A DNA stretch of 64,000 bases, taken from IMG/VR virus record IMGVR_UViG_3300019360_000001; one strand, 5' to 3'. Under the pieces are notes generated by a model. It had not been told where the DNA came from and did not search any database. It worked only from the letters and a program-made list of their open reading frames with translations. Made by a program: the position numbers and the translations under genes. Below are positions 1 through 64,000 of this stretch, piece by piece; positions within the stretch are counted from its first letter, which is position 1, and each line of letters begins with the position of its first letter. Origin of the DNA: a virus.

Positions 1-593
1 ATGAAAGATAACGATTTCAAAAGTTCTTGATCATACTTAATAATAGAACATGGCATATTAATAGAATTGTTTGCGTTTCTTGGCACAAGACTTATGCTTT
101 TAGAGCTGTCGAATAAACATATATAAATTGGCATTATAAATCTCTTGTCCATAGAGCATACGGCTTTTTGTGTAGAAATTATTTTTATTTCTTCGTCGTT
201 TAAATCTACGTTTATTGTCGTGGGTAAATCCTTTATTTTAGTTTTTGCCGCACAAACTTTAGGGAAATATACTTTTTGCTCTATTTTTAAGAAATGCTCT
301 CGGATACTTAATAGTATTGACTCATAGATTATATTCTCTAAGCTTTCACCGTTTTTTATATATTTGTCTAATTGTTTTGATTGGCCAATAAAGAAAGAAA
401 GGCCAATACTAATATTATTTTCTTCTTTGAAGGATATTATTTCATTTCCATTTGTAATTAAAAAATAAGGTTTAATTATACTAAAGTTATAGTCTGTTTC
501 TGGTTTGAAATAAAACGTCTTTATAAGACTAGAATATAAATCATTGTAAGATGTTTTGTCTGGCAATATATCTGTACAAAGGCATTTTACCAA
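1..593 (-). CDS. hypothetical protein, 3'-truncated by window edge
   Basis: Open frame from TTG at 593 (LVKCLCTDILPDK...) to position 1 without a stop, directly after the ATPase stop; not in the ORF track. Confidence 0.55.
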   Translation of the reverse strand, partial: MVKCLCTDILPDKTSYNDLYSSLIKTFYFKPETDYNFSIIKPYFLITNGNEIISFKEENNISIGLSFFIGQSKQLDKYIKNGESLENIIYESILLSIREHFLKIEQKVYFPKVCAAKTKIKDLPTTINVDLNDEEIKIISTQKAVCSMDKRFIMPIYICLFDSSKSISLVPRNANNSINMPCSIIKYDQELLKSLSF

Positions 594-604
594 AAATATA
601 TACC

Positions 605-1741
605 TTATAACAAATTAACAAGTTTTGAGTCATTATTATCTTTATTTATATCTTTACTAGTTAGTTTTACGGCATATTTATTGTTACCTAAGTAACAAAT
701 TATTTTATTTAATACCATTTTGTCTAAAGTTTTACGAAGATGGCCGAAATTTGGCATTTGCCCAGTTTTTTCACAAGTATTAGCCAATTCTTTAAAAGTC
801 ATTTCACTTTTAGATAGGGTATTATATATAATTTGCTCAAAAGAAGACATTTGCATTACATTAATATTATTAAATACTATTAAATCATCAAACATTTCAT
901 TTATTAAGGTTTGCGCACCTTTATCCGTATTTAAATTTTCTACGCCAAAAAACCTTTTAACGAACAAAAATATATCATGTGCCAACCATGCGTTCCTAAA
1001 CTGAGAACTTTCTTTATCTATTATATGTTCTGATTTTATTTCCCATTTGGATTTTAATAGAAGTATTTCATCTGGGCTTAAACTACTATAATTTTCCTTG
1101 CATAAACTTTCTTTAATTATTTGCCAGTTACATTTAGCCGATGAAGGCTCTAATATTTGTCCTATTAAGTCTTCCTTATCGCTACTATTTTTTGCTTTAA
1201 CAACAACAAATCTATCAAGCACAGCGCATATATGCTCTAATTGATTTGGTTTATTTGGGATATTGATTCCATTAGTTGCCGCCAGAACTAGGCCATTAAA
1301 TTGAACTGGTTCTATATTTCTATGTTTTGGCTTTATTATTTCGCCATTACCTATTTGTTTAAGTACATGTATATGCTGTTTAGTTTCAAGAGAAAATTCA
1401 TCAATAAAAATGATTGAGTTATTATAACATTCGAGAGTTTCGTATATACCGATTCCAGTAGAAGCTCCTGCCGAGGATATCCATCTAGCTACTTTTTGCC
1501 CATATTTATTCTCACTGCCTAGACCCAATCCTTCATAAATTGATTTTAACAATTGGGTTTTACCTGATCCTGCACGCCCTAATAATAGCACATGTCGGTT
1601 TCCATCGTGAAACACTCTTCCGATGCGGTTAAATAAGCCAGCCTTATGCTCCATGCGGGCTTTAATCGCCATAATCACCGCAAGCGGCAGACTTTTTTGG
1701 TCGCAAATTTTATTTATTTCGCCAATTAGATTAGACAGCAT
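605..1741 (-). CDS. P-loop AAA+ ATPase with C-terminal winged-helix-like tail
   Basis: Walker A GRAGSGKT, Walker B IIFIDE, AATN sensor, LDRF arginine finger. Confidence 0.75.
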   Translation of the reverse strand: MLSNLIGEINKICDQKSLPLAVIMAIKARMEHKAGLFNRIGRVFHDGNRHVLLLGRAGSGKTQLLKSIYEGLGLGSENKYGQKVARWISSAGASTGIGIYETLECYNNSIIFIDEFSLETKQHIHVLKQIGNGEIIKPKHRNIEPVQFNGLVLAATNGINIPNKPNQLEHICAVLDRFVVVKAKNSSDKEDLIGQILEPSSAKCNWQIIKESLCKENYSSLSPDEILLLKSKWEIKSEHIIDKESSQFRNAWLAHDIFLFVKRFFGVENLNTDKGAQTLINEMFDDLIVFNNINVMQMSSFEQIIYNTLSKSEMTFKELANTCEKTGQMPNFGHLRKTLDKMVLNKIICYLGNNKYAVKLTSKDINKDNNDSKLVNLL

Positions 1742-1979
1742 AATATATACCGCTCATTTTATTAATATAATAATATATGGGCAAAAATTTACGATAACAT
1801 TTCGCACAAAGAAAACAATAAGAAACATCATTTTTACAGTTTATACAAGTTCCATATGTCCATCGCCCAAACATCGCAATAGCTATATGTTGTAAACAAT
1901 CAATACATTTACAACAATACTTGCTATCGGTGTAAATATCTTCTCTAAAAATATCTCTGCAACCAGCACAAGTATTCAT
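1731..1979 (-). CDS. small Cys-rich protein, GIYY-tag family (ends SGIYYAV)
   Basis: Several CxxC pairs; C-terminal tag; paralog of 26120..26326. Confidence 0.8.
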   Translation of the reverse strand: MNTCAGCRDIFREDIYTDSKYCCKCIDCLQHIAIAMFGRWTYGTCINCKNDVSYCFLCAKCYRKFLPIYYYINKMSGIYYAV

Positions 1980-2227
1980 AATATATAGTATATACCTTTA
2001 AATTTACAACCATAATGTGTGATAGGCAAATTTTTACCATAACAAGAATTACATAAAATAGATTCATCCATTAGATCGTTGCAATTAAAACAACGATTCT
2101 CTCCCACCTTTAAATTAAACTTTATCAAATGAAGTTTACTTCGCAATAGTAAATTCCAACATTCATCACAATAGTTATCATTGTTAACTGTAATGTTGTG
2201 CCCACAAGAACAATATTTTTTATCCAC
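1976..2227 (-). CDS. small Cys-rich protein, GIYY-tag family (ends KGIYYIL)
   Basis: CxC/CxxC pairs; tag; paralog of 26323..26559. Confidence 0.8.
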   Translation of the reverse strand: MDKKYCSCGHNITVNNDNYCDECWNLLLRSKLHLIKFNLKVGENRCFNCNDLMDESILCNSCYGKNLPITHYGCKFKGIYYIL

Positions 2228-2675
2228 GAAGTTTTTTCATAGCCTTTTTAATATCTTTATCTACTTTCCTCATAGGAATATTGAAGAACTTTTCGCCCTC
2301 AACATATTTATTGTCCAAAATTATAGTAGGACATTCTAATACAACAAAAGACCATACGCAAAGATACCTTAAACCATCTTCTGAAAAAAGCATAAAAAGT
2401 GTAGGAAGATCTAATTGCATGTATTTACATTTGCGGTCTAGTATGCGCAAAGTGTCATATGCAAAATCTTCATCTGAATGTATGCTCTTTTTTACTTCAG
2501 TTTCTACATAAAACACAACATCTTTTTTATCTGATATTATTAAATCAACGCCCATTTTATTGGGGTTAACTTCTACATTAAATCCAGCATCAGACAAAAC
2601 TTTTTCGGCATATTTTTTTGCCTTAGAGTCATATTTTTTGTACAAACCTTTATCAAAAGGCTTTCTATTACACAT
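2220..2675 (-). CDS. PD-(D/E)xK nuclease-fold protein
   Basis: VDLII...VETEVKK resembles the D...ExK catalytic pattern. Confidence 0.5.
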   Translation of the reverse strand: MCNRKPFDKGLYKKYDSKAKKYAEKVLSDAGFNVEVNPNKMGVDLIISDKKDVVFYVETEVKKSIHSDEDFAYDTLRILDRKCKYMQLDLPTLFMLFSEDGLRYLCVWSFVVLECPTIILDNKYVEGEKFFNIPMRKVDKDIKKAMKKLRG

Positions 2676-3385
2676 TTTAATCCTGTGAACTTGGAGATCT
2701 CTCAGCCAGATCTTTTGCCAACTTTGCCTTAAAACCTTCTGTATAATAAGATTTATGGATTTTAACTTTCGTACTAGAATGTATATAAACAGCTACTACA
2801 AAAGATATACATACAACAATTGCTACAACTCCAAATATAAGATAATCACTATTAAGCATATTAATCTATCCTAACTACGTTTTATTAAAATGCAACATAT
2901 CAGTTTGCATTATAAATTATACCATCGCCAATTTGATACCAAAATCCTCTAGGACCTCTTTTTACAGGAATTTCCCGTCCAGACAAACGAGCAATTCCAG
3001 GAGTTTTTATCTTTGCAGAAACTCCATTATCTAAACGATAATATTCAATTAGCCTTTGTGTAGCTATCCTAATATTTTTATTCTTATGAACAATTCCTTT
3101 AAAATCAACCAAAGATGCATTTTTAAATCGCATAGTTATTCTTCCTTTAAAAAATCTATTTCGTTAAAACAACCAAAACAAATATTTTGTTCCAAATCAT
3201 CAATTTCAAACCATTCTCCACAAGAAGAACATTTGTCTAATGACGGAACTTTTTCATCTTTTTCTGCCTCCTTTTCTATTTTCGTGCCTAATTTTATGTC
3301 TTCTACTTTTGGCATTCTGTATGGCCTTGTTCTCTTGCCACTTGCATCATCTCTATGTTTTCTTAATGACACTATTATTAAATCC

Positions 3386-3637
3386 TTAAATATCACCATT
3401 TTTTAGAATGGCTAAATCTTCCCTGGGATCAAGATATCTTCGTCTAAATTCATCTGCGGCATGTGCAGCAGCATAAACACAATTATGCAGTTCTGTATAT
3501 TTTTGCTCTCGGTTTGACATATATATTTTCATTAATAGAAATATACAATACTCAAGATCGCCTTTAGACGCAATCTCTGTTAATTGTGACATGGCTTGAT
3601 TATATTTCGCCCTGTCTTGTTGTGTTATATATGGCAT
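3386..3637 (-). CDS. conserved small phage hypothetical protein (MPYI...GDLEY...EFRRRYLDPRED)
   Basis: Pattern recurrent in large phages; start moved to MPYITQ. Confidence 0.55.
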   Translation of the reverse strand: MPYITQQDRAKYNQAMSQLTEIASKGDLEYCIFLLMKIYMSNREQKYTELHNCVYAAAHAADEFRRRYLDPREDLAILKNGDI

Positions 3638-4042
3638 TACTACTCCTGATATTCTATTTTTTGGCAAACGATATTACGCTTTTTTAACTCCTTGATAGCC
3701 CTGGACAAAGAAATCTTACAGCCAATAGATTTATTAAACTGATCTTTAATAGAACAAAAGGAAAAACCTTCTGTGATAAGTTCTTTTTTATCATTTACAA
3801 TTCTACATTTAGTTAAGGCAATAGCATCAACAACAAAAAGTCTTGGTATTACTAATCTATTAATTACAAAATAACTATTTGGATGCCTTAAATAGTCCTT
3901 AACTTGACCAGACTCATAGGCTTTAATTTTATGCTCTGACAAAATATTATAAAAATCATCATGTATATCTTCTCTAAAGTGAGAAAATAAAGCCCTAAAC
4001 TTTTCTCCTGTTTCCGTCACAATAAAAGTCCTCATTAAAACT

Positions 4043-4357
4043 TTACCTCCTGTAATAAATTCCTTTGTACCTATAACTTGCATTTCTTGCCAATATTTTA
4101 ACAAAATTATCTTCTGGCAAGTCTTTTGTTCTATTTTCTATTTCTTCTTTTATATAACCATAAATAAAATGGTATTTATCAATATAAATATGAAAATGTA
4201 AGTGATAAAAAGGACCCCTATGTATTTTATCTCTTGTGTTTAAGAGATGTGAAAGTTTCATATCAATAAGAAGAATTTTTTTGCCATCTTTTGTTATCCA
4301 GAATCTTTCATTAAGGGCCGATTGTTTTAGTTCTGTTAGATATAGATGTCGTGTCAT
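4043..4357 (-). CDS. hypothetical protein, GIYY-tag family (ends KGIYYRR)
   Basis: Non-Cys-rich body with the C-terminal tag. Confidence 0.75.
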   Translation of the reverse strand: MTRHLYLTELKQSALNERFWITKDGKKILLIDMKLSHLLNTRDKIHRGPFYHLHFHIYIDKYHFIYGYIKEEIENRTKDLPEDNFVKILARNASYRYKGIYYRR

Positions 4358-4358
4358 T

Positions 4359-4925
4359 TTAAAACCTATATTCTATTCCCAGTGACACAACATCGGTATT
4401 TATACCACGATTTGGTCTTGGACTACCAAATATAGAACTTCCATTTGAAAAATGCCAAACTTCATATTGCGCAAAAATAGATGTGTTTTCACTTGTTTTT
4501 AGTCCAATTCCAGGCCCTGCGCCTAAAACAAATCCCCAGTTTGTTGCTTGTTCATTAGGCTTATGATCAAAATAATGAAATCCTGCTTTTAGCGAAAAAT
4601 ACAGTTCAAAACTTTTTATTGGATATATAATTCTTGGTTTTAGGTCCAGTCCAGTTCCTATACAATCTTGTCCATTTATAGTTTGTGCTCCGCTTATTCC
4701 CAAACCAACAGCAGTTTCTATATTTTTAACTTTAAAAACTTTTGTCTCGATATAACTTGATTCATGAACTATATCTACTGGATTGCCTTTGCCGTTTCTT
4801 ATAATAGTCTTAGAAATAAAAATAGGTTTTCCAATTCCTACTTCTGTGCGACTATAGTTTTTAACTAGAAAATCTTTGTGACATCCAGATAAAAAAATAA
4901 GAAGATATATAAATTTAACTTTCAT
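4359..4925 (-). CDS. PagL-like (lipid A 3-O-deacylase family) outer-membrane beta-barrel with lipobox
   Basis: Signal peptide MKVKFIYLLIFLSG-C; amphipathic strands; WHFSNG...PNRGIN motif; C-terminal beta-signal LGIEYRF. Confidence 0.65.
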   Translation of the reverse strand: MKVKFIYLLIFLSGCHKDFLVKNYSRTEVGIGKPIFISKTIIRNGKGNPVDIVHESSYIETKVFKVKNIETAVGLGISGAQTINGQDCIGTGLDLKPRIIYPIKSFELYFSLKAGFHYFDHKPNEQATNWGFVLGAGPGIGLKTSENTSIFAQYEVWHFSNGSSIFGSPRPNRGINTDVVSLGIEYRF

Positions 4926-5194
4926 TTTTAATACCACCATTTTGGACTGTTTTCTTTCTGTTAACATAAATATCTACATTTCTATCGTTTAAATCTTTAA
5001 ACCAAGACTCAATAGAATCAAATTTCTCTGTCTTTAATGCTTTTATGTGTTTTGCCATTTCAACTGACTTATCATTAAATAATGAAAATATTGAAGGCGA
5101 AACATATGCAATTCCTAATTTGGCCACAATAAATATATATTTTGTATTATTAAGCAAATCTAAAGCTTTTACAGGATATTGTTTACTTCCCTCT

Positions 5195-5506
5195 TTAATT
5201 GTGTGCATTAATTTTCTCCTTTGCCAATTTAGAATTAACACTTTTAATGTCAAAATCATTCCAAGAATAAATATTTATATTATTTCTGGTTTTGCCTGTG
5301 TTAATCACCCCAACCCCTTTTAAGGTGTTTATACATCTTATTGTCGTTAACCTTTTTATGTTTGTCGCTTGACAAATATCTTTTATTGTAATTTCAGAAG
5401 ATTGATTATAATTTCCGGTCCTAGAAAACAAAAATATCATAATTCTAAGTGTTGATCCGGTAAATTCTAGCTTGCACCATTCCATATTAAATTTTGCAAA
5501 CGTCAT
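5195..5506 (-). CDS. winged-helix DNA-binding protein, replication-initiator-N-terminus-like
   Basis: ITIKDICQATNIKRLTTIRCINTLKGVGVI HTH; four palindromic repeats directly upstream. Confidence 0.6.
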   Translation of the reverse strand: MTFAKFNMEWCKLEFTGSTLRIMIFLFSRTGNYNQSSEITIKDICQATNIKRLTTIRCINTLKGVGVINTGKTRNNINIYSWNDFDIKSVNSKLAKEKINAHN

Positions 5507-5560
5507 AAAATCCTTAAATTTTTTACATATTTCTGAAAATTTCCAAAGGTTAAACAAGTG

Positions 5561-5644
5561 GTATCAAAAATGATACTAGGAAGGTATCAAAAATGATACT
5601 GCCTAAGTATCATCCATGATACCAAGTAGTATCATCCGTGATAC
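5561..5644. repeat. four phased palindromes GTATCA-N4-TGATAC (iteron/operator array)
   Basis: Copies at 5561, 5584, 5607, 5629; spacing 23/23/22 bp. Confidence 0.9.
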
Positions 5645-5910
5645 CCCCTGTTTCCATAAGTCTAATTATAATTAATAGTTACGGGAAAAATCTACATCTA
5701 TAATGTCTGAATATCTATATTAATGCCGGAAGGCCTTTTCCCTTATAAACAAAGGACTTAGGTTTTTGCATCATGCAGTTACCTTGCTTTATTTATTAAA
5801 ATAATAGCTTCTACAGGGCAATCCTCTAAAATCGCTAAATAATCGCACCGTTGGGCGCCTACGGCCACCCGTTGCCTTGTTTTTAGCTGAGTTAACCCAC
5901 ATCATTTCTT

Positions 5911-6168
5911 CTACAGTCTAAAATATAGGTTTTTTAACTTGTTTGGCTTATAATATTTACTACATTCAATACATAGATAGTCTGTACGTTCCCCTCCGTA
6001 GTATGAATGGGTGTCGTTATCACATTTTTGATTAGCACACTTGTAATGTTTTTTTGAATTTTCAACCTTATCCTTATAATTTTGTCTGATTAAAATATAA
6101 CATTCATAACAATATTTGTAATCATTTCTATTCAAAAAATTACCACAAAGACATTTTCTATCTGGCAT
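5911..6168 (-). CDS. small Cys-rich protein, GIYY-tag family (ends KNLYFRL)
   Basis: Start MPDRKC embedded in the TATTATG of the upstream tag. Confidence 0.75.
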   Translation of the reverse strand: MPDRKCLCGNFLNRNDYKYCYECYILIRQNYKDKVENSKKHYKCANQKCDNDTHSYYGGERTDYLCIECSKYYKPNKLKNLYFRL

Positions 6169-6391
6169 AATAAATACCACTTGTTGTGTCACGACCCATT
6201 ATTATCAAAGATCTATTATTAATCCATCGTAACAAAGAAGGCATATTATATACATAACGTCCATTGATGTATATTTCTTCTTTATATATTTTAGTTATTT
6301 CTCCTGTATATAGAAAAGATCTATGTGTTTTTATGTTTAATTTTATTATATCACCAATTTGTATATCATCAGCACTATAAATTTTTGCCAT
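6158..6391 (-). CDS. small SH3-like beta protein, GIYY-tag family (ends SGIYYAR)
   Basis: IQIGDII...GEITKI pattern plus tag. Confidence 0.75.
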   Translation of the reverse strand: MAKIYSADDIQIGDIIKLNIKTHRSFLYTGEITKIYKEEIYINGRYVYNMPSLLRWINNRSLIIMGRDTTSGIYYAR

Positions 6392-6395
6392 TAAA

Positions 6396-6638
6396 TTAAA
6401 GCCTGTAATAAATATCTTTTATTTGTTTTTTTATTATATTTTCTATTTCTTTAACAGTTGATTTTTTGTCCATACATAATAAAAGACTGTTTAGTGATTT
6501 ATGCCCACAAACCAAACATAATTTTTTAGAAAAATCGTAATTAATTAACGAAGCAAGGTTATATAAATCTATAAAATAATAATGACAATATGTGCCGTGG
6601 TGCCATTTAGTTTCTTTGACACAATTACATTTACTCAT
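6396..6638 (-). CDS. small Cys-rich protein, GIYY-tag family (ends KDIYYRL)
   Basis: CxC/CxxC plus tag. Confidence 0.75.
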   Translation of the reverse strand: MSKCNCVKETKWHHGTYCHYYFIDLYNLASLINYDFSKKLCLVCGHKSLNSLLLCMDKKSTVKEIENIIKKQIKDIYYRL

Positions 6639-6886
6639 TTAAAGAAATAAATACCTGAAACTTCTTTAATAATTGATTCTTTTATTTTTACTAAAGAAGG
6701 AGCTGTCTCAAAACAAGCGTGACAAATTAATCTAAAATCTTGTTTTCTACAGAAGATACAATTTTTACGTACTCCCATCCAGCCATGATCTGCATATAGC
6801 AAAGGATATATTTCTTTCCAACAGTCTTCGCAATAATAACTTGTTTTGTTTTTATTTTTATTACACGAACATATATTTTTATTCAT
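6635..6886 (-). CDS. small Cys-rich protein, GIYY-tag family (ends SGIYFFK)
   Basis: CxC plus three CxxC plus tag. Confidence 0.78.
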   Translation of the reverse strand: MNKNICSCNKNKNKTSYYCEDCWKEIYPLLYADHGWMGVRKNCIFCRKQDFRLICHACFETAPSLVKIKESIIKEVSGIYFFK

Positions 6887-7107
6887 AGAAGATAATAAAG
6901 GTCAACGAGCCTGTACTTATTAGTTAATTTTTTAGCTGGAATTTTTAAAGCATAACATTTGTCGCACAGTACAGCCTTAACAACAATTGAAGTTCTACAA
7001 TTTATACATATTCTCTGTAATGTATGTTCGGCATGTTTTTCTATCATCTTCCAGCAATCTACACAATAGACACAACCACGTTTTTCACATTCTTCACATG
7101 TATTCAT
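6883..7107 (-). CDS. small Cys-rich protein, GIYY-tag family (ends VDLYYLL)
   Basis: Four CxxC plus tag. Confidence 0.78.
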   Translation of the reverse strand: MNTCEECEKRGCVYCVDCWKMIEKHAEHTLQRICINCRTSIVVKAVLCDKCYALKIPAKKLTNKYRLVDLYYLL

Positions 7108-7319
7108 GGTCTGACTAATTGTCTCCTCTTGCCTTTTTGGTCTTCTAGTAGTATTTTATTACCATTCTGCTCTTCTTTATAAAGGAACAATTCTCGTTCT
7201 AATAAACGTCGGATAGTTGTGGTTACGGTAGAGCCATACTTTTTCGAGATGTCTTCTATTTGGTCGATTATCCATTCGGGAATTCTGACGGATATTGTTA
7301 CGATTTTTTCTTTTGTCAT
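7104..7319 (-). CDS. ribbon-helix-helix (CopG-like) DNA-binding protein
   Basis: VTISVRIPE...IEDISKKYGSTVTTTIRRLLE is a typical RHH pattern. Confidence 0.7.
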   Translation of the reverse strand: MTKEKIVTISVRIPEWIIDQIEDISKKYGSTVTTTIRRLLERELFLYKEEQNGNKILLEDQKGKRRQLVRP

Positions 7320-7335
7320 AAAATTGATCTTTAAT

Positions 7336-7602
7336 TTATAGCCTGAAATATAATCCGTTGTATTGATTGAATATTATAAGTTTCATATTTCTTATTGTTA
7401 ATTTTCTATTATAACACTTTTTACAAAAATAAACATCGACATATGATTTTAAAAACACATGTTCAATCTCAACACGACATAAAATACATGTTTTGTAATC
7501 AATAAATTCCAGGTTTTTATCAATAAAATCTAAAAGTTCATCTATGCAAACGTTGCAATAAATATTTTCGATAGCTATATCTTGGCAAAAACATTTGCTC
7601 AT
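7336..7602 (-). CDS. small Cys-rich protein, GIYY-tag family (ends NGLYFRL)
   Basis: CxC plus three CxxC plus tag. Confidence 0.78.
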   Translation of the reverse strand: MSKCFCQDIAIENIYCNVCIDELLDFIDKNLEFIDYKTCILCRVEIEHVFLKSYVDVYFCKKCYNRKLTIRNMKLIIFNQYNGLYFRL

Positions 7603-7862
7603 AATAGATAATAAATGTCATTTAACTTTTTTGTTATTTTTGATATAATTTCTTCACTCGTCATTTTTTGAGCAATACATTTTTCGCATAATACTAAGTT
7701 GTCAATTGATTTATATTTTTTGTCGCCACAAACACAACATCCGTTGCTAATTCCCTCAAATGAATAACAAGCTGATTGTATTTCTGTAACGCATATTTTA
7801 CATAAACCCAATCCGTCAATAATTGAACTTCTTTCGCATGGACATGGAAAATCAGATAACAT
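7599..7862 (-). CDS. small Cys-rich protein, GIYY-tag family (ends NDIYYLL)
   Basis: CxC plus three CxxC plus tag; ATG inside the upstream tag. Confidence 0.78.
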   Translation of the reverse strand: MLSDFPCPCERSSIIDGLGLCKICVTEIQSACYSFEGISNGCCVCGDKKYKSIDNLVLCEKCIAQKMTSEEIISKITKKLNDIYYLL

Positions 7863-8105
7863 AATAAATTCCATGCATTTTTAAACTATAAGATTCTAAA
7901 ATTTCATTTGTAGAAAGATTTTTTAGCATACATTTTGCACAAAATATTCACAATATTTCAAATGATCATCTAAAGAAATTTTACAAACTAAGCATTTATT
8001 TTTAATATTACTTTTTAAAATAAAATTGTCTAGAATTGACATACATTTTTTACAATAAATATATTTAAATCTATTGGTATTTACTACGCAAGTACAAAAA
8101 CTCAT
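7852..8105 (-). pseudogene. frameshifted Cys-rich GIYY-tag family gene
   Basis: MSFCTC... frame stops at 7923, but a shifted frame continues CAKCMLKNLSTNEILESYSLKMHGIYYVI* to 7852. Confidence 0.7.
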
Positions 8106-8182
8106 AATAAATAGTAAATACATTGTTCATGATAATAACTTGAACATTCTTTTTTACAAATAAAGCACATAGTATTTTTCAT
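8102..8182 (-). CDS. 26-aa mini-protein MKNTMCFICKKECSSYYHEQCIYYLL, tag family
   Basis: ATGA overlaps at both ends; ends IYYLL; below the ORF-track cutoff. Confidence 0.6.
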   Translation of the reverse strand: MKNTMCFICKKECSSYYHEQCIYYLL

Positions 8183-8400
8183 AAGATGTAATATACTCCC
8201 TGTGTCTTATTTCTGGCATTTTCTAGTAATTTTGCGGTTTTAATCTCTGATGAATATTGCCAAAAATTATCACAACATGTAATGCACATTTTCTGTATTT
8301 CATTGTTTAATACAAAACTGCAATATTTTATGACGTTTGTATAACAAAAAAAACATTTTCCTTCATCGCTAATATTATGACCAGTATGTCTATTTAGCAT
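8179..8400 (-). CDS. small Cys-rich protein, GIYY-tag family (ends QGVYYIL)
   Basis: CxxC pairs plus tag. Confidence 0.78.
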   Translation of the reverse strand: MLNRHTGHNISDEGKCFFCYTNVIKYCSFVLNNEIQKMCITCCDNFWQYSSEIKTAKLLENARNKTQGVYYIL

Positions 8401-8647
8401 AATATAACCCGGACATAAAAGTATTTTTTCTTTTTATGATATCTTCAATTGTCCAAGATAGTTTAATACATTTATCTATACATTTTTCACACATATAGTT
8501 ATAAAATTGATTGGCTTCGTGAAGACATAGTGAACATATTGGATCCTTTGGATCTAAAATACTTGTTAGATGTTTCCAACAACCTGTACAAAAAGGATAA
8601 TCCCATGTATAGGGAATGTTAATTTTACAATTGTTGCATTTATTCAT
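8390..8647 (-). CDS. small Cys-rich protein, GIYY-tag family (ends SGLYYAK)
   Basis: Four CxxC plus tag; ATGA-coupled to the VWA gene. Confidence 0.78.
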   Translation of the reverse strand: MNKCNNCKINIPYTWDYPFCTGCWKHLTSILDPKDPICSLCLHEANQFYNYMCEKCIDKCIKLSWTIEDIIKRKNTFMSGLYYAK

Positions 8648-10401
8648 TTGTTAGAAGTATTACAGATAATAGTAAATTCCCCTCCATTTAGTTTTCCTAA
8701 GTCAGATGACATGTCTCGGAGTTGATCTTTGGTTTGATAATGTCTTCCATGTCCATATCCGTAACTTAGATTAACTGGATCAGCAAAATAGATCGTATAG
8801 CATTTTTTATTAGTTTTATTAAATTCTTCAATCGCCGGAGGCGATATAGATGATAGTCCATCTGTGAACACAATAATAATATCTACTTCGTCTTCATTTA
8901 TTCTATTTATTGCATGCCTAACTATAATTTCAAAAGAAGTTCCATATCCGCCACGAACTTCTCCCTTCATAAACTTTTCCCAGTCTTCTATACCTTTTAC
9001 TTTTTCTGAGAAACAATATTTCCCATGGTAATTTCCCCCTGTAATTTCACATTCATCACAGTTATGAAAGAAATTTGCTATGTCTACCATATAAGGGATA
9101 AAAGCATGCATAGAAGGAGATGTATCAAAATAACAACAAATCTTTTTCTTATTTCCTTTTCTTTCTTCATTAAAATATAATGGGATTTGATCAGGTCCAC
9201 AAATATCTAGTACTATTAATTCAAACCCAGTTCTAGTTAAGTCTTTTGGAATAATATCTATGGTAGTTGATGTTTTAATTTCGGCATAAATAGTATCAAT
9301 GGCACTTTCTATTAACTTTTCTGTTTGCCATTTAGATATAAACTCATTTAACCCTTGATCTTCTGCACTCGCCGGAGTAAAAATATATTTGTCAAATATT
9401 GCATTTGGATTATTATAATTACTAAATCCATCTCCTTTTATTATTTTGGCACCATCAACTTCTTCTTTTATTGTTTTTTTATCGTTAGCTCTTACACCAT
9501 TCATTCCTCCACGAAATAGGACATCGTCTATTTCATCGTCTTTCATTCTTTCAAATGGAGTAGATGTATTTGCATCGTTTGTGTCATGGCTATCATCCTC
9601 ATCTTTTTCTGTTGGTTTATTTTCTTCTTTAGATTGATTTTTCCCATCTTCTGATTCTTGAGAACCAGTATAGTTTGTTTTTTCTTTGCCATCTGATCTA
9701 TACCCATCTTTTATCCACTCATACATTTCTTCTATTTTCTTTTTGTCTTCTGGATTTAGCAACGAAGACATTTTATTATATAGTAATAGCGGATCTGGTA
9801 TGTATGCATTAAATTCACTTGGATTTTTAGCCTCTGCACAAGTCGTATTTACTCGTGTTCTTACATAGTTTCCGTTCTCTGTTCGGGTTACCTTTTCGAC
9901 TTGTGTTAGGTATATTTCATCAAATATTTTTTGCACCCTATTAGGCAACTCATTTCTCTCTCTCATTAAAATAGATGGATTCATTACACAATAAAGCCCT
10001 TTTGTTCTTGATTCTTCTGTTGGAAACAAGAAATTGCCAAGCTTTATCATACCTCTTGGATTACATAAAAACAAAATTTTATTAATTGCGGCATCTAATG
10101 CAAAATTTATTAGTGCCTTATTAGTCGCTCCTCTAATATTCCTGTACATCGCTTTGTGCAACATTTCATGCCGCAAAACTAGTACAAGTAAATTTACAGG
10201 CAAAGACTGTAATATATTTGCAGAAAATAGAATTTTTTCTCGCTTAGAAACTGGATCAAAGATCCAACAAGCCGTTTGGCATCCATCTGGCATTCTATCA
10301 GAATAATCAACAATGGAACTATAAGTAACCCAGTTTAAGCCAGATTTAACTATTACTCTGGTTAGTTTATTTCGTAGTTTTCTTTCATTAGATGTTAACA
10401 T
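8644..10401 (-). CDS. HExxH metallopeptidase-like plus VWA domain protein (MoxR partner)
   Basis: RHEMLHK; acidic linker; MIDAS DTSPSM, GGYGTSF, FTDG. Confidence 0.8.
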   Translation of the reverse strand: MLTSNERKLRNKLTRVIVKSGLNWVTYSSIVDYSDRMPDGCQTACWIFDPVSKREKILFSANILQSLPVNLLVLVLRHEMLHKAMYRNIRGATNKALINFALDAAINKILFLCNPRGMIKLGNFLFPTEESRTKGLYCVMNPSILMRERNELPNRVQKIFDEIYLTQVEKVTRTENGNYVRTRVNTTCAEAKNPSEFNAYIPDPLLLYNKMSSLLNPEDKKKIEEMYEWIKDGYRSDGKEKTNYTGSQESEDGKNQSKEENKPTEKDEDDSHDTNDANTSTPFERMKDDEIDDVLFRGGMNGVRANDKKTIKEEVDGAKIIKGDGFSNYNNPNAIFDKYIFTPASAEDQGLNEFISKWQTEKLIESAIDTIYAEIKTSTTIDIIPKDLTRTGFELIVLDICGPDQIPLYFNEERKGNKKKICCYFDTSPSMHAFIPYMVDIANFFHNCDECEITGGNYHGKYCFSEKVKGIEDWEKFMKGEVRGGYGTSFEIIVRHAINRINEDEVDIIIVFTDGLSSISPPAIEEFNKTNKKCYTIYFADPVNLSYGYGHGRHYQTKDQLRDMSSDLGKLNGGEFTIICNTSNK

Positions 10402-10410
10402 GTAAATTCC

Positions 10411-11679
10411 TTAAAAAGATAGTGGGGCCAAATTGGCCTCTTCGTTTTTAGCGTATTCAAATAGCCGCAATTTTGCGGCATATTCTGCTTGGCGGCACAA
10501 ATCAGCACTCTTAATAGCCTTATGCAATTCGACTAAATCCTTTACTTCTTCTTCTTTTTCATCGTTTATTTCATTGATGATGTTACCTAACATATTAACT
10601 CGATCTGCATAGTCAAATCGTTCTTTAATAGGTTTTAGATACTTAGAAACAGATTTAATACGATCACCAACAGATCCTGTATTTACCGAAATACTAATTC
10701 GTGCCATAAGAGAATCTCCGTCTATTAAGAGGTCCTTAAGTGTTTCAAATAATGGCCTAGTTTTATCTGAGTTAAATCCAAGTTTGGATGCAATAGAATA
10801 TTGAATCGCATCCCATGCTCCGCTTTCAAGATATTCTGTATCTTGCATTACATGTTTATAATAAGCTGCCACAGAAACAAGCAGCGGAACAAACTGGTTG
10901 CTAATTTGCCTAAAAGATATTTCTATCTTATTAGATCCGGCAGTCTTATTAAATTCTTTCACGTTAGCTAGCAACGTAGAAAAGAATTTTGCCGTAAAAT
11001 CATTAATATTTGTCATTAATTTTTTATTGTTCCATATTTCATCGTATGTTTCTCTGACCTTATTTACCGTATCAAAAAGTTTTGTATTGTTTTCTGCAAT
11101 GTTTTCGTCCCTTTTCCCCTGATTTAATTCAATCATCTTGGAAATTTCCTCAACCCCAACAATATTACTTTTGTTATGAGTAGAGGGAACAGGAATTACC
11201 GCAAAAAATCTGTCAAGAAGTGCGGCATCAAGTTTATAGGCTCCCTTATACGTTTCTTCGTTCGCAGTTGCGATCACGAATTTATACTTTAAGGGAATTC
11301 CAAAAACTGTTCTCTCCTCAAGAATTTCTAAAACCATATTCCCTGTTTCTCTAGGGGCTCTAGTAATTTCGTCCATCATTATTACATCTGCATTGCACAC
11401 GCTTCTTTCATGTGTTGCATAAGTAATTTTGCCCTTTTTAATGTCTTCTGGATTAGGACATCCTACCATCGAGAGAAGATTTTCCTTGGACATTTCATAT
11501 TTAATGAACCTATAATTCGGATCATTGCCAGAAAGTGCGGCTGACACAAATCTCGCTACCGAACTTTTGCCACATCCGTGTGACCCAAGTAATAGGAAAT
11601 TATTTCCTCTGGCAAGACATGCTATGATAATAGGCTCTAGATTATGCCATCCATAAATATAATTGTTAAGGTGACTCAT
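10411..11679 (-). CDS. MoxR-family AAA+ ATPase
   Basis: Walker A GSHGCGKS, Walker B MMDEITR, ATAN, LDAALLDRF. Confidence 0.85.
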   Translation of the reverse strand: MSHLNNYIYGWHNLEPIIIACLARGNNFLLLGSHGCGKSSVARFVSAALSGNDPNYRFIKYEMSKENLLSMVGCPNPEDIKKGKITYATHERSVCNADVIMMDEITRAPRETGNMVLEILEERTVFGIPLKYKFVIATANEETYKGAYKLDAALLDRFFAVIPVPSTHNKSNIVGVEEISKMIELNQGKRDENIAENNTKLFDTVNKVRETYDEIWNNKKLMTNINDFTAKFFSTLLANVKEFNKTAGSNKIEISFRQISNQFVPLLVSVAAYYKHVMQDTEYLESGAWDAIQYSIASKLGFNSDKTRPLFETLKDLLIDGDSLMARISISVNTGSVGDRIKSVSKYLKPIKERFDYADRVNMLGNIINEINDEKEEEVKDLVELHKAIKSADLCRQAEYAAKLRLFEYAKNEEANLAPLSF

Positions 11680-12767
11680 GCTTGCTCCTTTTTGGTATTA
11701 TTATTAAAAGTTAACGAATTAATAACATTATCTATTAAATCACCGTCGAATGCGGAAATAGCAATGGGAGACGTTTCTAGAACTGTATACATCATTTGTG
11801 CAATATCATCTGTTGTATTTTCCACTATACTGGCAAATATTTCAGTGGAAGTTGGATCTTTGGAATAGGTTGATATTATCTTCATGTTTGCCGCATGGGT
11901 CAATATCCAGTCCATCGGCATCATATCTAATCCGCTAGAAATATTTCTATTAATAGCAGTGATTTTTAGATGGTATGCTTTATTTATTTTTTCTTTAGTG
12001 TCGGCATATTTGATAGCCAATGTCTTCAAACATTCAGACAAAGTTTCTACTTTCGTAGCATTTCTTTTCCTAGTCCCAAAAAACCTCATCATTCCTTCAA
12101 TTGTCAGTTGAGGAATTATTTTATAGCTAATTTGTTTCCTCAATTTAGAAGAATCAGTTTCAGAAATACCATGAACCTCATAATAAGGGAACATTCTGCC
12201 AGGAATATTCATCCTATTAATGATTTTGGTTTCATATTTTTCTATGCCTTCTATTGGCATAATAATCGTTTCTACGGGATTTGAGAATAGTAAGTTTGTT
12301 GTTTTTGTTGTGTTTTTTGATACGTCTTTGATATTTAATGCAAACTCTTCTCCAGAAATATCAAGCGTATAATCTTGTTTATTGTAAGTATATTTTGAAT
12401 CATTTTTTAAAAATGTAAATAATTCAGTAGTGTCTATGGCTTTGTCTTTATTTTTATATCTAGAAACAATAGAATTAAACTCATTAAGAGGATGTTCTTT
12501 TGACTTTACAGAAATCTCCTCTTCTATTTTTGTCAAATTATCTATAGTCAATATTTGACTATCTTTGACCAAGATGAACAATGGATGGTCTGGAAACTGT
12601 CGTAACCATGTAAACTTTGGAATATCAATATTAACAAAACGGGGAAGACTATCAGGATCTTTGCTTGGTAAGTTGCCCGATAAATCAGAAGATTTTATTT
12701 TTAGTATTTTAAAATCTTTCTCATTCATCAAAACATCGCCACGGACGTTCGACATCGTAAACAGCAT
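11676..12767 (-). CDS. hypothetical protein in MoxR/VWA operon
   Basis: 363-aa ORF, ATGA-coupled to MoxR. Confidence 0.7.
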   Translation of the reverse strand: MLFTMSNVRGDVLMNEKDFKILKIKSSDLSGNLPSKDPDSLPRFVNIDIPKFTWLRQFPDHPLFILVKDSQILTIDNLTKIEEEISVKSKEHPLNEFNSIVSRYKNKDKAIDTTELFTFLKNDSKYTYNKQDYTLDISGEEFALNIKDVSKNTTKTTNLLFSNPVETIIMPIEGIEKYETKIINRMNIPGRMFPYYEVHGISETDSSKLRKQISYKIIPQLTIEGMMRFFGTRKRNATKVETLSECLKTLAIKYADTKEKINKAYHLKITAINRNISSGLDMMPMDWILTHAANMKIISTYSKDPTSTEIFASIVENTTDDIAQMMYTVLETSPIAISAFDGDLIDNVINSLTFNNNTKKEQA

Positions 12768-13013
12768 TTAAATCTCCTTTATTAAATTAAACAAAACTCT
12801 TGTACCCACATTTTACACAAACGTAAACATTTTCTCTAGTTCTTTTTGAATAATAACAATGGGCGAAAGAATGTTTACAGTCTGTTGGGTTTAAAATAAC
12901 CCCTTTCTTTTCTCCTGCTTCCCTGTCCTTGCCCCTGTTTTTATTTTTATCTTTGGGCAAAAATTCTCCTTGTTTAAAAAGGTTTGGGATATGGTCTCGG
13001 ACGCCTAACCGGA

Positions 13014-13042
13014 ATTATACCATGGTGCGTCGATTCTGTCAA
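13014..13042 (-). promoter_or_regulatory. consensus sigma-70 promoter TTGACA-17-TATAAT
   Basis: TTGACAgaatcgacgcaccatggTATAAT upstream of the MoxR/VWA/tag-gene operon. Confidence 0.85.
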
Positions 13043-13281
13043 CCTCATGTACTAGTCCAAATCATAAGTAACTATTTCAAATTTAATACTGGTTATATCT
13101 AAACCAATAATAACAAAGTCTAATCTACCTTTTGTTCCAGTAACTAAATCTTCTACTAGTTTCTTGGCTTTGTTTTCTTTAGAAACTATTTTTATAATAT
13201 GGGCTGTTTTTGCCCCGCTATTATATTCTATTATCTGCTTTATTAAGAAAACTTTTTTGGTCTTAAAAAACATATTAGTCC

Positions 13282-13488
13282 TTATAAGTTATAATAAATA
13301 CCATTATAATTTTTTTTGGATATTGTTCCATTTTCTATTAGCTCTGAAAAAAATTTTTCTGTCCTTTTATAGATATATAGTTTGTTAGCAATATCAACAA
13401 AATGAACTAATCCATTTTTGCAGTTAGTTATAACAAATAGACGTTCACCATATAAATATTTAAAAACAGTTCCAACTGGGTAATTCAT
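13282..13488 (-). CDS. small protein, GIYY-tag family (ends NGIYYNL)
   Basis: Beta-rich body plus tag. Confidence 0.75.
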   Translation of the reverse strand: MNYPVGTVFKYLYGERLFVITNCKNGLVHFVDIANKLYIYKRTEKFFSELIENGTISKKNYNGIYYNL

Positions 13489-13718
13489 CGGACGAAATAA
13501 AGCCCTACATAAAAGCTGCGAGAAATCATTTCTTTTTCAAAGAAACTTGCATGCTTTCCCAAACAATCAGTGCAAGTATACCATCCTGGTTTGTTTTTAC
13601 AATTTTTACCTGGACATCTTTTTTTATATTGTTTATAAGCACACATTACTTCAAGGCATTTGCCACAATAAACTTGTCCTATTCTTAGCTTTTCTTTAAA
13701 GCACATTGTACATTTCAT
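13485..13718 (-). CDS. small Cys-rich protein, GIYY-tag family (ends VGLYFVR)
   Basis: CxxC pairs plus tag. Confidence 0.75.
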   Translation of the reverse strand: MKCTMCFKEKLRIGQVYCGKCLEVMCAYKQYKKRCPGKNCKNKPGWYTCTDCLGKHASFFEKEMISRSFYVGLYFVR

Positions 13719-14272
13719 ATTAAATTCTTCGCCGAAATTAGATTGGCAATAGTTTTTTCTTGTAAAGTTTTGTCATGAAAACTTCTAAGCAAATAAGATG
13801 GATGGAAAATAGGTACAAAAGTTTGGCCAAAATCTGTATGTGTCAAACTTAGGCCTATTGATTTTGTGATTTTATAATTTGGGAAAAATATATTTAATGC
13901 AACTGCCCCAACTAATATTATAACATTTGGCTTAATTATGTCTATTTGCGCTCTAAGAAAAGGAAAGCATTTTTGAATTTCATCATTTGATGGCTTTCTA
14001 TTTTCAGGAGGACGACACCTGACGCTATTAGCTATAAAAACATCTTTTCTTTGAATGTCTGCCTTTTCCAGTAGATTATTTAATAACTGTCCGGACCTGC
14101 CCACGAAAGGAATGCCGGATTGCGACTCTGAGGCACCCGGAGCCTCTCCTATTAGTATAATTTTTGCCATAGGATTGCCATCCCCCGGAACCGAAGTTAT
14201 TCCTTTAGATTTAAATAAAGGACATAAGGCGCAGGAATGAATTTGGCTTGCAATTTCTTCTAATGTTTGCAC
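13715..14272 (-). CDS. udg: uracil-DNA glycosylase, family 4 (Fe-S)
   Basis: CxxCPL, IGEAPG, PFVGRSG, CRPPENRKP, HPSYLL. Confidence 0.92.
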   Translation of the reverse strand: MQTLEEIASQIHSCALCPLFKSKGITSVPGDGNPMAKIILIGEAPGASESQSGIPFVGRSGQLLNNLLEKADIQRKDVFIANSVRCRPPENRKPSNDEIQKCFPFLRAQIDIIKPNVIILVGAVALNIFFPNYKITKSIGLSLTHTDFGQTFVPIFHPSYLLRSFHDKTLQEKTIANLISAKNLI

Positions 14273-15051
14273 TATAGCTCTAATGTATAAGAGAATTTAT
14301 CTTCTTTCTTATAACATTTAAGATTTTTTATTTTCTTTAATAAAGGCTCTAGTGGCTCTTTTCTAAGAATTTCATAAGCAATTTTTTCTATGGCCAAAAT
14401 AGTGATAGGATGACAACGTAAAACAACTAAATTTTTTATGTCTTTTCGATTAACGAAATCATTTTCCATGTATTCGTTTTCAGAAAATCCAGCATTCCAA
14501 ATCTTAATGACAACCATTTCTTTGGTTTCAATTACATCGGCTTTTCCCATGCCGAAACTATTATATTCATTGATAAAAGTTAATATTCTGTCAAGTGTGT
14601 TCATTGTTTATCCCATAATTATACTAAGTTTATTTGTTAACTCATTTAAAACAGGATTTTCTCTGCCAAAACGTCTATTAAAAATACCAATTAAATTATA
14701 GGCTCTTTCTCTATTTTTTGCCTTTTTTCTGGATCTGCATTTTCATTATTGTCAATCATGTCGGCCAATTTAATAAGCACTGGTTTTTTTGGCACAATTT
14801 CATTATCAAGTCTTTTTATGGCATCAATTTTATTTTCGTCTTTCCTTAGTGTAAGTGCCCTGCAAAATTTACGGCCGTTAATAGATTATTACTCATTTGT
14901 TTTCTCCTTGGCGTTTTTTATTTCCGACTCTAAAAGCTCTATAAAAAATTGCCAGTGTTCCTTTTTAATTGCATCATTTTTTTGCATTGTATCAACTGCT
15001 CTTCTTATAAAAATCTTTACAGCTTCAAATGGATGTTGCGAAAACGGAGCA

Positions 15052-15294
15052 TTAGATCTCATAGTATATTCCTTTTGTCAATAAACTAGGATCTATTAAA
15101 TCAATTTCATCTAAAGTATATCCGTGGCTATGACAACAATAAACAATAGTTAGGTTTTTGCAGCCTTTAACTGGACATTTTTTAAAAGTTCTAGAAAAGA
15201 AGGCCATTTTATTTAAACAATTTCTACAAAACGTATTAGAACTACGTTCTCCGCAGCATCCTTTAACTTTACATTTATTCATTTTTAAAAACAT
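15052..15294 (-). CDS. small Cys-rich protein, GIYY-tag family (ends KGIYYEI)
   Basis: Internal repeat CxVKGC plus tag. Confidence 0.75.
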   Translation of the reverse strand: MFLKMNKCKVKGCCGERSSNTFCRNCLNKMAFFSRTFKKCPVKGCKNLTIVYCCHSHGYTLDEIDLIDPSLLTKGIYYEI

Positions 15295-15684
15295 ATTTTG
15301 GTAATGACATTATTGCACTAATCCAATCCTTGTTATTTTTTTTCTTATTTGATGTAAAAAGATCAGAAATAATATTATCCCAAGGTTTGGCTGTATAATT
15401 AAATATAACCTCACAATGTTCAAAAAAAACTGTATTATAATAAATCTTAAATTCAACATTAAATTCTTTCTCTAGAAAATTTTTCGCTTCTTCTACAGAA
15501 GAAAAATCTTTTACTATGTTATCTACTTTTAAATTTTTCCAAAATCCTTTAATATGCATTCTTTGCTCCATTACATATTTTTGGCTTAATTCTTTTCCGC
15601 CAACATTTGATTAACACCAACAAACCACCTACAATTAAGGATAAAACTTCTAAAGTAAACCCACAAATACATGCAATTATCATT

Positions 15685-15984
15685 TTATATATTTTTTGCC
15701 TGATAAAATTCTTTTGGTGTCATTTCAGTTCTTTCTTTTCGTTCATCGCTATTGGACCAAATTGGACCATCTACAAAAACACGAATTAATTTGGCTCCAT
15801 TAGCGAACCTCATCCTACGACGTTTATTAAAAGGCTTATAGATTATATTTTCACAGCCAGTTCCTCTACAAGTAATACAAACCCTGGCTTGTCCTCGGCC
15901 TTCTGCAAATCCTGCATACAGTCCAGTTCCATGACAATTAGAGCATTCAGCCTTTACTTCCAATTCTATGTTCTTTTTAGACAT
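15685..15984 (-). CDS. DnaJ-type zinc-finger protein
   Basis: CSNCHGTG and CITCRGTG repeats. Confidence 0.6.
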   Translation of the reverse strand: MSKKNIELEVKAECSNCHGTGLYAGFAEGRGQARVCITCRGTGCENIIYKPFNKRRRMRFANGAKLIRVFVDGPIWSNSDERKERTEMTPKEFYQAKNI

Positions 15985-16056
15985 TATTATAGTTCGCTCT
16001 ATATACACCATAATATCAAATTCATAATGTATATTTACCTCATTTCTTTGTGCCAA

Positions 16057-17556
16057 TTACATTTTTTTAGCATAATCTGACAGCAAAAATTCTTTTCCGT
16101 GCAATTTAACAATCATTCTTCCCAATCTTTCACTCCATCTTTCTACAGAGGGCTTAATAACAATTCCTTCTCTATTATGGCAACCATTACCGATTATTGT
16201 TGGGCCATCTGCTAGTTGTTCTACTTGTTCAAATGATATTAATGGGCCACGATAGATTATTGGAACCGAATTAAATTCTAATTTATCGAAAATAAACTTA
16301 GCATCATCATAGTTTAAGTATTTTCCCTTCGTAATATCAAAGATATCAAAAAATGCTACTTTACATAAATTTGGATGACCATAATGGTATTTGTTTCCTG
16401 CTTGAGTTTTACCATATAGCTCGCCAAAAAACAAGAGATTAGGATAATTTGCTAATTTTTCCCCAATATTATTTTCTCTAGCCCACTTAGACCATTCATT
16501 ATTGTCTTCGTTTTCCTTAGCTAGTCTATGAGAACCCACCCATAAATCATTATCCACGTATGAAAATCTAGCGTTGGAATTATGTACCAAAATATCTGGA
16601 CAAAAGAAATTATTAGTTTCGGTTTCTATATCATATTTACTAGATTTTATTTTATATGTAACATCTGTTATGGATATAATTTCTTGTTCTATTGTAATTC
16701 TTTTGTATTCTAACTGTATAGGCGTGAGCGATAAATCATTTCTTATGCCAGATACTTTATCATTAACATTTAAATCTTTTAATTCTTTATATGAATCAAT
16801 ACTAGGACAATAAAATTTATGATTTGGTGTTGCAACTACCTTGGAAAATGAATTTCCCTTCCCCAATCCTCTTCTTTTAGTTTTTATTTCAAGCCATTTA
16901 TTACATTTTCCATTATTAAATGTATTTAAAACCTTAGATGGAATGATGTTTCTATTATTATCTTGTCCTAAAACATATTCTCCTATTTTTATTTTATTAA
17001 TAGGTTTACTTGTTCCATCTGCCATCCTTATTCTTTGATTAGATTTTAAACATCCATGGATTTTTTCTGTAAAAATAACCTCTTCTCCAAGAGTGAATTC
17101 TTTAATATATTTTCTAGCACTTTCAATATCTGTGTACAATGAGAACCATGCTGGACTTTTTCTATTTTTGCCACTCATATTGCAAGGTTCTACCGGATCA
17201 GGAGACTTAACAGCTCCTAGAATTTCGGCAACATTAGTCCCAACTTCTTTATCTTCTAGGCCAAATAATTTGACTGGCATTATAATTCCCATAGAAAATA
17301 TCCCACGTAGCTTTTTGGCCTTGATAGTTCTTTGTCGTTCGCTTGGATTTTCTCTGTTTTGCCAAATAAATGCAAATTCTGGCTTAATTGGCAACATTGC
17401 ATCAACTGGGAAATATATTGCTTTGTCACCTTCTTGAAATTCACCTAGTTTGAATATTACAGGGAATTGATATACATGAGTAATTCCAAGAGTATCAGCT
17501 TCGGGATGTTTGCCCCATTTCCCTACTTTAATTATCTCAACTATTAATGTACTCAT
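16057..17556 (-). CDS. RNA ligase (Rnl2/DRB0094-like) with mini-intein
   Basis: N-terminal HPEAD..KLRGIFSMG domain, TEKIHG motif I, FGELYG, FFDIFD, REGIVIK, VK. Confidence 0.88.
   Translation of the reverse strand: MSTLIVEIIKVGKWGKHPEADTLGITHVYQFPVIFKLGEFQEGDKAIYFPVDAMLPIKPEFAFIWQNRENPSERQRTIKAKKLRGIFSMGIIMPVKLFGLEDKEVGTNVAEILGAVKSPDPVEPCNMSGKNRKSPAWFSLYTDIESARKYIKEFTLGEEVIFTEKIHGCLKSNQRIRMADGTSKPINKIKIGEYVLGQDNNRNIIPSKVLNTFNNGKCNKWLEIKTKRRGLGKGNSFSKVVATPNHKFYCPSIDSYKELKDLNVNDKVSGIRNDLSLTPIQLEYKRITIEQEIISITDVTYKIKSSKYDIETETNNFFCPDILVHNSNARFSYVDNDLWVGSHRLAKENEDNNEWSKWARENNIGEKLANYPNLLFFGELYGKTQAGNKYHYGHPNLCKVAFFDIFDITKGKYLNYDDAKFIFDKLEFNSVPIIYRGPLISFEQVEQLADGPTIIGNGCHNREGIVIKPSVERWSERLGRMIVKLHGKEFLLSDYAKKM
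16579..17052 (-). mobile_element. 158-aa mini-intein in RNA ligase
   Basis: IHG|CLKSNQRI...ATPNHKF...YDIETETNNFF..ILVHN|SNARF; no endonuclease domain. Confidence 0.9.
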
Positions 17557-18452
17557 ACTTTTTTACCTCTATCATTTTGTACTCTTTTTGGTTTGAATTC
17601 ACATCCTTAGCCTTTTTTCTCTGTTATGATTGTTTTCCATGTAATTTTTAGCGGTTTGTAATAGTTGAATTAATTCATCTATCCAAAATGATGAAAAAGA
17701 CGATTTATTAAACCAATTGTCATCATCTTCACAGTCAATTTCTACTGCTATATGCATGTCCCCATCTTTTCTGTTTCTAGGGCGCAAACATATTCTGTGA
17801 GCTGTTCCTTCAAACTTTATAACTGACTCATCAAAATCTTGAGATGAACTTGGCATATTATTTTCCATTTTATGTTGTCAGCTTATTTCCAAACAAAGCA
17901 ATTATATTTCTTCATTATTTTCTATAGGAATCCATCCTAATTGTTTCATGTCTTTTGCAAATTCCAAATCTATTATCCCTTCCCCAGAAGAACAGAAGAA
18001 ATCCATATAATCTTCGCCTTGATTTCTTATTTCTGCTATTATTCCCCCTGCATATCGCCAACTACAACTATAAAGCCATTTAGGATCTGGCTCGGGGAAA
18101 ACCCAAAATTTATACTCAAGTTTCATTAGCTTAATATTAAGCAAACTCCAATATTTAACAGTCTTGTAAATTTTCTTACCATTTTCTTCAACACAAGGAT
18201 AAGCCATTGGAATAATTATTGACTTTCTTATCCATCCAAAAAACAATCTTGGCAACTTGCGCCAAAATTTAGCGTTAGATTTTTCCCAATCAGTATCTTT
18301 TTGTTTTAAATAATCACGCCAATCAGAAGGCGCTTTATTATTTAACCATTCAACATTGCATAAAGATGCATAAGTTCTTATGGCATAATTTTTGTTCATT
18401 AACTTTGTTTTTAATTTTATTAGATCTTCTTCAAAATTCAATTAATATCTCC

Positions 18453-18695
18453 TTAAATAACTATTTCTGAACAACGAAATGCCTGAATTGTTTTCAGGTT
18501 TACCTTTCTATATTGTCCCTTTTTTACATCCAGGACAACAATATGTCCACTGACATCAACATCTTTTGCGCTCACCTTAGAAGGAATTTTCCCATTCAAA
18601 ATCCTCAAAGAACCATCTTGTTTGACGAACTGCACTGTAAAAAACCTTCCGGCGCTCAAATTAAACAAACGCAACCAAATGTCTTGTGCCGTCAT
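18453..18695 (-). CDS. small SH3-fold phage protein
   Basis: FFTVQFVKQDGSLR...VLDVKKGQYRKVNL pattern common in phages. Confidence 0.55.
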   Translation of the reverse strand: MTAQDIWLRLFNLSAGRFFTVQFVKQDGSLRILNGKIPSKVSAKDVDVSGHIVVLDVKKGQYRKVNLKTIQAFRCSEIVI

Positions 18696-18793
18696 TTTGG
18701 CTCCTTAAAAAAACATCTTAGACAAAAACAAAAACACTCCTAACAAAAAACAAGCAATGAAAATTAATTTTTCTTTTGTGTTCATTAAGTCTC

Positions 18794-19105
18794 CTAGTCA
18801 ATAAAATAAAGTCCTCTCATTGTCGGTTTATCAGTTAAATTTGCTTCTAAAACATTACATGAAGACATCTCAATAATCTTACCATGAATATCGTTAATGA
18901 AACATTTTTCATAAAAACGTATAGTACATATGTAAGAAGATTTTAATTTTTTATTTGTGAATCTTGCTATTTTTTTTGCTCCAATTAATTTTTTCGATGA
19001 ATAATAGTCAAACGCATTTTTATAATGGGTTATTATTCCTTTAATACCTTTATTTGTTCCCCCAGTAAAATATACTGTTTGCCCAATTTTAAATTTTGGC
19101 TCCAT
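18794..19105 (-). CDS. SH3/KOW-like protein, GIYY-tag family (ends RGLYFID)
   Basis: FKIGQTV...KGIKGII plus tag. Confidence 0.75.
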   Translation of the reverse strand: MEPKFKIGQTVYFTGGTNKGIKGIITHYKNAFDYYSSKKLIGAKKIARFTNKKLKSSYICTIRFYEKCFINDIHGKIIEMSSCNVLEANLTDKPTMRGLYFID

Positions 19106-19117
19106 AATATTATATTC

Positions 19118-19528
19118 TCATAGTATTTCGTTAGAATAAGTATTTTTCCTAACATCCCAAAGGCCTATTTCTTTTTCTGATATAGAATAATAAACACGAA
19201 AAATGTTACAAGACTTAATAATCGCTTGACAATATTTACATGGTTTTGCAATAGCCATTTTAGTTTTATTAAATGCTAGCCTAACCACAAACAAAGAAGA
19301 CCCAAATAAATCGGCGGCAGATACATTAAGTATAGTGTGAAGTTCGCAATGAATGTTTTTCCATTTATTATTGCTTTGAGGGTGCGTTTTATATGGCTGA
19401 TTAAAGCCAATAGAAATAATTTTCCCTTTTTTAAATAACACCCCCCCGAAAAAGAAAGTAGATCCATTATTGGTTTTGCTGGCCAACTTAATGGCTAGCT
19501 GTAAGTATTTATTTTGTCTATTGTTCAT
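19118..19528 (-). CDS. cytidine/dCMP deaminase-family Zn protein
   Basis: IISIGFN, HCE, AKPCKYC. Confidence 0.8.
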   Translation of the reverse strand: MNNRQNKYLQLAIKLASKTNNGSTFFFGGVLFKKGKIISIGFNQPYKTHPQSNNKWKNIHCELHTILNVSAADLFGSSLFVVRLAFNKTKMAIAKPCKYCQAIIKSCNIFRVYYSISEKEIGLWDVRKNTYSNEIL

Positions 19529-21028
19529 TATGCTTTTTCTTTTATGAAAAAATCTAAACAAAACATTTCAAATTCAAACTCTAAAAGCAACAAGTCTGCT
19601 AAATATTTTAATTCCCTTTTCTCCCACGGACTAGAAACTTTTTGCATTAAATCTAATGCCGAATTAATTAATTGCTTTGGGGTATTTATATTTTTAAAAG
19701 CCGTTGAGTATTTTTGCTCTGCCAGTAATTCATATAATAGATTGGCAAATTTATATGTAGAATCAGGCTTTCTTTCTTTTACCGCACTTAAATAATAGAT
19801 GAAGCTTTCCATTTTAGGCTTTATTTACATGAAAAATGTAATCAGGCGTAAAGTCTATAACCTTTAATTTCCGATTATGAAAAACAAGATTACGACAATG
19901 ATGATCTAATAATTCTATTCCATATTTTTCTCTTAAAAGCTTATTAATTTTAAGCCAATTGTACCAAACTGAAAATATGTACCATATGAACCAAATTTAC
20001 GTTTAGATTTTGTATCAACCGTATTTATTTTTCGTATTTTATCTTTAATAGTCATATTTAAAATGGCAGGGCCCAATTAAGGGCCCAACCATTATATCAG
20101 TGTCGGTTTTTAATTATCCGTTAATTTTGCTTTGCAAATCTGCAACAAGAGCCTTTTTCTTTTCTAGTTGCTTGACTAGTTCATCACGATTTGCTCGTTC
20201 GGCAACGATTAGTTGCTCCAAAAGAATTCTGAGAGTTGCTAACTTTGTTTCGTTGATTTGTAGATGTTCTCTCTGGCGTTCAACTACGCCTAATAGATTA
20301 TTGATTTGCTTTTCCGTGCCTAGAACCGTTGGCTTTCGCCCTTTACGCTTTTCTTGTGACATTACTAAATCCTTTCCGCCCATAAAAGGGCTTACTCTTT
20401 AACCCATTCTCCTAGATTGTGATTATCTCTAAGTCTTGAAACATACATTCCAAGATATTCATCCGGAGTTGATCTAATCATAGTTTCTTCGTAATTCTTT
20501 TTTGGATTTCCATCTGCGTCAAGTTTCATAGTCCAAGTTCGGCCCTTCATCATTGGGGCATTTCTTGGATAGTGCTTTTTTGAATCAAACTTTATTGCGG
20601 TTTCTTTTGTATTTGTAATGGTCATTTTAATACCTTACTGGTTTCAAGTTAAGCCCAAGCTCCCTAGAAAGCTTTTGGGCTGTTTTCTCACAAATCCATA
20701 ACTCAAATGTTCCATCATGTGTAGTTAGAATGTATTTTCGCATAATTTACCTCTTAATCATGATTGGCCTTTCTAAAATATTTATTCCATTATTCATTCA
20801 TGGCCTCATTACAACTCCTTTTGGAAGGGCAAATAGTTAAACTTTCACAACCATTTTTTGCCTCATTATATTGAGGATGATTCTTATTCCATGTACCATT
20901 TTGTGGCGAATAACAAGTTCCAACAGCAAACTCAATAGGATCTTCAATTCCACATTCCAGACAATATGCTCCTGGATAACCAGACCATCTATGTGATTGC
21001 CAATTTTTAATTATCTGTTGTTCCATAA

Positions 21029-21391
21029 TTAGTCTATCCATTTTGTCCATACGCCATCTTTAAAAACTTCGATCTTTAAATTTTCTGGACTCATAGACTC
21101 TTCAACTTCTTGTTCAACGGTTTTTTTATTGAGTATTTCATAAACCTTTCTATGCCACCATATCTTAAACTTTGGATTATTTACTAGCGTATTAAGAGCA
21201 TCTTTGATATTTCGACTTTTTTCTCTGTGATTTTGCCCGGTACTTCTTGCTCCGCTTTCAGGATGATGTATTCTTACACAATTTTTACATTTATTTCTAT
21301 GTTGGCCTCCCGGACCATGGCCAGAAAAATAACTTATTTCTAGATCATTTTTTGACACTGTAAATAGCAATTCTTTTTTTGGGCTATTCAT
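21029..21391 (-). CDS. GGQ peptidyl-tRNA hydrolase / release-factor-like protein (ArfB-like)
   Basis: SGHGPGGQHRNK..VRIHHPESG; stand-alone RF-1 domain. Confidence 0.85.
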   Translation of the reverse strand: MNSPKKELLFTVSKNDLEISYFSGHGPGGQHRNKCKNCVRIHHPESGARSTGQNHREKSRNIKDALNTLVNNPKFKIWWHRKVYEILNKKTVEQEVEESMSPENLKIEVFKDGVWTKWID

Positions 21392-21705
21392 CGATTATAG
21401 TAGATCCCATCCATTCTATTTGGGTCTGAAAAAGAAGTTCTTTGGAAAAGATAATCATGCTCTGGTTTTCTTTGCCAACTAGTTATTTTTTTTGCCCATT
21501 GAATACGTACAAAATCTGATGATGACTCAATAATTGTTCCATTTATATGCAAATCGCCTTTTTTATAAATTACTTTATCGCCAATCACTAGTTTTGTTTT
21601 ATAATTCATAAAAAATGGTAGACCGGCTTGGTAATGCTCCAAGTGGAACTGAGATATAAGCTCAGTGGATGGACTTCCTTCCTCCCGGTCTACTATTATA
21701 TCCAC
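21388..21705 (-). CDS. SH3-like protein, GIYY-tag family (ends DGIYYNR)
   Basis: IGDKV...GTIIE...VRIQW plus tag. Confidence 0.72.
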   Translation of the reverse strand: MDIIVDREEGSPSTELISQFHLEHYQAGLPFFMNYKTKLVIGDKVIYKKGDLHINGTIIESSSDFVRIQWAKKITSWQRKPEHDYLFQRTSFSDPNRMDGIYYNR

Positions 21706-21858
21706 TTAAGGATATTATTTATTTTTTATCTTTTCGTAAGTTTATATGAAACTTCGGCCAAATAACAGGAAACATCGGTATCATCACTGGCTTTTTTATC
21801 TTTACGTTTTCGCCTACATTTTTTGACGCACTCTCCATAATTAATATAATACTCCCTT

Positions 21859-22055
21859 TTAAATTTTGGCTTCATATTTGATCCAATCATCACAAGACAG
21901 TTCAATACAATGTAAACTGTTTCTGTTAGTGTGATTGCTCAGTTGTAAATTAATAGACCCGTCTTCTTTGATTTCAACGAAACATTCTCCATTAGTTTGG
22001 GTCCAGCTTTTTTTGGTTATCTTTTTGAACTTTCTTGCTGCTTCAATGAATGTAT
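21859..22055 (-). pseudogene. start-less paralog of DUF2829/Tad2-like gene
   Basis: Frame TFIEAARKFKKITKKSW...CDDWIKYEAKI*; TAAT-ACATTC looks like TAATG-ACATTC with the G lost. Confidence 0.45.
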
Positions 22056-22321
22056 TAAAATACAGTCAAATCACAAGTTAAGAAAGTGTATGTTTCTATA
22101 TACTCTTGCCAATCAAGAGCCAACAAATCACTAATAGGGATTATTGCTACACAACTCGAATCGTATGTCTTATTACCATCTCTAGTGACAAAAGAATATT
22201 GCCAATAACTAGGACTACAAGGCATAGTTAAGCAATATTTGCCAACTAAAATATATTGGCTATCTGGCCAAACTACTCTTTTAATTTTCTTGTACAGAGA
22301 AATTGCATCGCAAAAATTCAT
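22055..22321 (-). CDS. DUF2829 / Tad2-like protein
   Basis: MNF.DA...KKIKR..W and DLLALDW ends typical of the family. Confidence 0.55.
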   Translation of the reverse strand: MNFCDAISLYKKIKRVVWPDSQYILVGKYCLTMPCSPSYWQYSFVTRDGNKTYDSSCVAIIPISDLLALDWQEYIETYTFLTCDLTVF

Positions 22322-23335
22322 TAATCCTCCAGTTCACTAAATGGCAAATCTTCATCTAAATCATCGGGTTCTTCATCCATGTCCATTTGTCTTTCTTCTT
22401 CGTTTCGCCAAAGTTCTTCGATTTCTTCATCTGACAAAAGATCTGGTCCTAGATCTTTCATCATCTCATCAATCATATTTTCATCTCTTTCGACGAGTTC
22501 ATCCGGATCATAGTTTTCATCTGACTCTGTATCAATCATTTTATTTCCTTTCATAAAAGAATTTCTACAATTTCCCTATTGTTTCTTTGGTCTACAATTC
22601 TACCTCCTAGTATTTGTGTTTCTGGAAATCTTTGTTTGATGTTTTCGTTTAGACCTCCCGGGTTTAGGCTATTAATATAAGATTCAATATATATAGCTAA
22701 ATTTATATCGTTAGGATTTCCGTTTAGTTTTGGATCCCACTTTGAACAACCAAAGTAGCATCCAGAAGTATAAAGTTCTACTCTATATTTATAGTCAAGT
22801 TTCATTTAATCACAACTTGCGTAACAATGCCAAGTTGCAACGAAAAGTTTATTAGAAACTTCTTTGCAATCAAAACAATAAAATCCATAGCCAACATGAT
22901 TATAACCTAATTCGCATTGTGATTCTATTGCCTCTGACTTTTTAACTGGCTTATCTGATTCAATTTTAAAAAAAATTTGTCCACCAGTTCCATTTCCTAT
23001 TTGGCTAGTAATTTTTGCCTTCACTTTGTTCTCCTGATTATTTTTACTTGTCCTTTATAGGAAACAAATACCCACATGAATTGTGATTTGACCAGTTTTA
23101 TTACTTTCATTTCAAAAATTAAATCCTTATCTATTTTTTACAAAAACAATTTTTTTCTTAAACTCTCTATCAGAAAGAGATGAATTACATTTATTGCATT
23201 GTTTTATTTGGATAGTATATGTTGGAATATATTCTACGAACCAAGTTTGACCGCATATTAAACACGGAACTTTTGCTAATGGCAACGCATGCTTAGAAAA
23301 AGAAAATATTTGTTGCATTTTTCCTCTTTAAAATT

Positions 23336-23399
23336 CCGCCCCGGACTTATATTTAGTTCCCTCGACCCTAATTAAGGAGTTCATAATAGTCCAGGGCGG
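23336..23399 (-). other. GC-rich intergenic long hairpin
   Basis: CCGCCCTGGACT...AGTCCGGGGCGG inverted repeat closing a 40-nt inner segment. Confidence 0.6.
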
Positions 23400-23920
23400 A
23401 CAAATGTAATGTTATCTTCGTGTTTCAACTACACCAATATCTCTATTGTGTTGGTAAATCTTTAAACAATTTGGGCATTCTTTTACTGTCTTCCCTAATC
23501 TCAGGCCTCGATAGTTGGGATGGGATGGGCATGGTCCTACGGTAGATTTGCCGTTCGCCTGAGCCCCTATGGGCTTCTCCGTAGGCTTCTCAGTTGTCGA
23601 TACGGTTCCCTCGATAGGTTCCGGACCTCCGGTTTCGACAGATTTTTCTTTTAACTTATCGTCAATTCTCTTTTGCATTTCTTCAATTCTTTTATTTGTT
23701 TGGCGCAAAGTCTTCTGGATATCTTCTTCAAATTCTCTCTGTACATCATCATCTTTTGCCTCAATATGCTCTTTTGGATTAAAAGGAGGAATATCTTTTG
23801 CGCCTTCCCCTTGTTCTATTCCTGTAATAAAATATTTGATGTCTTCAGGATTCCAATCGTTCGGAATAGGAAGTTTTAAGTGTTTGCCTTTGTGACAAGT
23901 GTAAAAGTACATTGTACTCC

Positions 23921-24274
23921 TTAGCTTATAAAATAAAGCCCAAAATGCTTTCGATGTATTTTATACAATAATTCGCCCACCAAAACTGATGGATTATAAC
24001 ATAATCCACAAAGTTTAATCACATCAAATATTTCTTTTTTAATGCATTTGCCACAAATTAAACAGCTTGGTTTATACACCTTTCTTATATTGGAATGGGA
24101 AAAAACCTCTGCTATTTTACAATAGCATACATAACAATGCATGTGTGTATTGATATCAGCATGATAAAATGCTGTATTTTCTCCGCAAGAACATTTATTC
24201 AATGTTTTTCCTTTTCTATAGACGAAAATGTTCCTAGTTACATCATAATTTATAGTAAACATCCTTTCTAGCAT
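23921..24274 (-). CDS. Cys-rich protein, GIYY-tag family (ends FGLYFIS)
   Basis: CxC plus CxxC pairs plus tag; true start probably downstream. Confidence 0.75.
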   Translation of the reverse strand: MLERMFTINYDVTRNIFVYRKGKTLNKCSCGENTAFYHADINTHMHCYVCYCKIAEVFSHSNIRKVYKPSCLICGKCIKKEIFDVIKLCGLCYNPSVLVGELLYKIHRKHFGLYFIS

Positions 24275-24473
24275 TTTTCCATTTTTCTATTAATATTTCA
24301 CTAGGAATTAATTCTTTAGAAGCACAAGCAGTACAAAACACGAGATAATAAAGTGGAATATTTTTTTCACATATTAAACACACTTTGATAAGATTTTTTT
24401 GTTTTAAAGCTAAAAGTGCATCAGAACAATTGTAGCAATAACGCCCAGTTTTATAGCAATAACATTTATTCAT
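24243..24473 (-). CDS. Cys-rich protein, GIYY-tag family (ends KDVYYKL)
   Basis: CxC plus three CxxC plus tag. Confidence 0.78.
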   Translation of the reverse strand: MNKCYCYKTGRYCYNCSDALLALKQKNLIKVCLICEKNIPLYYLVFCTACASKELIPSEILIEKWKNARKDVYYKL

Positions 24474-24483
24474 ATTTATTAAT

Positions 24484-24560
24484 TGGTAGCTCCGGTCAGA
24501 TTTGAACTGACACTAACATCCTTTTAAGAGATGTGCCTCTGCCAATTGGGCTACGGAGCC
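24484..24560 (-). tRNA. tRNA-Leu(UAA), short variable loop, encoded CCA
   Basis: GGCTCCG acceptor; CATCT-CTTAAAA-GGATG anticodon arm; GTCAG-TTCAAAT-CTGAC T arm; A73-CCA. Confidence 0.9.
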
Positions 24561-24633
24561 ATATAAATCTCTGAATCATTCAAATCATCTTAGCAAAAAT
24601 TTCATCATTCGGGGCAGAATTCGACTCCGTTAA

Positions 24634-24662
24634 AGTATACCATGGGAGCCTTATCCAGTCAA
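24634..24662 (-). promoter_or_regulatory. sigma-70 promoter TTGACT-17-TATACT upstream of tRNA
   Basis: TTGACTggataaggctcccatggTATACT; shares CATGG before -10 with two other promoters. Confidence 0.75.
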
Positions 24663-24687
24663 GGGATTTCACAAGTCGTTTCCACGT

Positions 24688-24951
24688 TTAGACTTGAGGA
24701 ATAAAGCCCAGTATATTATCAATTTCTTCTTCTTGAATTTGCTCTACATTTATATTATTATTTCTGGCCAAATCTTTAAACCACTTATTTATATGTCTTG
24801 AAGTGGTTACTGATTTAAATAGTGCCAATTTGTAATATTTTCCACTTTCCCTGTTTCAAAATGCAACTGGTTTACCATAAGAAAAAAGAATACTTAGATG
24901 GCCAATTTCAACTTCTATGGCAGTTTTTGAGTTTAATTTAGTAACTTTCAT
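24688..24951 (-). pseudogene. conserved phage hypothetical gene interrupted by in-frame TGA
   Basis: MKVTK...LFSYGKPVAF*NRESG...SVTTSRHINKW; TGA at 24856-24858, frame open on both sides. Confidence 0.6.
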
Positions 24952-26119
24952 TTTTCTACCAAAGTAAATTGCCTACAGCATCTATTACAAGTAAAAATTT
25001 CAGAAACGTCATTTAATATAAGTGTTCCAACACGACAAAACCTACAAATTGAACACTTTAATTTTTTCTCAAACTTTTCCTCGAATTCTTTCCTCGCTTC
25101 ATCTTCTCCTTCGCAACGTCCTAGATGATAAGAATCTTGTTTTTCTGTTTCTATTCTATTATTTATTTCGTCTATAATATCATTGAAAACATATTTAAGA
25201 TTTTCAATAATATGTTCATAAAGCTCTTTTGCTAATGTTGGCGAAAATTTTTGCTCTTTGAAATATATGTTATCGTATACTGTATGTTGAAAATCATTAA
25301 TAGTCTGAATAATGAATTCATTAATACGTTTGATCATATCTTCTGGATACATTAGTATTTTCCCTCATCAAGAATTTCATCGTATATTAGCCTAGCATTA
25401 TCCGGGCTAATTCCTAATGCAATAAAAAATCCTATGGCAATTGATTCAGGGTCCAAATTGCCTTCGGGATCTACTTCCTTAGATTTCTTATAGATTTGCT
25501 TGCACCACAAATCTTTTGCTTGTTCGTTAGTCACGTTACACCCAAAATAAAAGCAAATAAAGGCAAAGAATAATTAAAACTTTAGCCACAAATACAGTCA
25601 AGTACTTTGTCATTTTTGTCCTTTTCTAAGGCTTATATATAAACACCAGAGTTTTATGTATCTCATGTTTGCCTTTCCATTCAAAACTTTGTGAAACTTA
25701 TTTCTATTACATCTTCCCAAGGAATCCAAACATGAATTAAATTTCCTGCACTACATTGATATTCGATGCTGATTTCTTCTTCCATTATGTCACAAACATA
25801 ACCGCCATTCGTATAAGAACTTTTTACATTTACGTAACACATATTTCCCTCACTTGGTTTCTTCTTCGGTCAAAGAAAGAAAAAACAAATTTAGTTCGTC
25901 AATAGCATCGTGGTGATAAAGCCCATGTTTGATAGGAACTCTTACTTTTTCTGGATATCTTTTCCAGGTTTTTGGTTTGCCTGAAACTCGCCATTTTTGC
26001 CTTTTTCCCTTAGAGTTACGATTGACGACATGATAAAGGATTTGACCATAAATCAATCCCTTGGCTTGCTCTAAAGTAAGCATAAATTCTCCCTTAAATC
26101 CCAATGCATTTATTAGCTC

Positions 26120-26326
26120 TTATAACCAGTGATAAAGTCCATTCATTTTTTTTGAATAATAACTGACAGGTAAAAATTTTCTAATGCATATATCACATAA
26201 AAAATAATTACAGTTTATTTTACAATCTATACATTTCCAATCATTGGAATGCCAAAATATATCCCATAACGTACTGGAGCATTTGTAACAATGAACAAAA
26301 TCTTCACACTTATTACAATTATTCAT
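26120..26326 (-). CDS. Cys-rich protein, GIYY-tag family (ends NGLYHWL)
   Basis: Paralog of 1731..1979 (RKFLP..YY..KM.G.Y). Confidence 0.78.
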   Translation of the reverse strand: MNNCNKCEDFVHCYKCSSTLWDIFWHSNDWKCIDCKINCNYFLCDICIRKFLPVSYYSKKMNGLYHWL

Positions 26327-26559
26327 ATTATATAGTAAATCCCTTTTAATTTGCCACTATAATATGTTAGTGGCAAGTTTTTCTTGTAACAAGACGAACA
26401 TAAAATATGATCGCCATACATGTTTTTAATGCCACAATTTAAGCAAATTGTATCTTCATCAAAAAACCTCGCTTCATGAATTGTAACTAGATGGTTCCAA
26501 CAATAATCGCAATAGTTTGCATTGTTATTTAAAATATTGTTCCCACAAGTGCATTTCAT
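26323..26559 (-). CDS. Cys-rich protein, GIYY-tag family (ends KGIYYII)
   Basis: Paralog of 1976..2227. Confidence 0.8.
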   Translation of the reverse strand: MKCTCGNNILNNNANYCDYCWNHLVTIHEARFFDEDTICLNCGIKNMYGDHILCSSCYKKNLPLTYYSGKLKGIYYII

Positions 26560-27353
26560 ATAATAAATCCAGTTGAATCTTTGGCATGTCCCTTTACGGA
26601 CAGACCTATTATAATTCCTTTTTTGTCAAGTGGTCTAAAGTCTATTAGATCACCATTAACAACTTCATATCCCAAATAACCATTTTTAATTGCCGACTCA
26701 TGGTCTTTAAATACCATGGCGACATTTTTGCCTGCATTTAATATTCTTTTGCAAGTTTCTTCATTGTCTTCTGACCTAGAAAAAGTCAAATGATAATTTG
26801 TTGGCAAAACTTTGTAAAGTCTGCTTTCTATTTTCGTATAATCGTAAAATGCTATGTCAGGAAATTCTGTAAACAATTCAGGCATTATTTCTTCATACAG
26901 AATATCCGAAGTTCCATTTAATCTCACGGATCCTTTTAGACCTAATGATTTTGCCCTAGTTCTAAACTTATATAATTCGTCCATTAACATTTTCTTAAAC
27001 AAATCACGTCTATAGACGAACAATAAAGTTTTCCAAGCCTTTGAATTTCTGCCTGTTGTAACTCTTAGTCTGTAGGACTTTATTCCTAAACAGGCAAGAG
27101 AACATCCAAGAGATGCAAATGGGCAAATATTTCGGCCACCATAAGTAATTGACTCAGATGAAGGCGCAAGATAAACAATAGACGTTAAGAATCCTCTTTT
27201 TAGATTCTTTTGAACTTTTGTTGAAGTTCCAAGGATATTAATTTTTGCAGTAGGAAATCTAATGCGCCTTGCCCTGTATAATTGTCCTTTCGTAATCCTA
27301 TTGGCCTTATAGGCCTTTATTACTTCGTGCATTACTAGTTTACGTAAATTCAT
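26556..27353 (-). CDS. phage gp88-like protein
   Basis: CPFASLGCSLACL, RLNGTSDI, FYDYTK, NYHLTFS, GD..DFRPLD. Confidence 0.75.
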   Translation of the reverse strand: MNLRKLVMHEVIKAYKANRITKGQLYRARRIRFPTAKINILGTSTKVQKNLKRGFLTSIVYLAPSSESITYGGRNICPFASLGCSLACLGIKSYRLRVTTGRNSKAWKTLLFVYRRDLFKKMLMDELYKFRTRAKSLGLKGSVRLNGTSDILYEEIMPELFTEFPDIAFYDYTKIESRLYKVLPTNYHLTFSRSEDNEETCKRILNAGKNVAMVFKDHESAIKNGYLGYEVVNGDLIDFRPLDKKGIIIGLSVKGHAKDSTGFII

Positions 27354-27366
27354 ATTCTCCTATTAG

Positions 27367-27990
27367 TTAAATATCTATATATTCTAACTCATTCAAACAA
27401 ATAAACTTAGTGCCCTTAATGTTTACTGTTAATGATTTATGCCAATGGCCAAAAATATGTAATTTCGGCCTATGAAATTCAAACATCGCTTGTAATAGTT
27501 GCCCCGTCCTAGTTTTAATAATCTTTTTGCCCAAAATCCCAATTCCATTGTTTACCATGAAGTCTTTTACTTCGTCCGGACAATCATGGGACAGCATAAT
27601 ATCAGGTTTTGCGTTTTTGTAAGATTCAAGTGCCCAATAAGAACTTTCCATTGAAAGTTCTTCTGTCGGCCACCAATCTATTCCTTCTTTTCTAAAGCTT
27701 TTATCAATTGAAAAAGCCCCACGAACAAAGAAAAATTCTACGCCACCCCTTATTAAATGTCCATAATCCCCCATGGCATTTGGACAATCATTATAAAGAT
27801 AATAATTTTCGTGGTTTCCAGCGAAAAACCTATGATTATTTCGACTCAACTTATAATGTTCAAAATGCTCGTATGAAAGTCCATGATCTCCGATTTGAAC
27901 TGTAAAATAACCTTTTTGTTCTGCATCTTGACAGATTTTGACATAATCTTTATATTTCCCGTGAACATCACCAATTATACGCAAAGTCAT
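27367..27990 (-). CDS. calcineurin-like metallophosphoesterase
   Basis: GDVHG, GDHG, GNHE, SHDCP, GHWH. Confidence 0.88.
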   Translation of the reverse strand: MTLRIIGDVHGKYKDYVKICQDAEQKGYFTVQIGDHGLSYEHFEHYKLSRNNHRFFAGNHENYYLYNDCPNAMGDYGHLIRGGVEFFFVRGAFSIDKSFRKEGIDWWPTEELSMESSYWALESYKNAKPDIMLSHDCPDEVKDFMVNNGIGILGKKIIKTRTGQLLQAMFEFHRPKLHIFGHWHKSLTVNIKGTKFICLNELEYIDI

Positions 27991-28018
27991 TTTACATGCC
28001 TCCATTATTCTAAGCATT

Positions 28019-28369
28019 TTACAATGTGTAATAAATATCGTCCATTTGTGAAATTCTTTCGGCAGCTCTTTTAAGAATGCAAACTCTATCAGAAGCAGAT
28101 GATCCTTTGGGCCAATTATGTACATTACCAAGTTGAAATTGGCCATATTTAATAGGACATGTAATTTCTGCCCATCCATCCCAAATATTTAATGGAATAT
28201 TATTAAAATTTTGGTCAATCTTATACTTATCCCTTATTAATTTTCTAGGCATTTTAATTATTCTTGCAACTTTAGCTAATCCTCCCATTTGCTCAATGAA
28301 AGAATCATCCTTTGCATTAAAATTTTCGTTCATATAGAATTTTATTGAGGATTTCATGAACTTGCTCAA
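28019..28369 (-). CDS. hypothetical protein, GIYY-tag family (ends DDIYYTL)
   Basis: IPLNIWD...VCILKRAA body plus tag. Confidence 0.7.
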   Translation of the reverse strand: MSKFMKSSIKFYMNENFNAKDDSFIEQMGGLAKVARIIKMPRKLIRDKYKIDQNFNNIPLNIWDGWAEITCPIKYGQFQLGNVHNWPKGSSASDRVCILKRAAERISQMDDIYYTL

Positions 28370-28592
28370 ATGTCACAATTTATTATACATCTTCTGTTAT
28401 TGCTATTTCCTGGTTATCTTGTAGAATGTTAGCTTTGCGCAACATATCATCAATCTCCATTACCATTTCGATGGAATCTGATTTCACTTTGATTTGGTCA
28501 ACGATTTCGTTATTCACTATTAGCGAAATGTATTTCATTTTTTCCTCCATTTAATATTTTACTTGGTTTCCCAATTTCCGTTAATATCTTGT

Positions 28593-29063
28593 TCAGTCAA
28601 AAAGATCAAAAAAACAAGTGTAAATGGAATCTAAAACCCAAAGATAATCCTTATGATGAATTCCTGTAAGTCTTTCCCTAAAAACAACATAATGTGCAAG
28701 TTCATGAAGTAAAACTCTAAGGTTAATATGATTGCACTGAATAACAATATTCTTACCAGCGCAATAACCTGAAACTAATCCACCAACATTAATATACTGA
28801 TAAAGATGTGGATTTCTCTTGACTCCCAAAGATGAACAAATACGATTGCAAATTAGCTTAGCTTCTGTCAAATCCTTGGGATATATATGTTTGGAAAGTC
28901 TATTAGAATGCTTTGCTTCAATCTTTCTACATTCCCCATATTCTTTTTCGTTTTCATCCTTGTACTTTTTCAAGGCAACATAATCCCAAATAGGAGGAAG
29001 CTTTACAATAGGTTTAGGAATTACTTTGAATTCAAAATTCCTAGTTTTCTTGTAAGTTTTCAT
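28593..29063 (-). CDS. HExxH zincin-like (SprT-like) protein
   Basis: LLHELAHY...HH; start MKTYKK downstream of promoter. Confidence 0.6.
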   Translation of the reverse strand: MKTYKKTRNFEFKVIPKPIVKLPPIWDYVALKKYKDENEKEYGECRKIEAKHSNRLSKHIYPKDLTEAKLICNRICSSLGVKRNPHLYQYINVGGLVSGYCAGKNIVIQCNHINLRVLLHELAHYVVFRERLTGIHHKDYLWVLDSIYTCFFDLFD

Positions 29064-29104
29064 CGGATACAATTTCCGGCCCAACTCAAATTCTGATTCC
29101 GGAC

Positions 29105-29133
29105 AGTATACCATGCGCCTTCGATTCTGTCAA
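29105..29133 (-). promoter_or_regulatory. sigma-70 promoter TTGACA-17-TATACT
   Basis: TTGACAgaatcgaaggcgcatggTATACT, near-copy of the 13014..13042 promoter. Confidence 0.82.
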
Positions 29134-30031
29134 GTTTACACAAGTGCTTAAGGCGCCTAGACTTGCGATAATAAAGTTAAACCCAATAAATAAATATGTT
29201 TTTGCGTTTTCTCCTAGCAGAATCACCATTCCAGAAGTTAATAAGTTCATAAATTTTCTTGGCATCGGCAAGATAAACCGTTTTCTTGCCTCTATGTTGA
29301 GTATTCCCATAATATTTCCAGTTATAAACTACTGGAACAAAGTGTTTTGGCCTAATAAGTTCATCTTCAAAGTAATATTCAAACGGTGCATACATAATTT
29401 AAGTTTCACTCCATAACAATTTGGGCCAAATTTCCGTGTTTATCCTTCTTCATAAGAAGGATCTGACCAAATATAATTTTCCATCGGAGTTTCGATGAAA
29501 AACTCATTGCCAAAACTCCAAGTAAATTCACCAAACAACTCAAATACTTCGTTCATTTCCAATTTTCTTTATTAAATTCCCTCGGCACGTTTTTTTCGGC
29601 CGACTCTAATGAATTTTTGCCCCTATATTCCATTTCTTTTTGTTTTATAAGTCTAGCAATTGTTTGACAGGCCTAACATTTGATTTGTTTGCTAAACCCA
29701 ACGTTTGTTAGTTCGACCTAGCAATTGTTTGTTGTGACTAGTGGCTAAAAATTAGCTATTTTTCACTGTCATTTTGGCATATTCCATTCAAAGCGAATGC
29801 TGCCCATTAGGGCGCCTTTGGTCTAGTTTGCTCACGATAGACCATTCTGCCGTTCAGCTCGCAGCTCGGAGACAGATAGGCGCCTTCCTTTGGCATTCTC
29901 TTGCGAGTTCACATGGCGAAATGGCCATGGGCAGTAGGCATGGCCATGGTGTACGTAGTAGGGGGAAGCAATGTCAAAATTTGATTTTTCCATTTATTGG
30001 AAACCTGTACAAAAATTTGACATCGAATGGC

Positions 30032-30075
30032 AAAAAAAATAGAAGAGAATTCCAGGAATACCGAATTCTCCTCTA
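30032..30075 (-). terminator. intrinsic terminator
   Basis: TAGAGGAGAATTC...GAATTCTCTTCTA hairpin followed by a T run on the - strand. Confidence 0.65.
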
Positions 30076-30361
30076 ACCATCGAAAAAATAAGGCCTAATA
30101 GCCTAGGCCGTTTGTGTTGGGTTAAAAATGCGCCCGAAAATCTTTATGGATTTCCGGTTCTTGTTGGCACAAGCATGCGATTTGTTAGGGCTTGCCTTGC
30201 CCCTTTTTGTCCGCAACGTAGGCGCAAATCGTGAAAAGGGCTGAAGATACAAAAACTTATGGGTTAATATGTATTGGCCTCTTCAGTATCCGCTTCACGG
30301 ATAAACAAAGGGACGGTATACCGTCCCAGTGTTTCGGCCTGTCTTCTGTAATTTTATAGTC

Positions 30362-30661
30362 TTACGAAATTCGGGCCAACATCTCCTCAAGTTGCTTGAC
30401 CTTGGCGATTTGCTTCTCCAGTCGGGCCCGGAGCTGTTCGGGGTTTTCGGATGCCGTTCCTTCGCCTTCGTATTCTCCGCTGGCGTCCAATTCGGCCTTT
30501 CGAGTCTGCAGATATTCGAGCCGCTCTTGCCATTCGAGTAGCATGCGCTCGTTGCTGGCGATCCGGTCTTGCGCTTCCCGAATGTGCGCAATCAATGCAC
30601 TCCGGGAAAATCGCCGACCTCGCCTAGCGATGGTTTCGATTTTTTCCGTGACTACTGACAT
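30362..30661 (-). CDS. coiled-coil hypothetical protein (GC-richer island)
   Basis: AAAGGA SD before MSVVTEK; heptad pattern. Confidence 0.7.
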   Translation of the reverse strand: MSVVTEKIETIARRGRRFSRSALIAHIREAQDRIASNERMLLEWQERLEYLQTRKAELDASGEYEGEGTASENPEQLRARLEKQIAKVKQLEEMLARIS

Positions 30662-30719
30662 GTGGATCCTTTCTGGGCTTTTCGCCCTAAGTTGTTTATT
30701 TTCCTTCAAAAAGGGTTAA

Positions 30720-30734
30720 GCATGTGCAATGCCA
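30720..30734 (-). promoter_or_regulatory. sigma-54-like -24/-12 promoter
   Basis: TGGCATTGCACATGC (GG-N10-GC); palindrome at 30751-30775 upstream. Confidence 0.6.
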
Positions 30735-31594
30735 ATACCAAAATTTTCGTTAAGTGTAAGCCCTATAAGGACTTAGAACGTTATAGAGTTCTCATGAGAT
30801 GTCCAAATGCCTACTTTTTGTCATGGTTGAGTACACCTAGCAAATGCTAGACCTAGCAAACTTCTTCATGTACATATTTGGGACTATACATAAAAGGTTT
30901 CAACTTAAAAGCTTATGTAAACCTATTTAAGGTGATTCCTAAATAGTTCATCCATCAATACATATAACAAACCAATATAAATGGTAATAGAAGCACAAGA
31001 TACAAGATGATGGATGTGATTTATGGTAAGATGTTGTAAATAAAGGACTTATGACTTTCACCCTTTTCGCCATTTTTTTGTCATAAACCCTTACCACATA
31101 AGCACTTATGACGTTTTGATTTAACCTTTTGGGCTGGTTAATTCACGTTCAAAACTAGGCAAAAAAGTAATGGAATGGAGTATTTTCGTTACGATCTATT
31201 ATATTGTGGGTATATTTTACATTAAATAGTAAAAAAGATGTGCAATGATGGGTGAATCCGCATCGATTTTCGAGAACTGGCCTAAAACTTGCAAGGATGA
31301 AAAATCGTGCCAGACCATTTTTGCTTCGTAAACCCTTACTACATCAAGACTTACAGCTTAACATTTCCGCAATCTGCCGTTATTAACTTTTGGAAAAAGC
31401 ATGGGCATTCTCCCGCCTCGAAGGCCCATCAAAGGCTCAATTTAATTTATCATGGCCGAAAAATATGTCAAGTCAAAAAAATTTGTAAAAACTTTGGGCA
31501 AATAATAGAGTAACATTGTAAAATGTTACATTTTGCAATGTTAAATCTACAAAAAGTTTAGGGCCGGCGATAAGCCGGCCCTTTGTCGAACATG

Positions 31595-31816
31595 CTAACC
31601 CAGATTGATTCTGCCCACAATTTCCTTGGCAAGAATCCCATAGAACCTCTCCGAGGTTTTCCATTCTGTGCAGGGCACATGAGGAAACATCTTTTTAATC
31701 GCTTCAAGCTCATGCCCATCGGCTTGAACTTCGAAAACTGTTTGCACTGGATGGTTTGCCTTTTCGCCGACATGCCATTCCGTGACATCTCCTTTGTTTG
31801 AGACAATATACATCAT
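31595..31816 (-). CDS. hypothetical protein (GC-richer island)
   Basis: AAAGG SD; shares a 26-nt leader with the 30362..30661 gene. Confidence 0.65.
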   Translation of the reverse strand: MMYIVSNKGDVTEWHVGEKANHPVQTVFEVQADGHELEAIKKMFPHVPCTEWKTSERFYGILAKEIVGRINLG

Positions 31817-32533
31817 TTTGGACCTTTCTGGGCTTTTCGCCCTAAGTTATGGTTGTGGCATTATTTAAAGCAACTAGAGGGTTAAACTTTTGCCGTAAGT
31901 CTAATCTCCGCATATCCTTCGGAAGCCTTTTCTTTGAAGGCTTTTAAGGCTTCCTTGAAACTTTCAAAATCTTCGACTGTTTCAAAGTCTTTTTGCTCAA
32001 ACTTACGGAAGGAAACCGAAAAACGAACAAAATCGTTGATGTCAAACATTTTTCCCCTTTCCTATAATACCGTTTGTCTTCAAGGTATCGACCCTGTCCA
32101 AGGTATCCTTGACTACGTTGTCGATTGAATTGGTCTTCTTTAGAAGAGTATACATGTCCAAATAAAGTTCAAGAATTTCGGTTTTTGTCAATTTTTTGAA
32201 CTGTCGCATAAATAAATCATACTGTGTCTCAAACATTATAGGACTCCTCTACTAGAAGACCTTTCGAGCCTACCCTGCCCGGACGGGGGGCGAAGATTCG
32301 CCACGGTGACAGGATCAACTGGGTTAACTTTCGCAATTCTTCCAGGTCTCCTTGAATCGACAGCTGGCCATTGATTTCCAGAGTGTACATTATTTCCTAA
32401 GTCCTTTCCGTACCTTAATTTGGAGTGCCTGAAACCGAACCTTCAGCTCTGCTATTCTCTTTTTGCTCTCCGAAACCTTAGCTATAAGCTCTTCGAAGTG
32501 CTTTTCCATTTTTCTCCCTTCGTTATTGATTAA

Positions 32534-32548
32534 GCATGAATCGTGCCG
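32534..32548 (-). promoter_or_regulatory. sigma-54-like -24/-12 promoter
   Basis: CGGCACGATTCATGC upstream of MEKHFEEL ORF. Confidence 0.6.
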
Positions 32549-32664
32549 TTCTCCTAAGTTCTTATTTTTCGTTGCCCCTAACCGTCTAACCAAGACTTAT
32601 GGCTCGAAAAACTGTCAGATGTCCTAACATCTTTCATGTATGAAAAACATACAGTTGATTGCCT

Positions 32665-32693
32665 AAAAAAAGGGAACCGTATTAGGTTCCCTT
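32665..32693 (-). terminator. intrinsic terminator
   Basis: AGGGAACC-TAATAC-GGTTCCCT hairpin plus T run after 32707 ORF. Confidence 0.75.
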
Positions 32694-32706
32694 GAAGTCA
32701 GATTTC

Positions 32707-33228
32707 TTACCTTCCGAATCTGGAAATCCGAGGAAAACAAGCTTCAACTTGTTTCGGCGAAAGGGGATACGTATATTTCCTGTCCTTTTTCGACTTTAGC
32801 CAACTTAAGACTTGTTCGCACAAGTTCTTGCGGAATTCGGAACGGAATTTTCGGACCTTCATCAGCTGGAAAACCGCTTCTTTTCTATCAAAGTCGAGAG
32901 TTCCCAACAGTTTGACGATTCTTCCAGCCTGAAATTTGCCGTGGTGAAGGAAGTCCACAATTCGCTTGCGGAAAATCTCGCTTTGAATCTTCTTAGCTTG
33001 TTTGTAGGCATGCCATTGAAACGCTTTGTAGGCCTCGGAGGTCTTGTCTATTTTGGGGGGTGAAACGTAATCAAAAGCATCTGTGCCTACTGGAATTGTC
33101 TCTGGCCACTGTAAGTTGAAATTCCATACGGTGATGGAATCTTCATAGATCGCCCAGTCGTTGTTCCATTTACGACAGAAGGCAACGATTCTGCCTTCAT
33201 TTGCCGTAAGTATGTCTTGCGCTTTCAT
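32707..33228 (-). CDS. hypothetical protein (GC-richer island)
   Basis: AAGGA SD; FRSEFRKNLCEQVLSWL...YPLSPKQ tail recurrent in large phages. Confidence 0.7.
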   Translation of the reverse strand: MKAQDILTANEGRIVAFCRKWNNDWAIYEDSITVWNFNLQWPETIPVGTDAFDYVSPPKIDKTSEAYKAFQWHAYKQAKKIQSEIFRKRIVDFLHHGKFQAGRIVKLLGTLDFDRKEAVFQLMKVRKFRSEFRKNLCEQVLSWLKSKKDRKYTYPLSPKQVEACFPRISRFGR

Positions 33229-33489
33229 TTGTGTTCCTTTCATTCGCAAAGACTTGTTTCAGTTGTTCTTACGTCAACAAAAAGGTTTCCTTTTCCGTAA
33301 ACCTTTTCCAGGATTTGGACTGCTTCAAGTGCTTCTCTCATTGTTCCGTAAGACAAGCAAAGGAATACCGATTCCACGTAACCTGTCTCATCTTCTTCGT
33401 TTAGGTAAACGTTATATCCTTCCATGGGTTTCCTTTATAGCCTAATGGGAATAAGGGGGAATGTTTACCATTCCCCCATTCAACCTTTG

Positions 33490-33645
33490 CTAGATCGACC
33501 AGTAAGGGGACCGCAAGGTGAGCGCACGAATACCGATGTAACCGGTTTCGATCGCCCACATCTCCCGGATGATGTTGTTGGGCGACTTGCTGACAGAAGC
33601 CCAGTATTTCGTCAACATCTTCAGGCGCTTGACGGCATTGACCAT
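33490..33645 (-). CDS. 51-aa hypothetical protein MVNAVKRLKM...
   Basis: Strong SD AAGGAG; first ORF after the 33752 promoter; not in ORF track. Confidence 0.6.
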   Translation of the reverse strand: MVNAVKRLKMLTKYWASVSKSPNNIIREMWAIETGYIGIRALTLRSPYWSI

Positions 33646-33751
33646 TTGCACTCCTTTATCCGAGAATCGCCTTAAGGTAAGTCAGAAGGTAAATCACCAT
33701 TACGATTGCTGGCGTTACCATTAGGATTTTGATTCTCATAATGATGGAATA

Positions 33752-33766
33752 GCATCTTCTATGCCA
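33752..33766 (-). promoter_or_regulatory. sigma-54-like -24/-12 promoter
   Basis: TGGCATAGAAGATGC; palindrome at 33772-33796. Confidence 0.65.
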
Positions 33767-34076
33767 AAAACTAAATCCTTATATTATAAAGACTTAGGTT
33801 TTAGAATAGGAAGGAAATGACAGTTTTAGGCGTCAAATTTTGTCTATTTTGCCATTTAATACCACATGGAAACGGTTTGAATGTCTTCCCGAAATCATTT
33901 TCTCTCTATATAAGTCGCCCTTCCACCAAACAAAGCATAAAGCGAGACAAACAAAAGGGTTAATGTTAAAGTCGGAACCGTAAAGGTAGTCTCGCCATTT
34001 GACACATCGTAAAAGGTCGGGAAAATGTGTCGAATCACGGGTTATATCCTTTTTTCTTCTTTCAATGGGATCATAC

Positions 34077-34091
34077 GCATCTTCTATGCCA
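34077..34091 (-). promoter_or_regulatory. sigma-54-like -24/-12 promoter
   Basis: TGGCATAGAAGATGC, identical to 33752 copy; palindrome at 34097-34121. Confidence 0.6.
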
Positions 34092-34312
34092 TCCTTTCTA
34101 CGCTTGAATCTAAAGGGTTTACGTTACTAGCCCTTCCCAAAACCAAGCGAAACGTCAAATGTCTGTACATCCCAGGTTTTCATAAGTCCTTATGGGATAA
34201 CGTTTCACATGGCAAAAATGGGATTTCGCCTATAGCAAAACACAAAATTCCATATAGGCAAAAATTACTTACGGATTTATTATACTTAGGACACATTCAA
34301 TTAGGCCTACTT

Positions 34313-34353
34313 GCATCTTTTATGCCACTTTATTACATGCAATATTTGTTCCA
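34313..34353 (-). promoter_or_regulatory. two tandem sigma-54-like -24/-12 motifs
   Basis: TGGCATAAAAGATGC (34313-34327) and TGGAACAAATATTGC (34339-34353). Confidence 0.55.
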
Positions 34354-34546
34354 TCCCATCATTTCCCTAACCTATTACCACATCAAACAATAAACTTACC
34401 ATAAAGAACCGTACCAAAGACACAAGCTTGTCTGAGATGCTAAGTTGTTATATTGAAAGGACTTAGGGGAGGGTTTTTGGAATTCGTGATTTGATTGATG
34501 CGAAAAACGCCGGGGGGACTCACACAAAACATACACCCCCTATCTT

Positions 34547-34640
34547 AGTATCGTACTAACATACCAGTATCATACTAACATGCTCATACTAATATGTCTT
34601 TATATTTTAGTATTAATTATTAGGGGAGTATCGTACTAAC
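34547..34640. repeat. direct repeats AGTATCRTACTAAC at strand-switch point
   Basis: Copies at 34547, 34566, 34627 and partial at about 34584. Confidence 0.8.
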
Positions 34641-34681
34641 TTTGCTGTAATAAGCATGTCCCTCTTATGGATAAGTAGAGT

Positions 34682-34789
34682 ATGTACAAAATAAATATAC
34701 CAATTGAGTTTATTAATTTACGCTTAAAAAGTGGCCTTATGAAAATAATAGACAAAAATTCGATGAAGGGCATTTATTATGTTTTATGA
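34682..34789 (+). CDS. 35-aa mini-protein, GIYY-tag family (ends KGIYYVL)
   Basis: MYKINIPIEFINLRLKSGLMKIIDKNSMKGIYYVL*; below ORF-track cutoff. Confidence 0.65.
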   Translation: MYKINIPIEFINLRLKSGLMKIIDKNSMKGIYYVL

Positions 34790-35039
34790 TCCTATTCTAT
34801 CCAAAGTAGATAAAGAATTAAAGAATAAATTGCCAAAATATTTTTATATTTACAATTCGCATTTTAAGTCCAATAAAGATTTAAGTATGTCTTATTGCTT
34901 GGATAATGAATATTTTATAATAACAGTAAATTTAGAGCAATTACCTGAAATTACTCATCATAATAGAGTAAGTTTTATCACAACCAAGATAATTGAACAA
35001 ATAGCGACTCGTAAAAAAGGGCTTTATTATATTTTATAA
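34779..35039 (+). CDS. hypothetical protein, GIYY-tag family (ends KGLYYIL)
   Basis: Tag; non-Cys body. Confidence 0.78.
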   Translation: MFYDPILSKVDKELKNKLPKYFYIYNSHFKSNKDLSMSYCLDNEYFIITVNLEQLPEITHHNRVSFITTKIIEQIATRKKGLYYIL

Positions 35040-35042
35040 GGT

Positions 35043-35315
35043 ATGTATATGCCATATGTTTTTATAGCAAGTATTCAGAAAAGAATAAGGCGAATATTAC
35101 CGATGTTTTATATCGAAGATGTACTGCCAGTTGAAAATAAAACAGAGATACATTACGGAATATATATTTTGCCCAATGTTGTGCTTGGTGATAAAATAAA
35201 AATAGATGAAACTCCGTGGCTTGAAAAGCCATACGAACAAATGGAAGATTTTATAGTTAAAGAAATAATGGCAAAAATACAAACAACAAAAAAAGGAATT
35301 TATTATATACTATGA
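35043..35315 (+). CDS. hypothetical protein, GIYY-tag family (ends KGIYYIL)
   Basis: Tag; non-Cys body. Confidence 0.78.
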   Translation: MYMPYVFIASIQKRIRRILPMFYIEDVLPVENKTEIHYGIYILPNVVLGDKIKIDETPWLEKPYEQMEDFIVKEIMAKIQTTKKGIYYIL

Positions 35316-35463
35316 ATAAAAAATGCGAAAAATGCCAAAATAATTTTTCCACTAATTTCCCTAACAAAAGGTTTTGCTGTGCAAGATGTAGGGAGGCGAG
35401 TTCGAGACGCCGCAATTACAGCTACCAAAAGGAGTATATGAGAAAATTTAGGAGCAAAGAAAA

Positions 35464-35784
35464 ATGATGACATCAATATACTGTGATCCAAAGATTATTA
35501 AATTAATACAAGATAGCTTTACTGATGCAGATTTATCAATGATGCAAGTACATTATTCGTACAAAAACACATATTTTACAGGAATGGTATGTATTGGAGA
35601 TATACCATTTTTCTTAGATGTTGAAATAAGAGACATTAATAAAAAAGAAGATATGTACAAAGATTCTGTAATTAAACAAATAGTTAATGAGATAGAAAAT
35701 AAATACAAACAAGTAAAGGGAAAAATTGCTAAAAAGAAAGCCAAAGAATTAGCAAAAACTAACGGTATATATTTTGCTAGATGA
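35464..35784 (+). CDS. hypothetical protein, GIYY-tag family (ends NGIYFAR)
   Basis: Tag; non-Cys body. Confidence 0.78.
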   Translation: MMTSIYCDPKIIKLIQDSFTDADLSMMQVHYSYKNTYFTGMVCIGDIPFFLDVEIRDINKKEDMYKDSVIKQIVNEIENKYKQVKGKIAKKKAKELAKTNGIYFAR

Positions 35785-36092
35785 ATACTTTATATGGTTT
35801 TATTATGAAAGAAATTAATATAAGCACAGAAAAGATAGTCAAATTAATTACCAACTATTTGCCTAAGATTAAAGAAGTATCTATTACATGTGAGGCTGAA
35901 AAAGAAATTCTTATGATATATTGTGAAGCGAAATATGGGGGAATAAATATTCAGACATCTATCTCTTATACAAAATATGACCTTAGATTTTCTAGTTTTG
36001 ATATAAACTCGTTAATCTATGGCGCATTAGTTAGTGGTATATTGTTAAAACTTAAAAACTACGAAATGAAAGGGGTTTATTATGAGCGATAA
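35781..36092 (+). CDS. hypothetical protein, GIYY-tag family (ends KGVYYER)
   Basis: Tag; non-Cys body. Confidence 0.78.
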   Translation: MNTLYGFIMKEINISTEKIVKLITNYLPKIKEVSITCEAEKEILMIYCEAKYGGINIQTSISYTKYDLRFSSFDINSLIYGALVSGILLKLKNYEMKGVYYER

Positions 36093-36163
36093 TTTAGTAA
36101 AATATGTAGCTGTGTTATGGATATTAATGTCCATCTTATGTTTTTAAAGGAAAGGAACAAAAT

Positions 36164-36433
36164 ATGAAGGAAGTTGTAAGGCTTTTAGTTTTAACTATTT
36201 TAGGTTTTCTTGTTGGGTTTTTCATGACTAAATTTTTGTTTGCCGATACTATTTTCTTGCATAATGGCAATGTTATAAAAGGCACAGTAATGGCTCCTCC
36301 TAACAAAGATAGTCAAAAAATACATGTTTACTTTTATAACGAGGGTAAAGGCGGAACTGTTATTCTAGACAAGAAACAAGTAAAGAAAATTGTAGTAGAT
36401 GGGAAAGATAGTACAATAAACGATGGCAAATAA
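36164..36433 (+). CDS. exported small beta protein
   Basis: Signal peptide ending LFA followed by DTIFLHNGNVIKGTV. Confidence 0.6.
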   Translation: MKEVVRLLVLTILGFLVGFFMTKFLFADTIFLHNGNVIKGTVMAPPNKDSQKIHVYFYNEGKGGTVILDKKQVKKIVVDGKDSTINDGK

Positions 36434-36449
36434 TTATCTTTTCCTATTA

Positions 36450-36562
36450 AAACCCTGAACGTTTAGTTCAGGGATAAACATCGGTAACAATTTCTACTTT
36501 TCTCTAATATATTAACTATGCGAAAAACATTCAACTCTTCTAATAAATGCGACGATCTTAAG
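36450..36562 (+). mobile_element. possible IS200/IS605 left-end remnant
   Basis: Hairpin CCCTGAAC-GTTTA-GTTCAGGG followed by a short ORF starting MRKTF, like a TnpB N-terminus. Confidence 0.4.
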
Positions 36563-36586
36563 ACTCATAATGAATAAAGGACAAAC

Positions 36587-37042
36587 ATGGAAATATCAAA
36601 ATTTCAGGGCGAATATAGATTCCTATCTAACTTTTGGTCCGCCACAGTTGAATTTGATGGTTTGATTTACAAATCGGTTGAACATGCATATCAAGCAGCA
36701 AAAACTTTGGATCAAGATATCAGACTAAAAATTAGAGATTTAAACTCTCCGGGAGATGCCAAGCGTTTTGCCAAAACTTTCAAGTTGCGTTCTGATTGGG
36801 AACAAGTAAAATTGGAAATAATGGAAGATTTGGTAAGGCAAAAATTTACTAATCATTCATATCTTTGCAAAAGACTTTTGGGTACTGAGGGATTTGAACT
36901 TATTGAGGGTAATACTTGGAATGATACTTTTTGGGGTGTTTGTAATGGAAAAGGAGAAAATAATTTAGGCAAAATATTAATGAAAGTGCGCAAAGAAATT
37001 AAACAACATCGGAAATTAAGACTAAAGGATGGTGATATATGA
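36587..37042 (+). CDS. NADAR (YbiA-like) family protein
   Basis: FLSNFW, SVEHAYQAAK, KF..H, LIEGNTWNDTFWG..NNLGKILM. Confidence 0.9.
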   Translation: MEISKFQGEYRFLSNFWSATVEFDGLIYKSVEHAYQAAKTLDQDIRLKIRDLNSPGDAKRFAKTFKLRSDWEQVKLEIMEDLVRQKFTNHSYLCKRLLGTEGFELIEGNTWNDTFWGVCNGKGENNLGKILMKVRKEIKQHRKLRLKDGDI

Positions 37043-37952
37043 AGAAATTATTAAAGAATAAAAAAATTCCATCTATAGTTTTTAATGAAGAAGATTTGGT
37101 TGGTTTAATTGATTCGGTAATAGGTCGTTTACAAGAAGTACAGAAAACTGCTGAGTCTATGGGATTTAACAATATTTGTTTAGATGTTTTTTCCTATGAA
37201 GGGATTAGTGTAGAAATTACTGGCGACAGATATGAAACCGATGTTGAGATTAAGAAAAGATTATTAAAAAGTAAAAAAATTAAACAAAGCAAGATAGATA
37301 GAGAGTACAAGGAATACAATAGACTAAAGGCTAAATTTGGAAAGTAATTTTTTAAGCACGGATGATTCAACGTTTTTACGTAAAAAATACCTATAAGCAA
37401 AGGATAGTAAAGGCGTTACGAATGAGTAGCTTAATGGGCGATATTAAGGAGAAATAATGTTAAAGCCAGATAAAGACCTTAACCAAGGTCTTACGATAAT
37501 TAAAAGAAACGGTAGAATTACAGACGATGATTATGGTCAGATTTTGGCTATGCTTGCGATTGCATTTGCAATAGATAAATTGCAAAGCAATGGTCCATCT
37601 TTACAGTTCAAATCAATAATAGAAGAGCTACAAGGGCTATATGGTTTCTACTTTGTGGAAACCAATCAAGGGGCAAAATGAATTTGAATGACATTAATTC
37701 TTGGTTAATTTTATTTTTGTTTTTACATTGTATATATATTAATTATAAGTATTATTTTCTTAAGAAATCTTTAAAAAGATCTATAGAGGCAAATTTTTTA
37801 ACATTTGAGGCGTTAAAATCTTTTGTTGGGATATATAAATCTTTTATACAGGATTTATTTTTATATCTTGAAATGATATATTCTACTAATATAAACAAAG
37901 ATAGTATTGTACCAGATTCTGATATTCCTGGCCCAATAGATGAGATAAAATA

Positions 37953-38684
37953 ATGAAAAAAAGAAAATTTAAGAAGCAGCACAAAACAATTGTTGGCGAA
38001 GTTCTACAAGTTAAGGGCAATTACAATAAAAATTTGTGGCGAAGAAACATAGAGCCAAAAGGAGATAGGCAAAAGAAGTATTTAGAATTAATAAAGTCAA
38101 AAGATATAATTTTTGGAATAGGTCCTGCGGGTACTGGCAAAAGTCTTTTGGCTTGTAATTCTGCCATCGAACTTTTAATAGAAAGAAAAGCATCAAAGAT
38201 AATTTTGTGCAGACCAGTAGTTGAGTCTGGAGAACGACTTGGATATTTACCTGGAGATATTGAGCAAAAATTAAATCCTTATCTTCGTCCTTTGTACGAC
38301 TGTCTTTCTTATATATTTACACCAAACATAATAAATGGAATGGTGGAAGATAAAACTATAGAAATTTTGCCACTGGCCTTTACAAGAGGAATAACATTTA
38401 AGAAATCTGTTGTTATTTTAGATGAGGCACAAAACTGTACAGTGGAACAAATGAAAATGTTTTTAACAAGGCTAGGAGAAGGATCTAAGTTGATTATCAA
38501 TGGAGATGTTACTCAAGTAGACCTTGAGCATAAAAAGTCAGGATTACAAGAAGCATATAACCAACTTTGTTCTCATCCTAAGGGAGGTGTTATAGATGAA
38601 ATTGGTTCTGTTCTATTCTTAAAAGAAGACATAATAAGACATCCGGTAGTGGCTAAGATTATTGAAAAGTGGAACGGATTCTAA
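37953..38684 (+). CDS. phoH: PhoH-family ATPase
   Basis: GPAGTGKS, LGYLPGD, RGITF, LDEAQN, LTRLG, GDVTQVD, RHPVV. Confidence 0.95.
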   Translation: MKKRKFKKQHKTIVGEVLQVKGNYNKNLWRRNIEPKGDRQKKYLELIKSKDIIFGIGPAGTGKSLLACNSAIELLIERKASKIILCRPVVESGERLGYLPGDIEQKLNPYLRPLYDCLSYIFTPNIINGMVEDKTIEILPLAFTRGITFKKSVVILDEAQNCTVEQMKMFLTRLGEGSKLIINGDVTQVDLEHKKSGLQEAYNQLCSHPKGGVIDEIGSVLFLKEDIIRHPVVAKIIEKWNGF

Positions 38685-39946
38685 TGATAGATACAATAAT
38701 CCAACAAATAAAAGATATAGTACACAATAACGCCTTTTTCCAAGGTGGAGCCATAATAGCTTTATTAGGAGCTATCTTTGCCTATTGTAGAAATGTACCA
38801 AGATATATTTGGATGTGGATAAAATTTAAATTTACTGCATCCATGCAAGTTACGTCAGATTCAAACTATGAGATGTATCACTCAATCCTTTCTTGGCTTA
38901 GTTCGCACAAAAAAATTAGGTCATGTAAAAACATATCTATTTTATCTTTGCATCATTCTTTGCAAAAAGAAGGGGTTAAAAATTTTAATATAATGCCAAG
39001 GAGTGGGTTTTTTCAAGTATTTTTTAAATATTATAGATGTTTTGTAGTTACATTAACAGAGTCGAAAAGGACTGGCAATATGGCAGAAGCAATAACATAT
39101 GAAATAAATTTAACTGTTTTTCCTTGCATTAATAATAATATACTTCATAAAATAATAGATGAAGCAAAAAAATTGTATGACACCGAAAGCAATAGATTTT
39201 TAAATATAAAAACTGGAACGGAATATGAAGATAATTTAATTTCTGATAAAAGAATTCTTTCTTCAGTTATAATAACTGACGATATAAAAAAAATTGTAGT
39301 AGATGATATTAGTCAATTCTTGGCAAGTCGTGAATGGTATCTAAAAAGAGGTCTAGATTACAAAAGAGGATATTTATTATATGGTACACCTGGAAACGGG
39401 AAAACATCTTTGGTTAAAGCAATAGCAAGCCATTTTAATTTGCCAATAAACTATATCCCGATGGGCGACGTTGGAGATGCAAAGCTTTTACAAATAAGAA
39501 ATAGAAGCGTTGATCCTCATATTGTACTAATAGAAGATGTGGACACAATTAGCGCCGCTTTAAGTAGAACTAAAAAACATGAGCGAAATAAGTCAGAAAT
39601 AACAATTAATTCATTAACTTTAAGTGGATTTTTAAATTTTTTAGATGGAGTTATATCTGAAAGCGGAAGAATTTTATTTATGACTACTAATTATCCAGAA
39701 AAACTTGATAAGGCAATAATTAGAGCTGGAAGAATTGATGTTTTTGCTTGTCTTGATAATGCCACAAAAGATCAAGCGTATAGAGCGTTTAAACTTTTCT
39801 TTGGCGAAGATGATAAATGTGAGAATTTAGCTTTAAAGTTTTCAAAATCGATTCCTGAAGGCACTAATATGGCAAGTATACAAGAACATTTGTTGAAAAA
39901 TAAAAATGATATAAATATGGCCAGTGTATTTAGAGGTAGAAAATGA
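38684..39946 (+). CDS. BCS1-like membrane-anchored AAA+ ATPase
   Basis: N-terminal TM helix; RGYLLYGTPGNGKTS, IEDVD, TLSGFLNFLDG, MTTN, RAGRID. Confidence 0.85.
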   Translation: MIDTIIQQIKDIVHNNAFFQGGAIIALLGAIFAYCRNVPRYIWMWIKFKFTASMQVTSDSNYEMYHSILSWLSSHKKIRSCKNISILSLHHSLQKEGVKNFNIMPRSGFFQVFFKYYRCFVVTLTESKRTGNMAEAITYEINLTVFPCINNNILHKIIDEAKKLYDTESNRFLNIKTGTEYEDNLISDKRILSSVIITDDIKKIVVDDISQFLASREWYLKRGLDYKRGYLLYGTPGNGKTSLVKAIASHFNLPINYIPMGDVGDAKLLQIRNRSVDPHIVLIEDVDTISAALSRTKKHERNKSEITINSLTLSGFLNFLDGVISESGRILFMTTNYPEKLDKAIIRAGRIDVFACLDNATKDQAYRAFKLFFGEDDKCENLALKFSKSIPEGTNMASIQEHLLKNKNDINMASVFRGRK

Positions 39947-40782
39947 AACAATATTTAGAGTTACTTTCTGATATAATGGAAAATGGAACAACAAAAAAAA
40001 CAAGAGCCGGAAATACTCTATCTATTTTTAATAAAAACTTGTCTCATAATATGTGCGATGGCTTTCCATTGTTAACTAGCAAAAAGATAGACTTTAAAAA
40101 TATCGTTATAGAAATGCTTTGGTTCCTTTCTGGGAATTCAAGTCCTAGTTTTCTGCATAAGCATAACATTCATTTTTGGGATGGATGGATTGAAAAAGAT
40201 GGAATGCTTCCAATATCTTATGGAGAAAATTGGCGTGCTTACCCTGATGGTGATTATAGTAATTTTGATCAATTTAAAGCAATTGTAGATGGCCTGAAAA
40301 AAGATAAGGATAATCGTAGATTAGTTATAGATAGATGGCATGCACCGACAGCATGGAAAGAAAAATTGCCACCATGTTTTTTTGCCTCTATTTTTAATGT
40401 ACAGTACAACAAAAATGGCGAACCGAATCTTTGTTTACATAATATAGGAAGGTCCGTAGATGCGCCAGTTGGGCTTCCTTACAATATTGCAGGATTTGCC
40501 CTTCTTCTTTGCCTTGTTTCTCATTTAACTAATATTCCTCCTGGCACAATAGCATTTTCTATGACAGATGCTCATATATATGAAAATCAAATAGATGGAG
40601 TTTCCGAACAAATAACAAGAATACCAGGAGTTTTACCAACACTTCTTATTAGTGATGATATTAAATCTATTGATGATGTGGATAATCTTATTAAAAATGG
40701 CACAACATTAGAAATAATGAATAAGTTTAAAATCATAGGATATAACCCACAATCATTTATTAAGCTCCCAGTTGCAGTTTAA
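39943..40782 (+). CDS. thyA: thymidylate synthase
   Basis: FPLLTSKK, EMLWFL, RRLV, LPPC, RSVD..GLPYN, DAHIYENQ. Confidence 0.92.
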   Translation: MKQYLELLSDIMENGTTKKTRAGNTLSIFNKNLSHNMCDGFPLLTSKKIDFKNIVIEMLWFLSGNSSPSFLHKHNIHFWDGWIEKDGMLPISYGENWRAYPDGDYSNFDQFKAIVDGLKKDKDNRRLVIDRWHAPTAWKEKLPPCFFASIFNVQYNKNGEPNLCLHNIGRSVDAPVGLPYNIAGFALLLCLVSHLTNIPPGTIAFSMTDAHIYENQIDGVSEQITRIPGVLPTLLISDDIKSIDDVDNLIKNGTTLEIMNKFKIIGYNPQSFIKLPVAV

Positions 40783-40800
40783 CATAATAAAGGATAAAAT

Positions 40801-41432
40801 ATGATTTGGCCAACAGATTTTGAAAATAAGATTATTTGCGGTGATTGTTCTAGCATAATAAGAAGTATGCCAAATGAATCAGTTGATCTCATTTTTACAG
40901 ATCCTCCATATTTAAAAAGTTTTCTTAATACATATGATATTCTTGCCAATGATTGTGCTAGAATCATGAAAAGAGGAGCATCTTTAGTGACTATTGTTGG
41001 TCATTTTGCCTTACCATTGATAACAAAAAAGTTCTATGATGCAAACAAGTTAAAATATAGATGGACATTTTGTATGAATCAGTTTGATGGTTCTCATCCT
41101 AGAATGGCCATGGGCATTTAGGTTTTATGGAAGCCTATGCTTTGGTATGTTAAAGATGCATATCCTACTGGTAAAGGATTTTTAAAGGATGGTATAAAAA
41201 TATCAGGTAAAGCCGGTCAAAAAAAGTTAATCATAAATGGGAACAAGATTTGGATTGGTGTCTTTATTATATTAGCAAATTAACAAAAGAAAATGATTTA
41301 GTGTTAGATCCATTTATCGGTAGCGGCACTGTTGCTATTGCCTGTAAAAAACTCAATAGAAGATTTATTGGAATAGATGTTAATCAAGAATATATTGATA
41401 TTGCCAATAAAAGACTAAGTGAGGTTAAATAA
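40801..41432 (+). pseudogene. beta-class DNA methyltransferase, disrupted
   Basis: TDPPY half ends at in-frame TAG (41119-41121); frame continues, then shifts in an A-run near 41220 into HKWEQ...DPFIGSGT. Confidence 0.8.
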
Positions 41433-41626
41433 TATGAAAAGGTTTATTAGTAAAGGCGAATGGTTTGATGAAGGAACCGAAGCAAAACTTATAGTTCAAT
41501 ATTTGTTTAAAGATGGTCCAAATAAAAATGCTCCACAAGATTGCGGCATTTTTGAAGGCATAAGGAACGGAAAGCTAGATGAAGAAGGTTGTGGCTTTGA
41601 TGAGTTTGATATAATAGAGGAGAACA

Positions 41627-42187
41627 ATGATTAGAATAGTAGGCGCTATTTCGCTAGATAGATGTATAGGGTATTATCCAAACGGACTTCACAAAAAAGG
41701 CAGACTTCCTTGGGAACCAGAAGAAGCACAAGTAGATTTGGAACATTTCAAAGAAGTAACATCTGGGCCAAAATCTATAGTTATTATGGGCCGCAAAACG
41801 TTTGAATCTATAAACTTCATTACTCTTCCTGGTCGTTATAATATTGTGGTTTCACGAAAATCAATAAAAGAAGCTGAGAATTTACATTGGGAAGATTCGC
41901 TTGACGCAGCTATAAGTCATTGTCGTCGAAATTATCCATCAAAAGAAGGCTGGAATATTAATTTTATAGGAGGCACTCAAGTCTTTAGTGAAGGTATGCG
42001 TTTTGCCAATGAGATTATTTTGACTATTATTCCTATTAAATCATATGAAAGATATGATACTGATCAATTAGTTTATTTCCCAGATATTCCTAATAATTTT
42101 GTTAGAACAGAATGTAAAGCGCACTCTAATAACAACAGCTTATTATTAGTTAAATATCAAAGAAGGAAAGGCAAAAGTAAATGTTAA
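41627..42187 (+). CDS. folA: dihydrofolate reductase
   Basis: LPW...DLEHFK..T, IMGRKTFES, LPGRYNIVVS, IGG. Confidence 0.9.
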   Translation: MIRIVGAISLDRCIGYYPNGLHKKGRLPWEPEEAQVDLEHFKEVTSGPKSIVIMGRKTFESINFITLPGRYNIVVSRKSIKEAENLHWEDSLDAAISHCRRNYPSKEGWNINFIGGTQVFSEGMRFANEIILTIIPIKSYERYDTDQLVYFPDIPNNFVRTECKAHSNNNSLLLVKYQRRKGKSKC

Positions 42188-43191
42188 AAGTAAGTTTGAT
42201 TACAGGTGCTTCCGGAATGGATGGAAGTATATTATCCAAGCAATTATTAGACAAAGGGCACAAAGTAATTGCCATGCTAAGAAGAACATCATCGCCGACT
42301 AATTGGCGATGGCAAGAACTTGGAATAAATGGACATAGAAATTTACAAGTAGTTTTTGGAGATTTATCTGATCAATCTTCGATTGATAGAATAGTTGCCG
42401 AACATAAGCCAAACGAAATATATAATTTGGCAGCAAATAGTTTTGTCGGATCATCTTGGAATTTGGCAGAGTCTGTTTTAGATGTAACTGGAATTGGAGC
42501 ATTTAGAGTTTTTGAGGCTGCCAGGAAACACCGTAAAGAGGCACGAATATATTGTGCTTCGTCTTCAGAGCAGTTCGGAAATAACGAATCTCATGTTCTC
42601 AATGAAGAAAGTATAATGAGACCTGTTTCTCCTTATGGAGCCGCAAAACTTTTAGCTTATAATATGGCAAAAATATACAGAGAGTCTTATGGTATGTTTA
42701 TTAGCTGTGGAATATTGTTTAATCATTGTGGGCCATATCGTGGAGAAGAATTTGTTACAAGGAAAATTTCTAAATCAGTTGCATTAATAAAACACGGGTT
42801 ATTAGACCACATATCCTTGGGCAATATAAACACTGTAAGAGATGAGGGAAGCGCAGAAGAATATACACAGGCCATGTATTTGATATTACAAAATCCTTAT
42901 CCAGATGACTTTGTAATAGCAACGGGCAATTCTTTATCTGTTTTTGATTTTGCAACTTATGCATTTGAGGTAATTGATATTAATATTACGATGGGAAATA
43001 TTGATAAATATATAACAATAGACAAAAATCTTTTGAGACCAAAGGAATTACACTTTTTATGTGGAGATGCTTCAAAAGCAAGAGCAATTCTTAATTGGAA
43101 GCCTAAAAAAAGCGTTAAAGATATCGTTAAAGAAATGGTTGAGCATGACTTAGAAAGGGTAAAAAATGGTATGGAAAAACATGGAAATTAA
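42181..43191 (+). CDS. gmd: GDP-mannose 4,6-dehydratase
   Basis: LITGASGMDG, YNLAANSFV, ASSSE, SPYGAAK, GILFNH, FVTRKI. Confidence 0.92.
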   Translation: MLKVSLITGASGMDGSILSKQLLDKGHKVIAMLRRTSSPTNWRWQELGINGHRNLQVVFGDLSDQSSIDRIVAEHKPNEIYNLAANSFVGSSWNLAESVLDVTGIGAFRVFEAARKHRKEARIYCASSSEQFGNNESHVLNEESIMRPVSPYGAAKLLAYNMAKIYRESYGMFISCGILFNHCGPYRGEEFVTRKISKSVALIKHGLLDHISLGNINTVRDEGSAEEYTQAMYLILQNPYPDDFVIATGNSLSVFDFATYAFEVIDINITMGNIDKYITIDKNLLRPKELHFLCGDASKARAILNWKPKKSVKDIVKEMVEHDLERVKNGMEKHGN

Positions 43192-44026
43192 TAAGATATA
43201 TAACGAGGATTGTTTGGCGACTCTTAATAGAATGCCAGAAAACTATGTAGACTTTGTTGTTACTAGTCCTCCTTATGGTGGTGGGCTTAAAGCAGATGAA
43301 AAAACAAAAGAAACATGGAGAACTTACAAAGGTTTTAGTTGGGATTTTGAAAAAATAGCCAAGGAACTTTATAGAGTTTTAAAACTAGGACGACATCTCA
43401 CTTGGGTTGTGGCAGATGTTACCAAGAATTTTTCTGAATCTCTAGATTCTTTTAAGCAAGCAATTTATTTTGTTGAACAGTGTGGATTTAAACTTTTAGA
43501 CACTATGATATATGAAAGATCAGGCGGACCTCCTCAATATCCGGGGCTTTTAAGATATCCTCATAGGTTTGAGTATATTTTTGTTTTATCAAAGGGAAAG
43601 CCTTCTATTTATAATCCAATTAAAGATGTTAAAAATAAATATGCTGGCACAATGAATAAAAGCAGTACACAACGTCAAAAAGATGGAACAACTAAATTTT
43701 CCGGTGATTATTTGGTAAAAGAAATGAGTATAAGAGGAAATGTTTGGAGATATAATACGGGATATAATGTAGATACGCAAGACAAATTAGCTTTTAAACA
43801 TCCTGCCAGATTTCCTGAAAAATTGGTTAACGATTTAATTGTTTCGTTCAGCAATAAAGATGATTTAGTTTACGATCCTTTTGGCGGAAGTGGAACAAGT
43901 GCTTTGATGGCAAAAATACTAGAAAGAAATTTTATTACATCTGAAATATCTAAAGAGTATTGTGAAGAAATAATACAAAAAAGATTTTCTGAAAGACTAA
44001 AATTAAATATAGGCATAATAAAATGA
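43181..44026 (+). CDS. beta-class DNA methyltransferase (SPPY, probably N4-cytosine)
   Basis: TSPPY, HPARFPEKL, DPFGGSGT. Confidence 0.9.
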   Translation: MEINKIYNEDCLATLNRMPENYVDFVVTSPPYGGGLKADEKTKETWRTYKGFSWDFEKIAKELYRVLKLGRHLTWVVADVTKNFSESLDSFKQAIYFVEQCGFKLLDTMIYERSGGPPQYPGLLRYPHRFEYIFVLSKGKPSIYNPIKDVKNKYAGTMNKSSTQRQKDGTTKFSGDYLVKEMSIRGNVWRYNTGYNVDTQDKLAFKHPARFPEKLVNDLIVSFSNKDDLVYDPFGGSGTSALMAKILERNFITSEISKEYCEEIIQKRFSERLKLNIGIIK

Positions 44027-44490
44027 GAGAAATAATAGGAGATTTGTTTAGCCAAGAATGCGATGCTATCTGTATTACAACAAGTGGGATTGTAAATCGT
44101 CATGGACAATTAATAATGGGAGCAGGATGTGCTTTAGAAGCAAAAAATAGATGGCCAAAATTACCATTTACTTTTGGCGAATTATTAGCTTTAAATGGAA
44201 ATATTCCTGTTATAATTAAAAAAGAATTTTTATTTGAAAGCAGTGATTCTATTCGGCCGTATGATATTATTAGTTTTCCAACAAAAAACCATTGGCTAGA
44301 TAAATCAGGCTTAGATCTTATTGTAAAATCTTGTGCTGGACTAATGAATATTGTAGCATTTCATGGGATTAAGAAAGTTGTATTACCAAGACCAGGTTGT
44401 GGTTGTGGAGGATTAGATTGGCAAAAGGTTAAAAATCTGATTAGCCCAATACTTGATGATAGGATATACATAATTAGTAATGGAAAATGA
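44023..44490 (+). CDS. macro-domain (ADP-ribose) protein
   Basis: GDLF, MGAGCA, FPTK.HW, PRPGCGCGGLDW. Confidence 0.85.
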   Translation: MREIIGDLFSQECDAICITTSGIVNRHGQLIMGAGCALEAKNRWPKLPFTFGELLALNGNIPVIIKKEFLFESSDSIRPYDIISFPTKNHWLDKSGLDLIVKSCAGLMNIVAFHGIKKVVLPRPGCGCGGLDWQKVKNLISPILDDRIYIISNGK

Positions 44491-44899
44491 CGAAATAATA
44501 GATAGGATAATTGATAATGCGTTTAGGCTGGCAAAACTATCGGTTTATATTGTGTTCGTTTGCAAATATCGCAAGTTCATTTTGAATGGACAGATTGATG
44601 ATGATATTAAGCAATTCTGTATGGATGTCTGTAAGAAGAATGATGTCACCATTGATATGATGAATACAGACAAAGACCATATTCATTTGCTTGTAGATGT
44701 TCCTCCTACTCTATCTACTACCTCATTGGTTCAGTATCTCAAACAAGAGACAACTTGGAATATCTGGAGAACTCATTCAAATGAGTTGAAGCAACACTTC
44801 TGGAAACGTAATGTGTTTTGGAGTGATGGATACTTCGTATGTTCTACTGGTGATGTATCTACACAAACCATTTTGGAATATATCAAATCTCAAGGATAA
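44480..44899 (+). CDS. tnpA: Y1 HUH transposase fused to 23 aa of interrupted phage gene
   Basis: IVFVCKYRK, DHIHLL, FWSDGYF, EYIKSQ. Confidence 0.88.
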   Translation: MENDEIIDRIIDNAFRLAKLSVYIVFVCKYRKFILNGQIDDDIKQFCMDVCKKNDVTIDMMNTDKDHIHLLVDVPPTLSTTSLVQYLKQETTWNIWRTHSNELKQHFWKRNVFWSDGYFVCSTGDVSTQTILEYIKSQG

Positions 44900-46116
44900 G
44901 ATGAAACAGGAATATACATACCGAATGAGATTGTATCCAAATAAGGAGCAAGAAACATTGCTCGCTAAACATTTTGGAAGTATCCGTTATGTCTATAATA
45001 TGTTTCTTGATCGAAAGACGAAGTTCTATTTGGAAGCGAAGGAAAAGCAACTTGCCAAGAAAACTTTGACCTATGTGGATATGGCAAAGGAACTGACACA
45101 GATTAAATCCAAAGAGGAAACTGAATGGTTAAATGAGTGCAATGCTCAATCACTACAACATGCCATTAAACATTTGGATGTAGCATACAATAGGTTCTTC
45201 AAGAAACTCGCCAAGTTTCCACGATTTAAGTCCAAGAAAAACAAACAATCCTTTCGTATTCCCCAATTCATAAAGGTTGAACTTGGACGCATATATTTTC
45301 CTAAGTTTAAGGAAGGAATCCGAATGGATGACCATAGAGGCATCGTAGGTGAGATTAACTATGCTACCATAACCAAGAACAAAGCAGGACAATACTATGC
45401 TTGTATTGGAGTGACCAGAGAAATTTATCCTAAAATGAAGACCAATAAAACTATTGGAATTGATTTAGGAATTAAGTCGTTGGTTGTCTGTTCCGATGGA
45501 CAGACATTTCCTAATATAAAAACAACAAAAAAGTATGAGAAACTATTAAAAATAAGACAACAAGAATTAAGTAGAACCAAGAAAGGTTCCAACGGTAGAG
45601 ACAAAGCAAGATTGAAGATTGGTAAAATCCAAGTAAAGATTGCCAACATTCGTCATAATCACCTTCACCAAATTACATCCAAATTGATTAACGAAAACCA
45701 AGTAATCTGTATGGAAGATTTGTCCGTGAAAAATATGATGTCTAATCATTGCCTTGCCAAATCCATTGGAGATGCTTCTTGGGGAGAACTTGTGAGACAA
45801 TTAACCTATAAAGCAGGTTGGTATGGAAAAAAACTCATTAAAATTGACAGGTTCTTTCTATCCAGTAAAACCTGTTCTCATTGTGGATACATTAACGAAG
45901 GTCTAACATTAGACCAAAGAGAATGGGATTGTCCACGATGCCAAAAGAAATTGGATAGAGATTTTAACGCCTCACAAAATATCCTTCGACAAGGATTGAA
46001 TTTAACGGTCGGAACGACCGGGTTAGCTGCTTGTCCTAATGTAAGACCTATCATTAGAAATAATGGGCAGTCGGTTGGAGCAGAAACCCACCTGCTTTAG
46101 CGGGTGGGTAGTTCAT
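44549..46116 (+). mobile_element. IS200/IS605-family element (tnpA + tnpB), left end missing
   Basis: Starts after TTTAT; right-end hairpin CCCACCTGC-TTTA-GCGGGTGGG then TAGTTCAT; removal rejoins a 58-aa ORF. Confidence 0.8.
44901..46100 (+). CDS. tnpB: RNA-guided endonuclease TnpB
   Basis: YRMRLYPNKEQ HTH; RuvC GIDLG, MEDL, DRDFNASQNI; CSHC..CPRC zinc ribbon. Confidence 0.95.
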   Translation: MKQEYTYRMRLYPNKEQETLLAKHFGSIRYVYNMFLDRKTKFYLEAKEKQLAKKTLTYVDMAKELTQIKSKEETEWLNECNAQSLQHAIKHLDVAYNRFFKKLAKFPRFKSKKNKQSFRIPQFIKVELGRIYFPKFKEGIRMDDHRGIVGEINYATITKNKAGQYYACIGVTREIYPKMKTNKTIGIDLGIKSLVVCSDGQTFPNIKTTKKYEKLLKIRQQELSRTKKGSNGRDKARLKIGKIQVKIANIRHNHLHQITSKLINENQVICMEDLSVKNMMSNHCLAKSIGDASWGELVRQLTYKAGWYGKKLIKIDRFFLSSKTCSHCGYINEGLTLDQREWDCPRCQKKLDRDFNASQNILRQGLNLTVGTTGLAACPNVRPIIRNNGQSVGAETHLL

Positions 46117-46244
46117 GATAAATTGTCAAGAGGAATACCGATGGAATTTGAACAAGAACAAATGGCACAAAAATACAAAAGTTTGTTAGAGTATCAGCAA
46201 AAGCTAATAGCAAAGTTAAGGTAATTTTTTATAAGGAGGTTTGT

Positions 46245-46538
46245 ATGGACGTTCGTTCTAGTAGTACGTTTACTTGGGATGCTGTTGCTGGGGCAGTAGA
46301 TTACCAAGTTGAACTTTCCCAGCTTAGTGGTGTAGTTGACAAAGTTGCAACAGTAACAAGTACTAGTATTATAGCTGGAGATTTGTTTACTGGTGTTACG
46401 GGTCTTGGCGTAGGATCTCAGCGTAGAGTTCGAGTGCGTGCAAGGGATGTTCTTAATGTTCCTGGTGATTGGTCAACTTTTTTGACGGTGACAATTGTGG
46501 GTTTACCAGCTCCAACTAATCTAAACGTAATTTTTTAA
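46245..46538 (+). CDS. fibronectin type III-like protein
   Basis: TWDAVAGAVDYQVEL...RVRVRARD...GDWS...PAPTNL. Confidence 0.7.
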   Translation: MDVRSSSTFTWDAVAGAVDYQVELSQLSGVVDKVATVTSTSIIAGDLFTGVTGLGVGSQRRVRVRARDVLNVPGDWSTFLTVTIVGLPAPTNLNVIF

Positions 46539-46547
46539 TCTAAAAGA

Positions 46548-46588
46548 GGAAGGAAGGCTTATTAAACTAGGCCTTCCTTCTTATTTTT
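46548..46588 (+). terminator. intrinsic terminator
   Basis: GAAGGAAGGC...GCCTTCCTTC hairpin followed by TTATTTTTT. Confidence 0.7.
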
Positions 46589-46649
46589 TAATACGTAGCT
46601 TAAAGATAAAGAACATAAGAACGATGATTAGAATTATGAGGGATATTTT

Positions 46650-49157
46650 ATGATAATGGAATACCTTAAAACCCCATTGCATAAATATACATTTTCTATT
46701 AGACCAATAAGAGAATGGGTAGAGAAAAATTCCAAAGGAAAGGTTCTTAATTTATTTGCAGGAAAAACCAAACTTAACTTAGATGAGTTTAGAGTTGATT
46801 GTAATAAAGATATGTTAGCAGATGTATATATGGATGCATTTGAATTTGTTACACAATGCAAAGATAAATTTGATACTATTTTATTAGACCCGCCATATTG
46901 TTATGATGATCAAACCGAGGTTCTTACGGATTCTGGTTTTAAATTTTTTAAAGATCTAGAAAAAACAGACAAAGTTGCTACTCTTAATAAAGATACCGGC
47001 ATAGTAGAATATTATTGTCCTACAGATTTTTATATTAATAAATATAATGGAGAAATGATAAAAATAAAATCAGGAAGCATTGATTTATTAGTAACTCCAA
47101 ATCATAATCTTTATATTTCAAGAATACATTCTGATAAATTTTATTTTATAGAAGCAAAAGATCTAAATTATGGTTGTGAATTTAAGGCTGAATTTAATTG
47201 GATAGCAGAAGATAAAGAGTTCTTCTGTTTGCCGGAAGTAAAATTTGATCGACATAATAGATACGGAGAAAAATTTAAAAAAATAAGAAAAATACCTATG
47301 GACATTTGGCTTAGATTTTTAGGCATATATTTATCAGAAGGGTCTGTAGACCAATACGGAACACATTATAGAATAAGAATATCCCAAAAGAAAGAGGAAA
47401 ATAGAAAAATAATAAAGAAGTGGCTTGATGAACTTGGTTTTCATTTTATTGTAGAAAAAAATGATTTTATAATATACGACAAACAGCTTTGTGTTTATTT
47501 GCGCCAGCTTGGTAAAGTTTTTGACAAATTTATTCCTTATGAAATTAAACAATTGTCAAATAGACAATTAAACATCTTATTAGATGCTCTTATATTAGGA
47601 GATGGCCATCGTTCTTCTAAGCCAAGATATAATGCTAAATATAATAAAACATATATAGATAAACATTTGAATTATTGTAGCCACTCCAAGAGACTAATAA
47701 ATGATGTTAATGAGATAGCTTTAAAGGCGGGATATGTATGCAGTATTTTTGCTAGAAAAGATGGAGGATATAGTGTTAATCTTGGACACCATAGAAAAAC
47801 CCCGATGATCATTAGGTCTAAAATAGAAAAATATATTAATAAAGTGCAATACAATGGCAATATTTATTGTATAACAGTTCCTAATAATGTTATTTATGTT
47901 AGAAGAAATAAAAATATGTGCTGGTGTGGTAATTCAGAACGAAAAAGCATGGAAATGTACAACGGTAAAAAAGTTTCTAAATTTAATAAAATAAAGGATT
48001 TTTTGCCTAACTTATTAAATGACAATGGTATTATTATTACTTTCGGATATCATTGTTTAGATGAAAAAACTCAATGTTTAACCGAAAATGGATGGAAATA
48101 TTATTATGAATTAGATAAAAACGATAAAATCGCTACGTTTAATAGAGAAAATGAAAAAATAGAATACAGCAAAATAAAAGATATGTTTTTATATAATCAT
48201 GACGGATTATTAAAACGCATATCAGATCGACATATAGACCAGTTAATAACTTTAAACCATAAGGTTGCTTTAAAATATAAACATCAAAATAATAATAAAA
48301 AGGGGGAAAATGTTACATGGAAAGACAAAACATGGCAATTAATAAAGGCTAATTCTATTACTCCGCATTCTGGAATTTATATTCCCGTTGCCGGAATTTA
48401 TAATGGGAATAAAAAAATAGGGCTAGAAATGGCAGAATTACTAGGATGGATTATATCTGAAGGTCATATGTTGGAACATGGGTCAGTTTTTATTCATCAG
48501 TCAATTAAAAATAAAAAAAATGTAGATAGAATAAGAAAATTACTTGTAAAATGTAAACTGTTTTTTACTGAAAAAATATATAAAGGTAATCCATATCTAG
48601 TTAATTTTTACATATCAAAGAGACAAAATAAAAAGTTTTATAATTTACTTGGTCATTATATAATTTCACCTAAAAAACCTAAATGGAATCTTCTTCATTT
48701 AAGAAATAATGAGCTAAAAGCGTTATTTGATGGTCTAGTAATGGGAGATGGAAGTAGGTATACAAATAAAAGCTGTATTTTTTATCAAAAGTCCAATTAT
48801 TGCAGAGAATGGTTTCAAGTATTATCTTGTCATTTAGGATATAGAACTGTTAATAATATGAAAAATAAAACAGTAAACGTGAAATTTAGCAACGAAAAAT
48901 ACATATCTAATTTAAAGTTTAGAAATAATTTTAAAAATGTTTTATATAAAGGAAAAATTTGGTGCATTAATATTAAAAATAATTGTTTTGTTATACGAAG
49001 AAATAATAAGGTTTCAATTACTGGAAATTCTGTGTCGATGGGCCAAAAAAGAGGATTTAAACAAGATAAAATTTTATTAATGAGTCATAGTGGTGGTATT
49101 CACGATACCATAGCTGTTATAGAGCGCAAAATAAATGAAAACAATACAATTAAATAG
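46650..49157 (+). CDS. minimal adenine methyltransferase-like protein (165-aa extein) with two inteins
   Basis: Extein motifs LNLFAG and LLDPPY; two C...N|S inteins. Confidence 0.8.
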   Translation: MIMEYLKTPLHKYTFSIRPIREWVEKNSKGKVLNLFAGKTKLNLDEFRVDCNKDMLADVYMDAFEFVTQCKDKFDTILLDPPYCYDDQTEVLTDSGFKFFKDLEKTDKVATLNKDTGIVEYYCPTDFYINKYNGEMIKIKSGSIDLLVTPNHNLYISRIHSDKFYFIEAKDLNYGCEFKAEFNWIAEDKEFFCLPEVKFDRHNRYGEKFKKIRKIPMDIWLRFLGIYLSEGSVDQYGTHYRIRISQKKEENRKIIKKWLDELGFHFIVEKNDFIIYDKQLCVYLRQLGKVFDKFIPYEIKQLSNRQLNILLDALILGDGHRSSKPRYNAKYNKTYIDKHLNYCSHSKRLINDVNEIALKAGYVCSIFARKDGGYSVNLGHHRKTPMIIRSKIEKYINKVQYNGNIYCITVPNNVIYVRRNKNMCWCGNSERKSMEMYNGKKVSKFNKIKDFLPNLLNDNGIIITFGYHCLDEKTQCLTENGWKYYYELDKNDKIATFNRENEKIEYSKIKDMFLYNHDGLLKRISDRHIDQLITLNHKVALKYKHQNNNKKGENVTWKDKTWQLIKANSITPHSGIYIPVAGIYNGNKKIGLEMAELLGWIISEGHMLEHGSVFIHQSIKNKKNVDRIRKLLVKCKLFFTEKIYKGNPYLVNFYISKRQNKKFYNLLGHYIISPKKPKWNLLHLRNNELKALFDGLVMGDGSRYTNKSCIFYQKSNYCREWFQVLSCHLGYRTVNNMKNKTVNVKFSNEKYISNLKFRNNFKNVLYKGKIWCINIKNNCFVIRRNNKVSITGNSVSMGQKRGFKQDKILLMSHSGGIHDTIAVIERKINENNTIK
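46899..47933 (+). mobile_element. 345-aa LAGLIDADG intein
   Basis: PPY|CYDDQTEVLT, VTPNH, LGIYLSEGS, LILGDG, WCGN|S. Confidence 0.9.
48054..49028 (+). mobile_element. 325-aa LAGLIDADG intein
   Basis: GYH|CLDEKTQCLT, ITLNH, LGWIISEGH, LVMGDG, ITGN|S. Confidence 0.9.
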
Positions 49158-49548
49158 ACAACAAGTCACAATGGTCGATGATGAGGATTTTAGTGAGCTT
49201 AATAAATATAAGTGGACTGCTCATTGGTCTAAAAGTAATAAGTCTTACTATGTAGAGCGACATGTTTCTACTTCTTCTGGTGGACGAACTACCGAACAGA
49301 TGAGTAGAAAAATTATGGGCCTTAAACATGGTAATAAAATGCAAGTTGATCACATAAATCATGATACTCTCGATAATAGGAAAGAAAATTTACGCATAGT
49401 TACTAATAGGGAAAATTGCCAGAATAAAAGATATAAATCAAAATATGGTATAGGAATATATTATGATTATAGAAATAAAAAGAATCCATATCAAGTACAA
49501 GTTATGATAAATGGAAAATTAAAATCAATTAAAGACAACAATGAATAA
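49135..49548 (+). CDS. HNH homing endonuclease (AP2 tail truncated)
   Basis: VDDEDF..L..YKW, VDHINHDTLDNRKENLR..N. Confidence 0.85.
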   Translation: MKTIQLNRQQVTMVDDEDFSELNKYKWTAHWSKSNKSYYVERHVSTSSGGRTTEQMSRKIMGLKHGNKMQVDHINHDTLDNRKENLRIVTNRENCQNKRYKSKYGIGIYYDYRNKKNPYQVQVMINGKLKSIKDNNE

Positions 49549-50179
49549 ATATTATTTAATATTATACATTGTCTAGGATGAATATTAGAAGAAGACAAAG
49601 TAGTAAAGAGTGGCATTTAAATATGAAAGATAATGATTGCGAATATATTTTCAGTCTTTTTAAAAAAGATCTTTTCAGGGCTAGCGCTGTATATTTATTG
49701 CATGCTGCTATTAATGATATTAGATGCGAAATATGCGAGAAACTTATTAAAGTACGTGATCATAAACAATGGAAAAAATTAACTACTTTCAATGATTTTA
49801 AAAAAACACACAAAGAAAGGCAAGGTAATAATGATTGAATATCATTTGATATTACACGTTAATCAAGGTGATAGTTTTGGCGAATTTTTAGATCAAGCAA
49901 ATGGCAATATTGCAAATGCATTCACAAAATGGGCAAATGATTTTAGATCCGTGGCAAATATTTGTGAACAACTTTCTTTAAAAATTAACAATGAGAATAT
50001 AGATGTTATGGCAGACGGTCATACTATTATATTTATGCCTAAAAATATCGTTGGACAACAAATACTAGAAGAGCTATCAGAAAATTGTATTATTGACAAA
50101 TTTGAGTTCGACGAAGACGTTATTGATGATGGTAGCTTTCACGACGATACTTTGGCAAATCTTTAATTGGAAATATATA

Positions 50180-52354
50180 ATGGCGAAATTTATAAATGAG
50201 GAAGGTTTAACATTTGATGATGTCTTGCTTTTGCCAAGATATTCTTTAGGAGAATCAAGACGAAACGTTAAACTGATTACAAAGCTAACTAATAATTTTA
50301 ATATTTTAACACCAATTATCTCTGCAAACATGGATAGTATTACCACATCGGATACTATGATTTCGATGGCCAATTTGGGCGGTGTTGGCGTTTTGCACAG
50401 ATTTATGCCATTGAGTGATATTAGATTTCATGTCGAAAGATTTAGAGAAGCTACGAAATCAAACAAGTTTTATTCGCCGACATGTGTTTCTATTGGCGTT
50501 GGTCCTGAGTCTACAGAATTACTTAATCTATACAAAGAATTGAAAGTAGATATAATTGTTATAGATATTGCCCATGGATGGAGCAAAAAGGTCAAAGATC
50601 TTATTAAAAAAATAAAGGATTTTATTGGATGTAATGTTATAGCTGGAAATGTTGCTACCTACGATGCAGCAATAGATTTATATGAAGCCGGAGCCAATGC
50701 AATTAAGGTCGGAGTGGGTCCAGGTTGTTTTGCTGCTGGAACACGAATTCTAATGGCTAATGGCATTTATAAAAACATAGAAGACATAAAACCCGGAGAC
50801 AGAGTAATAAATAAATACGGATATCCAATAAATGTTAAAAAATCATTTAAAACTGGATATAGGAAAGTTTCAAAATTAAATAATAGTTTATTTTATAAAG
50901 ATACATTGGTAACAAAAGATCATAATTATTGGGTTGGAGATTTTTCAACAACAAGTTTATCAACCATAAGTTCTTATTTAAAGTTACTTGCAAAAAAAAG
51001 CAAAACTATACCAAAGACAAGTAAAATAAAATGGATGGAAATTGGCAAACTAGATAGAGGATGTATGTTAATGCCTAAAAATATTAACTTTGAACTCGCT
51101 AATACCTTTAAGGAAAAAATTTATAAAAGATGTGGTGGCCATTATAAGGCTGGGTTTAAATACAAAATTGATGTTATATTAGAACCATCGTATGATCTTG
51201 GATATATATTTGGAACATTCTTAGGAGATGGATCATCTAGCATTGCTGTTTATAAAAAATCCGAAAGAGGAGCTGTTAGGTGGTTTTTTGGTGCCAAAGA
51301 AGAAGATATTGCCAATAAATTGATAGCGTCTATAAAGAATGTTTTTAATAAAGATGCCACAATTACAAAAGAAGATAATACTACTGTAGTTAATTTTTAT
51401 TATAAGCCATTAGCTAATTATTTATGGAAATTTGGTAAAAGAAAAGATAAATTTTTACCAGAACATCTTTTGGTTAATAATATAGAATATTTGCGTGGTA
51501 TAATGCATGGACTAATAGATAGTGATGGACATTATTCTAAAGATAGGAGATTTTCTTTCTCTAATACTTCTAAAAGATTAATTGAATTATTTAATGTTAT
51601 ATTTTATATAATAGAAGGATATTTTCCAAATAATGAAGAAAATCCGCTGTCTACTGGCGGGCTTAAAAATTGTGATATAAATAATTGTAATCCAAGTTAT
51701 AGGTCTCGTTCGTTAATTAGGCCAGAATATAGACAAAATAATTATAATCAAGTAGCAAAAATATTATCATATGAAGATACTAATTTATATCTTGATGTCT
51801 ATGACATAGAGGTTGATTGTCCGACACATAGCTTTATTGCAGAGAATGCTATAGTGCATAATTCTGTATGCAGCACAAGAATTAGAACTGGTTGTGGAAA
51901 TCCTCAACTAAGTGCTATTATTGAATGTTCTGTGATTCCATGTCCTATTATCGCCGATGGCGGAATAAAAAATGGAGGGGATGTTATTAAAAGTTTAGCT
52001 GCTGGTGCTTCATCTTGCATGATAGGAAATTTGATAAGTGGCTGCACAGAATGTCCTGGGGAAATTATAGAGATGGAAGGTAAGAAATATAAAAAATACA
52101 GAGGACAAGCATCTTTTGATTTCCAAAAAGAATGGAAAGGAATAGACAAACAAGTAAATATAGAGGGCGAATCTAAATTAGTAGAAATTAAAGGTTCGAT
52201 TGAAGATGTCGTAAATGAATTGCTATCTGGAGTTCGTTCCGGATTTTCCTATTGTGGTGCTAATGACATAGAAGAGCTTAGAAAGAATGCAATTTTTCGT
52301 CGAGTTTCTTCTAATACTTTAATAGAGAATCGTCCTCATGGGAAAAGTGGCTAA
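50180..52354 (+). CDS. guaB: IMP dehydrogenase / GMP reductase (no CBS domains) with intein
   Basis: LTFDDVLLLP, SANMD, DIAHG, AGNVAT, KVGVGPG|...|SVCSTR, IADGGI, YRGQAS, EG. Confidence 0.85.
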   Translation: MAKFINEEGLTFDDVLLLPRYSLGESRRNVKLITKLTNNFNILTPIISANMDSITTSDTMISMANLGGVGVLHRFMPLSDIRFHVERFREATKSNKFYSPTCVSIGVGPESTELLNLYKELKVDIIVIDIAHGWSKKVKDLIKKIKDFIGCNVIAGNVATYDAAIDLYEAGANAIKVGVGPGCFAAGTRILMANGIYKNIEDIKPGDRVINKYGYPINVKKSFKTGYRKVSKLNNSLFYKDTLVTKDHNYWVGDFSTTSLSTISSYLKLLAKKSKTIPKTSKIKWMEIGKLDRGCMLMPKNINFELANTFKEKIYKRCGGHYKAGFKYKIDVILEPSYDLGYIFGTFLGDGSSSIAVYKKSERGAVRWFFGAKEEDIANKLIASIKNVFNKDATITKEDNTTVVNFYYKPLANYLWKFGKRKDKFLPEHLLVNNIEYLRGIMHGLIDSDGHYSKDRRFSFSNTSKRLIELFNVIFYIIEGYFPNNEENPLSTGGLKNCDINNCNPSYRSRSLIRPEYRQNNYNQVAKILSYEDTNLYLDVYDIEVDCPTHSFIAENAIVHNSVCSTRIRTGCGNPQLSAIIECSVIPCPIIADGGIKNGGDVIKSLAAGASSCMIGNLISGCTECPGEIIEMEGKKYKKYRGQASFDFQKEWKGIDKQVNIEGESKLVEIKGSIEDVVNELLSGVRSGFSYCGANDIEELRKNAIFRRVSSNTLIENRPHGKSG
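50726..51862 (+). mobile_element. 379-aa LAGLIDADG intein in IMPDH catalytic loop
   Basis: GPG|CFAAGTRI, GTFLGDG, GLIDSDG, AIVHN|S. Confidence 0.92.
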
Positions 52355-52638
52355 TGATCAAAGTTGTTCACTGTATGAAAGAGCCTTATGATATTTATAT
52401 AGGGAGAGGAAAGTGCCTTAAAACAGGCAAATTAGGTAAATGGGGAAATCCGTTTGTAATTGGGAAAGATGGAGATAGAGATGAGGTTATTAAAAAGTAC
52501 GAAGAATGGTTACTAAGTAATAAGGATTTATTGATATGTTTATCTGAACTTAAAGGACAAGTTTTGGGCTGTTGGTGTGCGCCTAAATTTTGCCATGGAG
52601 ATGTTTTATTAAAATTATTAGATAATATTAAAAAATAA
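52354..52638 (+). CDS. DUF4326-like protein
   Basis: YIGRG..WGNPF..GDRDEVI..ELKGQVLGCWCAP..CHGDVL. Confidence 0.85.
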   Translation: MIKVVHCMKEPYDIYIGRGKCLKTGKLGKWGNPFVIGKDGDRDEVIKKYEEWLLSNKDLLICLSELKGQVLGCWCAPKFCHGDVLLKLLDNIKK

Positions 52639-52988
52639 AATGGATAAAGCCAAATTTTTATGCTAAAACTAGAAAATGCATTGAGCTTTCTGGTCGTGAT
52701 ATAAAAAGTAAAAGTATGGGCAAATATAAATTAGAATGCTATGAAGTGGCTGACTGTTGTGGCTCTAATTGTGATTTGTTTTTCTTTAATACTAAAGAAA
52801 CTCCATGTTGGGGCAAAGTTGATTTAATCGGTTGTGACGATCAAAATGAATGGATTCATTATTGCAAAGGACATAGTGAAAAATTAGAAGGCGGCAAATA
52901 TATTAAAAAGTATTAAATATGTATGATGCTGTAATTAAGAAAATAGCCAATAATTGGGATATAGAAACTAAGTAGAGGAGAATAATGT

Positions 52989-55900
52989 ATGAGCTTCAAG
53001 TTTCCCGATGCGGCATCGGAATTCGTATATTATAGATGTGTACATGTTGATACCCCGGTTCTTTGTGCGGATATGAAGTGGCGCCCAGCCGGCAGTCTAT
53101 TTGAAGGAGATGATATAATTGTTTTCGATGAAATGCCAGACAAAAGAAGTAAAAGAAAAATAAAAATAGGAAAAGTTACTCATAATCATGTAGAAAATAG
53201 AAAATGTAAAAAGATTATCTTAGAAGATGGTAGAAATTTATATTGTACTCCAGAACATCAGTGGCTAGTTCGTCTTATGCCTACACAAACTAGCCTTGAA
53301 TGGATTAAAACAGAAAATCTTTGTAATAGATCAAGAGGGACTGTTTCCTATTTGCCGCTTTTTGAAGATCCATTGGATGAAGATAATTCTTATGAAGCTG
53401 GATATTTGTCTGCTGCATTTGATGGCGAAGGATGTATAGATGGCATTTCTGCCATATGCTTTAATCAAACAGAAAATGCAATGTTTTATAAAGTAAAGAA
53501 AATTTTACAAAATAAAGGATTTAGATTTTCTTTAAAAATTAAAAACAAAAACAAACATAAAAAGTCTTTTGAATCTAAAAAAGATTGTTATGTTTTTAGT
53601 ATTTATGGCAGAGAACAAATAATGAAGCTTATTGGAATGTTCGGAACGTGTAGAATATTGGAAAACTTTCATAAAAATCTTAATAAAGATACGTTTATGC
53701 TTAAGGCAAAAAAATGGCTAAAGGTTGTTTCAGTAGAAGACGCCGGAGAAATGCCAGTGGCAGTAATGAGTACTACTCATAAAACTCATATAACTGGTGG
53801 TTTTCCAAGCCACAATACATATAGCAGGTGGCGAGATGATTTAGGGAGAAGAGAGACTTGGGAAGAGACGGTAGATAGATATATAGGATTTTTTAGAAAT
53901 AAATTTGGCGATAAGGTTCCAGAGAAAGTTTTCAAAAAGGCCAAAGAAAAGATTTTAAATTTTGAAGTGATGCCCTCGATGAGAGCTTTGTGGGCATCAG
54001 GAGATGCTCTAGAAATAAATAATTGCTGTGGTTATAATTGTTCATTTTTATTTATAGATTCTATTGAGTCATTTGCAGAACTTTTATTTTTGCTTTGTTC
54101 TGGATGTGGTGTTGGATTTTCTGTTGAAAGTTCTCATGTTGACAAATTGCCGATGATTCCAGTTCTTACTGGACAAAATGGTGGAGTATTCCAAGTACCG
54201 GATTCAAAGGAGGGATGGGCTGATTCTGTAAAAAACTTAATAAACTCTTTATATTGTGGCAATGATTTAACTATTGATTATTCATTGATAAGACCTATGG
54301 GCTCTAGATTAAAAACCATGGGAGGAAGATGTCTAACAGGTGACACGGTTGTCTATAAAGACCGTAAAAAATCTGCTGGATTTAATAAGATAACCATACA
54401 ACAACTTTTTGACATTAAGCAAAGAGAGTTGTCTGGTAAATATAGAGGCAAATTAAAAAAAATTAAACTCAGATCTTTAAATGAAGAGTCTGGAGAATTT
54501 TTTAGAAATAATCTTGTAGATGTTGTATATAATGGCATTCATCCAGTTTATCAATTAGTAACTAAGCAGGGATATAGAATAAAGTCTACATTAAATCATA
54601 GATTTATGAATTCAGCAGGTAATTATCAGTCGCTTTCTTCTTTTAATATAGGGGATTTAATAGCGGTTAATGGTTCTAAAGAATTAAAAACAGGCATTTG
54701 TTGTGATTGCAAAAAACAAATATATAGGAGATCTTTGCGCTGCATCGATTGTTCTTATTTAAGCCAAAGAAAATTTGATTGTTTGCCAAGTACTGTAAGA
54801 CAACGAAGAGAGATAAAGATATATAAAAGAAAGCATAATAATTGTGAAAATTGTGGGCTATTATTTAAATTAGAGTGTCATCATATTGACGGAAATCCTT
54901 ATAATAATGAAGAATATAATTTAAAAGTTTTATGTCCTTCGTGTCATCGTACAGAAGATATGAAGCGTGTCTATTTTGGAAATGATTATACTTGTAAATA
55001 TCTCATGTATGATGAGATTGTAGACATAATAGCAGTGGGGGAAGAAAAAGTTTATGATCTTGTAATGCAGGGTCCTAATCACAATTTTATTGCCAATGGA
55101 ATTATTTCACACAATTCTTCTGGATCTGCCCCTCTCATTCAATTACATGAATTTATTAGATCTGTTTTTAGTCAACGGCAAGGAAGCAAACTTAAACCTA
55201 TAGATTGTCTTGATATATGTAATAAAATTGGCGCTTGTATTGTTGCTGGAGGAACTAGGCGATCAGCAGAAATATCCTTCTCTGATTTATCTGACATTGA
55301 AATTGCTAAGGCAAAAATTGCCCCTTTTCCAGTTCATAGATTTTTATCCAATAACAGTGCTATATACTATGAAAAACCTACTATTACTGAATTTTTAAAA
55401 GAGTGGACTAATCTAATAGAAAGTAAAAGCGGAGAACGTGGCATATTTAATATAGAAGGAGCTAGAAACAAATCTCCACAAAGGAGAAATAAGGAACTTA
55501 TTGTTGGAGAGAATCCATGTTTTACTGGAGAAACTCTTGTTTATGTTGCCGATGGCAGAGGAAATATTCCTATAAAACAGTTGGTAAAAGAGGGAAAAGA
55601 TGTGCCAGTCTTTTGTCTTAATAATAAAAATGTTCCAGTTGTTAGATGGATGAGAGGACCAAGAATTACCGGATATAACGTTCCAGTTTATAAGGTTTTA
55701 CTAGATGATGGCTCTAGTGTTAAAGTAACTAATAATCATAAATTTTTATTAAAAAGTGGAGAATATAAAGAAACTAAAGATCTAAAAAATGGAGATAGTT
55801 TATTTTTATTAACTAGATATGAAGCTTCTATGCAGGAAATATTCAATGGAACCAATAGCAGATCTCAAGATTATTTTTGGATTAATTATGGAAGAGCAAA

Positions 55901-57953
55901 ATCACTTAGTGAGCATAGACCGATAGCCGAATTCTTTTATAATACCAATCTCAAAACTGGACAAATAGTACATCATAAAGATTATAATGCACGAAATAAT
56001 GATTATAAAAATCTTGAAATAATGACAAAGCAACAACACGATAAGTTTCATGCAAAAGATATGATTGGAGATAAAAATCCAATGCGTAGGGCAAAATATG
56101 AATGGAGTAAAGATAAATGGGATAAATATTTAGATTTATTAAGTAAAAATTTTACTGCGGAAAATAATCCAAGATATTCTGGATTTACTGATGATCAAAT
56201 AAGAGAACATGCTATTTTGTTAACAAAAAATCTTGGTAGGAGATTTTCTAATAAAGAATGGATAAAATACGCTAAACGGTATGGATTGCCTATGAATTTT
56301 AGCAAATGGAGATGTTCTCATTTGGGCGATATACGTGATTTATCTATGTGGGCAGCTAATAATATTTTGGTATCAGAAATAATACCTAAAAATCACATAA
56401 ATATTGATACAAGAACTCTTAGACGATATAAGAAGTTTTTAGATATTGGATATAATTGTGAAATAATCAACAAAGATGTGTGGTTTCATAAAAATTGTGA
56501 GTATTGCAATAATAAATTTATTACTAGACAGCATTATACTGGATTTTGTAGTGGAAGCTGTGGAAACAGGGCTAGAGATAAGGCATCTTATGATCAGGCA
56601 AAGGCTTCTGCAAAAGTTACATTTGATGATCGAAGACATAAAAACAAGGAAAAACAATCTTCTATCTTTATAGAGTTAAAAAATAAATTAGGCAGAGTGC
56701 CAGAAAAAAAAGAATGGATGAAAGAATGTAAAGATCAAGGAATTTCTTTTGAAATATCTAGAAATAGCAGTCCATTTAGATATTGGAATGATTTAAAAGA
56801 ATATGCTAGCAATATAAATCATAAAGTAGTTTCTGTTGAGCTGTGTGGATATGAAGATGTTTATAATGGCACTGTAGATGAATTTCATAATTTTTTTATT
56901 GGTGGATTTGAGAGTAAAACTCAGTCTGGCAAACGTAAGTGGTGGTATTTAAACAACTTGCAGTGTGGCGAAATACTCCTCAGAGACAAGCAATTTTGCA
57001 ATTTAACTTCTGTGGTAGTCAAAAAGGGTGATGATATAGATGATCTATTAGAGAAAGTAGAAACGGCTACCTGGCTTGGAGTATTGCAGTCTTGTTTAAC
57101 AAATTTTCCATACTTAAGAAAACAATGGGCTAAAAACTGTAAGGAAGAAAGACTTTTGGGTGTTTCGTTAAATGGACAAATGGATAATCCAGAAATATTA
57201 ACCGAGCAAACGCTTGATTCGCTAAAAAGAAAAGCAATTAAAATTGCTGAAAAAGCTTCAAAGATAATGAATATAAATATGCCTGTATCCATTACTTGTG
57301 TGAAACCAGAAGGAACTACATCACAATTAGTTGATTGTGCTTCTGGGTTACATGCAAGATATTCTGAATATTATATTAGGACATATAGAATAGCTTCAAC
57401 AGATCCATTGTTTAAAATGCTTAAAGATCAGGGCTTGAAAATGGTTCCAGATATTGGCCAAAGAGAAAAAGATTGGCATGATGCCCAGAACGGAGATATG
57501 AATAAATGTTCTATATATGAAAAGGGCAAAAGATGGACCGAAGATAAAGTACAGACATGGGTTATATCTTTCCCTATTATGTCTCCTAAAAAATCAACCA
57601 AAAGAAATGATTTAAGTGAAATACAACAATTAGAATGGGCAAAAAAATTGCAATTAAAATGGTGTGAACATTCTGCTAGTGCAACAATATATGTCAAACC
57701 TGAAAATTGGTTAGAGGTTGGTAGTTGGGTATATAATAATTGGGACTATGTGAATGGATTAAGTTTTTTACCTTGGGATGGAGGCGTCTATGAACTTGCC
57801 CCATATGAAGAAATAGATAAAGATACGTACGAAAAAATGCTTAAAGCGATGCCATCTATTGATTATTCTCAACTTAGTAAATATGAAAAGGAAGATAATA
57901 CTACCGGAAGCAGAGAATTAGCGTGCTCAGGAGGAAGCTGTGAAATCAAGTAA
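52989..57953 (+). CDS. nrdJ: class II (B12-dependent) ribonucleotide reductase with three inteins
   Basis: Exteins YYR-TYSRW, PSMRALW, YNC, GGTRRSA, NP-CGEI, TCVKPEGT, C-terminal ACSGGSCE; about 650-aa extein. Confidence 0.92.
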   Translation: MSFKFPDAASEFVYYRCVHVDTPVLCADMKWRPAGSLFEGDDIIVFDEMPDKRSKRKIKIGKVTHNHVENRKCKKIILEDGRNLYCTPEHQWLVRLMPTQTSLEWIKTENLCNRSRGTVSYLPLFEDPLDEDNSYEAGYLSAAFDGEGCIDGISAICFNQTENAMFYKVKKILQNKGFRFSLKIKNKNKHKKSFESKKDCYVFSIYGREQIMKLIGMFGTCRILENFHKNLNKDTFMLKAKKWLKVVSVEDAGEMPVAVMSTTHKTHITGGFPSHNTYSRWRDDLGRRETWEETVDRYIGFFRNKFGDKVPEKVFKKAKEKILNFEVMPSMRALWASGDALEINNCCGYNCSFLFIDSIESFAELLFLLCSGCGVGFSVESSHVDKLPMIPVLTGQNGGVFQVPDSKEGWADSVKNLINSLYCGNDLTIDYSLIRPMGSRLKTMGGRCLTGDTVVYKDRKKSAGFNKITIQQLFDIKQRELSGKYRGKLKKIKLRSLNEESGEFFRNNLVDVVYNGIHPVYQLVTKQGYRIKSTLNHRFMNSAGNYQSLSSFNIGDLIAVNGSKELKTGICCDCKKQIYRRSLRCIDCSYLSQRKFDCLPSTVRQRREIKIYKRKHNNCENCGLLFKLECHHIDGNPYNNEEYNLKVLCPSCHRTEDMKRVYFGNDYTCKYLMYDEIVDIIAVGEEKVYDLVMQGPNHNFIANGIISHNSSGSAPLIQLHEFIRSVFSQRQGSKLKPIDCLDICNKIGACIVAGGTRRSAEISFSDLSDIEIAKAKIAPFPVHRFLSNNSAIYYEKPTITEFLKEWTNLIESKSGERGIFNIEGARNKSPQRRNKELIVGENPCFTGETLVYVADGRGNIPIKQLVKEGKDVPVFCLNNKNVPVVRWMRGPRITGYNVPVYKVLLDDGSSVKVTNNHKFLLKSGEYKETKDLKNGDSLFLLTRYEASMQEIFNGTNSRSQDYFWINYGRAKSLSEHRPIAEFFYNTNLKTGQIVHHKDYNARNNDYKNLEIMTKQQHDKFHAKDMIGDKNPMRRAKYEWSKDKWDKYLDLLSKNFTAENNPRYSGFTDDQIREHAILLTKNLGRRFSNKEWIKYAKRYGLPMNFSKWRCSHLGDIRDLSMWAANNILVSEIIPKNHINIDTRTLRRYKKFLDIGYNCEIINKDVWFHKNCEYCNNKFITRQHYTGFCSGSCGNRARDKASYDQAKASAKVTFDDRRHKNKEKQSSIFIELKNKLGRVPEKKEWMKECKDQGISFEISRNSSPFRYWNDLKEYASNINHKVVSVELCGYEDVYNGTVDEFHNFFIGGFESKTQSGKRKWWYLNNLQCGEILLRDKQFCNLTSVVVKKGDDIDDLLEKVETATWLGVLQSCLTNFPYLRKQWAKNCKEERLLGVSLNGQMDNPEILTEQTLDSLKRKAIKIAEKASKIMNINMPVSITCVKPEGTTSQLVDCASGLHARYSEYYIRTYRIASTDPLFKMLKDQGLKMVPDIGQREKDWHDAQNGDMNKCSIYEKGKRWTEDKVQTWVISFPIMSPKKSTKRNDLSEIQQLEWAKKLQLKWCEHSASATIYVKPENWLEVGSWVYNNWDYVNGLSFLPWDGGVYELAPYEEIDKDTYEKMLKAMPSIDYSQLSKYEKEDNTTGSRELACSGGSCEIK
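53037..53816 (+). mobile_element. RNR intein 1 (260 aa, single LAGLIDADG-like motif)
   Basis: YYR|CVHVDTPV, CTPEH, GYLSAAFDGEG, PSHN|T. Confidence 0.9.
54330..55115 (+). mobile_element. RNR intein 2 (262 aa, HNH)
   Basis: GGR|CLTGDT, CENC..HHIDGNPYNN..LCPSCH, ISHN|S. Confidence 0.9.
55518..56963 (+). mobile_element. RNR intein 3 (482 aa, HNH, C-terminal Gln)
   Basis: ENP|CFTGET, VTNNH, HHKDYNARNN, NNLQ|CGEI. Confidence 0.88.
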
Positions 57954-58022
57954 GAAAATTTATATTGTTTTGAAAAATTTACACCATTATAATAGATTGG
58001 AATTCCAAGGATAGGTGGTTTT

Positions 58023-58838
58023 ATGCCAAATTTTATAGATTTAAGTGGCAAGGTTTTCAATAATCTTACTGTTATTAAGGCTTCGGACGAAAAACATGTG
58101 TCTAAAGAAAAACATTGGGTGTGCAAATGTTCTTGTGGCAAGGAAATAATATTGCCTTCTTATACAATAAGGCATGGAAAAAGTAAAAGTTGTGGGTGCT
58201 TACAGCACAAAGGAACGCATAAAATGTCTAATAGGCCAGAGTTTCGTACTTGGGCTGGTATGATACAGCGATGTAAAAATCCTAATAAAACTGAATACAG
58301 GTATTATGGAGGCAGAGGTATAAAAGTATGTGAAAGATGGGCCGAGAAAGGTAATGGGTTTAAGAATTTTTATGATGATATGGGTCCCAAACCAAATCCA
58401 TCTTATAGTCTAGATAGAATAGATTCTAATGGAAATTATTGTAAAGAAAATTGTAAGTGGGCAACACCCCAAGAACAATGGGACAATAGAAAGCAAATAT
58501 CTCTTTCTGTTAAAACATATCAGGATAAAACTGCCAATACTGCTATTTATCCCAAAGATGACAAATTGTGGTCGGTGTCATATTGTTTGCTAGGAATAGG
58601 TAGCGAGGCAGGAGAGCTATGTGGTATTTATAAAAAAATGATAAGAGATAATTGTTTTGATTTAACTGCCGAAGTAAAAAGGAAAATAATAGATGAGGCA
58701 GGAGATTTAGCATGGTACTTGAGTCAACTTTGCACTGAACTTGATGTAAGTTTAGAATATGTTTTAAAACATAACATCGAAAAACTTCGTTCACGCCAAG
58801 AAAGGGGAAAGTTACAAGGGTCCGGCGATAATCGTTAA
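58023..58838 (+). CDS. HNH-like endonuclease fused to MazG-like NTP pyrophosphatase
   Basis: CKCSCG..SCGC..YGGRGIKVCERW..LDRIDSNGNY; then SEAGEL..DEAGDLAWY..NIEKLRSR. Confidence 0.85.
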   Translation: MPNFIDLSGKVFNNLTVIKASDEKHVSKEKHWVCKCSCGKEIILPSYTIRHGKSKSCGCLQHKGTHKMSNRPEFRTWAGMIQRCKNPNKTEYRYYGGRGIKVCERWAEKGNGFKNFYDDMGPKPNPSYSLDRIDSNGNYCKENCKWATPQEQWDNRKQISLSVKTYQDKTANTAIYPKDDKLWSVSYCLLGIGSEAGELCGIYKKMIRDNCFDLTAEVKRKIIDEAGDLAWYLSQLCTELDVSLEYVLKHNIEKLRSRQERGKLQGSGDNR

Positions 58839-59602
58839 TTTTTGTTTGTGGGAGGGGTGTTTTTACGGATATTAATGTCGTTTATAAAATATCAAAAGAT
58901 TTATCCTGGAAATACATAAAACAATATATTGCGCCAAATACAATAGACATAGCGATATACAAAATATGCCTTGATTTATATATTACTAAAAAGACTATTT
59001 GGAATGTGCAATCTCGCTTATCTGAAAATGGTCTTTTGTGTCTTGAATGTTCTCCAGAAAATATTAGCCAAGCAATTGGTATAATCTCAGAATCTGGCTT
59101 TAAATATTCTATTTGCTATTTATTTGGGCAAAACGACACAATTATTTGGCTTTTAGCATCTAAAAAAGCAAACCCCAAATTGCCTAAGTACTTAATTTTA
59201 AATGACTTAGAGCAAAGATCTGACACAATTTTAAATTCGGGCCAATTTTCTTCGCAAGCCGTAGTACTTCTTGTGGGAGACTCTACACTTTCATTAGTTT
59301 CATCTTTGAAAAGCAAATATGTTTATATAATTGCATTTTGCGATGATGAAATATTAATAGAAATAGCAAAGTCAGAAGGTATTAGTGTTGTGACGCCTTG
59401 ACTTGCTTTGTTTGCCGAAAGTCAATAAAAGGGGAAAGCAGAAAAGAAGGCAATAAGATTGCCCATGCTAATTGTTTTTTGGCAAAATCGATAATTAAAA
59501 TAACTAAGATTGGTCCAGATTCCATAAGTTTTCTTCCTGGTTCAGGAATTAGCAAATCAAAGCAGAATGAAATAATATCTGATAATATACTTGGGGAAAT
59601 TA

Positions 59603-60232
59603 ATGAACAGTAATGTTTTGCCATCTGGATTTACATATAACGACGTAGAAGACATAATAGAAAGGATATCCGACAAAAAGGCAAGAAAATATGGAAATGT
59701 AGGGTTTTATGATTTAGATGATTTAAAACAAGAGGCTAGAATTAAGTGTTGGTCCATTCTTGGTAGATATAATGTAAATCATGGCACTGAATTAGAAGCT
59801 TATTTAGGAATTTGTATAGAAAATAGAATAAGAGATATTAAGCGAAGTATAGTTTATAAACACAACAAGCCATGCTTTCAATGTCCGTTTTGGCAACAAG
59901 ATGCCGCATCTTCCGGGGCACATGATTGTTTAGTATTTGACAATAAAATGGAGTGCGAAAAATACGCAAGACACGAAAAATATGTGCAAATAAAACTTAG
60001 TTCTAGTCATCCAATAGATATAGATAACGAAAGAATAGAAGATGGTAAGTATGCGAATACTATTAATGGAGAAGAACTTTATGATTATGTAATTAAGCAT
60101 TTGCCTTCTGGTCACAGGCATTGTTTTGATAAGTTAGCAAACAATAATTTTAATTTAAAGTCTCTTAAAAAGAATGAGGTAAAAGCAATTGTTTCAGAAC
60201 TTAAAAAAATAATGAGTAATTTTGGTGAATAA
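59603..60232 (+). CDS. sigma-70 region-2-like transcription factor with Cys insert
   Basis: DLDDLKQEARI..YN..ELEAYLGICIENRIRD; CFQCPF..C..C insert. Confidence 0.6.
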   Translation: MNSNVLPSGFTYNDVEDIIERISDKKARKYGNVGFYDLDDLKQEARIKCWSILGRYNVNHGTELEAYLGICIENRIRDIKRSIVYKHNKPCFQCPFWQQDAASSGAHDCLVFDNKMECEKYARHEKYVQIKLSSSHPIDIDNERIEDGKYANTINGEELYDYVIKHLPSGHRHCFDKLANNNFNLKSLKKNEVKAIVSELKKIMSNFGE

Positions 60233-61135
60233 ATGTTTAAAAAAGGAATGTCTAAAAACATTGGTATGGATTTAAATGTTGCGCCATCTGGTACAAAGCA
60301 ATCTTGGACAATGATAAGAGATACATTTAAACGAGGAAGATCTACTAAAGAAGAAGATGCCTTTATAACTGCCAATATTAATGCAATGACTAATCGTCAA
60401 ATGGCAGATTCGTTAAAAAGGAAAACACATTTCGTAGCAAACAGAATAAAAGTTCTTGAATTAAGAAGAGAAAGTACAATAAGCGAAAAACTTAGCAAGC
60501 CTTCATCTTTCTTGCATACAATGAACGACAAAGAAAAAGCTAAGTATTTTAGAACAGAAGTAACTTTATCTGCTACTTTTAGGGCACTAAAAAAATCTTT
60601 TACCGATGCAGAACAGCAATACTATATAGATAAATATGCTAACTTTATGTTAGATCCATCCATTGAAACGATGACGGCAATGGAAAAAGATGCACTGCAC
60701 GAACTTATTGTTAACCAAGTTAGAATAAACAGATGGATGCAAGAAGAAAAAGAAGACAAGGAATTGGTTGTTAAGCAAAAATTGAATAGGCAATCTATTT
60801 CTAGGTCTAGGGAAATTAAAGAGGCTCAAGAGCTAATAGCAAAATATCAAAAAAGTCTAAATGTTGAACGAGAACAAAGACTGAAAAATCAAAGTGATCA
60901 ATCTGTTACTTTTAATAATATAATAAGAGACTTGAAATCGCAGAAATCAAGAATTCAAGCAGGACAAGAAGCGGCTATGTTAAAGTATATAGCAGAAAGA
61001 TCTTATAATCATGCATTAGGAACTAATATAATTTCCGGGAAAGATAAAACTTTTGATATTGGCAAACTTTTCCATGATGGCAAAGCTCCTGATCTTAGCG
61101 CCGACTTCATACCAAAAGGATCTGGAGTTTCTTAA
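60233..61135 (+). CDS. HTH plus coiled-coil protein (candidate small terminase)
   Basis: STKEEDAFI..MTNRQMADSLKR HTH; position upstream of terL. Confidence 0.35.
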   Translation: MFKKGMSKNIGMDLNVAPSGTKQSWTMIRDTFKRGRSTKEEDAFITANINAMTNRQMADSLKRKTHFVANRIKVLELRRESTISEKLSKPSSFLHTMNDKEKAKYFRTEVTLSATFRALKKSFTDAEQQYYIDKYANFMLDPSIETMTAMEKDALHELIVNQVRINRWMQEEKEDKELVVKQKLNRQSISRSREIKEAQELIAKYQKSLNVEREQRLKNQSDQSVTFNNIIRDLKSQKSRIQAGQEAAMLKYIAERSYNHALGTNIISGKDKTFDIGKLFHDGKAPDLSADFIPKGSGVS

Positions 61136-61136
61136 A

Positions 61137-61790
61137 ATGATAAAAAAATGTAGTAATCTTAATTGCGAAAAAGAATTTTCTACTGAAAAGAAAAACAATA
61201 TATATTGCTCTAAAGAATGCTCAAAGGAATGGCAATGGAAAGATGGAAGAAGAATAGACAAGAAACATGGAGTTATTCATTTTTTAAAAGAAAATGGCGA
61301 TATAATGCAATATCCCATGCCAACCATAATTATTGATTCCAGAGAGCAAAATCCTTATTCGTTTAGATCTGTTGGGGAACTTGCAGGTGTTGCTGTTTCT
61401 GGACTAAAATTTGGAGATTATTCTATTAAAGATCATACAGATTTAATTTTTATTGAGAGGAAAAATAGCGCCTTGGAATTTTATGGTAATCTTGGCAAAG
61501 AAAGAGAAAGATTTTCCAATGAGCTAGAAAAAGCAAAGCATTGTAAATTTAAATTTATAATTATAGAAGACAAATTTAGCTCTTTGTATAGCTCTTCATA
61601 TTTGGCAAATAAATTTAGTGGTAATAAATACAAACACTCTAGCCCACGTTCAATTTTGGGATCGTTATCTTCATTTATGTTAAGTTTTAATATTAATATA
61701 ATTTTTTCTGACAATAGAGAAAATGCTCAAGACTTAGTTAGAAAACTTTTGCTAATGGCTTACAGGAAAAAAATGGAAGGTAATATATGA
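61137..61790 (+). CDS. ERCC4/XPF-family nuclease with N-terminal zinc finger
   Basis: IDSREQ, GDYS, IERK, RF..EL; CSNLNC..YCSKEC. Confidence 0.85.
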   Translation: MIKKCSNLNCEKEFSTEKKNNIYCSKECSKEWQWKDGRRIDKKHGVIHFLKENGDIMQYPMPTIIIDSREQNPYSFRSVGELAGVAVSGLKFGDYSIKDHTDLIFIERKNSALEFYGNLGKERERFSNELEKAKHCKFKFIIIEDKFSSLYSSSYLANKFSGNKYKHSSPRSILGSLSSFMLSFNINIIFSDNRENAQDLVRKLLLMAYRKKMEGNI

Positions 61791-64000
61791 AAATATCTTC
61801 CATAATAAGTCCTCAATATGACCACTATTTTAATTTGCCTGAAGTTTCTACTTTATACAATCCCCTATTAGATGTTCCACTTTATTTGCAAGAAGAAGGC
61901 GAACTTGTAGAATTTTACAAATTATCTAATGAATATTTTTCGCCAGAATTTGGTATTAAATATTTACTAGGGCTAGAATTATTTCCTTTTCAAATGGCCA
62001 TTGTAAGAGCTATCTTGGCTCATAAATTTCCAATGTTATTGTTAAGTCGTGGTGCTGGCAAGAGTTTTTTGTTGGCCATTTATGCTATTTATCATTCTAT
62101 TATGTTTCCTGGGTCAAAAATAATATTGGTGTCGGCTAGTTTTCGTCAGGCCAAAATTATATTTTCTGAAATACATAGAATATATGACAAGTCGCCATTA
62201 CTTCAGGCTCTTTCAAAAGATCAGCCTAGAGTAAGTACTGATCATTGTCATTATGAAATAGGAACATCTTCTATCAAGGCCTTGCCTCTTGGTCAAGGTG
62301 GGAAAATTAGAGGAGAAAGATCTAACGTTACATTAGTAGATGAGTTTAATGATATTCCAATAGAAATCTTTAACGTTGTTATTCGTGGATTTAGTGCCAC
62401 AGAATCTGATCCATGGAATAAATCTCGACAAATGCTTTTAGAACAAAAAAATAATACTAAAAAAATTGCAAGCGAACAAGATATGATGATTTCTGAAGGA
62501 AACAAAATTATATTATCCGGTACAGCTGGTTTTAAAGGTGGCACATATTATAAAATGTTTAGTCAGTATAATAAAATTTTAGCAAACAAAGTAGATGGTA
62601 GCGTTAACAATTACAAAGATATATTTAAGGAAGATGATTTTGAAGAGGAATACAAAATAGACTATAGAGATTTTTGTGTCGTTAAATATGCATATGATGA
62701 ACTTCCCGGTAGATTAATGGACAGAAAAACCATTGAGCACGCAAGAATAACAATGCCCAAATTTTTGTTTGATATGGAATACATGTGTTTTAAGGATGAT
62801 ACTTTAATAATAACAAATAATGGGGCTAAGAAAATTTGCAATATCAATATAGGGGATCTTGTATTAACTCACAAAGGAAGATTTAGAAAAGTAATGGAAG
62901 TATTAAAACACAATTATAAAGGAACAATGATAAATTATAAAACTTGGGGATATAATCAGAGTTGTCTAGTAACAAATAATCACCCATATTGGACTGGAGA
63001 TAATAATTGGGCTAATATTAGCGGTATAAAAGATTATATTAAACTTTCTAATTTAAAAGAATTGAACAATAAAAAATTTATTGATTTAAGAGATTATGTT
63101 AGTGATTTTATAGAGCGTGATAATAAAATTTTCCCTAAAGCTTCGCAAACGATATTAAACAATAACCAAGTTGAAGAAATATTAAGCAGTAATGAAAATA
63201 AAAAAATATTGGCTAATAGATATAACGTTTGTTTAGGAACTATTTATCAAATCAAAAATAAAAAAAATTATATTCCCAAAACTGCTATTCCTTATAACCT
63301 GAAGTTAGATTTTAATCTTGGATTAATTGTTGGATACTATGCAGCGGAGGGTTCTGTTGGTTCACACGGGAAAACAACAGTTTTTTCATTAGATGGTCAC
63401 GTTAATTTTTCTTTAGAGCTATATGTAAATCAGTTAAGTTCGGCTATTAGCAATGTGCTTGGAATTGAGCCCAAAAGGTATAAACGAGAAAATCTTATTA
63501 ATATTACTATAAACCAAAGACTATTTGCAGAGTTTATAAAAAAGATATGTCCGGGTCTCTCTACTAATAAAATGATAGATCCCGATATATTGTTTAGCAA
63601 CGAAGAATTTATGAAGGGCGTAATTACAGGATATTGGAATGGAGATGGTCATACATCTTTATATTCTAGTGTAACTAAAGCGTCTTCAGCAAGTATAAAT
63701 TTGGCTTGCCAAATAAAACTTTTATTATCTTATTTTGGAATAGCATCTGGCTTAAATTTTGTACAAACGAAGCAAGATATGCTAGTTCTTGGCAAAAAAT
63801 GTGCAATTCACGATCAATATAGCATTGATATGCAAGGAGAAAATGCCTCAAAATTTAGAAAAGTATTTTACGGACAAGAAATAAAATATATAAATACAAA
63901 AAAGTGTTATTATAATGACAAAGATTCTTCATTATTTTTATTGAAAGATAAAGAAGAGTTATTATATGATGGCATGGTTTACAACTTAGAGGTAGAAGAA
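61787..64000 (+). CDS. terL: terminase large subunit, 3'-truncated, intein-containing
   Basis: LFPFQ, SRGAGKS, SASFRQAK, IRGER..LVDEF, LSGTAG, FDMEY; frame open to window end. Confidence 0.88.
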   Translation, partial: MKISSIISPQYDHYFNLPEVSTLYNPLLDVPLYLQEEGELVEFYKLSNEYFSPEFGIKYLLGLELFPFQMAIVRAILAHKFPMLLLSRGAGKSFLLAIYAIYHSIMFPGSKIILVSASFRQAKIIFSEIHRIYDKSPLLQALSKDQPRVSTDHCHYEIGTSSIKALPLGQGGKIRGERSNVTLVDEFNDIPIEIFNVVIRGFSATESDPWNKSRQMLLEQKNNTKKIASEQDMMISEGNKIILSGTAGFKGGTYYKMFSQYNKILANKVDGSVNNYKDIFKEDDFEEEYKIDYRDFCVVKYAYDELPGRLMDRKTIEHARITMPKFLFDMEYMCFKDDTLIITNNGAKKICNINIGDLVLTHKGRFRKVMEVLKHNYKGTMINYKTWGYNQSCLVTNNHPYWTGDNNWANISGIKDYIKLSNLKELNNKKFIDLRDYVSDFIERDNKIFPKASQTILNNNQVEEILSSNENKKILANRYNVCLGTIYQIKNKKNYIPKTAIPYNLKLDFNLGLIVGYYAAEGSVGSHGKTTVFSLDGHVNFSLELYVNQLSSAISNVLGIEPKRYKRENLINITINQRLFAEFIKKICPGLSTNKMIDPDILFSNEEFMKGVITGYWNGDGHTSLYSSVTKASSASINLACQIKLLLSYFGIASGLNFVQTKQDMLVLGKKCAIHDQYSIDMQGENASKFRKVFYGQEIKYINTKKCYYNDKDSSLFLLKDKEELLYDGMVYNLEVEE
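62786..64000 (+). mobile_element. LAGLIDADG intein in terminase (runs off window)
   Basis: MEYM|CFKDDTLI, VTNNHP, GYYAAEG, GYWNGDG, VYNLEVEE. Confidence 0.88.

Follow-up and report, generated by a model that had tools for sequence, protein, structure and literature searches.

Small early genes of an uncultured phage from a cave metagenome share a short C-terminal peptide. Since a variant of it persists in distant relatives, this peptide is most likely a docking or addressing tag. In the window, the whole 64-kb stretch of DNA that was analysed, 29 ORFs (24 on the minus and 5 on the plus strand) end in [GDNC][ILV]Y[YFH]-x-x-stop. As the original prediction had stated, the tag was found at every listed ORF end, and its register of exactly two codons before the stop was exact in 29/29. 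Neither Pfam and PHROGs nor a set of 1.8 billion protein representatives yielded a description of such a tag, and full-text paper searches found none either. The tagged ORFs are as follows:

1731..1979, minus strand, 82 aa, double Zn-ribbon family, end GIYYAV
1976..2227, minus strand, 83 aa, Zn-ribbon family, end GIYYIL
4043..4357, minus strand, 104 aa, alpha/beta body without Cys pairs, end GIYYRR; distant orthologs with GGIFF tag
5911..6192, minus strand, Zn-ribbon family, end NLYFRL
6158..6391, minus strand, 77 aa, non-Zn body, end GIYYAR
6396..6638, minus strand, 80 aa, Zn-ribbon family, some Cys lost relative to a sister strain, end DIYYRL
6635..6886, minus strand, 83 aa, Zn-ribbon family, end GIYFFK
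6883..7107, minus strand, 74 aa, Zn-ribbon family, end DLYYLL
7336..7602, minus strand, 88 aa, Zn-ribbon family, end GLYFRL
7599..7874, minus strand, Zn-ribbon family, end DIYYLL; tag codons are one end of a strain indel
7852..7929, minus strand, 25-aa remnant from a Zn-ribbon gene with a frameshift (upstream part 7923-8123), end GIYYVI
8102..8182, minus strand, mini ORF or remnant, 26 aa, variant tag CIYYLL
8179..8400, minus strand, 73 aa, Zn-ribbon family, end GVYYIL; the strain indel has its second end in the tag codons
8390..8647, minus strand, 85 aa, Zn-ribbon family, end GLYYAK; start overlaps the stop of the zincin-VWA gene
13282..13488, minus strand, 68 aa, non-Zn body, end GIYYNL
13485..13718, minus strand, 77 aa, Zn-ribbon family, end GLYFVR
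15052..15294, minus strand, 80 aa, Zn-ribbon family, end GIYYEI
18794..19105, minus strand, 103 aa, non-Zn body, end GLYFID
21388..21705, minus strand, 105 aa, non-Zn body, end GIYYNR (sister strains: GIYYCR)
23921..24274, minus strand, 117 aa, Zn-ribbon family, end GLYFIS
24243..24473, minus strand, 76 aa, Zn-ribbon family, end DVYYKL
26120..26326, minus strand, 68 aa, Zn-ribbon family, variant tag GLYHWL, shared unchanged by a sister strain
26323..26559, minus strand, 78 aa, Zn-ribbon family, end GIYYII; AlphaFold2 predicts a folded body and a disordered tag
28019..28369, minus strand, about 112-116 aa, non-Zn body, end DIYYTL
34682..34789, plus strand, mini ORF, 35 aa, end GIYYVL; strain L076 has at least 67 open codons upstream in this frame
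34779..35039, plus strand, 86 aa, non-Zn body, end GLYYIL; paralog of 35043-35315
35043..35315, plus strand, 90 aa, non-Zn body, end GIYYIL
35464..35784, plus strand, 106 aa, non-Zn body, end GIYFAR
35781..36092, plus strand, 103 aa, non-Zn body, end GVYYER

In a six-frame scan of the 64 kb, the strict form [GDN][ILV]Y[YF] matched 50 times, and 29 of these matches were located exactly two residues before a stop, comprising 27 of the listed tags, one antisense match (6888) and one out-of-frame match (8660). When C-terminal and internal occurrences were counted in the 112 predicted genes of at least 50 aa, the strict motif stood at position -6 in 23 genes and at 3 of 17,180 other positions, with 0.02 C-terminal matches expected (binomial p about 2e-63). 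The tags occur only in two divergent blocks flanking a strand switch, which we read as early genes far from the head genes, and none was found in the window after 36092. About 40% of the small early genes are tagged (24 of the 56 with 60-129 aa). All tagged proteins have at most 117 aa, none of the 17 genes of at least 130 aa carries the tag, and no tagged enzyme was found in the window, in line with the earlier observation that recognisable enzymes lack it. All three stops are used, as had also been noted (TAA 12, TGA 13, TAG 4). The extended form of the tag in this lineage is [KR]-hydrophobic-[KNS]-[GD]-[ILV]-Y-[YF]-x-x-COOH, with Lys and Arg enriched at positions -7 to -9 and a strongly hydrophobic, aromatic core.

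The tagged proteins had been described as 29 unrelated proteins, which is only partly the case: one double zinc-ribbon paralog family accounts for about 18 of them, while BLAST sorts the remaining 11 into as many as 10 further groups. The tag is modular in that at least two families without detectable relationship carry it, the profiles of the Zn-ribbon family and of the 4043 family aligning only over 7 tag columns. AlphaFold2 models of these two different bodies (26323..26559 and the 4043 ORF) displayed a pLDDT of about 70-87 for the body and below 50-55 for the tag, which had no secondary structure and was preceded by a helix in both models (H64-71 and H82-91). The models support a free, disordered tail that is suited to docking.

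Purifying selection keeps the tag core between strains. Among 76 sites of the four core residues, one differed (V to I), against 55 of 1473 in the bodies and 6 of 38 in the last two residues of the tag, its fastest-evolving part. Selection targets the peptide and not the DNA, because synonymous sites vary, Tyr codon usage is that of the genome (TAT:TAC 40:10 vs 41:9 expected) and no conservation was found downstream of the tagged stops. Variation falls on codon position 3 and, in the I/L/V codon, on position 1 as well. The original argument from synonymous variation is thus borne out by the Tyr counts and by those for Gly (GGT 6, GGA 8, GGG 7, GGC 1).

A conserved three-gene operon is co-oriented with the densest tag array (11 tags, 5911-8647) and runs into it, the array beginning at the operon's stop codon:

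8644..10401, minus strand, zincin-VWA protein of 585 aa, last gene of the operon; HExxH (residue 78), VWA-like domain with DxSxS MIDAS (residues 426-430)
10411..11679, minus strand, MoxR-type AAA+ ATPase (AAA_5, bpMoxR)
11676..12767, minus strand, protein of no known family, 363 aa, first gene of the operon; 23-27% identity in five relatives

In distant relatives of the L212 lineage, which have 40% GC and share about 41% identity in the zincin-VWA gene, LSxGG[IV]F[FY] stands close to the C-terminal end of one Cys-free 82-aa protein, three Zn-ribbon proteins and the 4043 ortholog (E 2e-4, and 1e-40 to 1e-75 once a profile was used), so that the G-aliphatic-aromatic-aromatic core must be old. 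The codons and downstream residues of this core differ from those here; 4-10 further residues follow it before the end, and the strict two-residue spacing was seen in the present lineage only. A terminal-carboxylate anchor can therefore not be a general requirement. Of the free C-terminal beta-strand that had been proposed, the free tail is retained, being disordered in both models, but a strand anchored at the terminus is doubtful. In the L212 lineage an acidic residue usually stands within 1-4 residues after the aromatic pair, where here a carboxylate follows after 2, and the tag flanks are basic here but often acidic there, so that a receptor which is single and has stayed the same cannot be taken for granted. 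Relatives L211, L214, L215 and L216 displayed no clear tag set within 10 kb of the conserved operon; the tag is thus either not clade-universal or located elsewhere in those genomes.

Recombination occurs tag-to-tag, as is evident from one strain difference:

7617..8178, minus strand, segment of 562 bp, found here and missing from strains L208 and L001

Both breakpoints lie within tag codons, L208 and L001 carry the hybrid tag GIYYLL, and ORFs 7852 and 8102 are gene remnants within this strain-specific segment. Paralogs of tagged ORFs are arranged in tandem, 12 of the 29 tagged stops lie within NNATGA overlaps with the next start, and the last two tag codons often hold the ATG or the SD of the next gene, the two variable codons frequently spelling an SD such as AGGAGG. 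All of this would suit a conserved 3' end that is mainly a recombination and translational-coupling joint for gene cassettes, with a peptide of little function. We consider this improbable, as the DNA copies of the tag differ at exactly the synonymous sites, nothing is conserved past the stop, isolated genes followed by intergenic spacers also end in tags, and a 40% GC relative preserves the core at the amino-acid level with other codons and other downstream residues. The strictly fixed stop distance, together with variable P-site and -1 residues, could also indicate a nascent-peptide signal that acts on the ribosome at termination as a pause or coupling device, perhaps tied to the GGQ (RF-1 domain) protein, whose gene (21029-21391) has its start at the stop of tagged ORF 21388. 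This is very improbable, however, given the residues that follow the core in relatives, the restriction of tags to small non-enzymatic proteins and the sister strains that keep their tags yet lack 160 bp of the GGQ gene. The tag further resembles the N-terminus of GIY-YIG homing endonucleases, which we take as a lead only. A split nuclease, with the tail as first beta-strand (K-x-G-I-Y-x-I) in trans to a common catalytic partner and the Zn-ribbons targeting DNA, is already disfavoured and has next to no probability: a YIG...R...H partner is absent from all frames of the window, GIY-YIG is not among the 25 of 58 Pfam families listed for 86 untagged ORFs, and in the L212 lineage Phe stands where the catalytic Tyr would be.

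A tail of this hydrophobic, aromatic kind would suit proteolysis, membrane binding or self-association equally well. AAA+ degrons typically take the form of a disordered hydrophobic C-terminal tail (ssrA and MuA tags), and early proteins might be clients that are unfolded or cleaved by a host AAA+ protease or by a phage machine (e.g., the zincin-VWA protein together with the neighbouring MoxR AAA+ ATPase), which would mean timed removal or activation of early factors. The position of the densest array beside the operon is consistent with this, as are the intact HExxH of the 585-aa protein and its DxSxS MIDAS motif, conserved in 21 homologs, whose metal could ligate the acidic residue of the L212 lineage or the terminal carboxylate here. 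Proteolysis nevertheless seems unlikely, since the operon is kept in four relatives without a tag array within 10 kb, the tagged genes are scattered over 34 kb and both strands, and non-polar residues fill the last three positions in no more than about half to 60% of tags. We regard it as doubtful, too, that aromatic strands zip the tagged proteins into mixed oligomers or assemblies, or that a basic amphipathic helix and the tag target them peripherally to the membrane, like the C-termini of MinD or FtsA. The helix before the tag, the enriched Lys/Arg, the hydrophobic aromatic core and the tail unstructured in monomer models point in this direction, but the near-invariant Gly and the strict residue order exceed the needs of amphipathicity or stickiness, and the acidic contexts in the L212 lineage suit anionic membranes poorly.

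Hub-binding motifs, i.e., the bacterial beta-clamp motif QL[SD]LF/QLxLxL, the PIP-box Qxx[ILM]xx[FY][FY] and the C-terminal clamp-binding tails of T4 gp43, gp33 and gp55, are likewise short, disordered, hydrophobic and aromatic, lie at or near the C-terminus of otherwise unrelated proteins that share one hub, and have an aromatic pair as key and a variable number of residues after the motif, as in the relatives here. Unlike these, the tag has no conserved Gln, its aliphatic residue stands immediately before the aromatic pair and not three residues ahead of it, and it is carried not by replication enzymes but by tiny zinc-ribbon and other early proteins; no clamp gene was noticed in the window. 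Class II PDZ ligands (hydrophobic-x-hydrophobic-COOH) and degrons (ssrA LAA-COOH, MuA) share the fixed carboxylate register found here and the final Leu, Ile or Val of 19/29 tags, but 10/29 end in Arg, Lys, Asp or Ser, the last two residues evolve fastest and the core is non-terminal in relatives. The T4 capsid targeting sequence and encapsulin cargo-loading peptides also place one short peptide on several unrelated cargo proteins of one virus or compartment, the encapsulin peptides being C-terminal and about 10 residues long. The T4 signal, however, is N-terminal and cleaved off, and encapsulin peptides have another consensus and genes beside the shell gene, whereas the tagged genes are far from the head genes. 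By analogy only, the integrin I-domain (VWA/MIDAS) binds collagen GFOGER, a motif of Gly, aromatic and carboxylate, through a MIDAS metal that ligates the ligand carboxylate. A VWA protein with intact MIDAS is encoded beside the densest array here, but relatives that lack nearby tags have the operon as well.

We posit, with about an even chance, that the tag is a protein-level short linear motif on a flexible tail, which docks variable small bodies to one common partner. The tail would project from small early-gene products that fold independently, most of them double zinc-ribbon modules alongside several other bodies, and its aliphatic-aromatic-aromatic side chains may fit a hydrophobic pocket or edge strand of the shared partner. 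Binding by the tag, its single partner and hence the addressing system of the original prediction are what we infer from these data. The variable bodies would be recruited to the partner, or processed by it, as a family, and may represent a hub-and-adaptor library grown by tandem duplication and by recombination inside the tag codons.

The C-terminal tag that the original prediction assigned to 29 small open reading frames (ORFs, named here by their end coordinates) is present in all of them, as [GDNC][ILV]Y[YFH] plus exactly two residues and a stop (29/29). The strict motif has 50 matches across the six frames of the window, 29 of them exactly two residues ahead of a stop: 27 of the tags, one antisense match at 6888 and one out-of-frame match where the zincin-VWA gene ends. 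Among the 112 predicted genes of at least 50 aa, it stands at position -6 in 23, compared with 3 of 17,180 internal positions; the expected number is 0.02 (p ~2e-63). The motif extends upstream, with positions -9 to -3 reading [KR]-hydrophobic-[KNS]-[GD]-[ILV]-Y-[YF] and an amphipathic helix usually preceding them; Gln is occasional (3/29 at -9, 2/29 at -7). The last residue is L in 15 tags, R in 6, I in 3, K in 2, and V, D and S in 1 each.

Genes run leftward from ~30 kb and rightward from ~34.7 kb with a GC-richer, gene-poor stretch between, and the two divergent blocks flanking this strand switch are read as early. Tag carriers are exclusively proteins of 25-117 aa. They include 24 of the 56 early genes of 60-129 aa (~40%), none of the 17 larger genes and none of the 35 genes past 36.5 kb.

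The window (GC content ~30%) is part of a large tailed phage that has not been cultured, for which sister contigs of 153.9 kb are known. It was found in two DNA sequencing runs, both cave metagenomes, and no RNA sequencing run containing it is listed. Neither megablast with the operon described below nor tblastn with the terminase and the BCS1-like ATPase detected a near relative (50,697 phage records); the best terminase matches, in Bacillus and Clostridium phages, are only 26-28% identical, and no cultured phage is close. Recognisable genes encode a MoxR AAA+ ATPase, the 585-aa zincin-VWA protein, an intein-containing RNA ligase, a GP88-family protein, a metallophosphatase, PhoH, a BCS1-like AAA ATPase, ThyA, DHFR, TnpB, an intein-bearing ribonucleotide reductase and the large terminase. 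Features of the window besides the tags are as follows:

3640-4104 and 4359-4967, minus strand: carriers (130-200 aa) of another C-terminal ending that recurs, G-[IV]-[ED]-Y-[RK]-[FS]
8644-12767, minus strand: three-gene operon for a ~370-aa protein of no assigned function, a MoxR AAA+ ATPase and a ~580-aa protein with HExxH and a VWA MIDAS
8660-8701, minus strand: perfect tag in the -1 frame, RGIYYYL-stop, in the 3'-terminal part of the zincin-VWA gene
16057-17556, minus strand: RNA ligase (PHA02142 OB-fold and RNA_ligase domain) into which an intein with Hint and intein splicing domains is inserted
21029-21391, minus strand: gene for a 120-aa protein whose RF-1/GGQ peptidyl-tRNA hydrolase domain (Pfam E 2e-13) comes without an ArfB-like basic tail
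24484-24560, minus strand: single tRNA-Leu(TAA)
28593-29114, minus strand: second small zincin-like gene (173 aa, HExxH), directly upstream of tagged ORF 28019
30000-34600: gene-poor strand-switch stretch with 41-42% GC and the lowest between-strain identity (80-95%, gapped)
44811-46100, plus strand: OrfB_IS605 gene, TnpB/Cas12f-like, within the phage genome
46650-49157 and 52989-57953, plus strand: 835-aa protein and ribonucleotide reductase, with intein and LAGLIDADG or HNH insertions

The phage genome is rich in mobile elements. The RNA ligase homolog of the distant relative L211 (355 aa) has no insert, and the sister strain L076 diverges from the window starting at ~44.5 kb. More tags have TTA as their last codon than any other codon (9/29). 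The G-[IV]-[ED]-Y-[RK]-[FS] ending is also seen in L211 (14292-14861 and 15548-15946), and orthologs of its carriers in a sister strain and in the distant relative L214 give weak PagL matches; these carriers are probably simply homologs of each other. The out-of-frame RGIYYYL-stop has an A-run, GGAAAAC, just upstream and is kept in three strains. It was rejected as a real tag, the in-frame C-terminus of the zincin-VWA protein being conserved across 21 homologs, and is probably a coincidence of codon choice.

The carriers had been described as 29 unrelated proteins. The description is overstated, since all-against-all BLAST and alignment place ~18 of the 29 as paralogs in a single double zinc-ribbon family that has four Cys pairs, and ORFs 35039 and 35315 are mutual paralogs by BLAST. 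For the remaining nine, the same BLAST comparison detected no relatives among the 29. In the zinc-ribbon alignment, C3, C5, C17, C20, C39, C42, C54 and the Cys three after C54 are invariant or nearly so, and the four CxxC-type pairs of these 18 bodies form two zinc knuckle pairs; the match to DZR_2 is weak and below the Pfam cut-off. In a profile-profile comparison of this family with that of ORF 4043 (104 aa, no Cys pairs), nothing but the 7 tag columns could be aligned. The tag is modular despite the paralogy. AlphaFold2 models show zinc knuckles and three helices for the zinc-ribbon protein (mean pLDDT 76.6) and a beta-beta-alpha-beta-beta-alpha-alpha body for 4043 (pLDDT 70-86), with the tag predicted in both as an unstructured tail (pLDDT below ~50). 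A PDB fold search with both models gave zero matches at E <= 0.001, and Pfam and PHROGs gave nothing above threshold for ten tagged proteins.

Selection on the peptide, as originally proposed, is borne out by the nucleotide alignment around the stops. Third codon positions vary, as does the first position of the I/L/V codon, and no nucleotides are conserved downstream of the stops. The Tyr codons of the tags (TAT:TAC 40:10) match the 41:9 expected from the genome, and Gly uses four codons with a slight excess of GGG (p 0.01). Given this synonymous variation, the genome-like Tyr codons and the lack of conservation past the stop, a DNA signal is unlikely. Constraint on the two residues that come after the aromatic pair is loose; their codons often supply the start of the next gene (NNATGA in 12/29) or its Shine-Dalgarno sequence, e.g. 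AGGAGG.

A search of 1.84 billion representative proteins with the zinc-ribbon profile found no tagged relatives beyond the phage's own strains, to which all small-protein matches belong; the long matches are unrelated Cys-rich repeats. When viral, metagenome and genome contigs were probed at the DNA level with K-G-I-Y-Y-I-L-stop, multiple tags were, among the matches listed, seen on same-lineage contigs only, the others being single chance matches. Homologs of the 585-aa zincin-VWA protein (38-53% identity) are present on large phage contigs. One lineage of these (L212, L213, L217 and L218; 41% identity in this protein, 40% GC) carries LSxGG[IV]F[FY] on three zinc-ribbon proteins, the ortholog of 4043 and a Cys-free 82-aa protein. 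There, 4-10 residues follow, often starting with or including Glu, and the core of the relative P0084 is likewise non-terminal, with 4-10 residues after it. Two L212-lineage members share the core except for one F-to-Y change, and their extensions differ by an indel. Weaker echoes are KDLFYE, which terminates the 4043 ortholog of L216, and DGLTYIF, NGLTFMY or NIFY near the end of three small non-zinc proteins of L211 that look SH3-like by eye. Nothing clear was found within 10 kb of the operon in L214 and L215. The G-aliphatic-aromatic-aromatic core on small early proteins thus predates the present lineage, whereas the strict spacing of two residues before the stop and the rise to 29 copies were seen in this lineage only.

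Contigs of related samples match the window at 93-99% identity. In orthologous carriers across strains, the four-residue core changed at 1/76 sites (V to I), the carrier body at 55/1473 and the last two tag residues at 6/38, counts that are small and include one change counted in two strains. The sister strains L208 and L001 do not have window segment 7617-8178, which contains ORF 7599, the frameshifted gene 7923/7852 and ORF 8102 (26 aa); a crossover that joined ORFs 8179 and 7599 within their tag codons has left the hybrid tag GIYYLL. L076 has an additional tagged gene at a place where it differs from the window, and in it the frame ahead of the 35-aa mini ORF stays open for longer. From the crossover in tag codons and the extra gene of L076, the tags are sites of cassette gain and loss, in keeping with the tandem paralog arrays.

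Shared C-terminal docking motifs are a known device, as in clamp-binding motifs, PIP-boxes, ssrA, and encapsulin and T4 targeting peptides. Like a PDZ class II ligand, the tag has a fixed register at the extreme C-terminus, with two residues after the aromatic pair in 29/29. Unlike such a ligand, its last residue is not a conserved hydrophobic one (R 6, K 2, D 1, S 1), its last two residues change fast between strains (6/38 versus 1/76 in the core), and in the lineage of L212, L217 and L218, as in P0084, the core is not terminal. It resembles beta-clamp motifs and PIP-boxes (QLxLF, Qxx[ILM]xx[FY][FY]) in presenting an aromatic or hydrophobic pair near a C-terminus predicted to be disordered, and differs from them in having no conserved Gln and an aliphatic residue adjoining the aromatic pair. 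Non-polar last three residues with a free carboxylate, as in ssrA/ClpX-type degrons, occur in about half to 60% of the tags (YIL, YAV, YLL) and are absent from those ending YRR, YER, YNR, YID or YAK. The T4 capsid targeting sequence is N-terminal, is removed by the prohead protease and belongs to late internal proteins; the tag is C-terminal, and its genes lie in the two divergent strand-switch blocks and not among virion genes. The tag was also considered as the first strand of a GIY-YIG nuclease. In these nucleases GIY is followed ~10 residues on by YIG, then by Arg, His, Glu and Asn, and the Tyr is invariant. Here the stop comes two residues on, Tyr changes to Phe in relatives, and the window holds no YIG...R...H partner. 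As judged from sequence, the tag does not have the full defining features of any kind tested, and the ssrA-type ending is found in about half to 60%. Full-text literature searches found no account of such a tag, nor of a phage with one tail common to a large part of its small early proteins.

We posit, with about an even chance of being right, that the tag is a flexible docking motif by which the bodies of many small early proteins would contact one common partner. That this partner is a proteolytic or unfolding machine, e.g. the neighbouring MoxR and zincin-VWA pair, seems improbable. The 585-aa protein retains intact HExxH and DxSxS MIDAS motifs, and a carboxylate after the aromatic pair recurs in both lineages, so that a MIDAS-type readout of the tag is conceivable. 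Conservation of the operon extends to at least six divergent lineages of large phages among the contigs compared (L211, L212, L214, L215, L216 and L217), and it also occurs in relatives without nearby tags. A complex model of the 585-aa protein with Mg and a tagged zinc-ribbon protein scored 0.00, which is evidence neither way. An M10 peptidase adjoining the tags in the L212 lineage was also considered and rejected, as it bears a lipoprotein-type signal and nothing homologous to it occurs in the window.

As an alternative to docking, the aromatic tail may mediate self-association or membrane targeting. That the tag is read as a signal at the stop codon is unlikely. The start of the GGQ/RF-1-domain gene overlaps the stop of tagged ORF 21388, but the sister strains L001 and L008 keep the tags while 160 bp of this gene are missing (window 21144-21303), and the core is not terminal in relatives. 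An arrest peptide acting at termination was rejected likewise, the core-to-stop distance being fixed here and 4-10 residues in relatives. The non-terminal core also makes an obligatory terminal-carboxylate anchor unlikely. Recombination at the tag is demonstrated by the strains, but a pure recombination joint cannot explain amino acids conserved across differing codons and GC contents. At its most specific, and with a probability we regard as slightly lower again than that of the proteolytic partner, the docking reading could be extended to a proteome-level code of this clade's own. The core tail would recruit a rapidly diversifying library of mini-domains, zinc-ribbon and others, to one phage receptor such as the VWA/MIDAS-zincin with MoxR. 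This receptor would read the aromatic pair and the following carboxylate, provided by the chain terminus in this lineage and by Glu in relatives, and recombination in the tag codons would change the size of the library.

Most small early proteins of phages have no known function. If the tag binds one partner, a pull-down with a 12-residue peptide would reveal the hub of much of the early programme, and the tag would be a portable addressing peptide. The locus is a direct example of a short coding motif at which crossovers add and remove gene cassettes, and crossover at the tag offers a concrete mechanism for the rapid turnover of phage accessory genes.

Follow-up and report, generated by a model that had tools for sequence, protein, structure and literature searches.

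A candidate array of sigma-54-type (-24/-12) promoters in a micro-gene island of an uncultured phage

A stretch of 64,000 nucleotides (hereafter referred to as the window) from an uncultured phage of about 152 kb was analysed, with emphasis on a 4.5-kb island (30000-34500) of tiny genes located at the strand switch of the phage. The island has a higher GC content than the rest of the genome, about 50% of it is non-coding and its genes fall into three leftward units of orphans separated by predicted terminators (Table 1). The island ORFs downstream of the motifs described below show substitution of the coding type (6 synonymous vs 1 non-synonymous, 6 vs 3 and 10 vs 6). Searches of the island and the neighbouring genes with Pfam and PHROGs identified nothing relevant to a regulator, including any repressor or helix-turn-helix gene in or next to the island, and no Rfam family was detected in the island at an E-value of 1 or better. 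Structure prediction for the 173-aa protein gave no usable model (pLDDT 50), and an atlas search with this protein yielded nothing. The island was found in all four related genomes and is thus not an assembly artefact.

The first-pass annotation of this DNA had described six leftward GG-N10-GC motifs, one variant and one rightward copy, and all eight were confirmed in place. The six leftward motifs (hereafter referred to as cores P1 to P6) stand after terminators and are followed by small genes that carry Shine-Dalgarno sites, with predicted leaders of 0-47 nt between core and start codon for P3-P6, all on the gene strand; P6 is placed about 830 bp of non-coding DNA past the terminator at 31582-31560. 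Two variants, at 31298 and 31058, fail the GG-N10-GC rule and were left out of the core count, the former being probably a decayed copy of P5. The rightward core could drive a rightward RNA of about 270 nt, ending at the two-way terminator.

Table 1. Genes, predicted terminators, cores and dyads of the island (positions in the window)
Feature	Position	Strand	Remarks
Unit 1 genes	32707-34038	-	47, 27, 53, 61 and 173 aa; all orphans
Unit 1, 47-aa gene	33895-34038	-	GTG start with Shine-Dalgarno site
Unit 1, 27-aa gene	33656-33739	-	Hydrophobic ORF, ATG start
Unit 1, 53-aa gene	33490-33651	-	Orphan
Unit 1, 61-aa gene	33240-33425	-	Orphan
Unit 1, 173-aa gene	32707-33228	-	Orphan
Unit 2 genes	31595-32509	-	39, 53, 64, 55 and 73 aa; all orphans
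Unit 3 gene	30362-30661	-	99 aa, coiled-coil-like, orphan
Intrinsic terminator (predicted)	32670-32693	-	Closes the unit assigned to P1-P4
GC-rich terminator (predicted)	31560-31582	-	Bidirectional; closes the operon assigned to P5
Core P1	34339-34353	-	TGGAACAAATATTGC; 10/11 to sigma-54 consensus; in tandem with P2, 26 bp upstream of it
Core P2	34313-34327	-	TGGCATAAAAGATGC; followed by ~210 nt without convincing ORF
Core P3	34077-34091	-	TGGCATAGAAGATGC; predicted start ~34065, 27 nt before GTG of 47-aa gene
Core P4	33752-33766	-	TGGCATAGAAGATGC; predicted start ~33740 abuts ATG of 27-aa hydrophobic ORF
Core P5	32534-32548	-	CGGCACGATTCATGC; past terminator 32693-32670; predicted start 13 nt before ATG at 32509
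Core P6	30720-30740	-	TGGCATTGCACATGC at 30720-30734; followed by 47-nt leader and 99-aa gene
Second P6 core	30726-30740	-	Overlaps the 30720 site, shifted 6 nt upstream; relatives read TGGCATTGGCATTGCA
Variant without -12 GC	31298-31312	-	TGGCACGATTTTTCA; no gene downstream
Second variant without -12 GC	31058-31072	-	TGGCGAAAAGGGTGA; part of 39-nt repeat (dyad, A-tract, TGG)
Rightward core	31278-31292	+	TGGCCTAAAACTTGC; face to face with 31298 variant; kept in G001 and L128
Dyad	30751-30775		4/18 mismatches; 16 bp upstream of P6
Dyad	31027-31051		3/18 mismatches; no adjoining core
Dyad	31084-31108		3/18 mismatches; 11 bp upstream of 31058 variant
Dyad	31329-31353		4/18 mismatches; 16 bp upstream of 31298 variant
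Dyad	33772-33796		2/18 mismatches, best; 5 bp upstream of P4; as RNA, hairpin plus U-run
Dyad	34183-34207		4/18 mismatches; 91 bp upstream of P3, centre ~-130
Dyad	34441-34465		2/18 mismatches; 87 bp upstream of P1, centre ~-126; right edge of island

The strict pattern TGGCA-N7-TGC has 5 matches in the window against 1.17 expected, with at least 5 matches in 0 of 100 shuffles. Four of the five fall within the island, where each is intergenic and on the minus (gene) strand, and four same-strand strict matches within 4.5 kb were observed in 1 of 117 other viral loci. A looser score, defined as GG-N10-GC plus agreement with TGGCAC-N5-TTGCW at 9 or more of 11 positions, gave 7 matches in the island, all in its non-coding part, against 0.55 expected from 300 island-specific shuffles, and 10 in the remaining 59.5 kb. 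Since matches by this score are also concentrated in Gly-rich coding repeats of unrelated phages, the strict count alone was taken as evidence. It is most improbable that the cores are due to chance or are functionless relics of local duplication. The higher GC content of the island raises the chance rate, and P3 and P4 are identical as 15-mers with P2 differing by one base; however, the island-specific shuffles give 0.55 matches where 7 were seen, the sequences flanking the copies bear no relation to each other, so that the core alone was retained, and strand, intergenic placement and conservation are concordant. Part of the similarity between the cores nevertheless reflects duplication rather than independent selection, as several of them share spacer bases.

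Enhancer-dependent -24/-12 promoters of the bacterial sigma-54 (RpoN) type, such as glnAp2, pspA and Pu, have the consensus TGGCAC-N5-TTGCW. The cores resemble these in their placement before genes, in having GG (-24) and GC (-12) exactly 10 nt apart in six of six cases and in matching the extended consensus at 8-10 of 11 positions (9-10 in five cores, 8 in P3), with agreement at T-26, A-22, pyrimidine-21 and T-14. They differ in their phage location and in that five of six cores carry A in place of T at -15, the general form being TGGCA(T/C)-N5-(A/T)TGC(A/T). The TGGCA(T/C) block is within the normal range of predicted sigma-54 sites (PMC11704786). This two-block geometry fits sigma-54 and no spacing of the sigma-70 family, and we infer that the six cores are best read as an array of sigma-54-type promoters, an assignment that we hold to be somewhat better than an even bet.

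Some features of the cores exceed the sigma-54 minimum, namely TGGCATA[GA]AAGATGC, common to three of them, and ATGC rather than TTGC in the -12 block of all but one. These would suit promoters read by a phage-specified factor, i.e. a sigma-like protein or RNA polymerase of its own encoded in the ~88 kb of the genome outside the window and using a compact two-block signal, an explanation that we consider rather unlikely. It would also agree with the terminase, whose top similarity, at only 26-28%, is to SPbeta-like and large clostridial phages, a group that carries its own RNA polymerase. However, we know of no phage polymerase or sigma-70-family factor that uses two blocks 5 nt apart, the spacers of P1 and P5 differ while GG and GC are kept, and P3 tolerates spacer changes, unlike the promoters of single-subunit polymerases, which are conserved along their whole length. 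In searches for the host, a BCS1-like ATPase matched proteobacterial jumbo phages at 30%, the GDP-mannose dehydratase gave mixed taxa in the atlas and a scan of genome contigs with TnpB yielded matches of 24-28% only.

The 15-mers may instead be operators of a dimeric phage regulator, with transcription by weak sigma-70 promoters or read-through, although this is an unlikely proposition. GCAT-N5-ATGC is itself a short palindrome and its arms are present in four of the six cores, a second dyad family in the island makes dimer-binding sites a theme there, and some sigma-70-like matches of 10/12 exist in the island (e.g. 31471-31444). The symmetry, however, ends at 4 bp, the TGG is one-sided and always points with the genes, and P1 and P5 break the palindrome yet retain GG-N10-GC. 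Moreover, the island contains no sigma-70 match of at least 11/12 and no consistent -35/-10 pair (16-18 nt apart) around the cores; the leftward arm has a perfect match at 13042 and an 11/12 match at 29133.

Across three close relatives, the TGGCA/TGC positions of the cores vary in 1 of 72 columns, as compared to variable columns of 4.8% for the spacer, 6-7% for the upstream and 15% for the downstream flank (p = ~0.03), a difference of little power since the relatives are very close (86-97% identity). P1 is kept in L127 (with one spacer change) and in L128, and P2 is identical in both. P3 reads TGGCATAAAACATGC in these two relatives, differing in the core only in the spacer, while the 25 nt downstream are replaced. 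In G001 and L128 a 165-bp insert begins about 15 nt past the P6 core; as the gene-content breaks of the relatives are otherwise elsewhere, cores and dyads were rejected as cassette recombination sites. The metagenome scan provided two close relatives. A search of the phage collection for more distant relatives suitable for footprinting gave no match, the leader and the 180-aa, phosphatase and GP88 proteins, when used as queries against viral contigs, retrieved G001 or unrelated array-less phages only, and an exact 15-mer scan retrieved mostly unrelated contigs, the sole relative (L066) being the same contig as L127. The motifs thus behave like promoters, being intergenic, on the gene strand, after terminators and a short distance before start codons, with cores conserved amid diverging flanks.

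The second family of sites comprises imperfect 25-bp palindromes, defined by at most 4 of 18 mismatches to TAAGTCCTT-N7-AAGGACTTA. The family is real: of its 10 copies in the window, the island contains 7; across 401 Bacillota genomes the pattern occurs at or below the control level. The palindromes had been described as IHF-like sites standing just upstream of most cores at helically phased gaps of 5-6 or 14-16 bp. An adjoining dyad above background is present only at P6 (30720, gap 16) and P4 (33752, gap 5), besides the GC-less variants at 31298 (gap 16) and 31058 (gap 11). The dyads proposed for 32534, 34077 and 34339 show 7-10 mismatches, which is what the best match at a random position of the island usually has. 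The phasing is therefore weakly founded, since it needs these three background-level calls. The IHF consensus WATCAANNNNTTR has no match in 30000-34500, and the whole window contains 6 where 13 would be expected; the palindromes form a specific dyad family and are not IHF sites. A role as terminators was also rejected, only the dyad at 33772-33796 being followed by a U-run.

Upstream activator sequences of sigma-54 promoters are usually about 80-150 bp away, and in some of these promoters an IHF site lies between the upstream element and the core. The dyads of P1 and P3, centred at ~-126 and ~-130, are at this usual enhancer distance, whereas those of P4 and P6 adjoin the core (~-44 and ~-55) and P2 and P5 have no above-background dyad upstream. 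A-tracts (AAAAATGG) directly precede several cores and could bend DNA, a likeness to the IHF sites of such promoters that does not extend to the consensus. The dyads are also similar to operator clusters of the lambda type in being imperfect palindromes that cluster where control elements are dense and genes are few, several beside promoters; unlike those, they lie upstream of the cores without overlap, and no repressor gene was found in the island or next to it.

The proposal of a sigma-54-driven island, as put forward in the first-pass annotation, is thus supported in part, by the promoter-like strand, position, geometry and conservation of the motifs; its IHF component fails and its phasing is weak. 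In the reading favoured here, each of three leftward transcription units made up of orphan micro-genes would start from one or more of the six cores, P1-P4 serving the genes at 34038-32707, P5 those at 32509-31595 and P6 that at 30661-30362. Host RNA polymerase with sigma-54 would dock at each core as a closed complex and fire only with an active ATP-driven activator, either of the host or of the phage and encoded beyond the 64-kb window. No GAFTGA or RpoN box was found in the six frames of the window, and its sole Sigma54_activat match, a MoxR ATPase at threshold (19.7-20.3 bits), was rejected as a cross-hit, the model also matching archaeal control genomes. The island would then be controlled by a condition-dependent switch that is distinct from the sigma-70-type promoters in the arms. 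The dyads most likely bind a single specific dimeric regulator, which may be the activator, a co-regulator or a repressor; they are placed at enhancer-like distance from two promoters and beside the core of two others.

Simultaneous occupancy of P1 and P2, or of the two overlapping P6 cores, is impossible, and together with the face-to-face pair 31278/31298 they cannot all fire. Closed complexes of sigma-54 are stable in the absence of an activator, and intragenic binding of sigma-54 has been reported (PMC4591121). The cores may accordingly bind the holoenzyme chiefly to retain it, acting as a sink or roadblock rather than as promoters of the genes; this appears very unlikely, as every unit needs a promoter, no other candidate was seen and the distances from core to start codon are sensible. 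Very unlikely, too, is the idea that a phage-encoded factor, bound to the dyads, fires the sigma-54 holoenzyme from beside the core (-44/-55), without a canonical GAFTGA-bearing AAA+ enhancer-binding protein. If true, it would be a new mode of activation for sigma-54 promoters, by which the phage taps an idle pool of host polymerase.

In textbook accounts, phages are transcribed by means of host sigma-70, sigma factors of their own or phage polymerases. Sigma-54-driven transcription in a phage had been regarded as unusual. That view is tempered by Pseudomonas phage YuA, for which a sigma-54-like promoter is reported in PMC10914365, citing Ceyssens et al. 2008. The YuA promoter is likewise a phage promoter assigned to host sigma-54; it is a single promoter with experimental start-site and promoter-trap support, whereas the island presents a six-core array with sequence evidence, and this published precedent limits the value of the present observation. 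Headed by six copies of a sigma-54 signal, the block is probably switched on via the host sigma-54 machinery. Should such wiring extend to a whole accessory or early island, a signalling ATPase of the host would be needed for the expression of that island. The promoters, dyads, terminators and orphan micro-proteins of the island constitute a compact, testable regulon, and such wiring, if true, would couple the phage programme to the physiological state of the host, such as stress, nutrients and motility.

The window lies in the genome of an uncultured phage with a G+C content of about 30%, and a 152,264-bp contig carries the window's own protein. The window encodes an intein-bearing ribonucleotide reductase and terminase, an RNA ligase, PhoH, a MoxR/vWA pair and TnpB. 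Up to about 30 kb the genes point left, from 34.8 kb onward they point right, and the region between the two arms (30000-34500, hereafter referred to as the island) has 41-42% G+C. Directly to its right, three AGTATCGTACTAAC-type repeats (34547-34649) adjoin tracts of G and of C where the base composition changes. The island is also present in a related IMG/VR record (G001, covering window positions 28294-32764) and in two related metagenome contigs (L127 and L128), with 86-97% identity, and since it recurs in all three it is no assembly artefact. Searches for a host and additional relatives gave no lead.

The GG-N10-GC motifs listed in the first-pass annotation, including the variant and the rightward copy, were all found in the window; the six leftward cores are referred to as P1-P6. 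The strict pattern TGGCA-N7-TGC has five matches in 64 kb against 1.17 expected, a number reached in none of 100 shuffles, and four of these are minus-strand sites within the island. A looser sigma-54 score (GG-N10-GC with at least 9 of 11 positions agreeing with TGGCAC-N5-TTGCW) gives seven matches in the island, all in its non-coding half; island-specific shuffles predict 0.55. The remaining 59.5 kb hold ten. As coding repeats of Gly-rich tail fibres in unrelated phages also yield clusters of such looser matches, the strict pattern was relied upon. Four same-strand strict matches within 4.5 kb occur in one of 117 other viral loci, and an origin of the cores by chance is very improbable. A second core overlaps the P6 site, 6 nt upstream, and reads TGGCATTGGCATTGCA in the relatives. 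An unrelated viral contig of 48% G+C (L015, IMGVR_UViG_3300047457_000281) has TGGCA-N7-TGC four times on one strand within 4.5 kb (10251-12991), one copy being the identical 15-mer TGGCATAGAAGATGC, and may hold another such array.

In each core a 5-nt gap separates two short blocks, and exactly 10 nt lie between GG and GC; as judged from sequence, this is the geometry of sigma-54 promoters. Sigma-70-family factors require 16-18 nt between the blocks, and promoters of single-subunit polymerases are conserved along their entire length. No consistent -35/-10 pair was found alongside the cores. Since TTGACA-17-TATAAT occurs in the leftward arm without mismatch at 13042 and with 11/12 agreement at 29133, and no sigma-70 match of at least 11/12 occurs within the island, the main sigma factor of the host is, on this promoter evidence, a conventional one and the island differs from the arm. 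Agreement with TGGCAC-N5-TTGCW extends to 8-10 of the 11 positions, and TGGCA(T/C) is ordinary among sigma-54 sites (PMC11704786); position -15 is atypical (A in five of the six cores). Recognition of the cores by a phage-specified factor is regarded as unlikely. Neither an RpoN box nor a GAFTGA loop is encoded in the 64 kb of the window, which counts against the sigma-54 reading. A MoxR-type AAA+ ATPase (10411-11679, minus strand) scores 19.7 bits on the Sigma54_activat model, just below the cut-off; it is without a GAFTGA loop, the model also responds in archaeal controls, and the match was treated as a cross-hit.

The minus strand of the island reads as three predicted transcription units (see table). 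With starts placed 12 nt past the GC, the leaders would be 27 nt for P3, about 0 for P4, 13 for P5 and 47 for P6, and Shine-Dalgarno sites are kept wherever a leader exists. The island proteins are all orphans in Pfam and PHROGs searches, and several show a coding-type substitution pattern among the relatives. That the cores form a polymerase sink is highly improbable. The hydrophobic ORF next to P4 may encode a leaderless membrane micro-peptide. A 26-nt leader, contained in a 35-nt repeat (30659-30693 and 31814-31848, 89% identical; two copies in G001), sits directly before two unrelated genes and holds a GGGC-GAAAA-GCCC hairpin resembling boxB-type antitermination hairpins.

Predicted transcription units of the island and associated features
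Feature	Position	Strand	Remark
Unit 1 cores	P1 34339, P2 34313, P3 34077, P4 33752	-	All point into the gene run
Unit 1 genes (47, 27, 53, 61, 173 aa)		-	Run ends at terminator 32693-32670
Unit 2 core	P5 32534	-	Follows terminator 32693-32670; precedes five genes of 39-73 aa
Unit 2 end	31582-31560	-	GC-rich terminator
Unit 3 core	P6 30720	-	Precedes 47-nt leader and 99-aa gene
Hydrophobic ORF, 27 aa	33656-33739	-	Conserved; ATG abuts predicted P4 start
165-bp insert	L128 3470-3655; G001 (L002 3050-3225)		Not in the window

The dyad family proposed in the first-pass annotation (TAAGTCCTT-N7-AAGGACTTA) is real, with ten window copies at no more than 4 mismatches over 18 arm positions, seven of them in the island. 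The observation stands for the cores and for the existence of this dyad family. The IHF label fails because the E. coli IHF consensus is absent from the island. When the 35 bp upstream of each core were searched objectively for their best dyad, the dyads of P6 (gap 16) and P4 (gap 5) rose above background, as did those of the two GC-less variants (gaps 16 and 11). The dyads claimed at P5, P3 and P1 are at background level (7-10 mismatches), so that an adjacent dyad at most cores was not upheld and helical phasing at 5-6 or 14-16 bp has a weak basis. P1 and P3 each have a strong dyad further upstream, at 87 and 91 bp respectively and centred near -126 and -130, a classical enhancer distance, and three copies of the dyad form part of a 39-nt repeat of dyad, A-tract and TGG. 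We read the dyads as predicted binding sites of a single specific dimeric regulator. With Pfam and PHROGs, neither an HTH protein nor any other regulator was recognised in the island or next to it, and the structure prediction for the 173-aa protein was not usable. That the cores themselves are operators for a dimeric regulator is decidedly unlikely. Far outside the island, the rightward arm has a near-perfect dyad, TAAGTACTTAATTTTAAATGACTTA (59185-59209, 2/18 mismatches).

Three further dyads, the two GC-less core variants and the rightward core lie in 780 bp without a convincing ORF (30780-31560), which also hold a sigma-70-like extended -10 promoter (31471-31444, minus strand). This stretch is part of the island segment with the highest conservation (30692-32050, 95.7% identity to G001 against 86-90% on both sides); it may encode a non-coding RNA, contain an operator cluster or serve as an origin.

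In a full-text literature search, no phage regulon based on sigma-54 promoters was found to be described. [quoted passage not shown] The earlier description of sigma-54-driven phage transcription as unusual needs qualification, since YuA is a precedent for single promoters; the putative array of six cores in the island is read from sequence. Htm, a phage AAA+ protein, is similar to enhancer-binding proteins although without GAFTGA, and its action on sigma-54 polymerase is a proposal (bioRxiv 10.64898/2026.10.06.757011).

As the relatives compared are close (86-97% identity), the conservation test has modest power; one of 72 columns is variable at the eight defining core positions, against 4.8% in the spacer, 6-7% in upstream DNA and 15% in the downstream 30 nt. 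The most informative core is P3, whose sequence in L127 and L128 is TGGCATAAAACATGC: two spacer positions differ, TGGCA/TGC is unchanged, and the 25 nt following the core are replaced. In G001 and L128, a non-coding insert separates P6 from its leader, starting about 15 nt past P6. The micro-genes at 32042-32236 and 33490-33651 are absent from the relatives, and L127 and L128 have one extra small gene following the 173-aa gene. Across the relatives the promoter modules are stable and the cargo behind them is a mosaic. The best explanation, and a somewhat probable one, is that P1-P6 form a sigma-54-type promoter array, which would drive three leftward units of orphan micro-genes.
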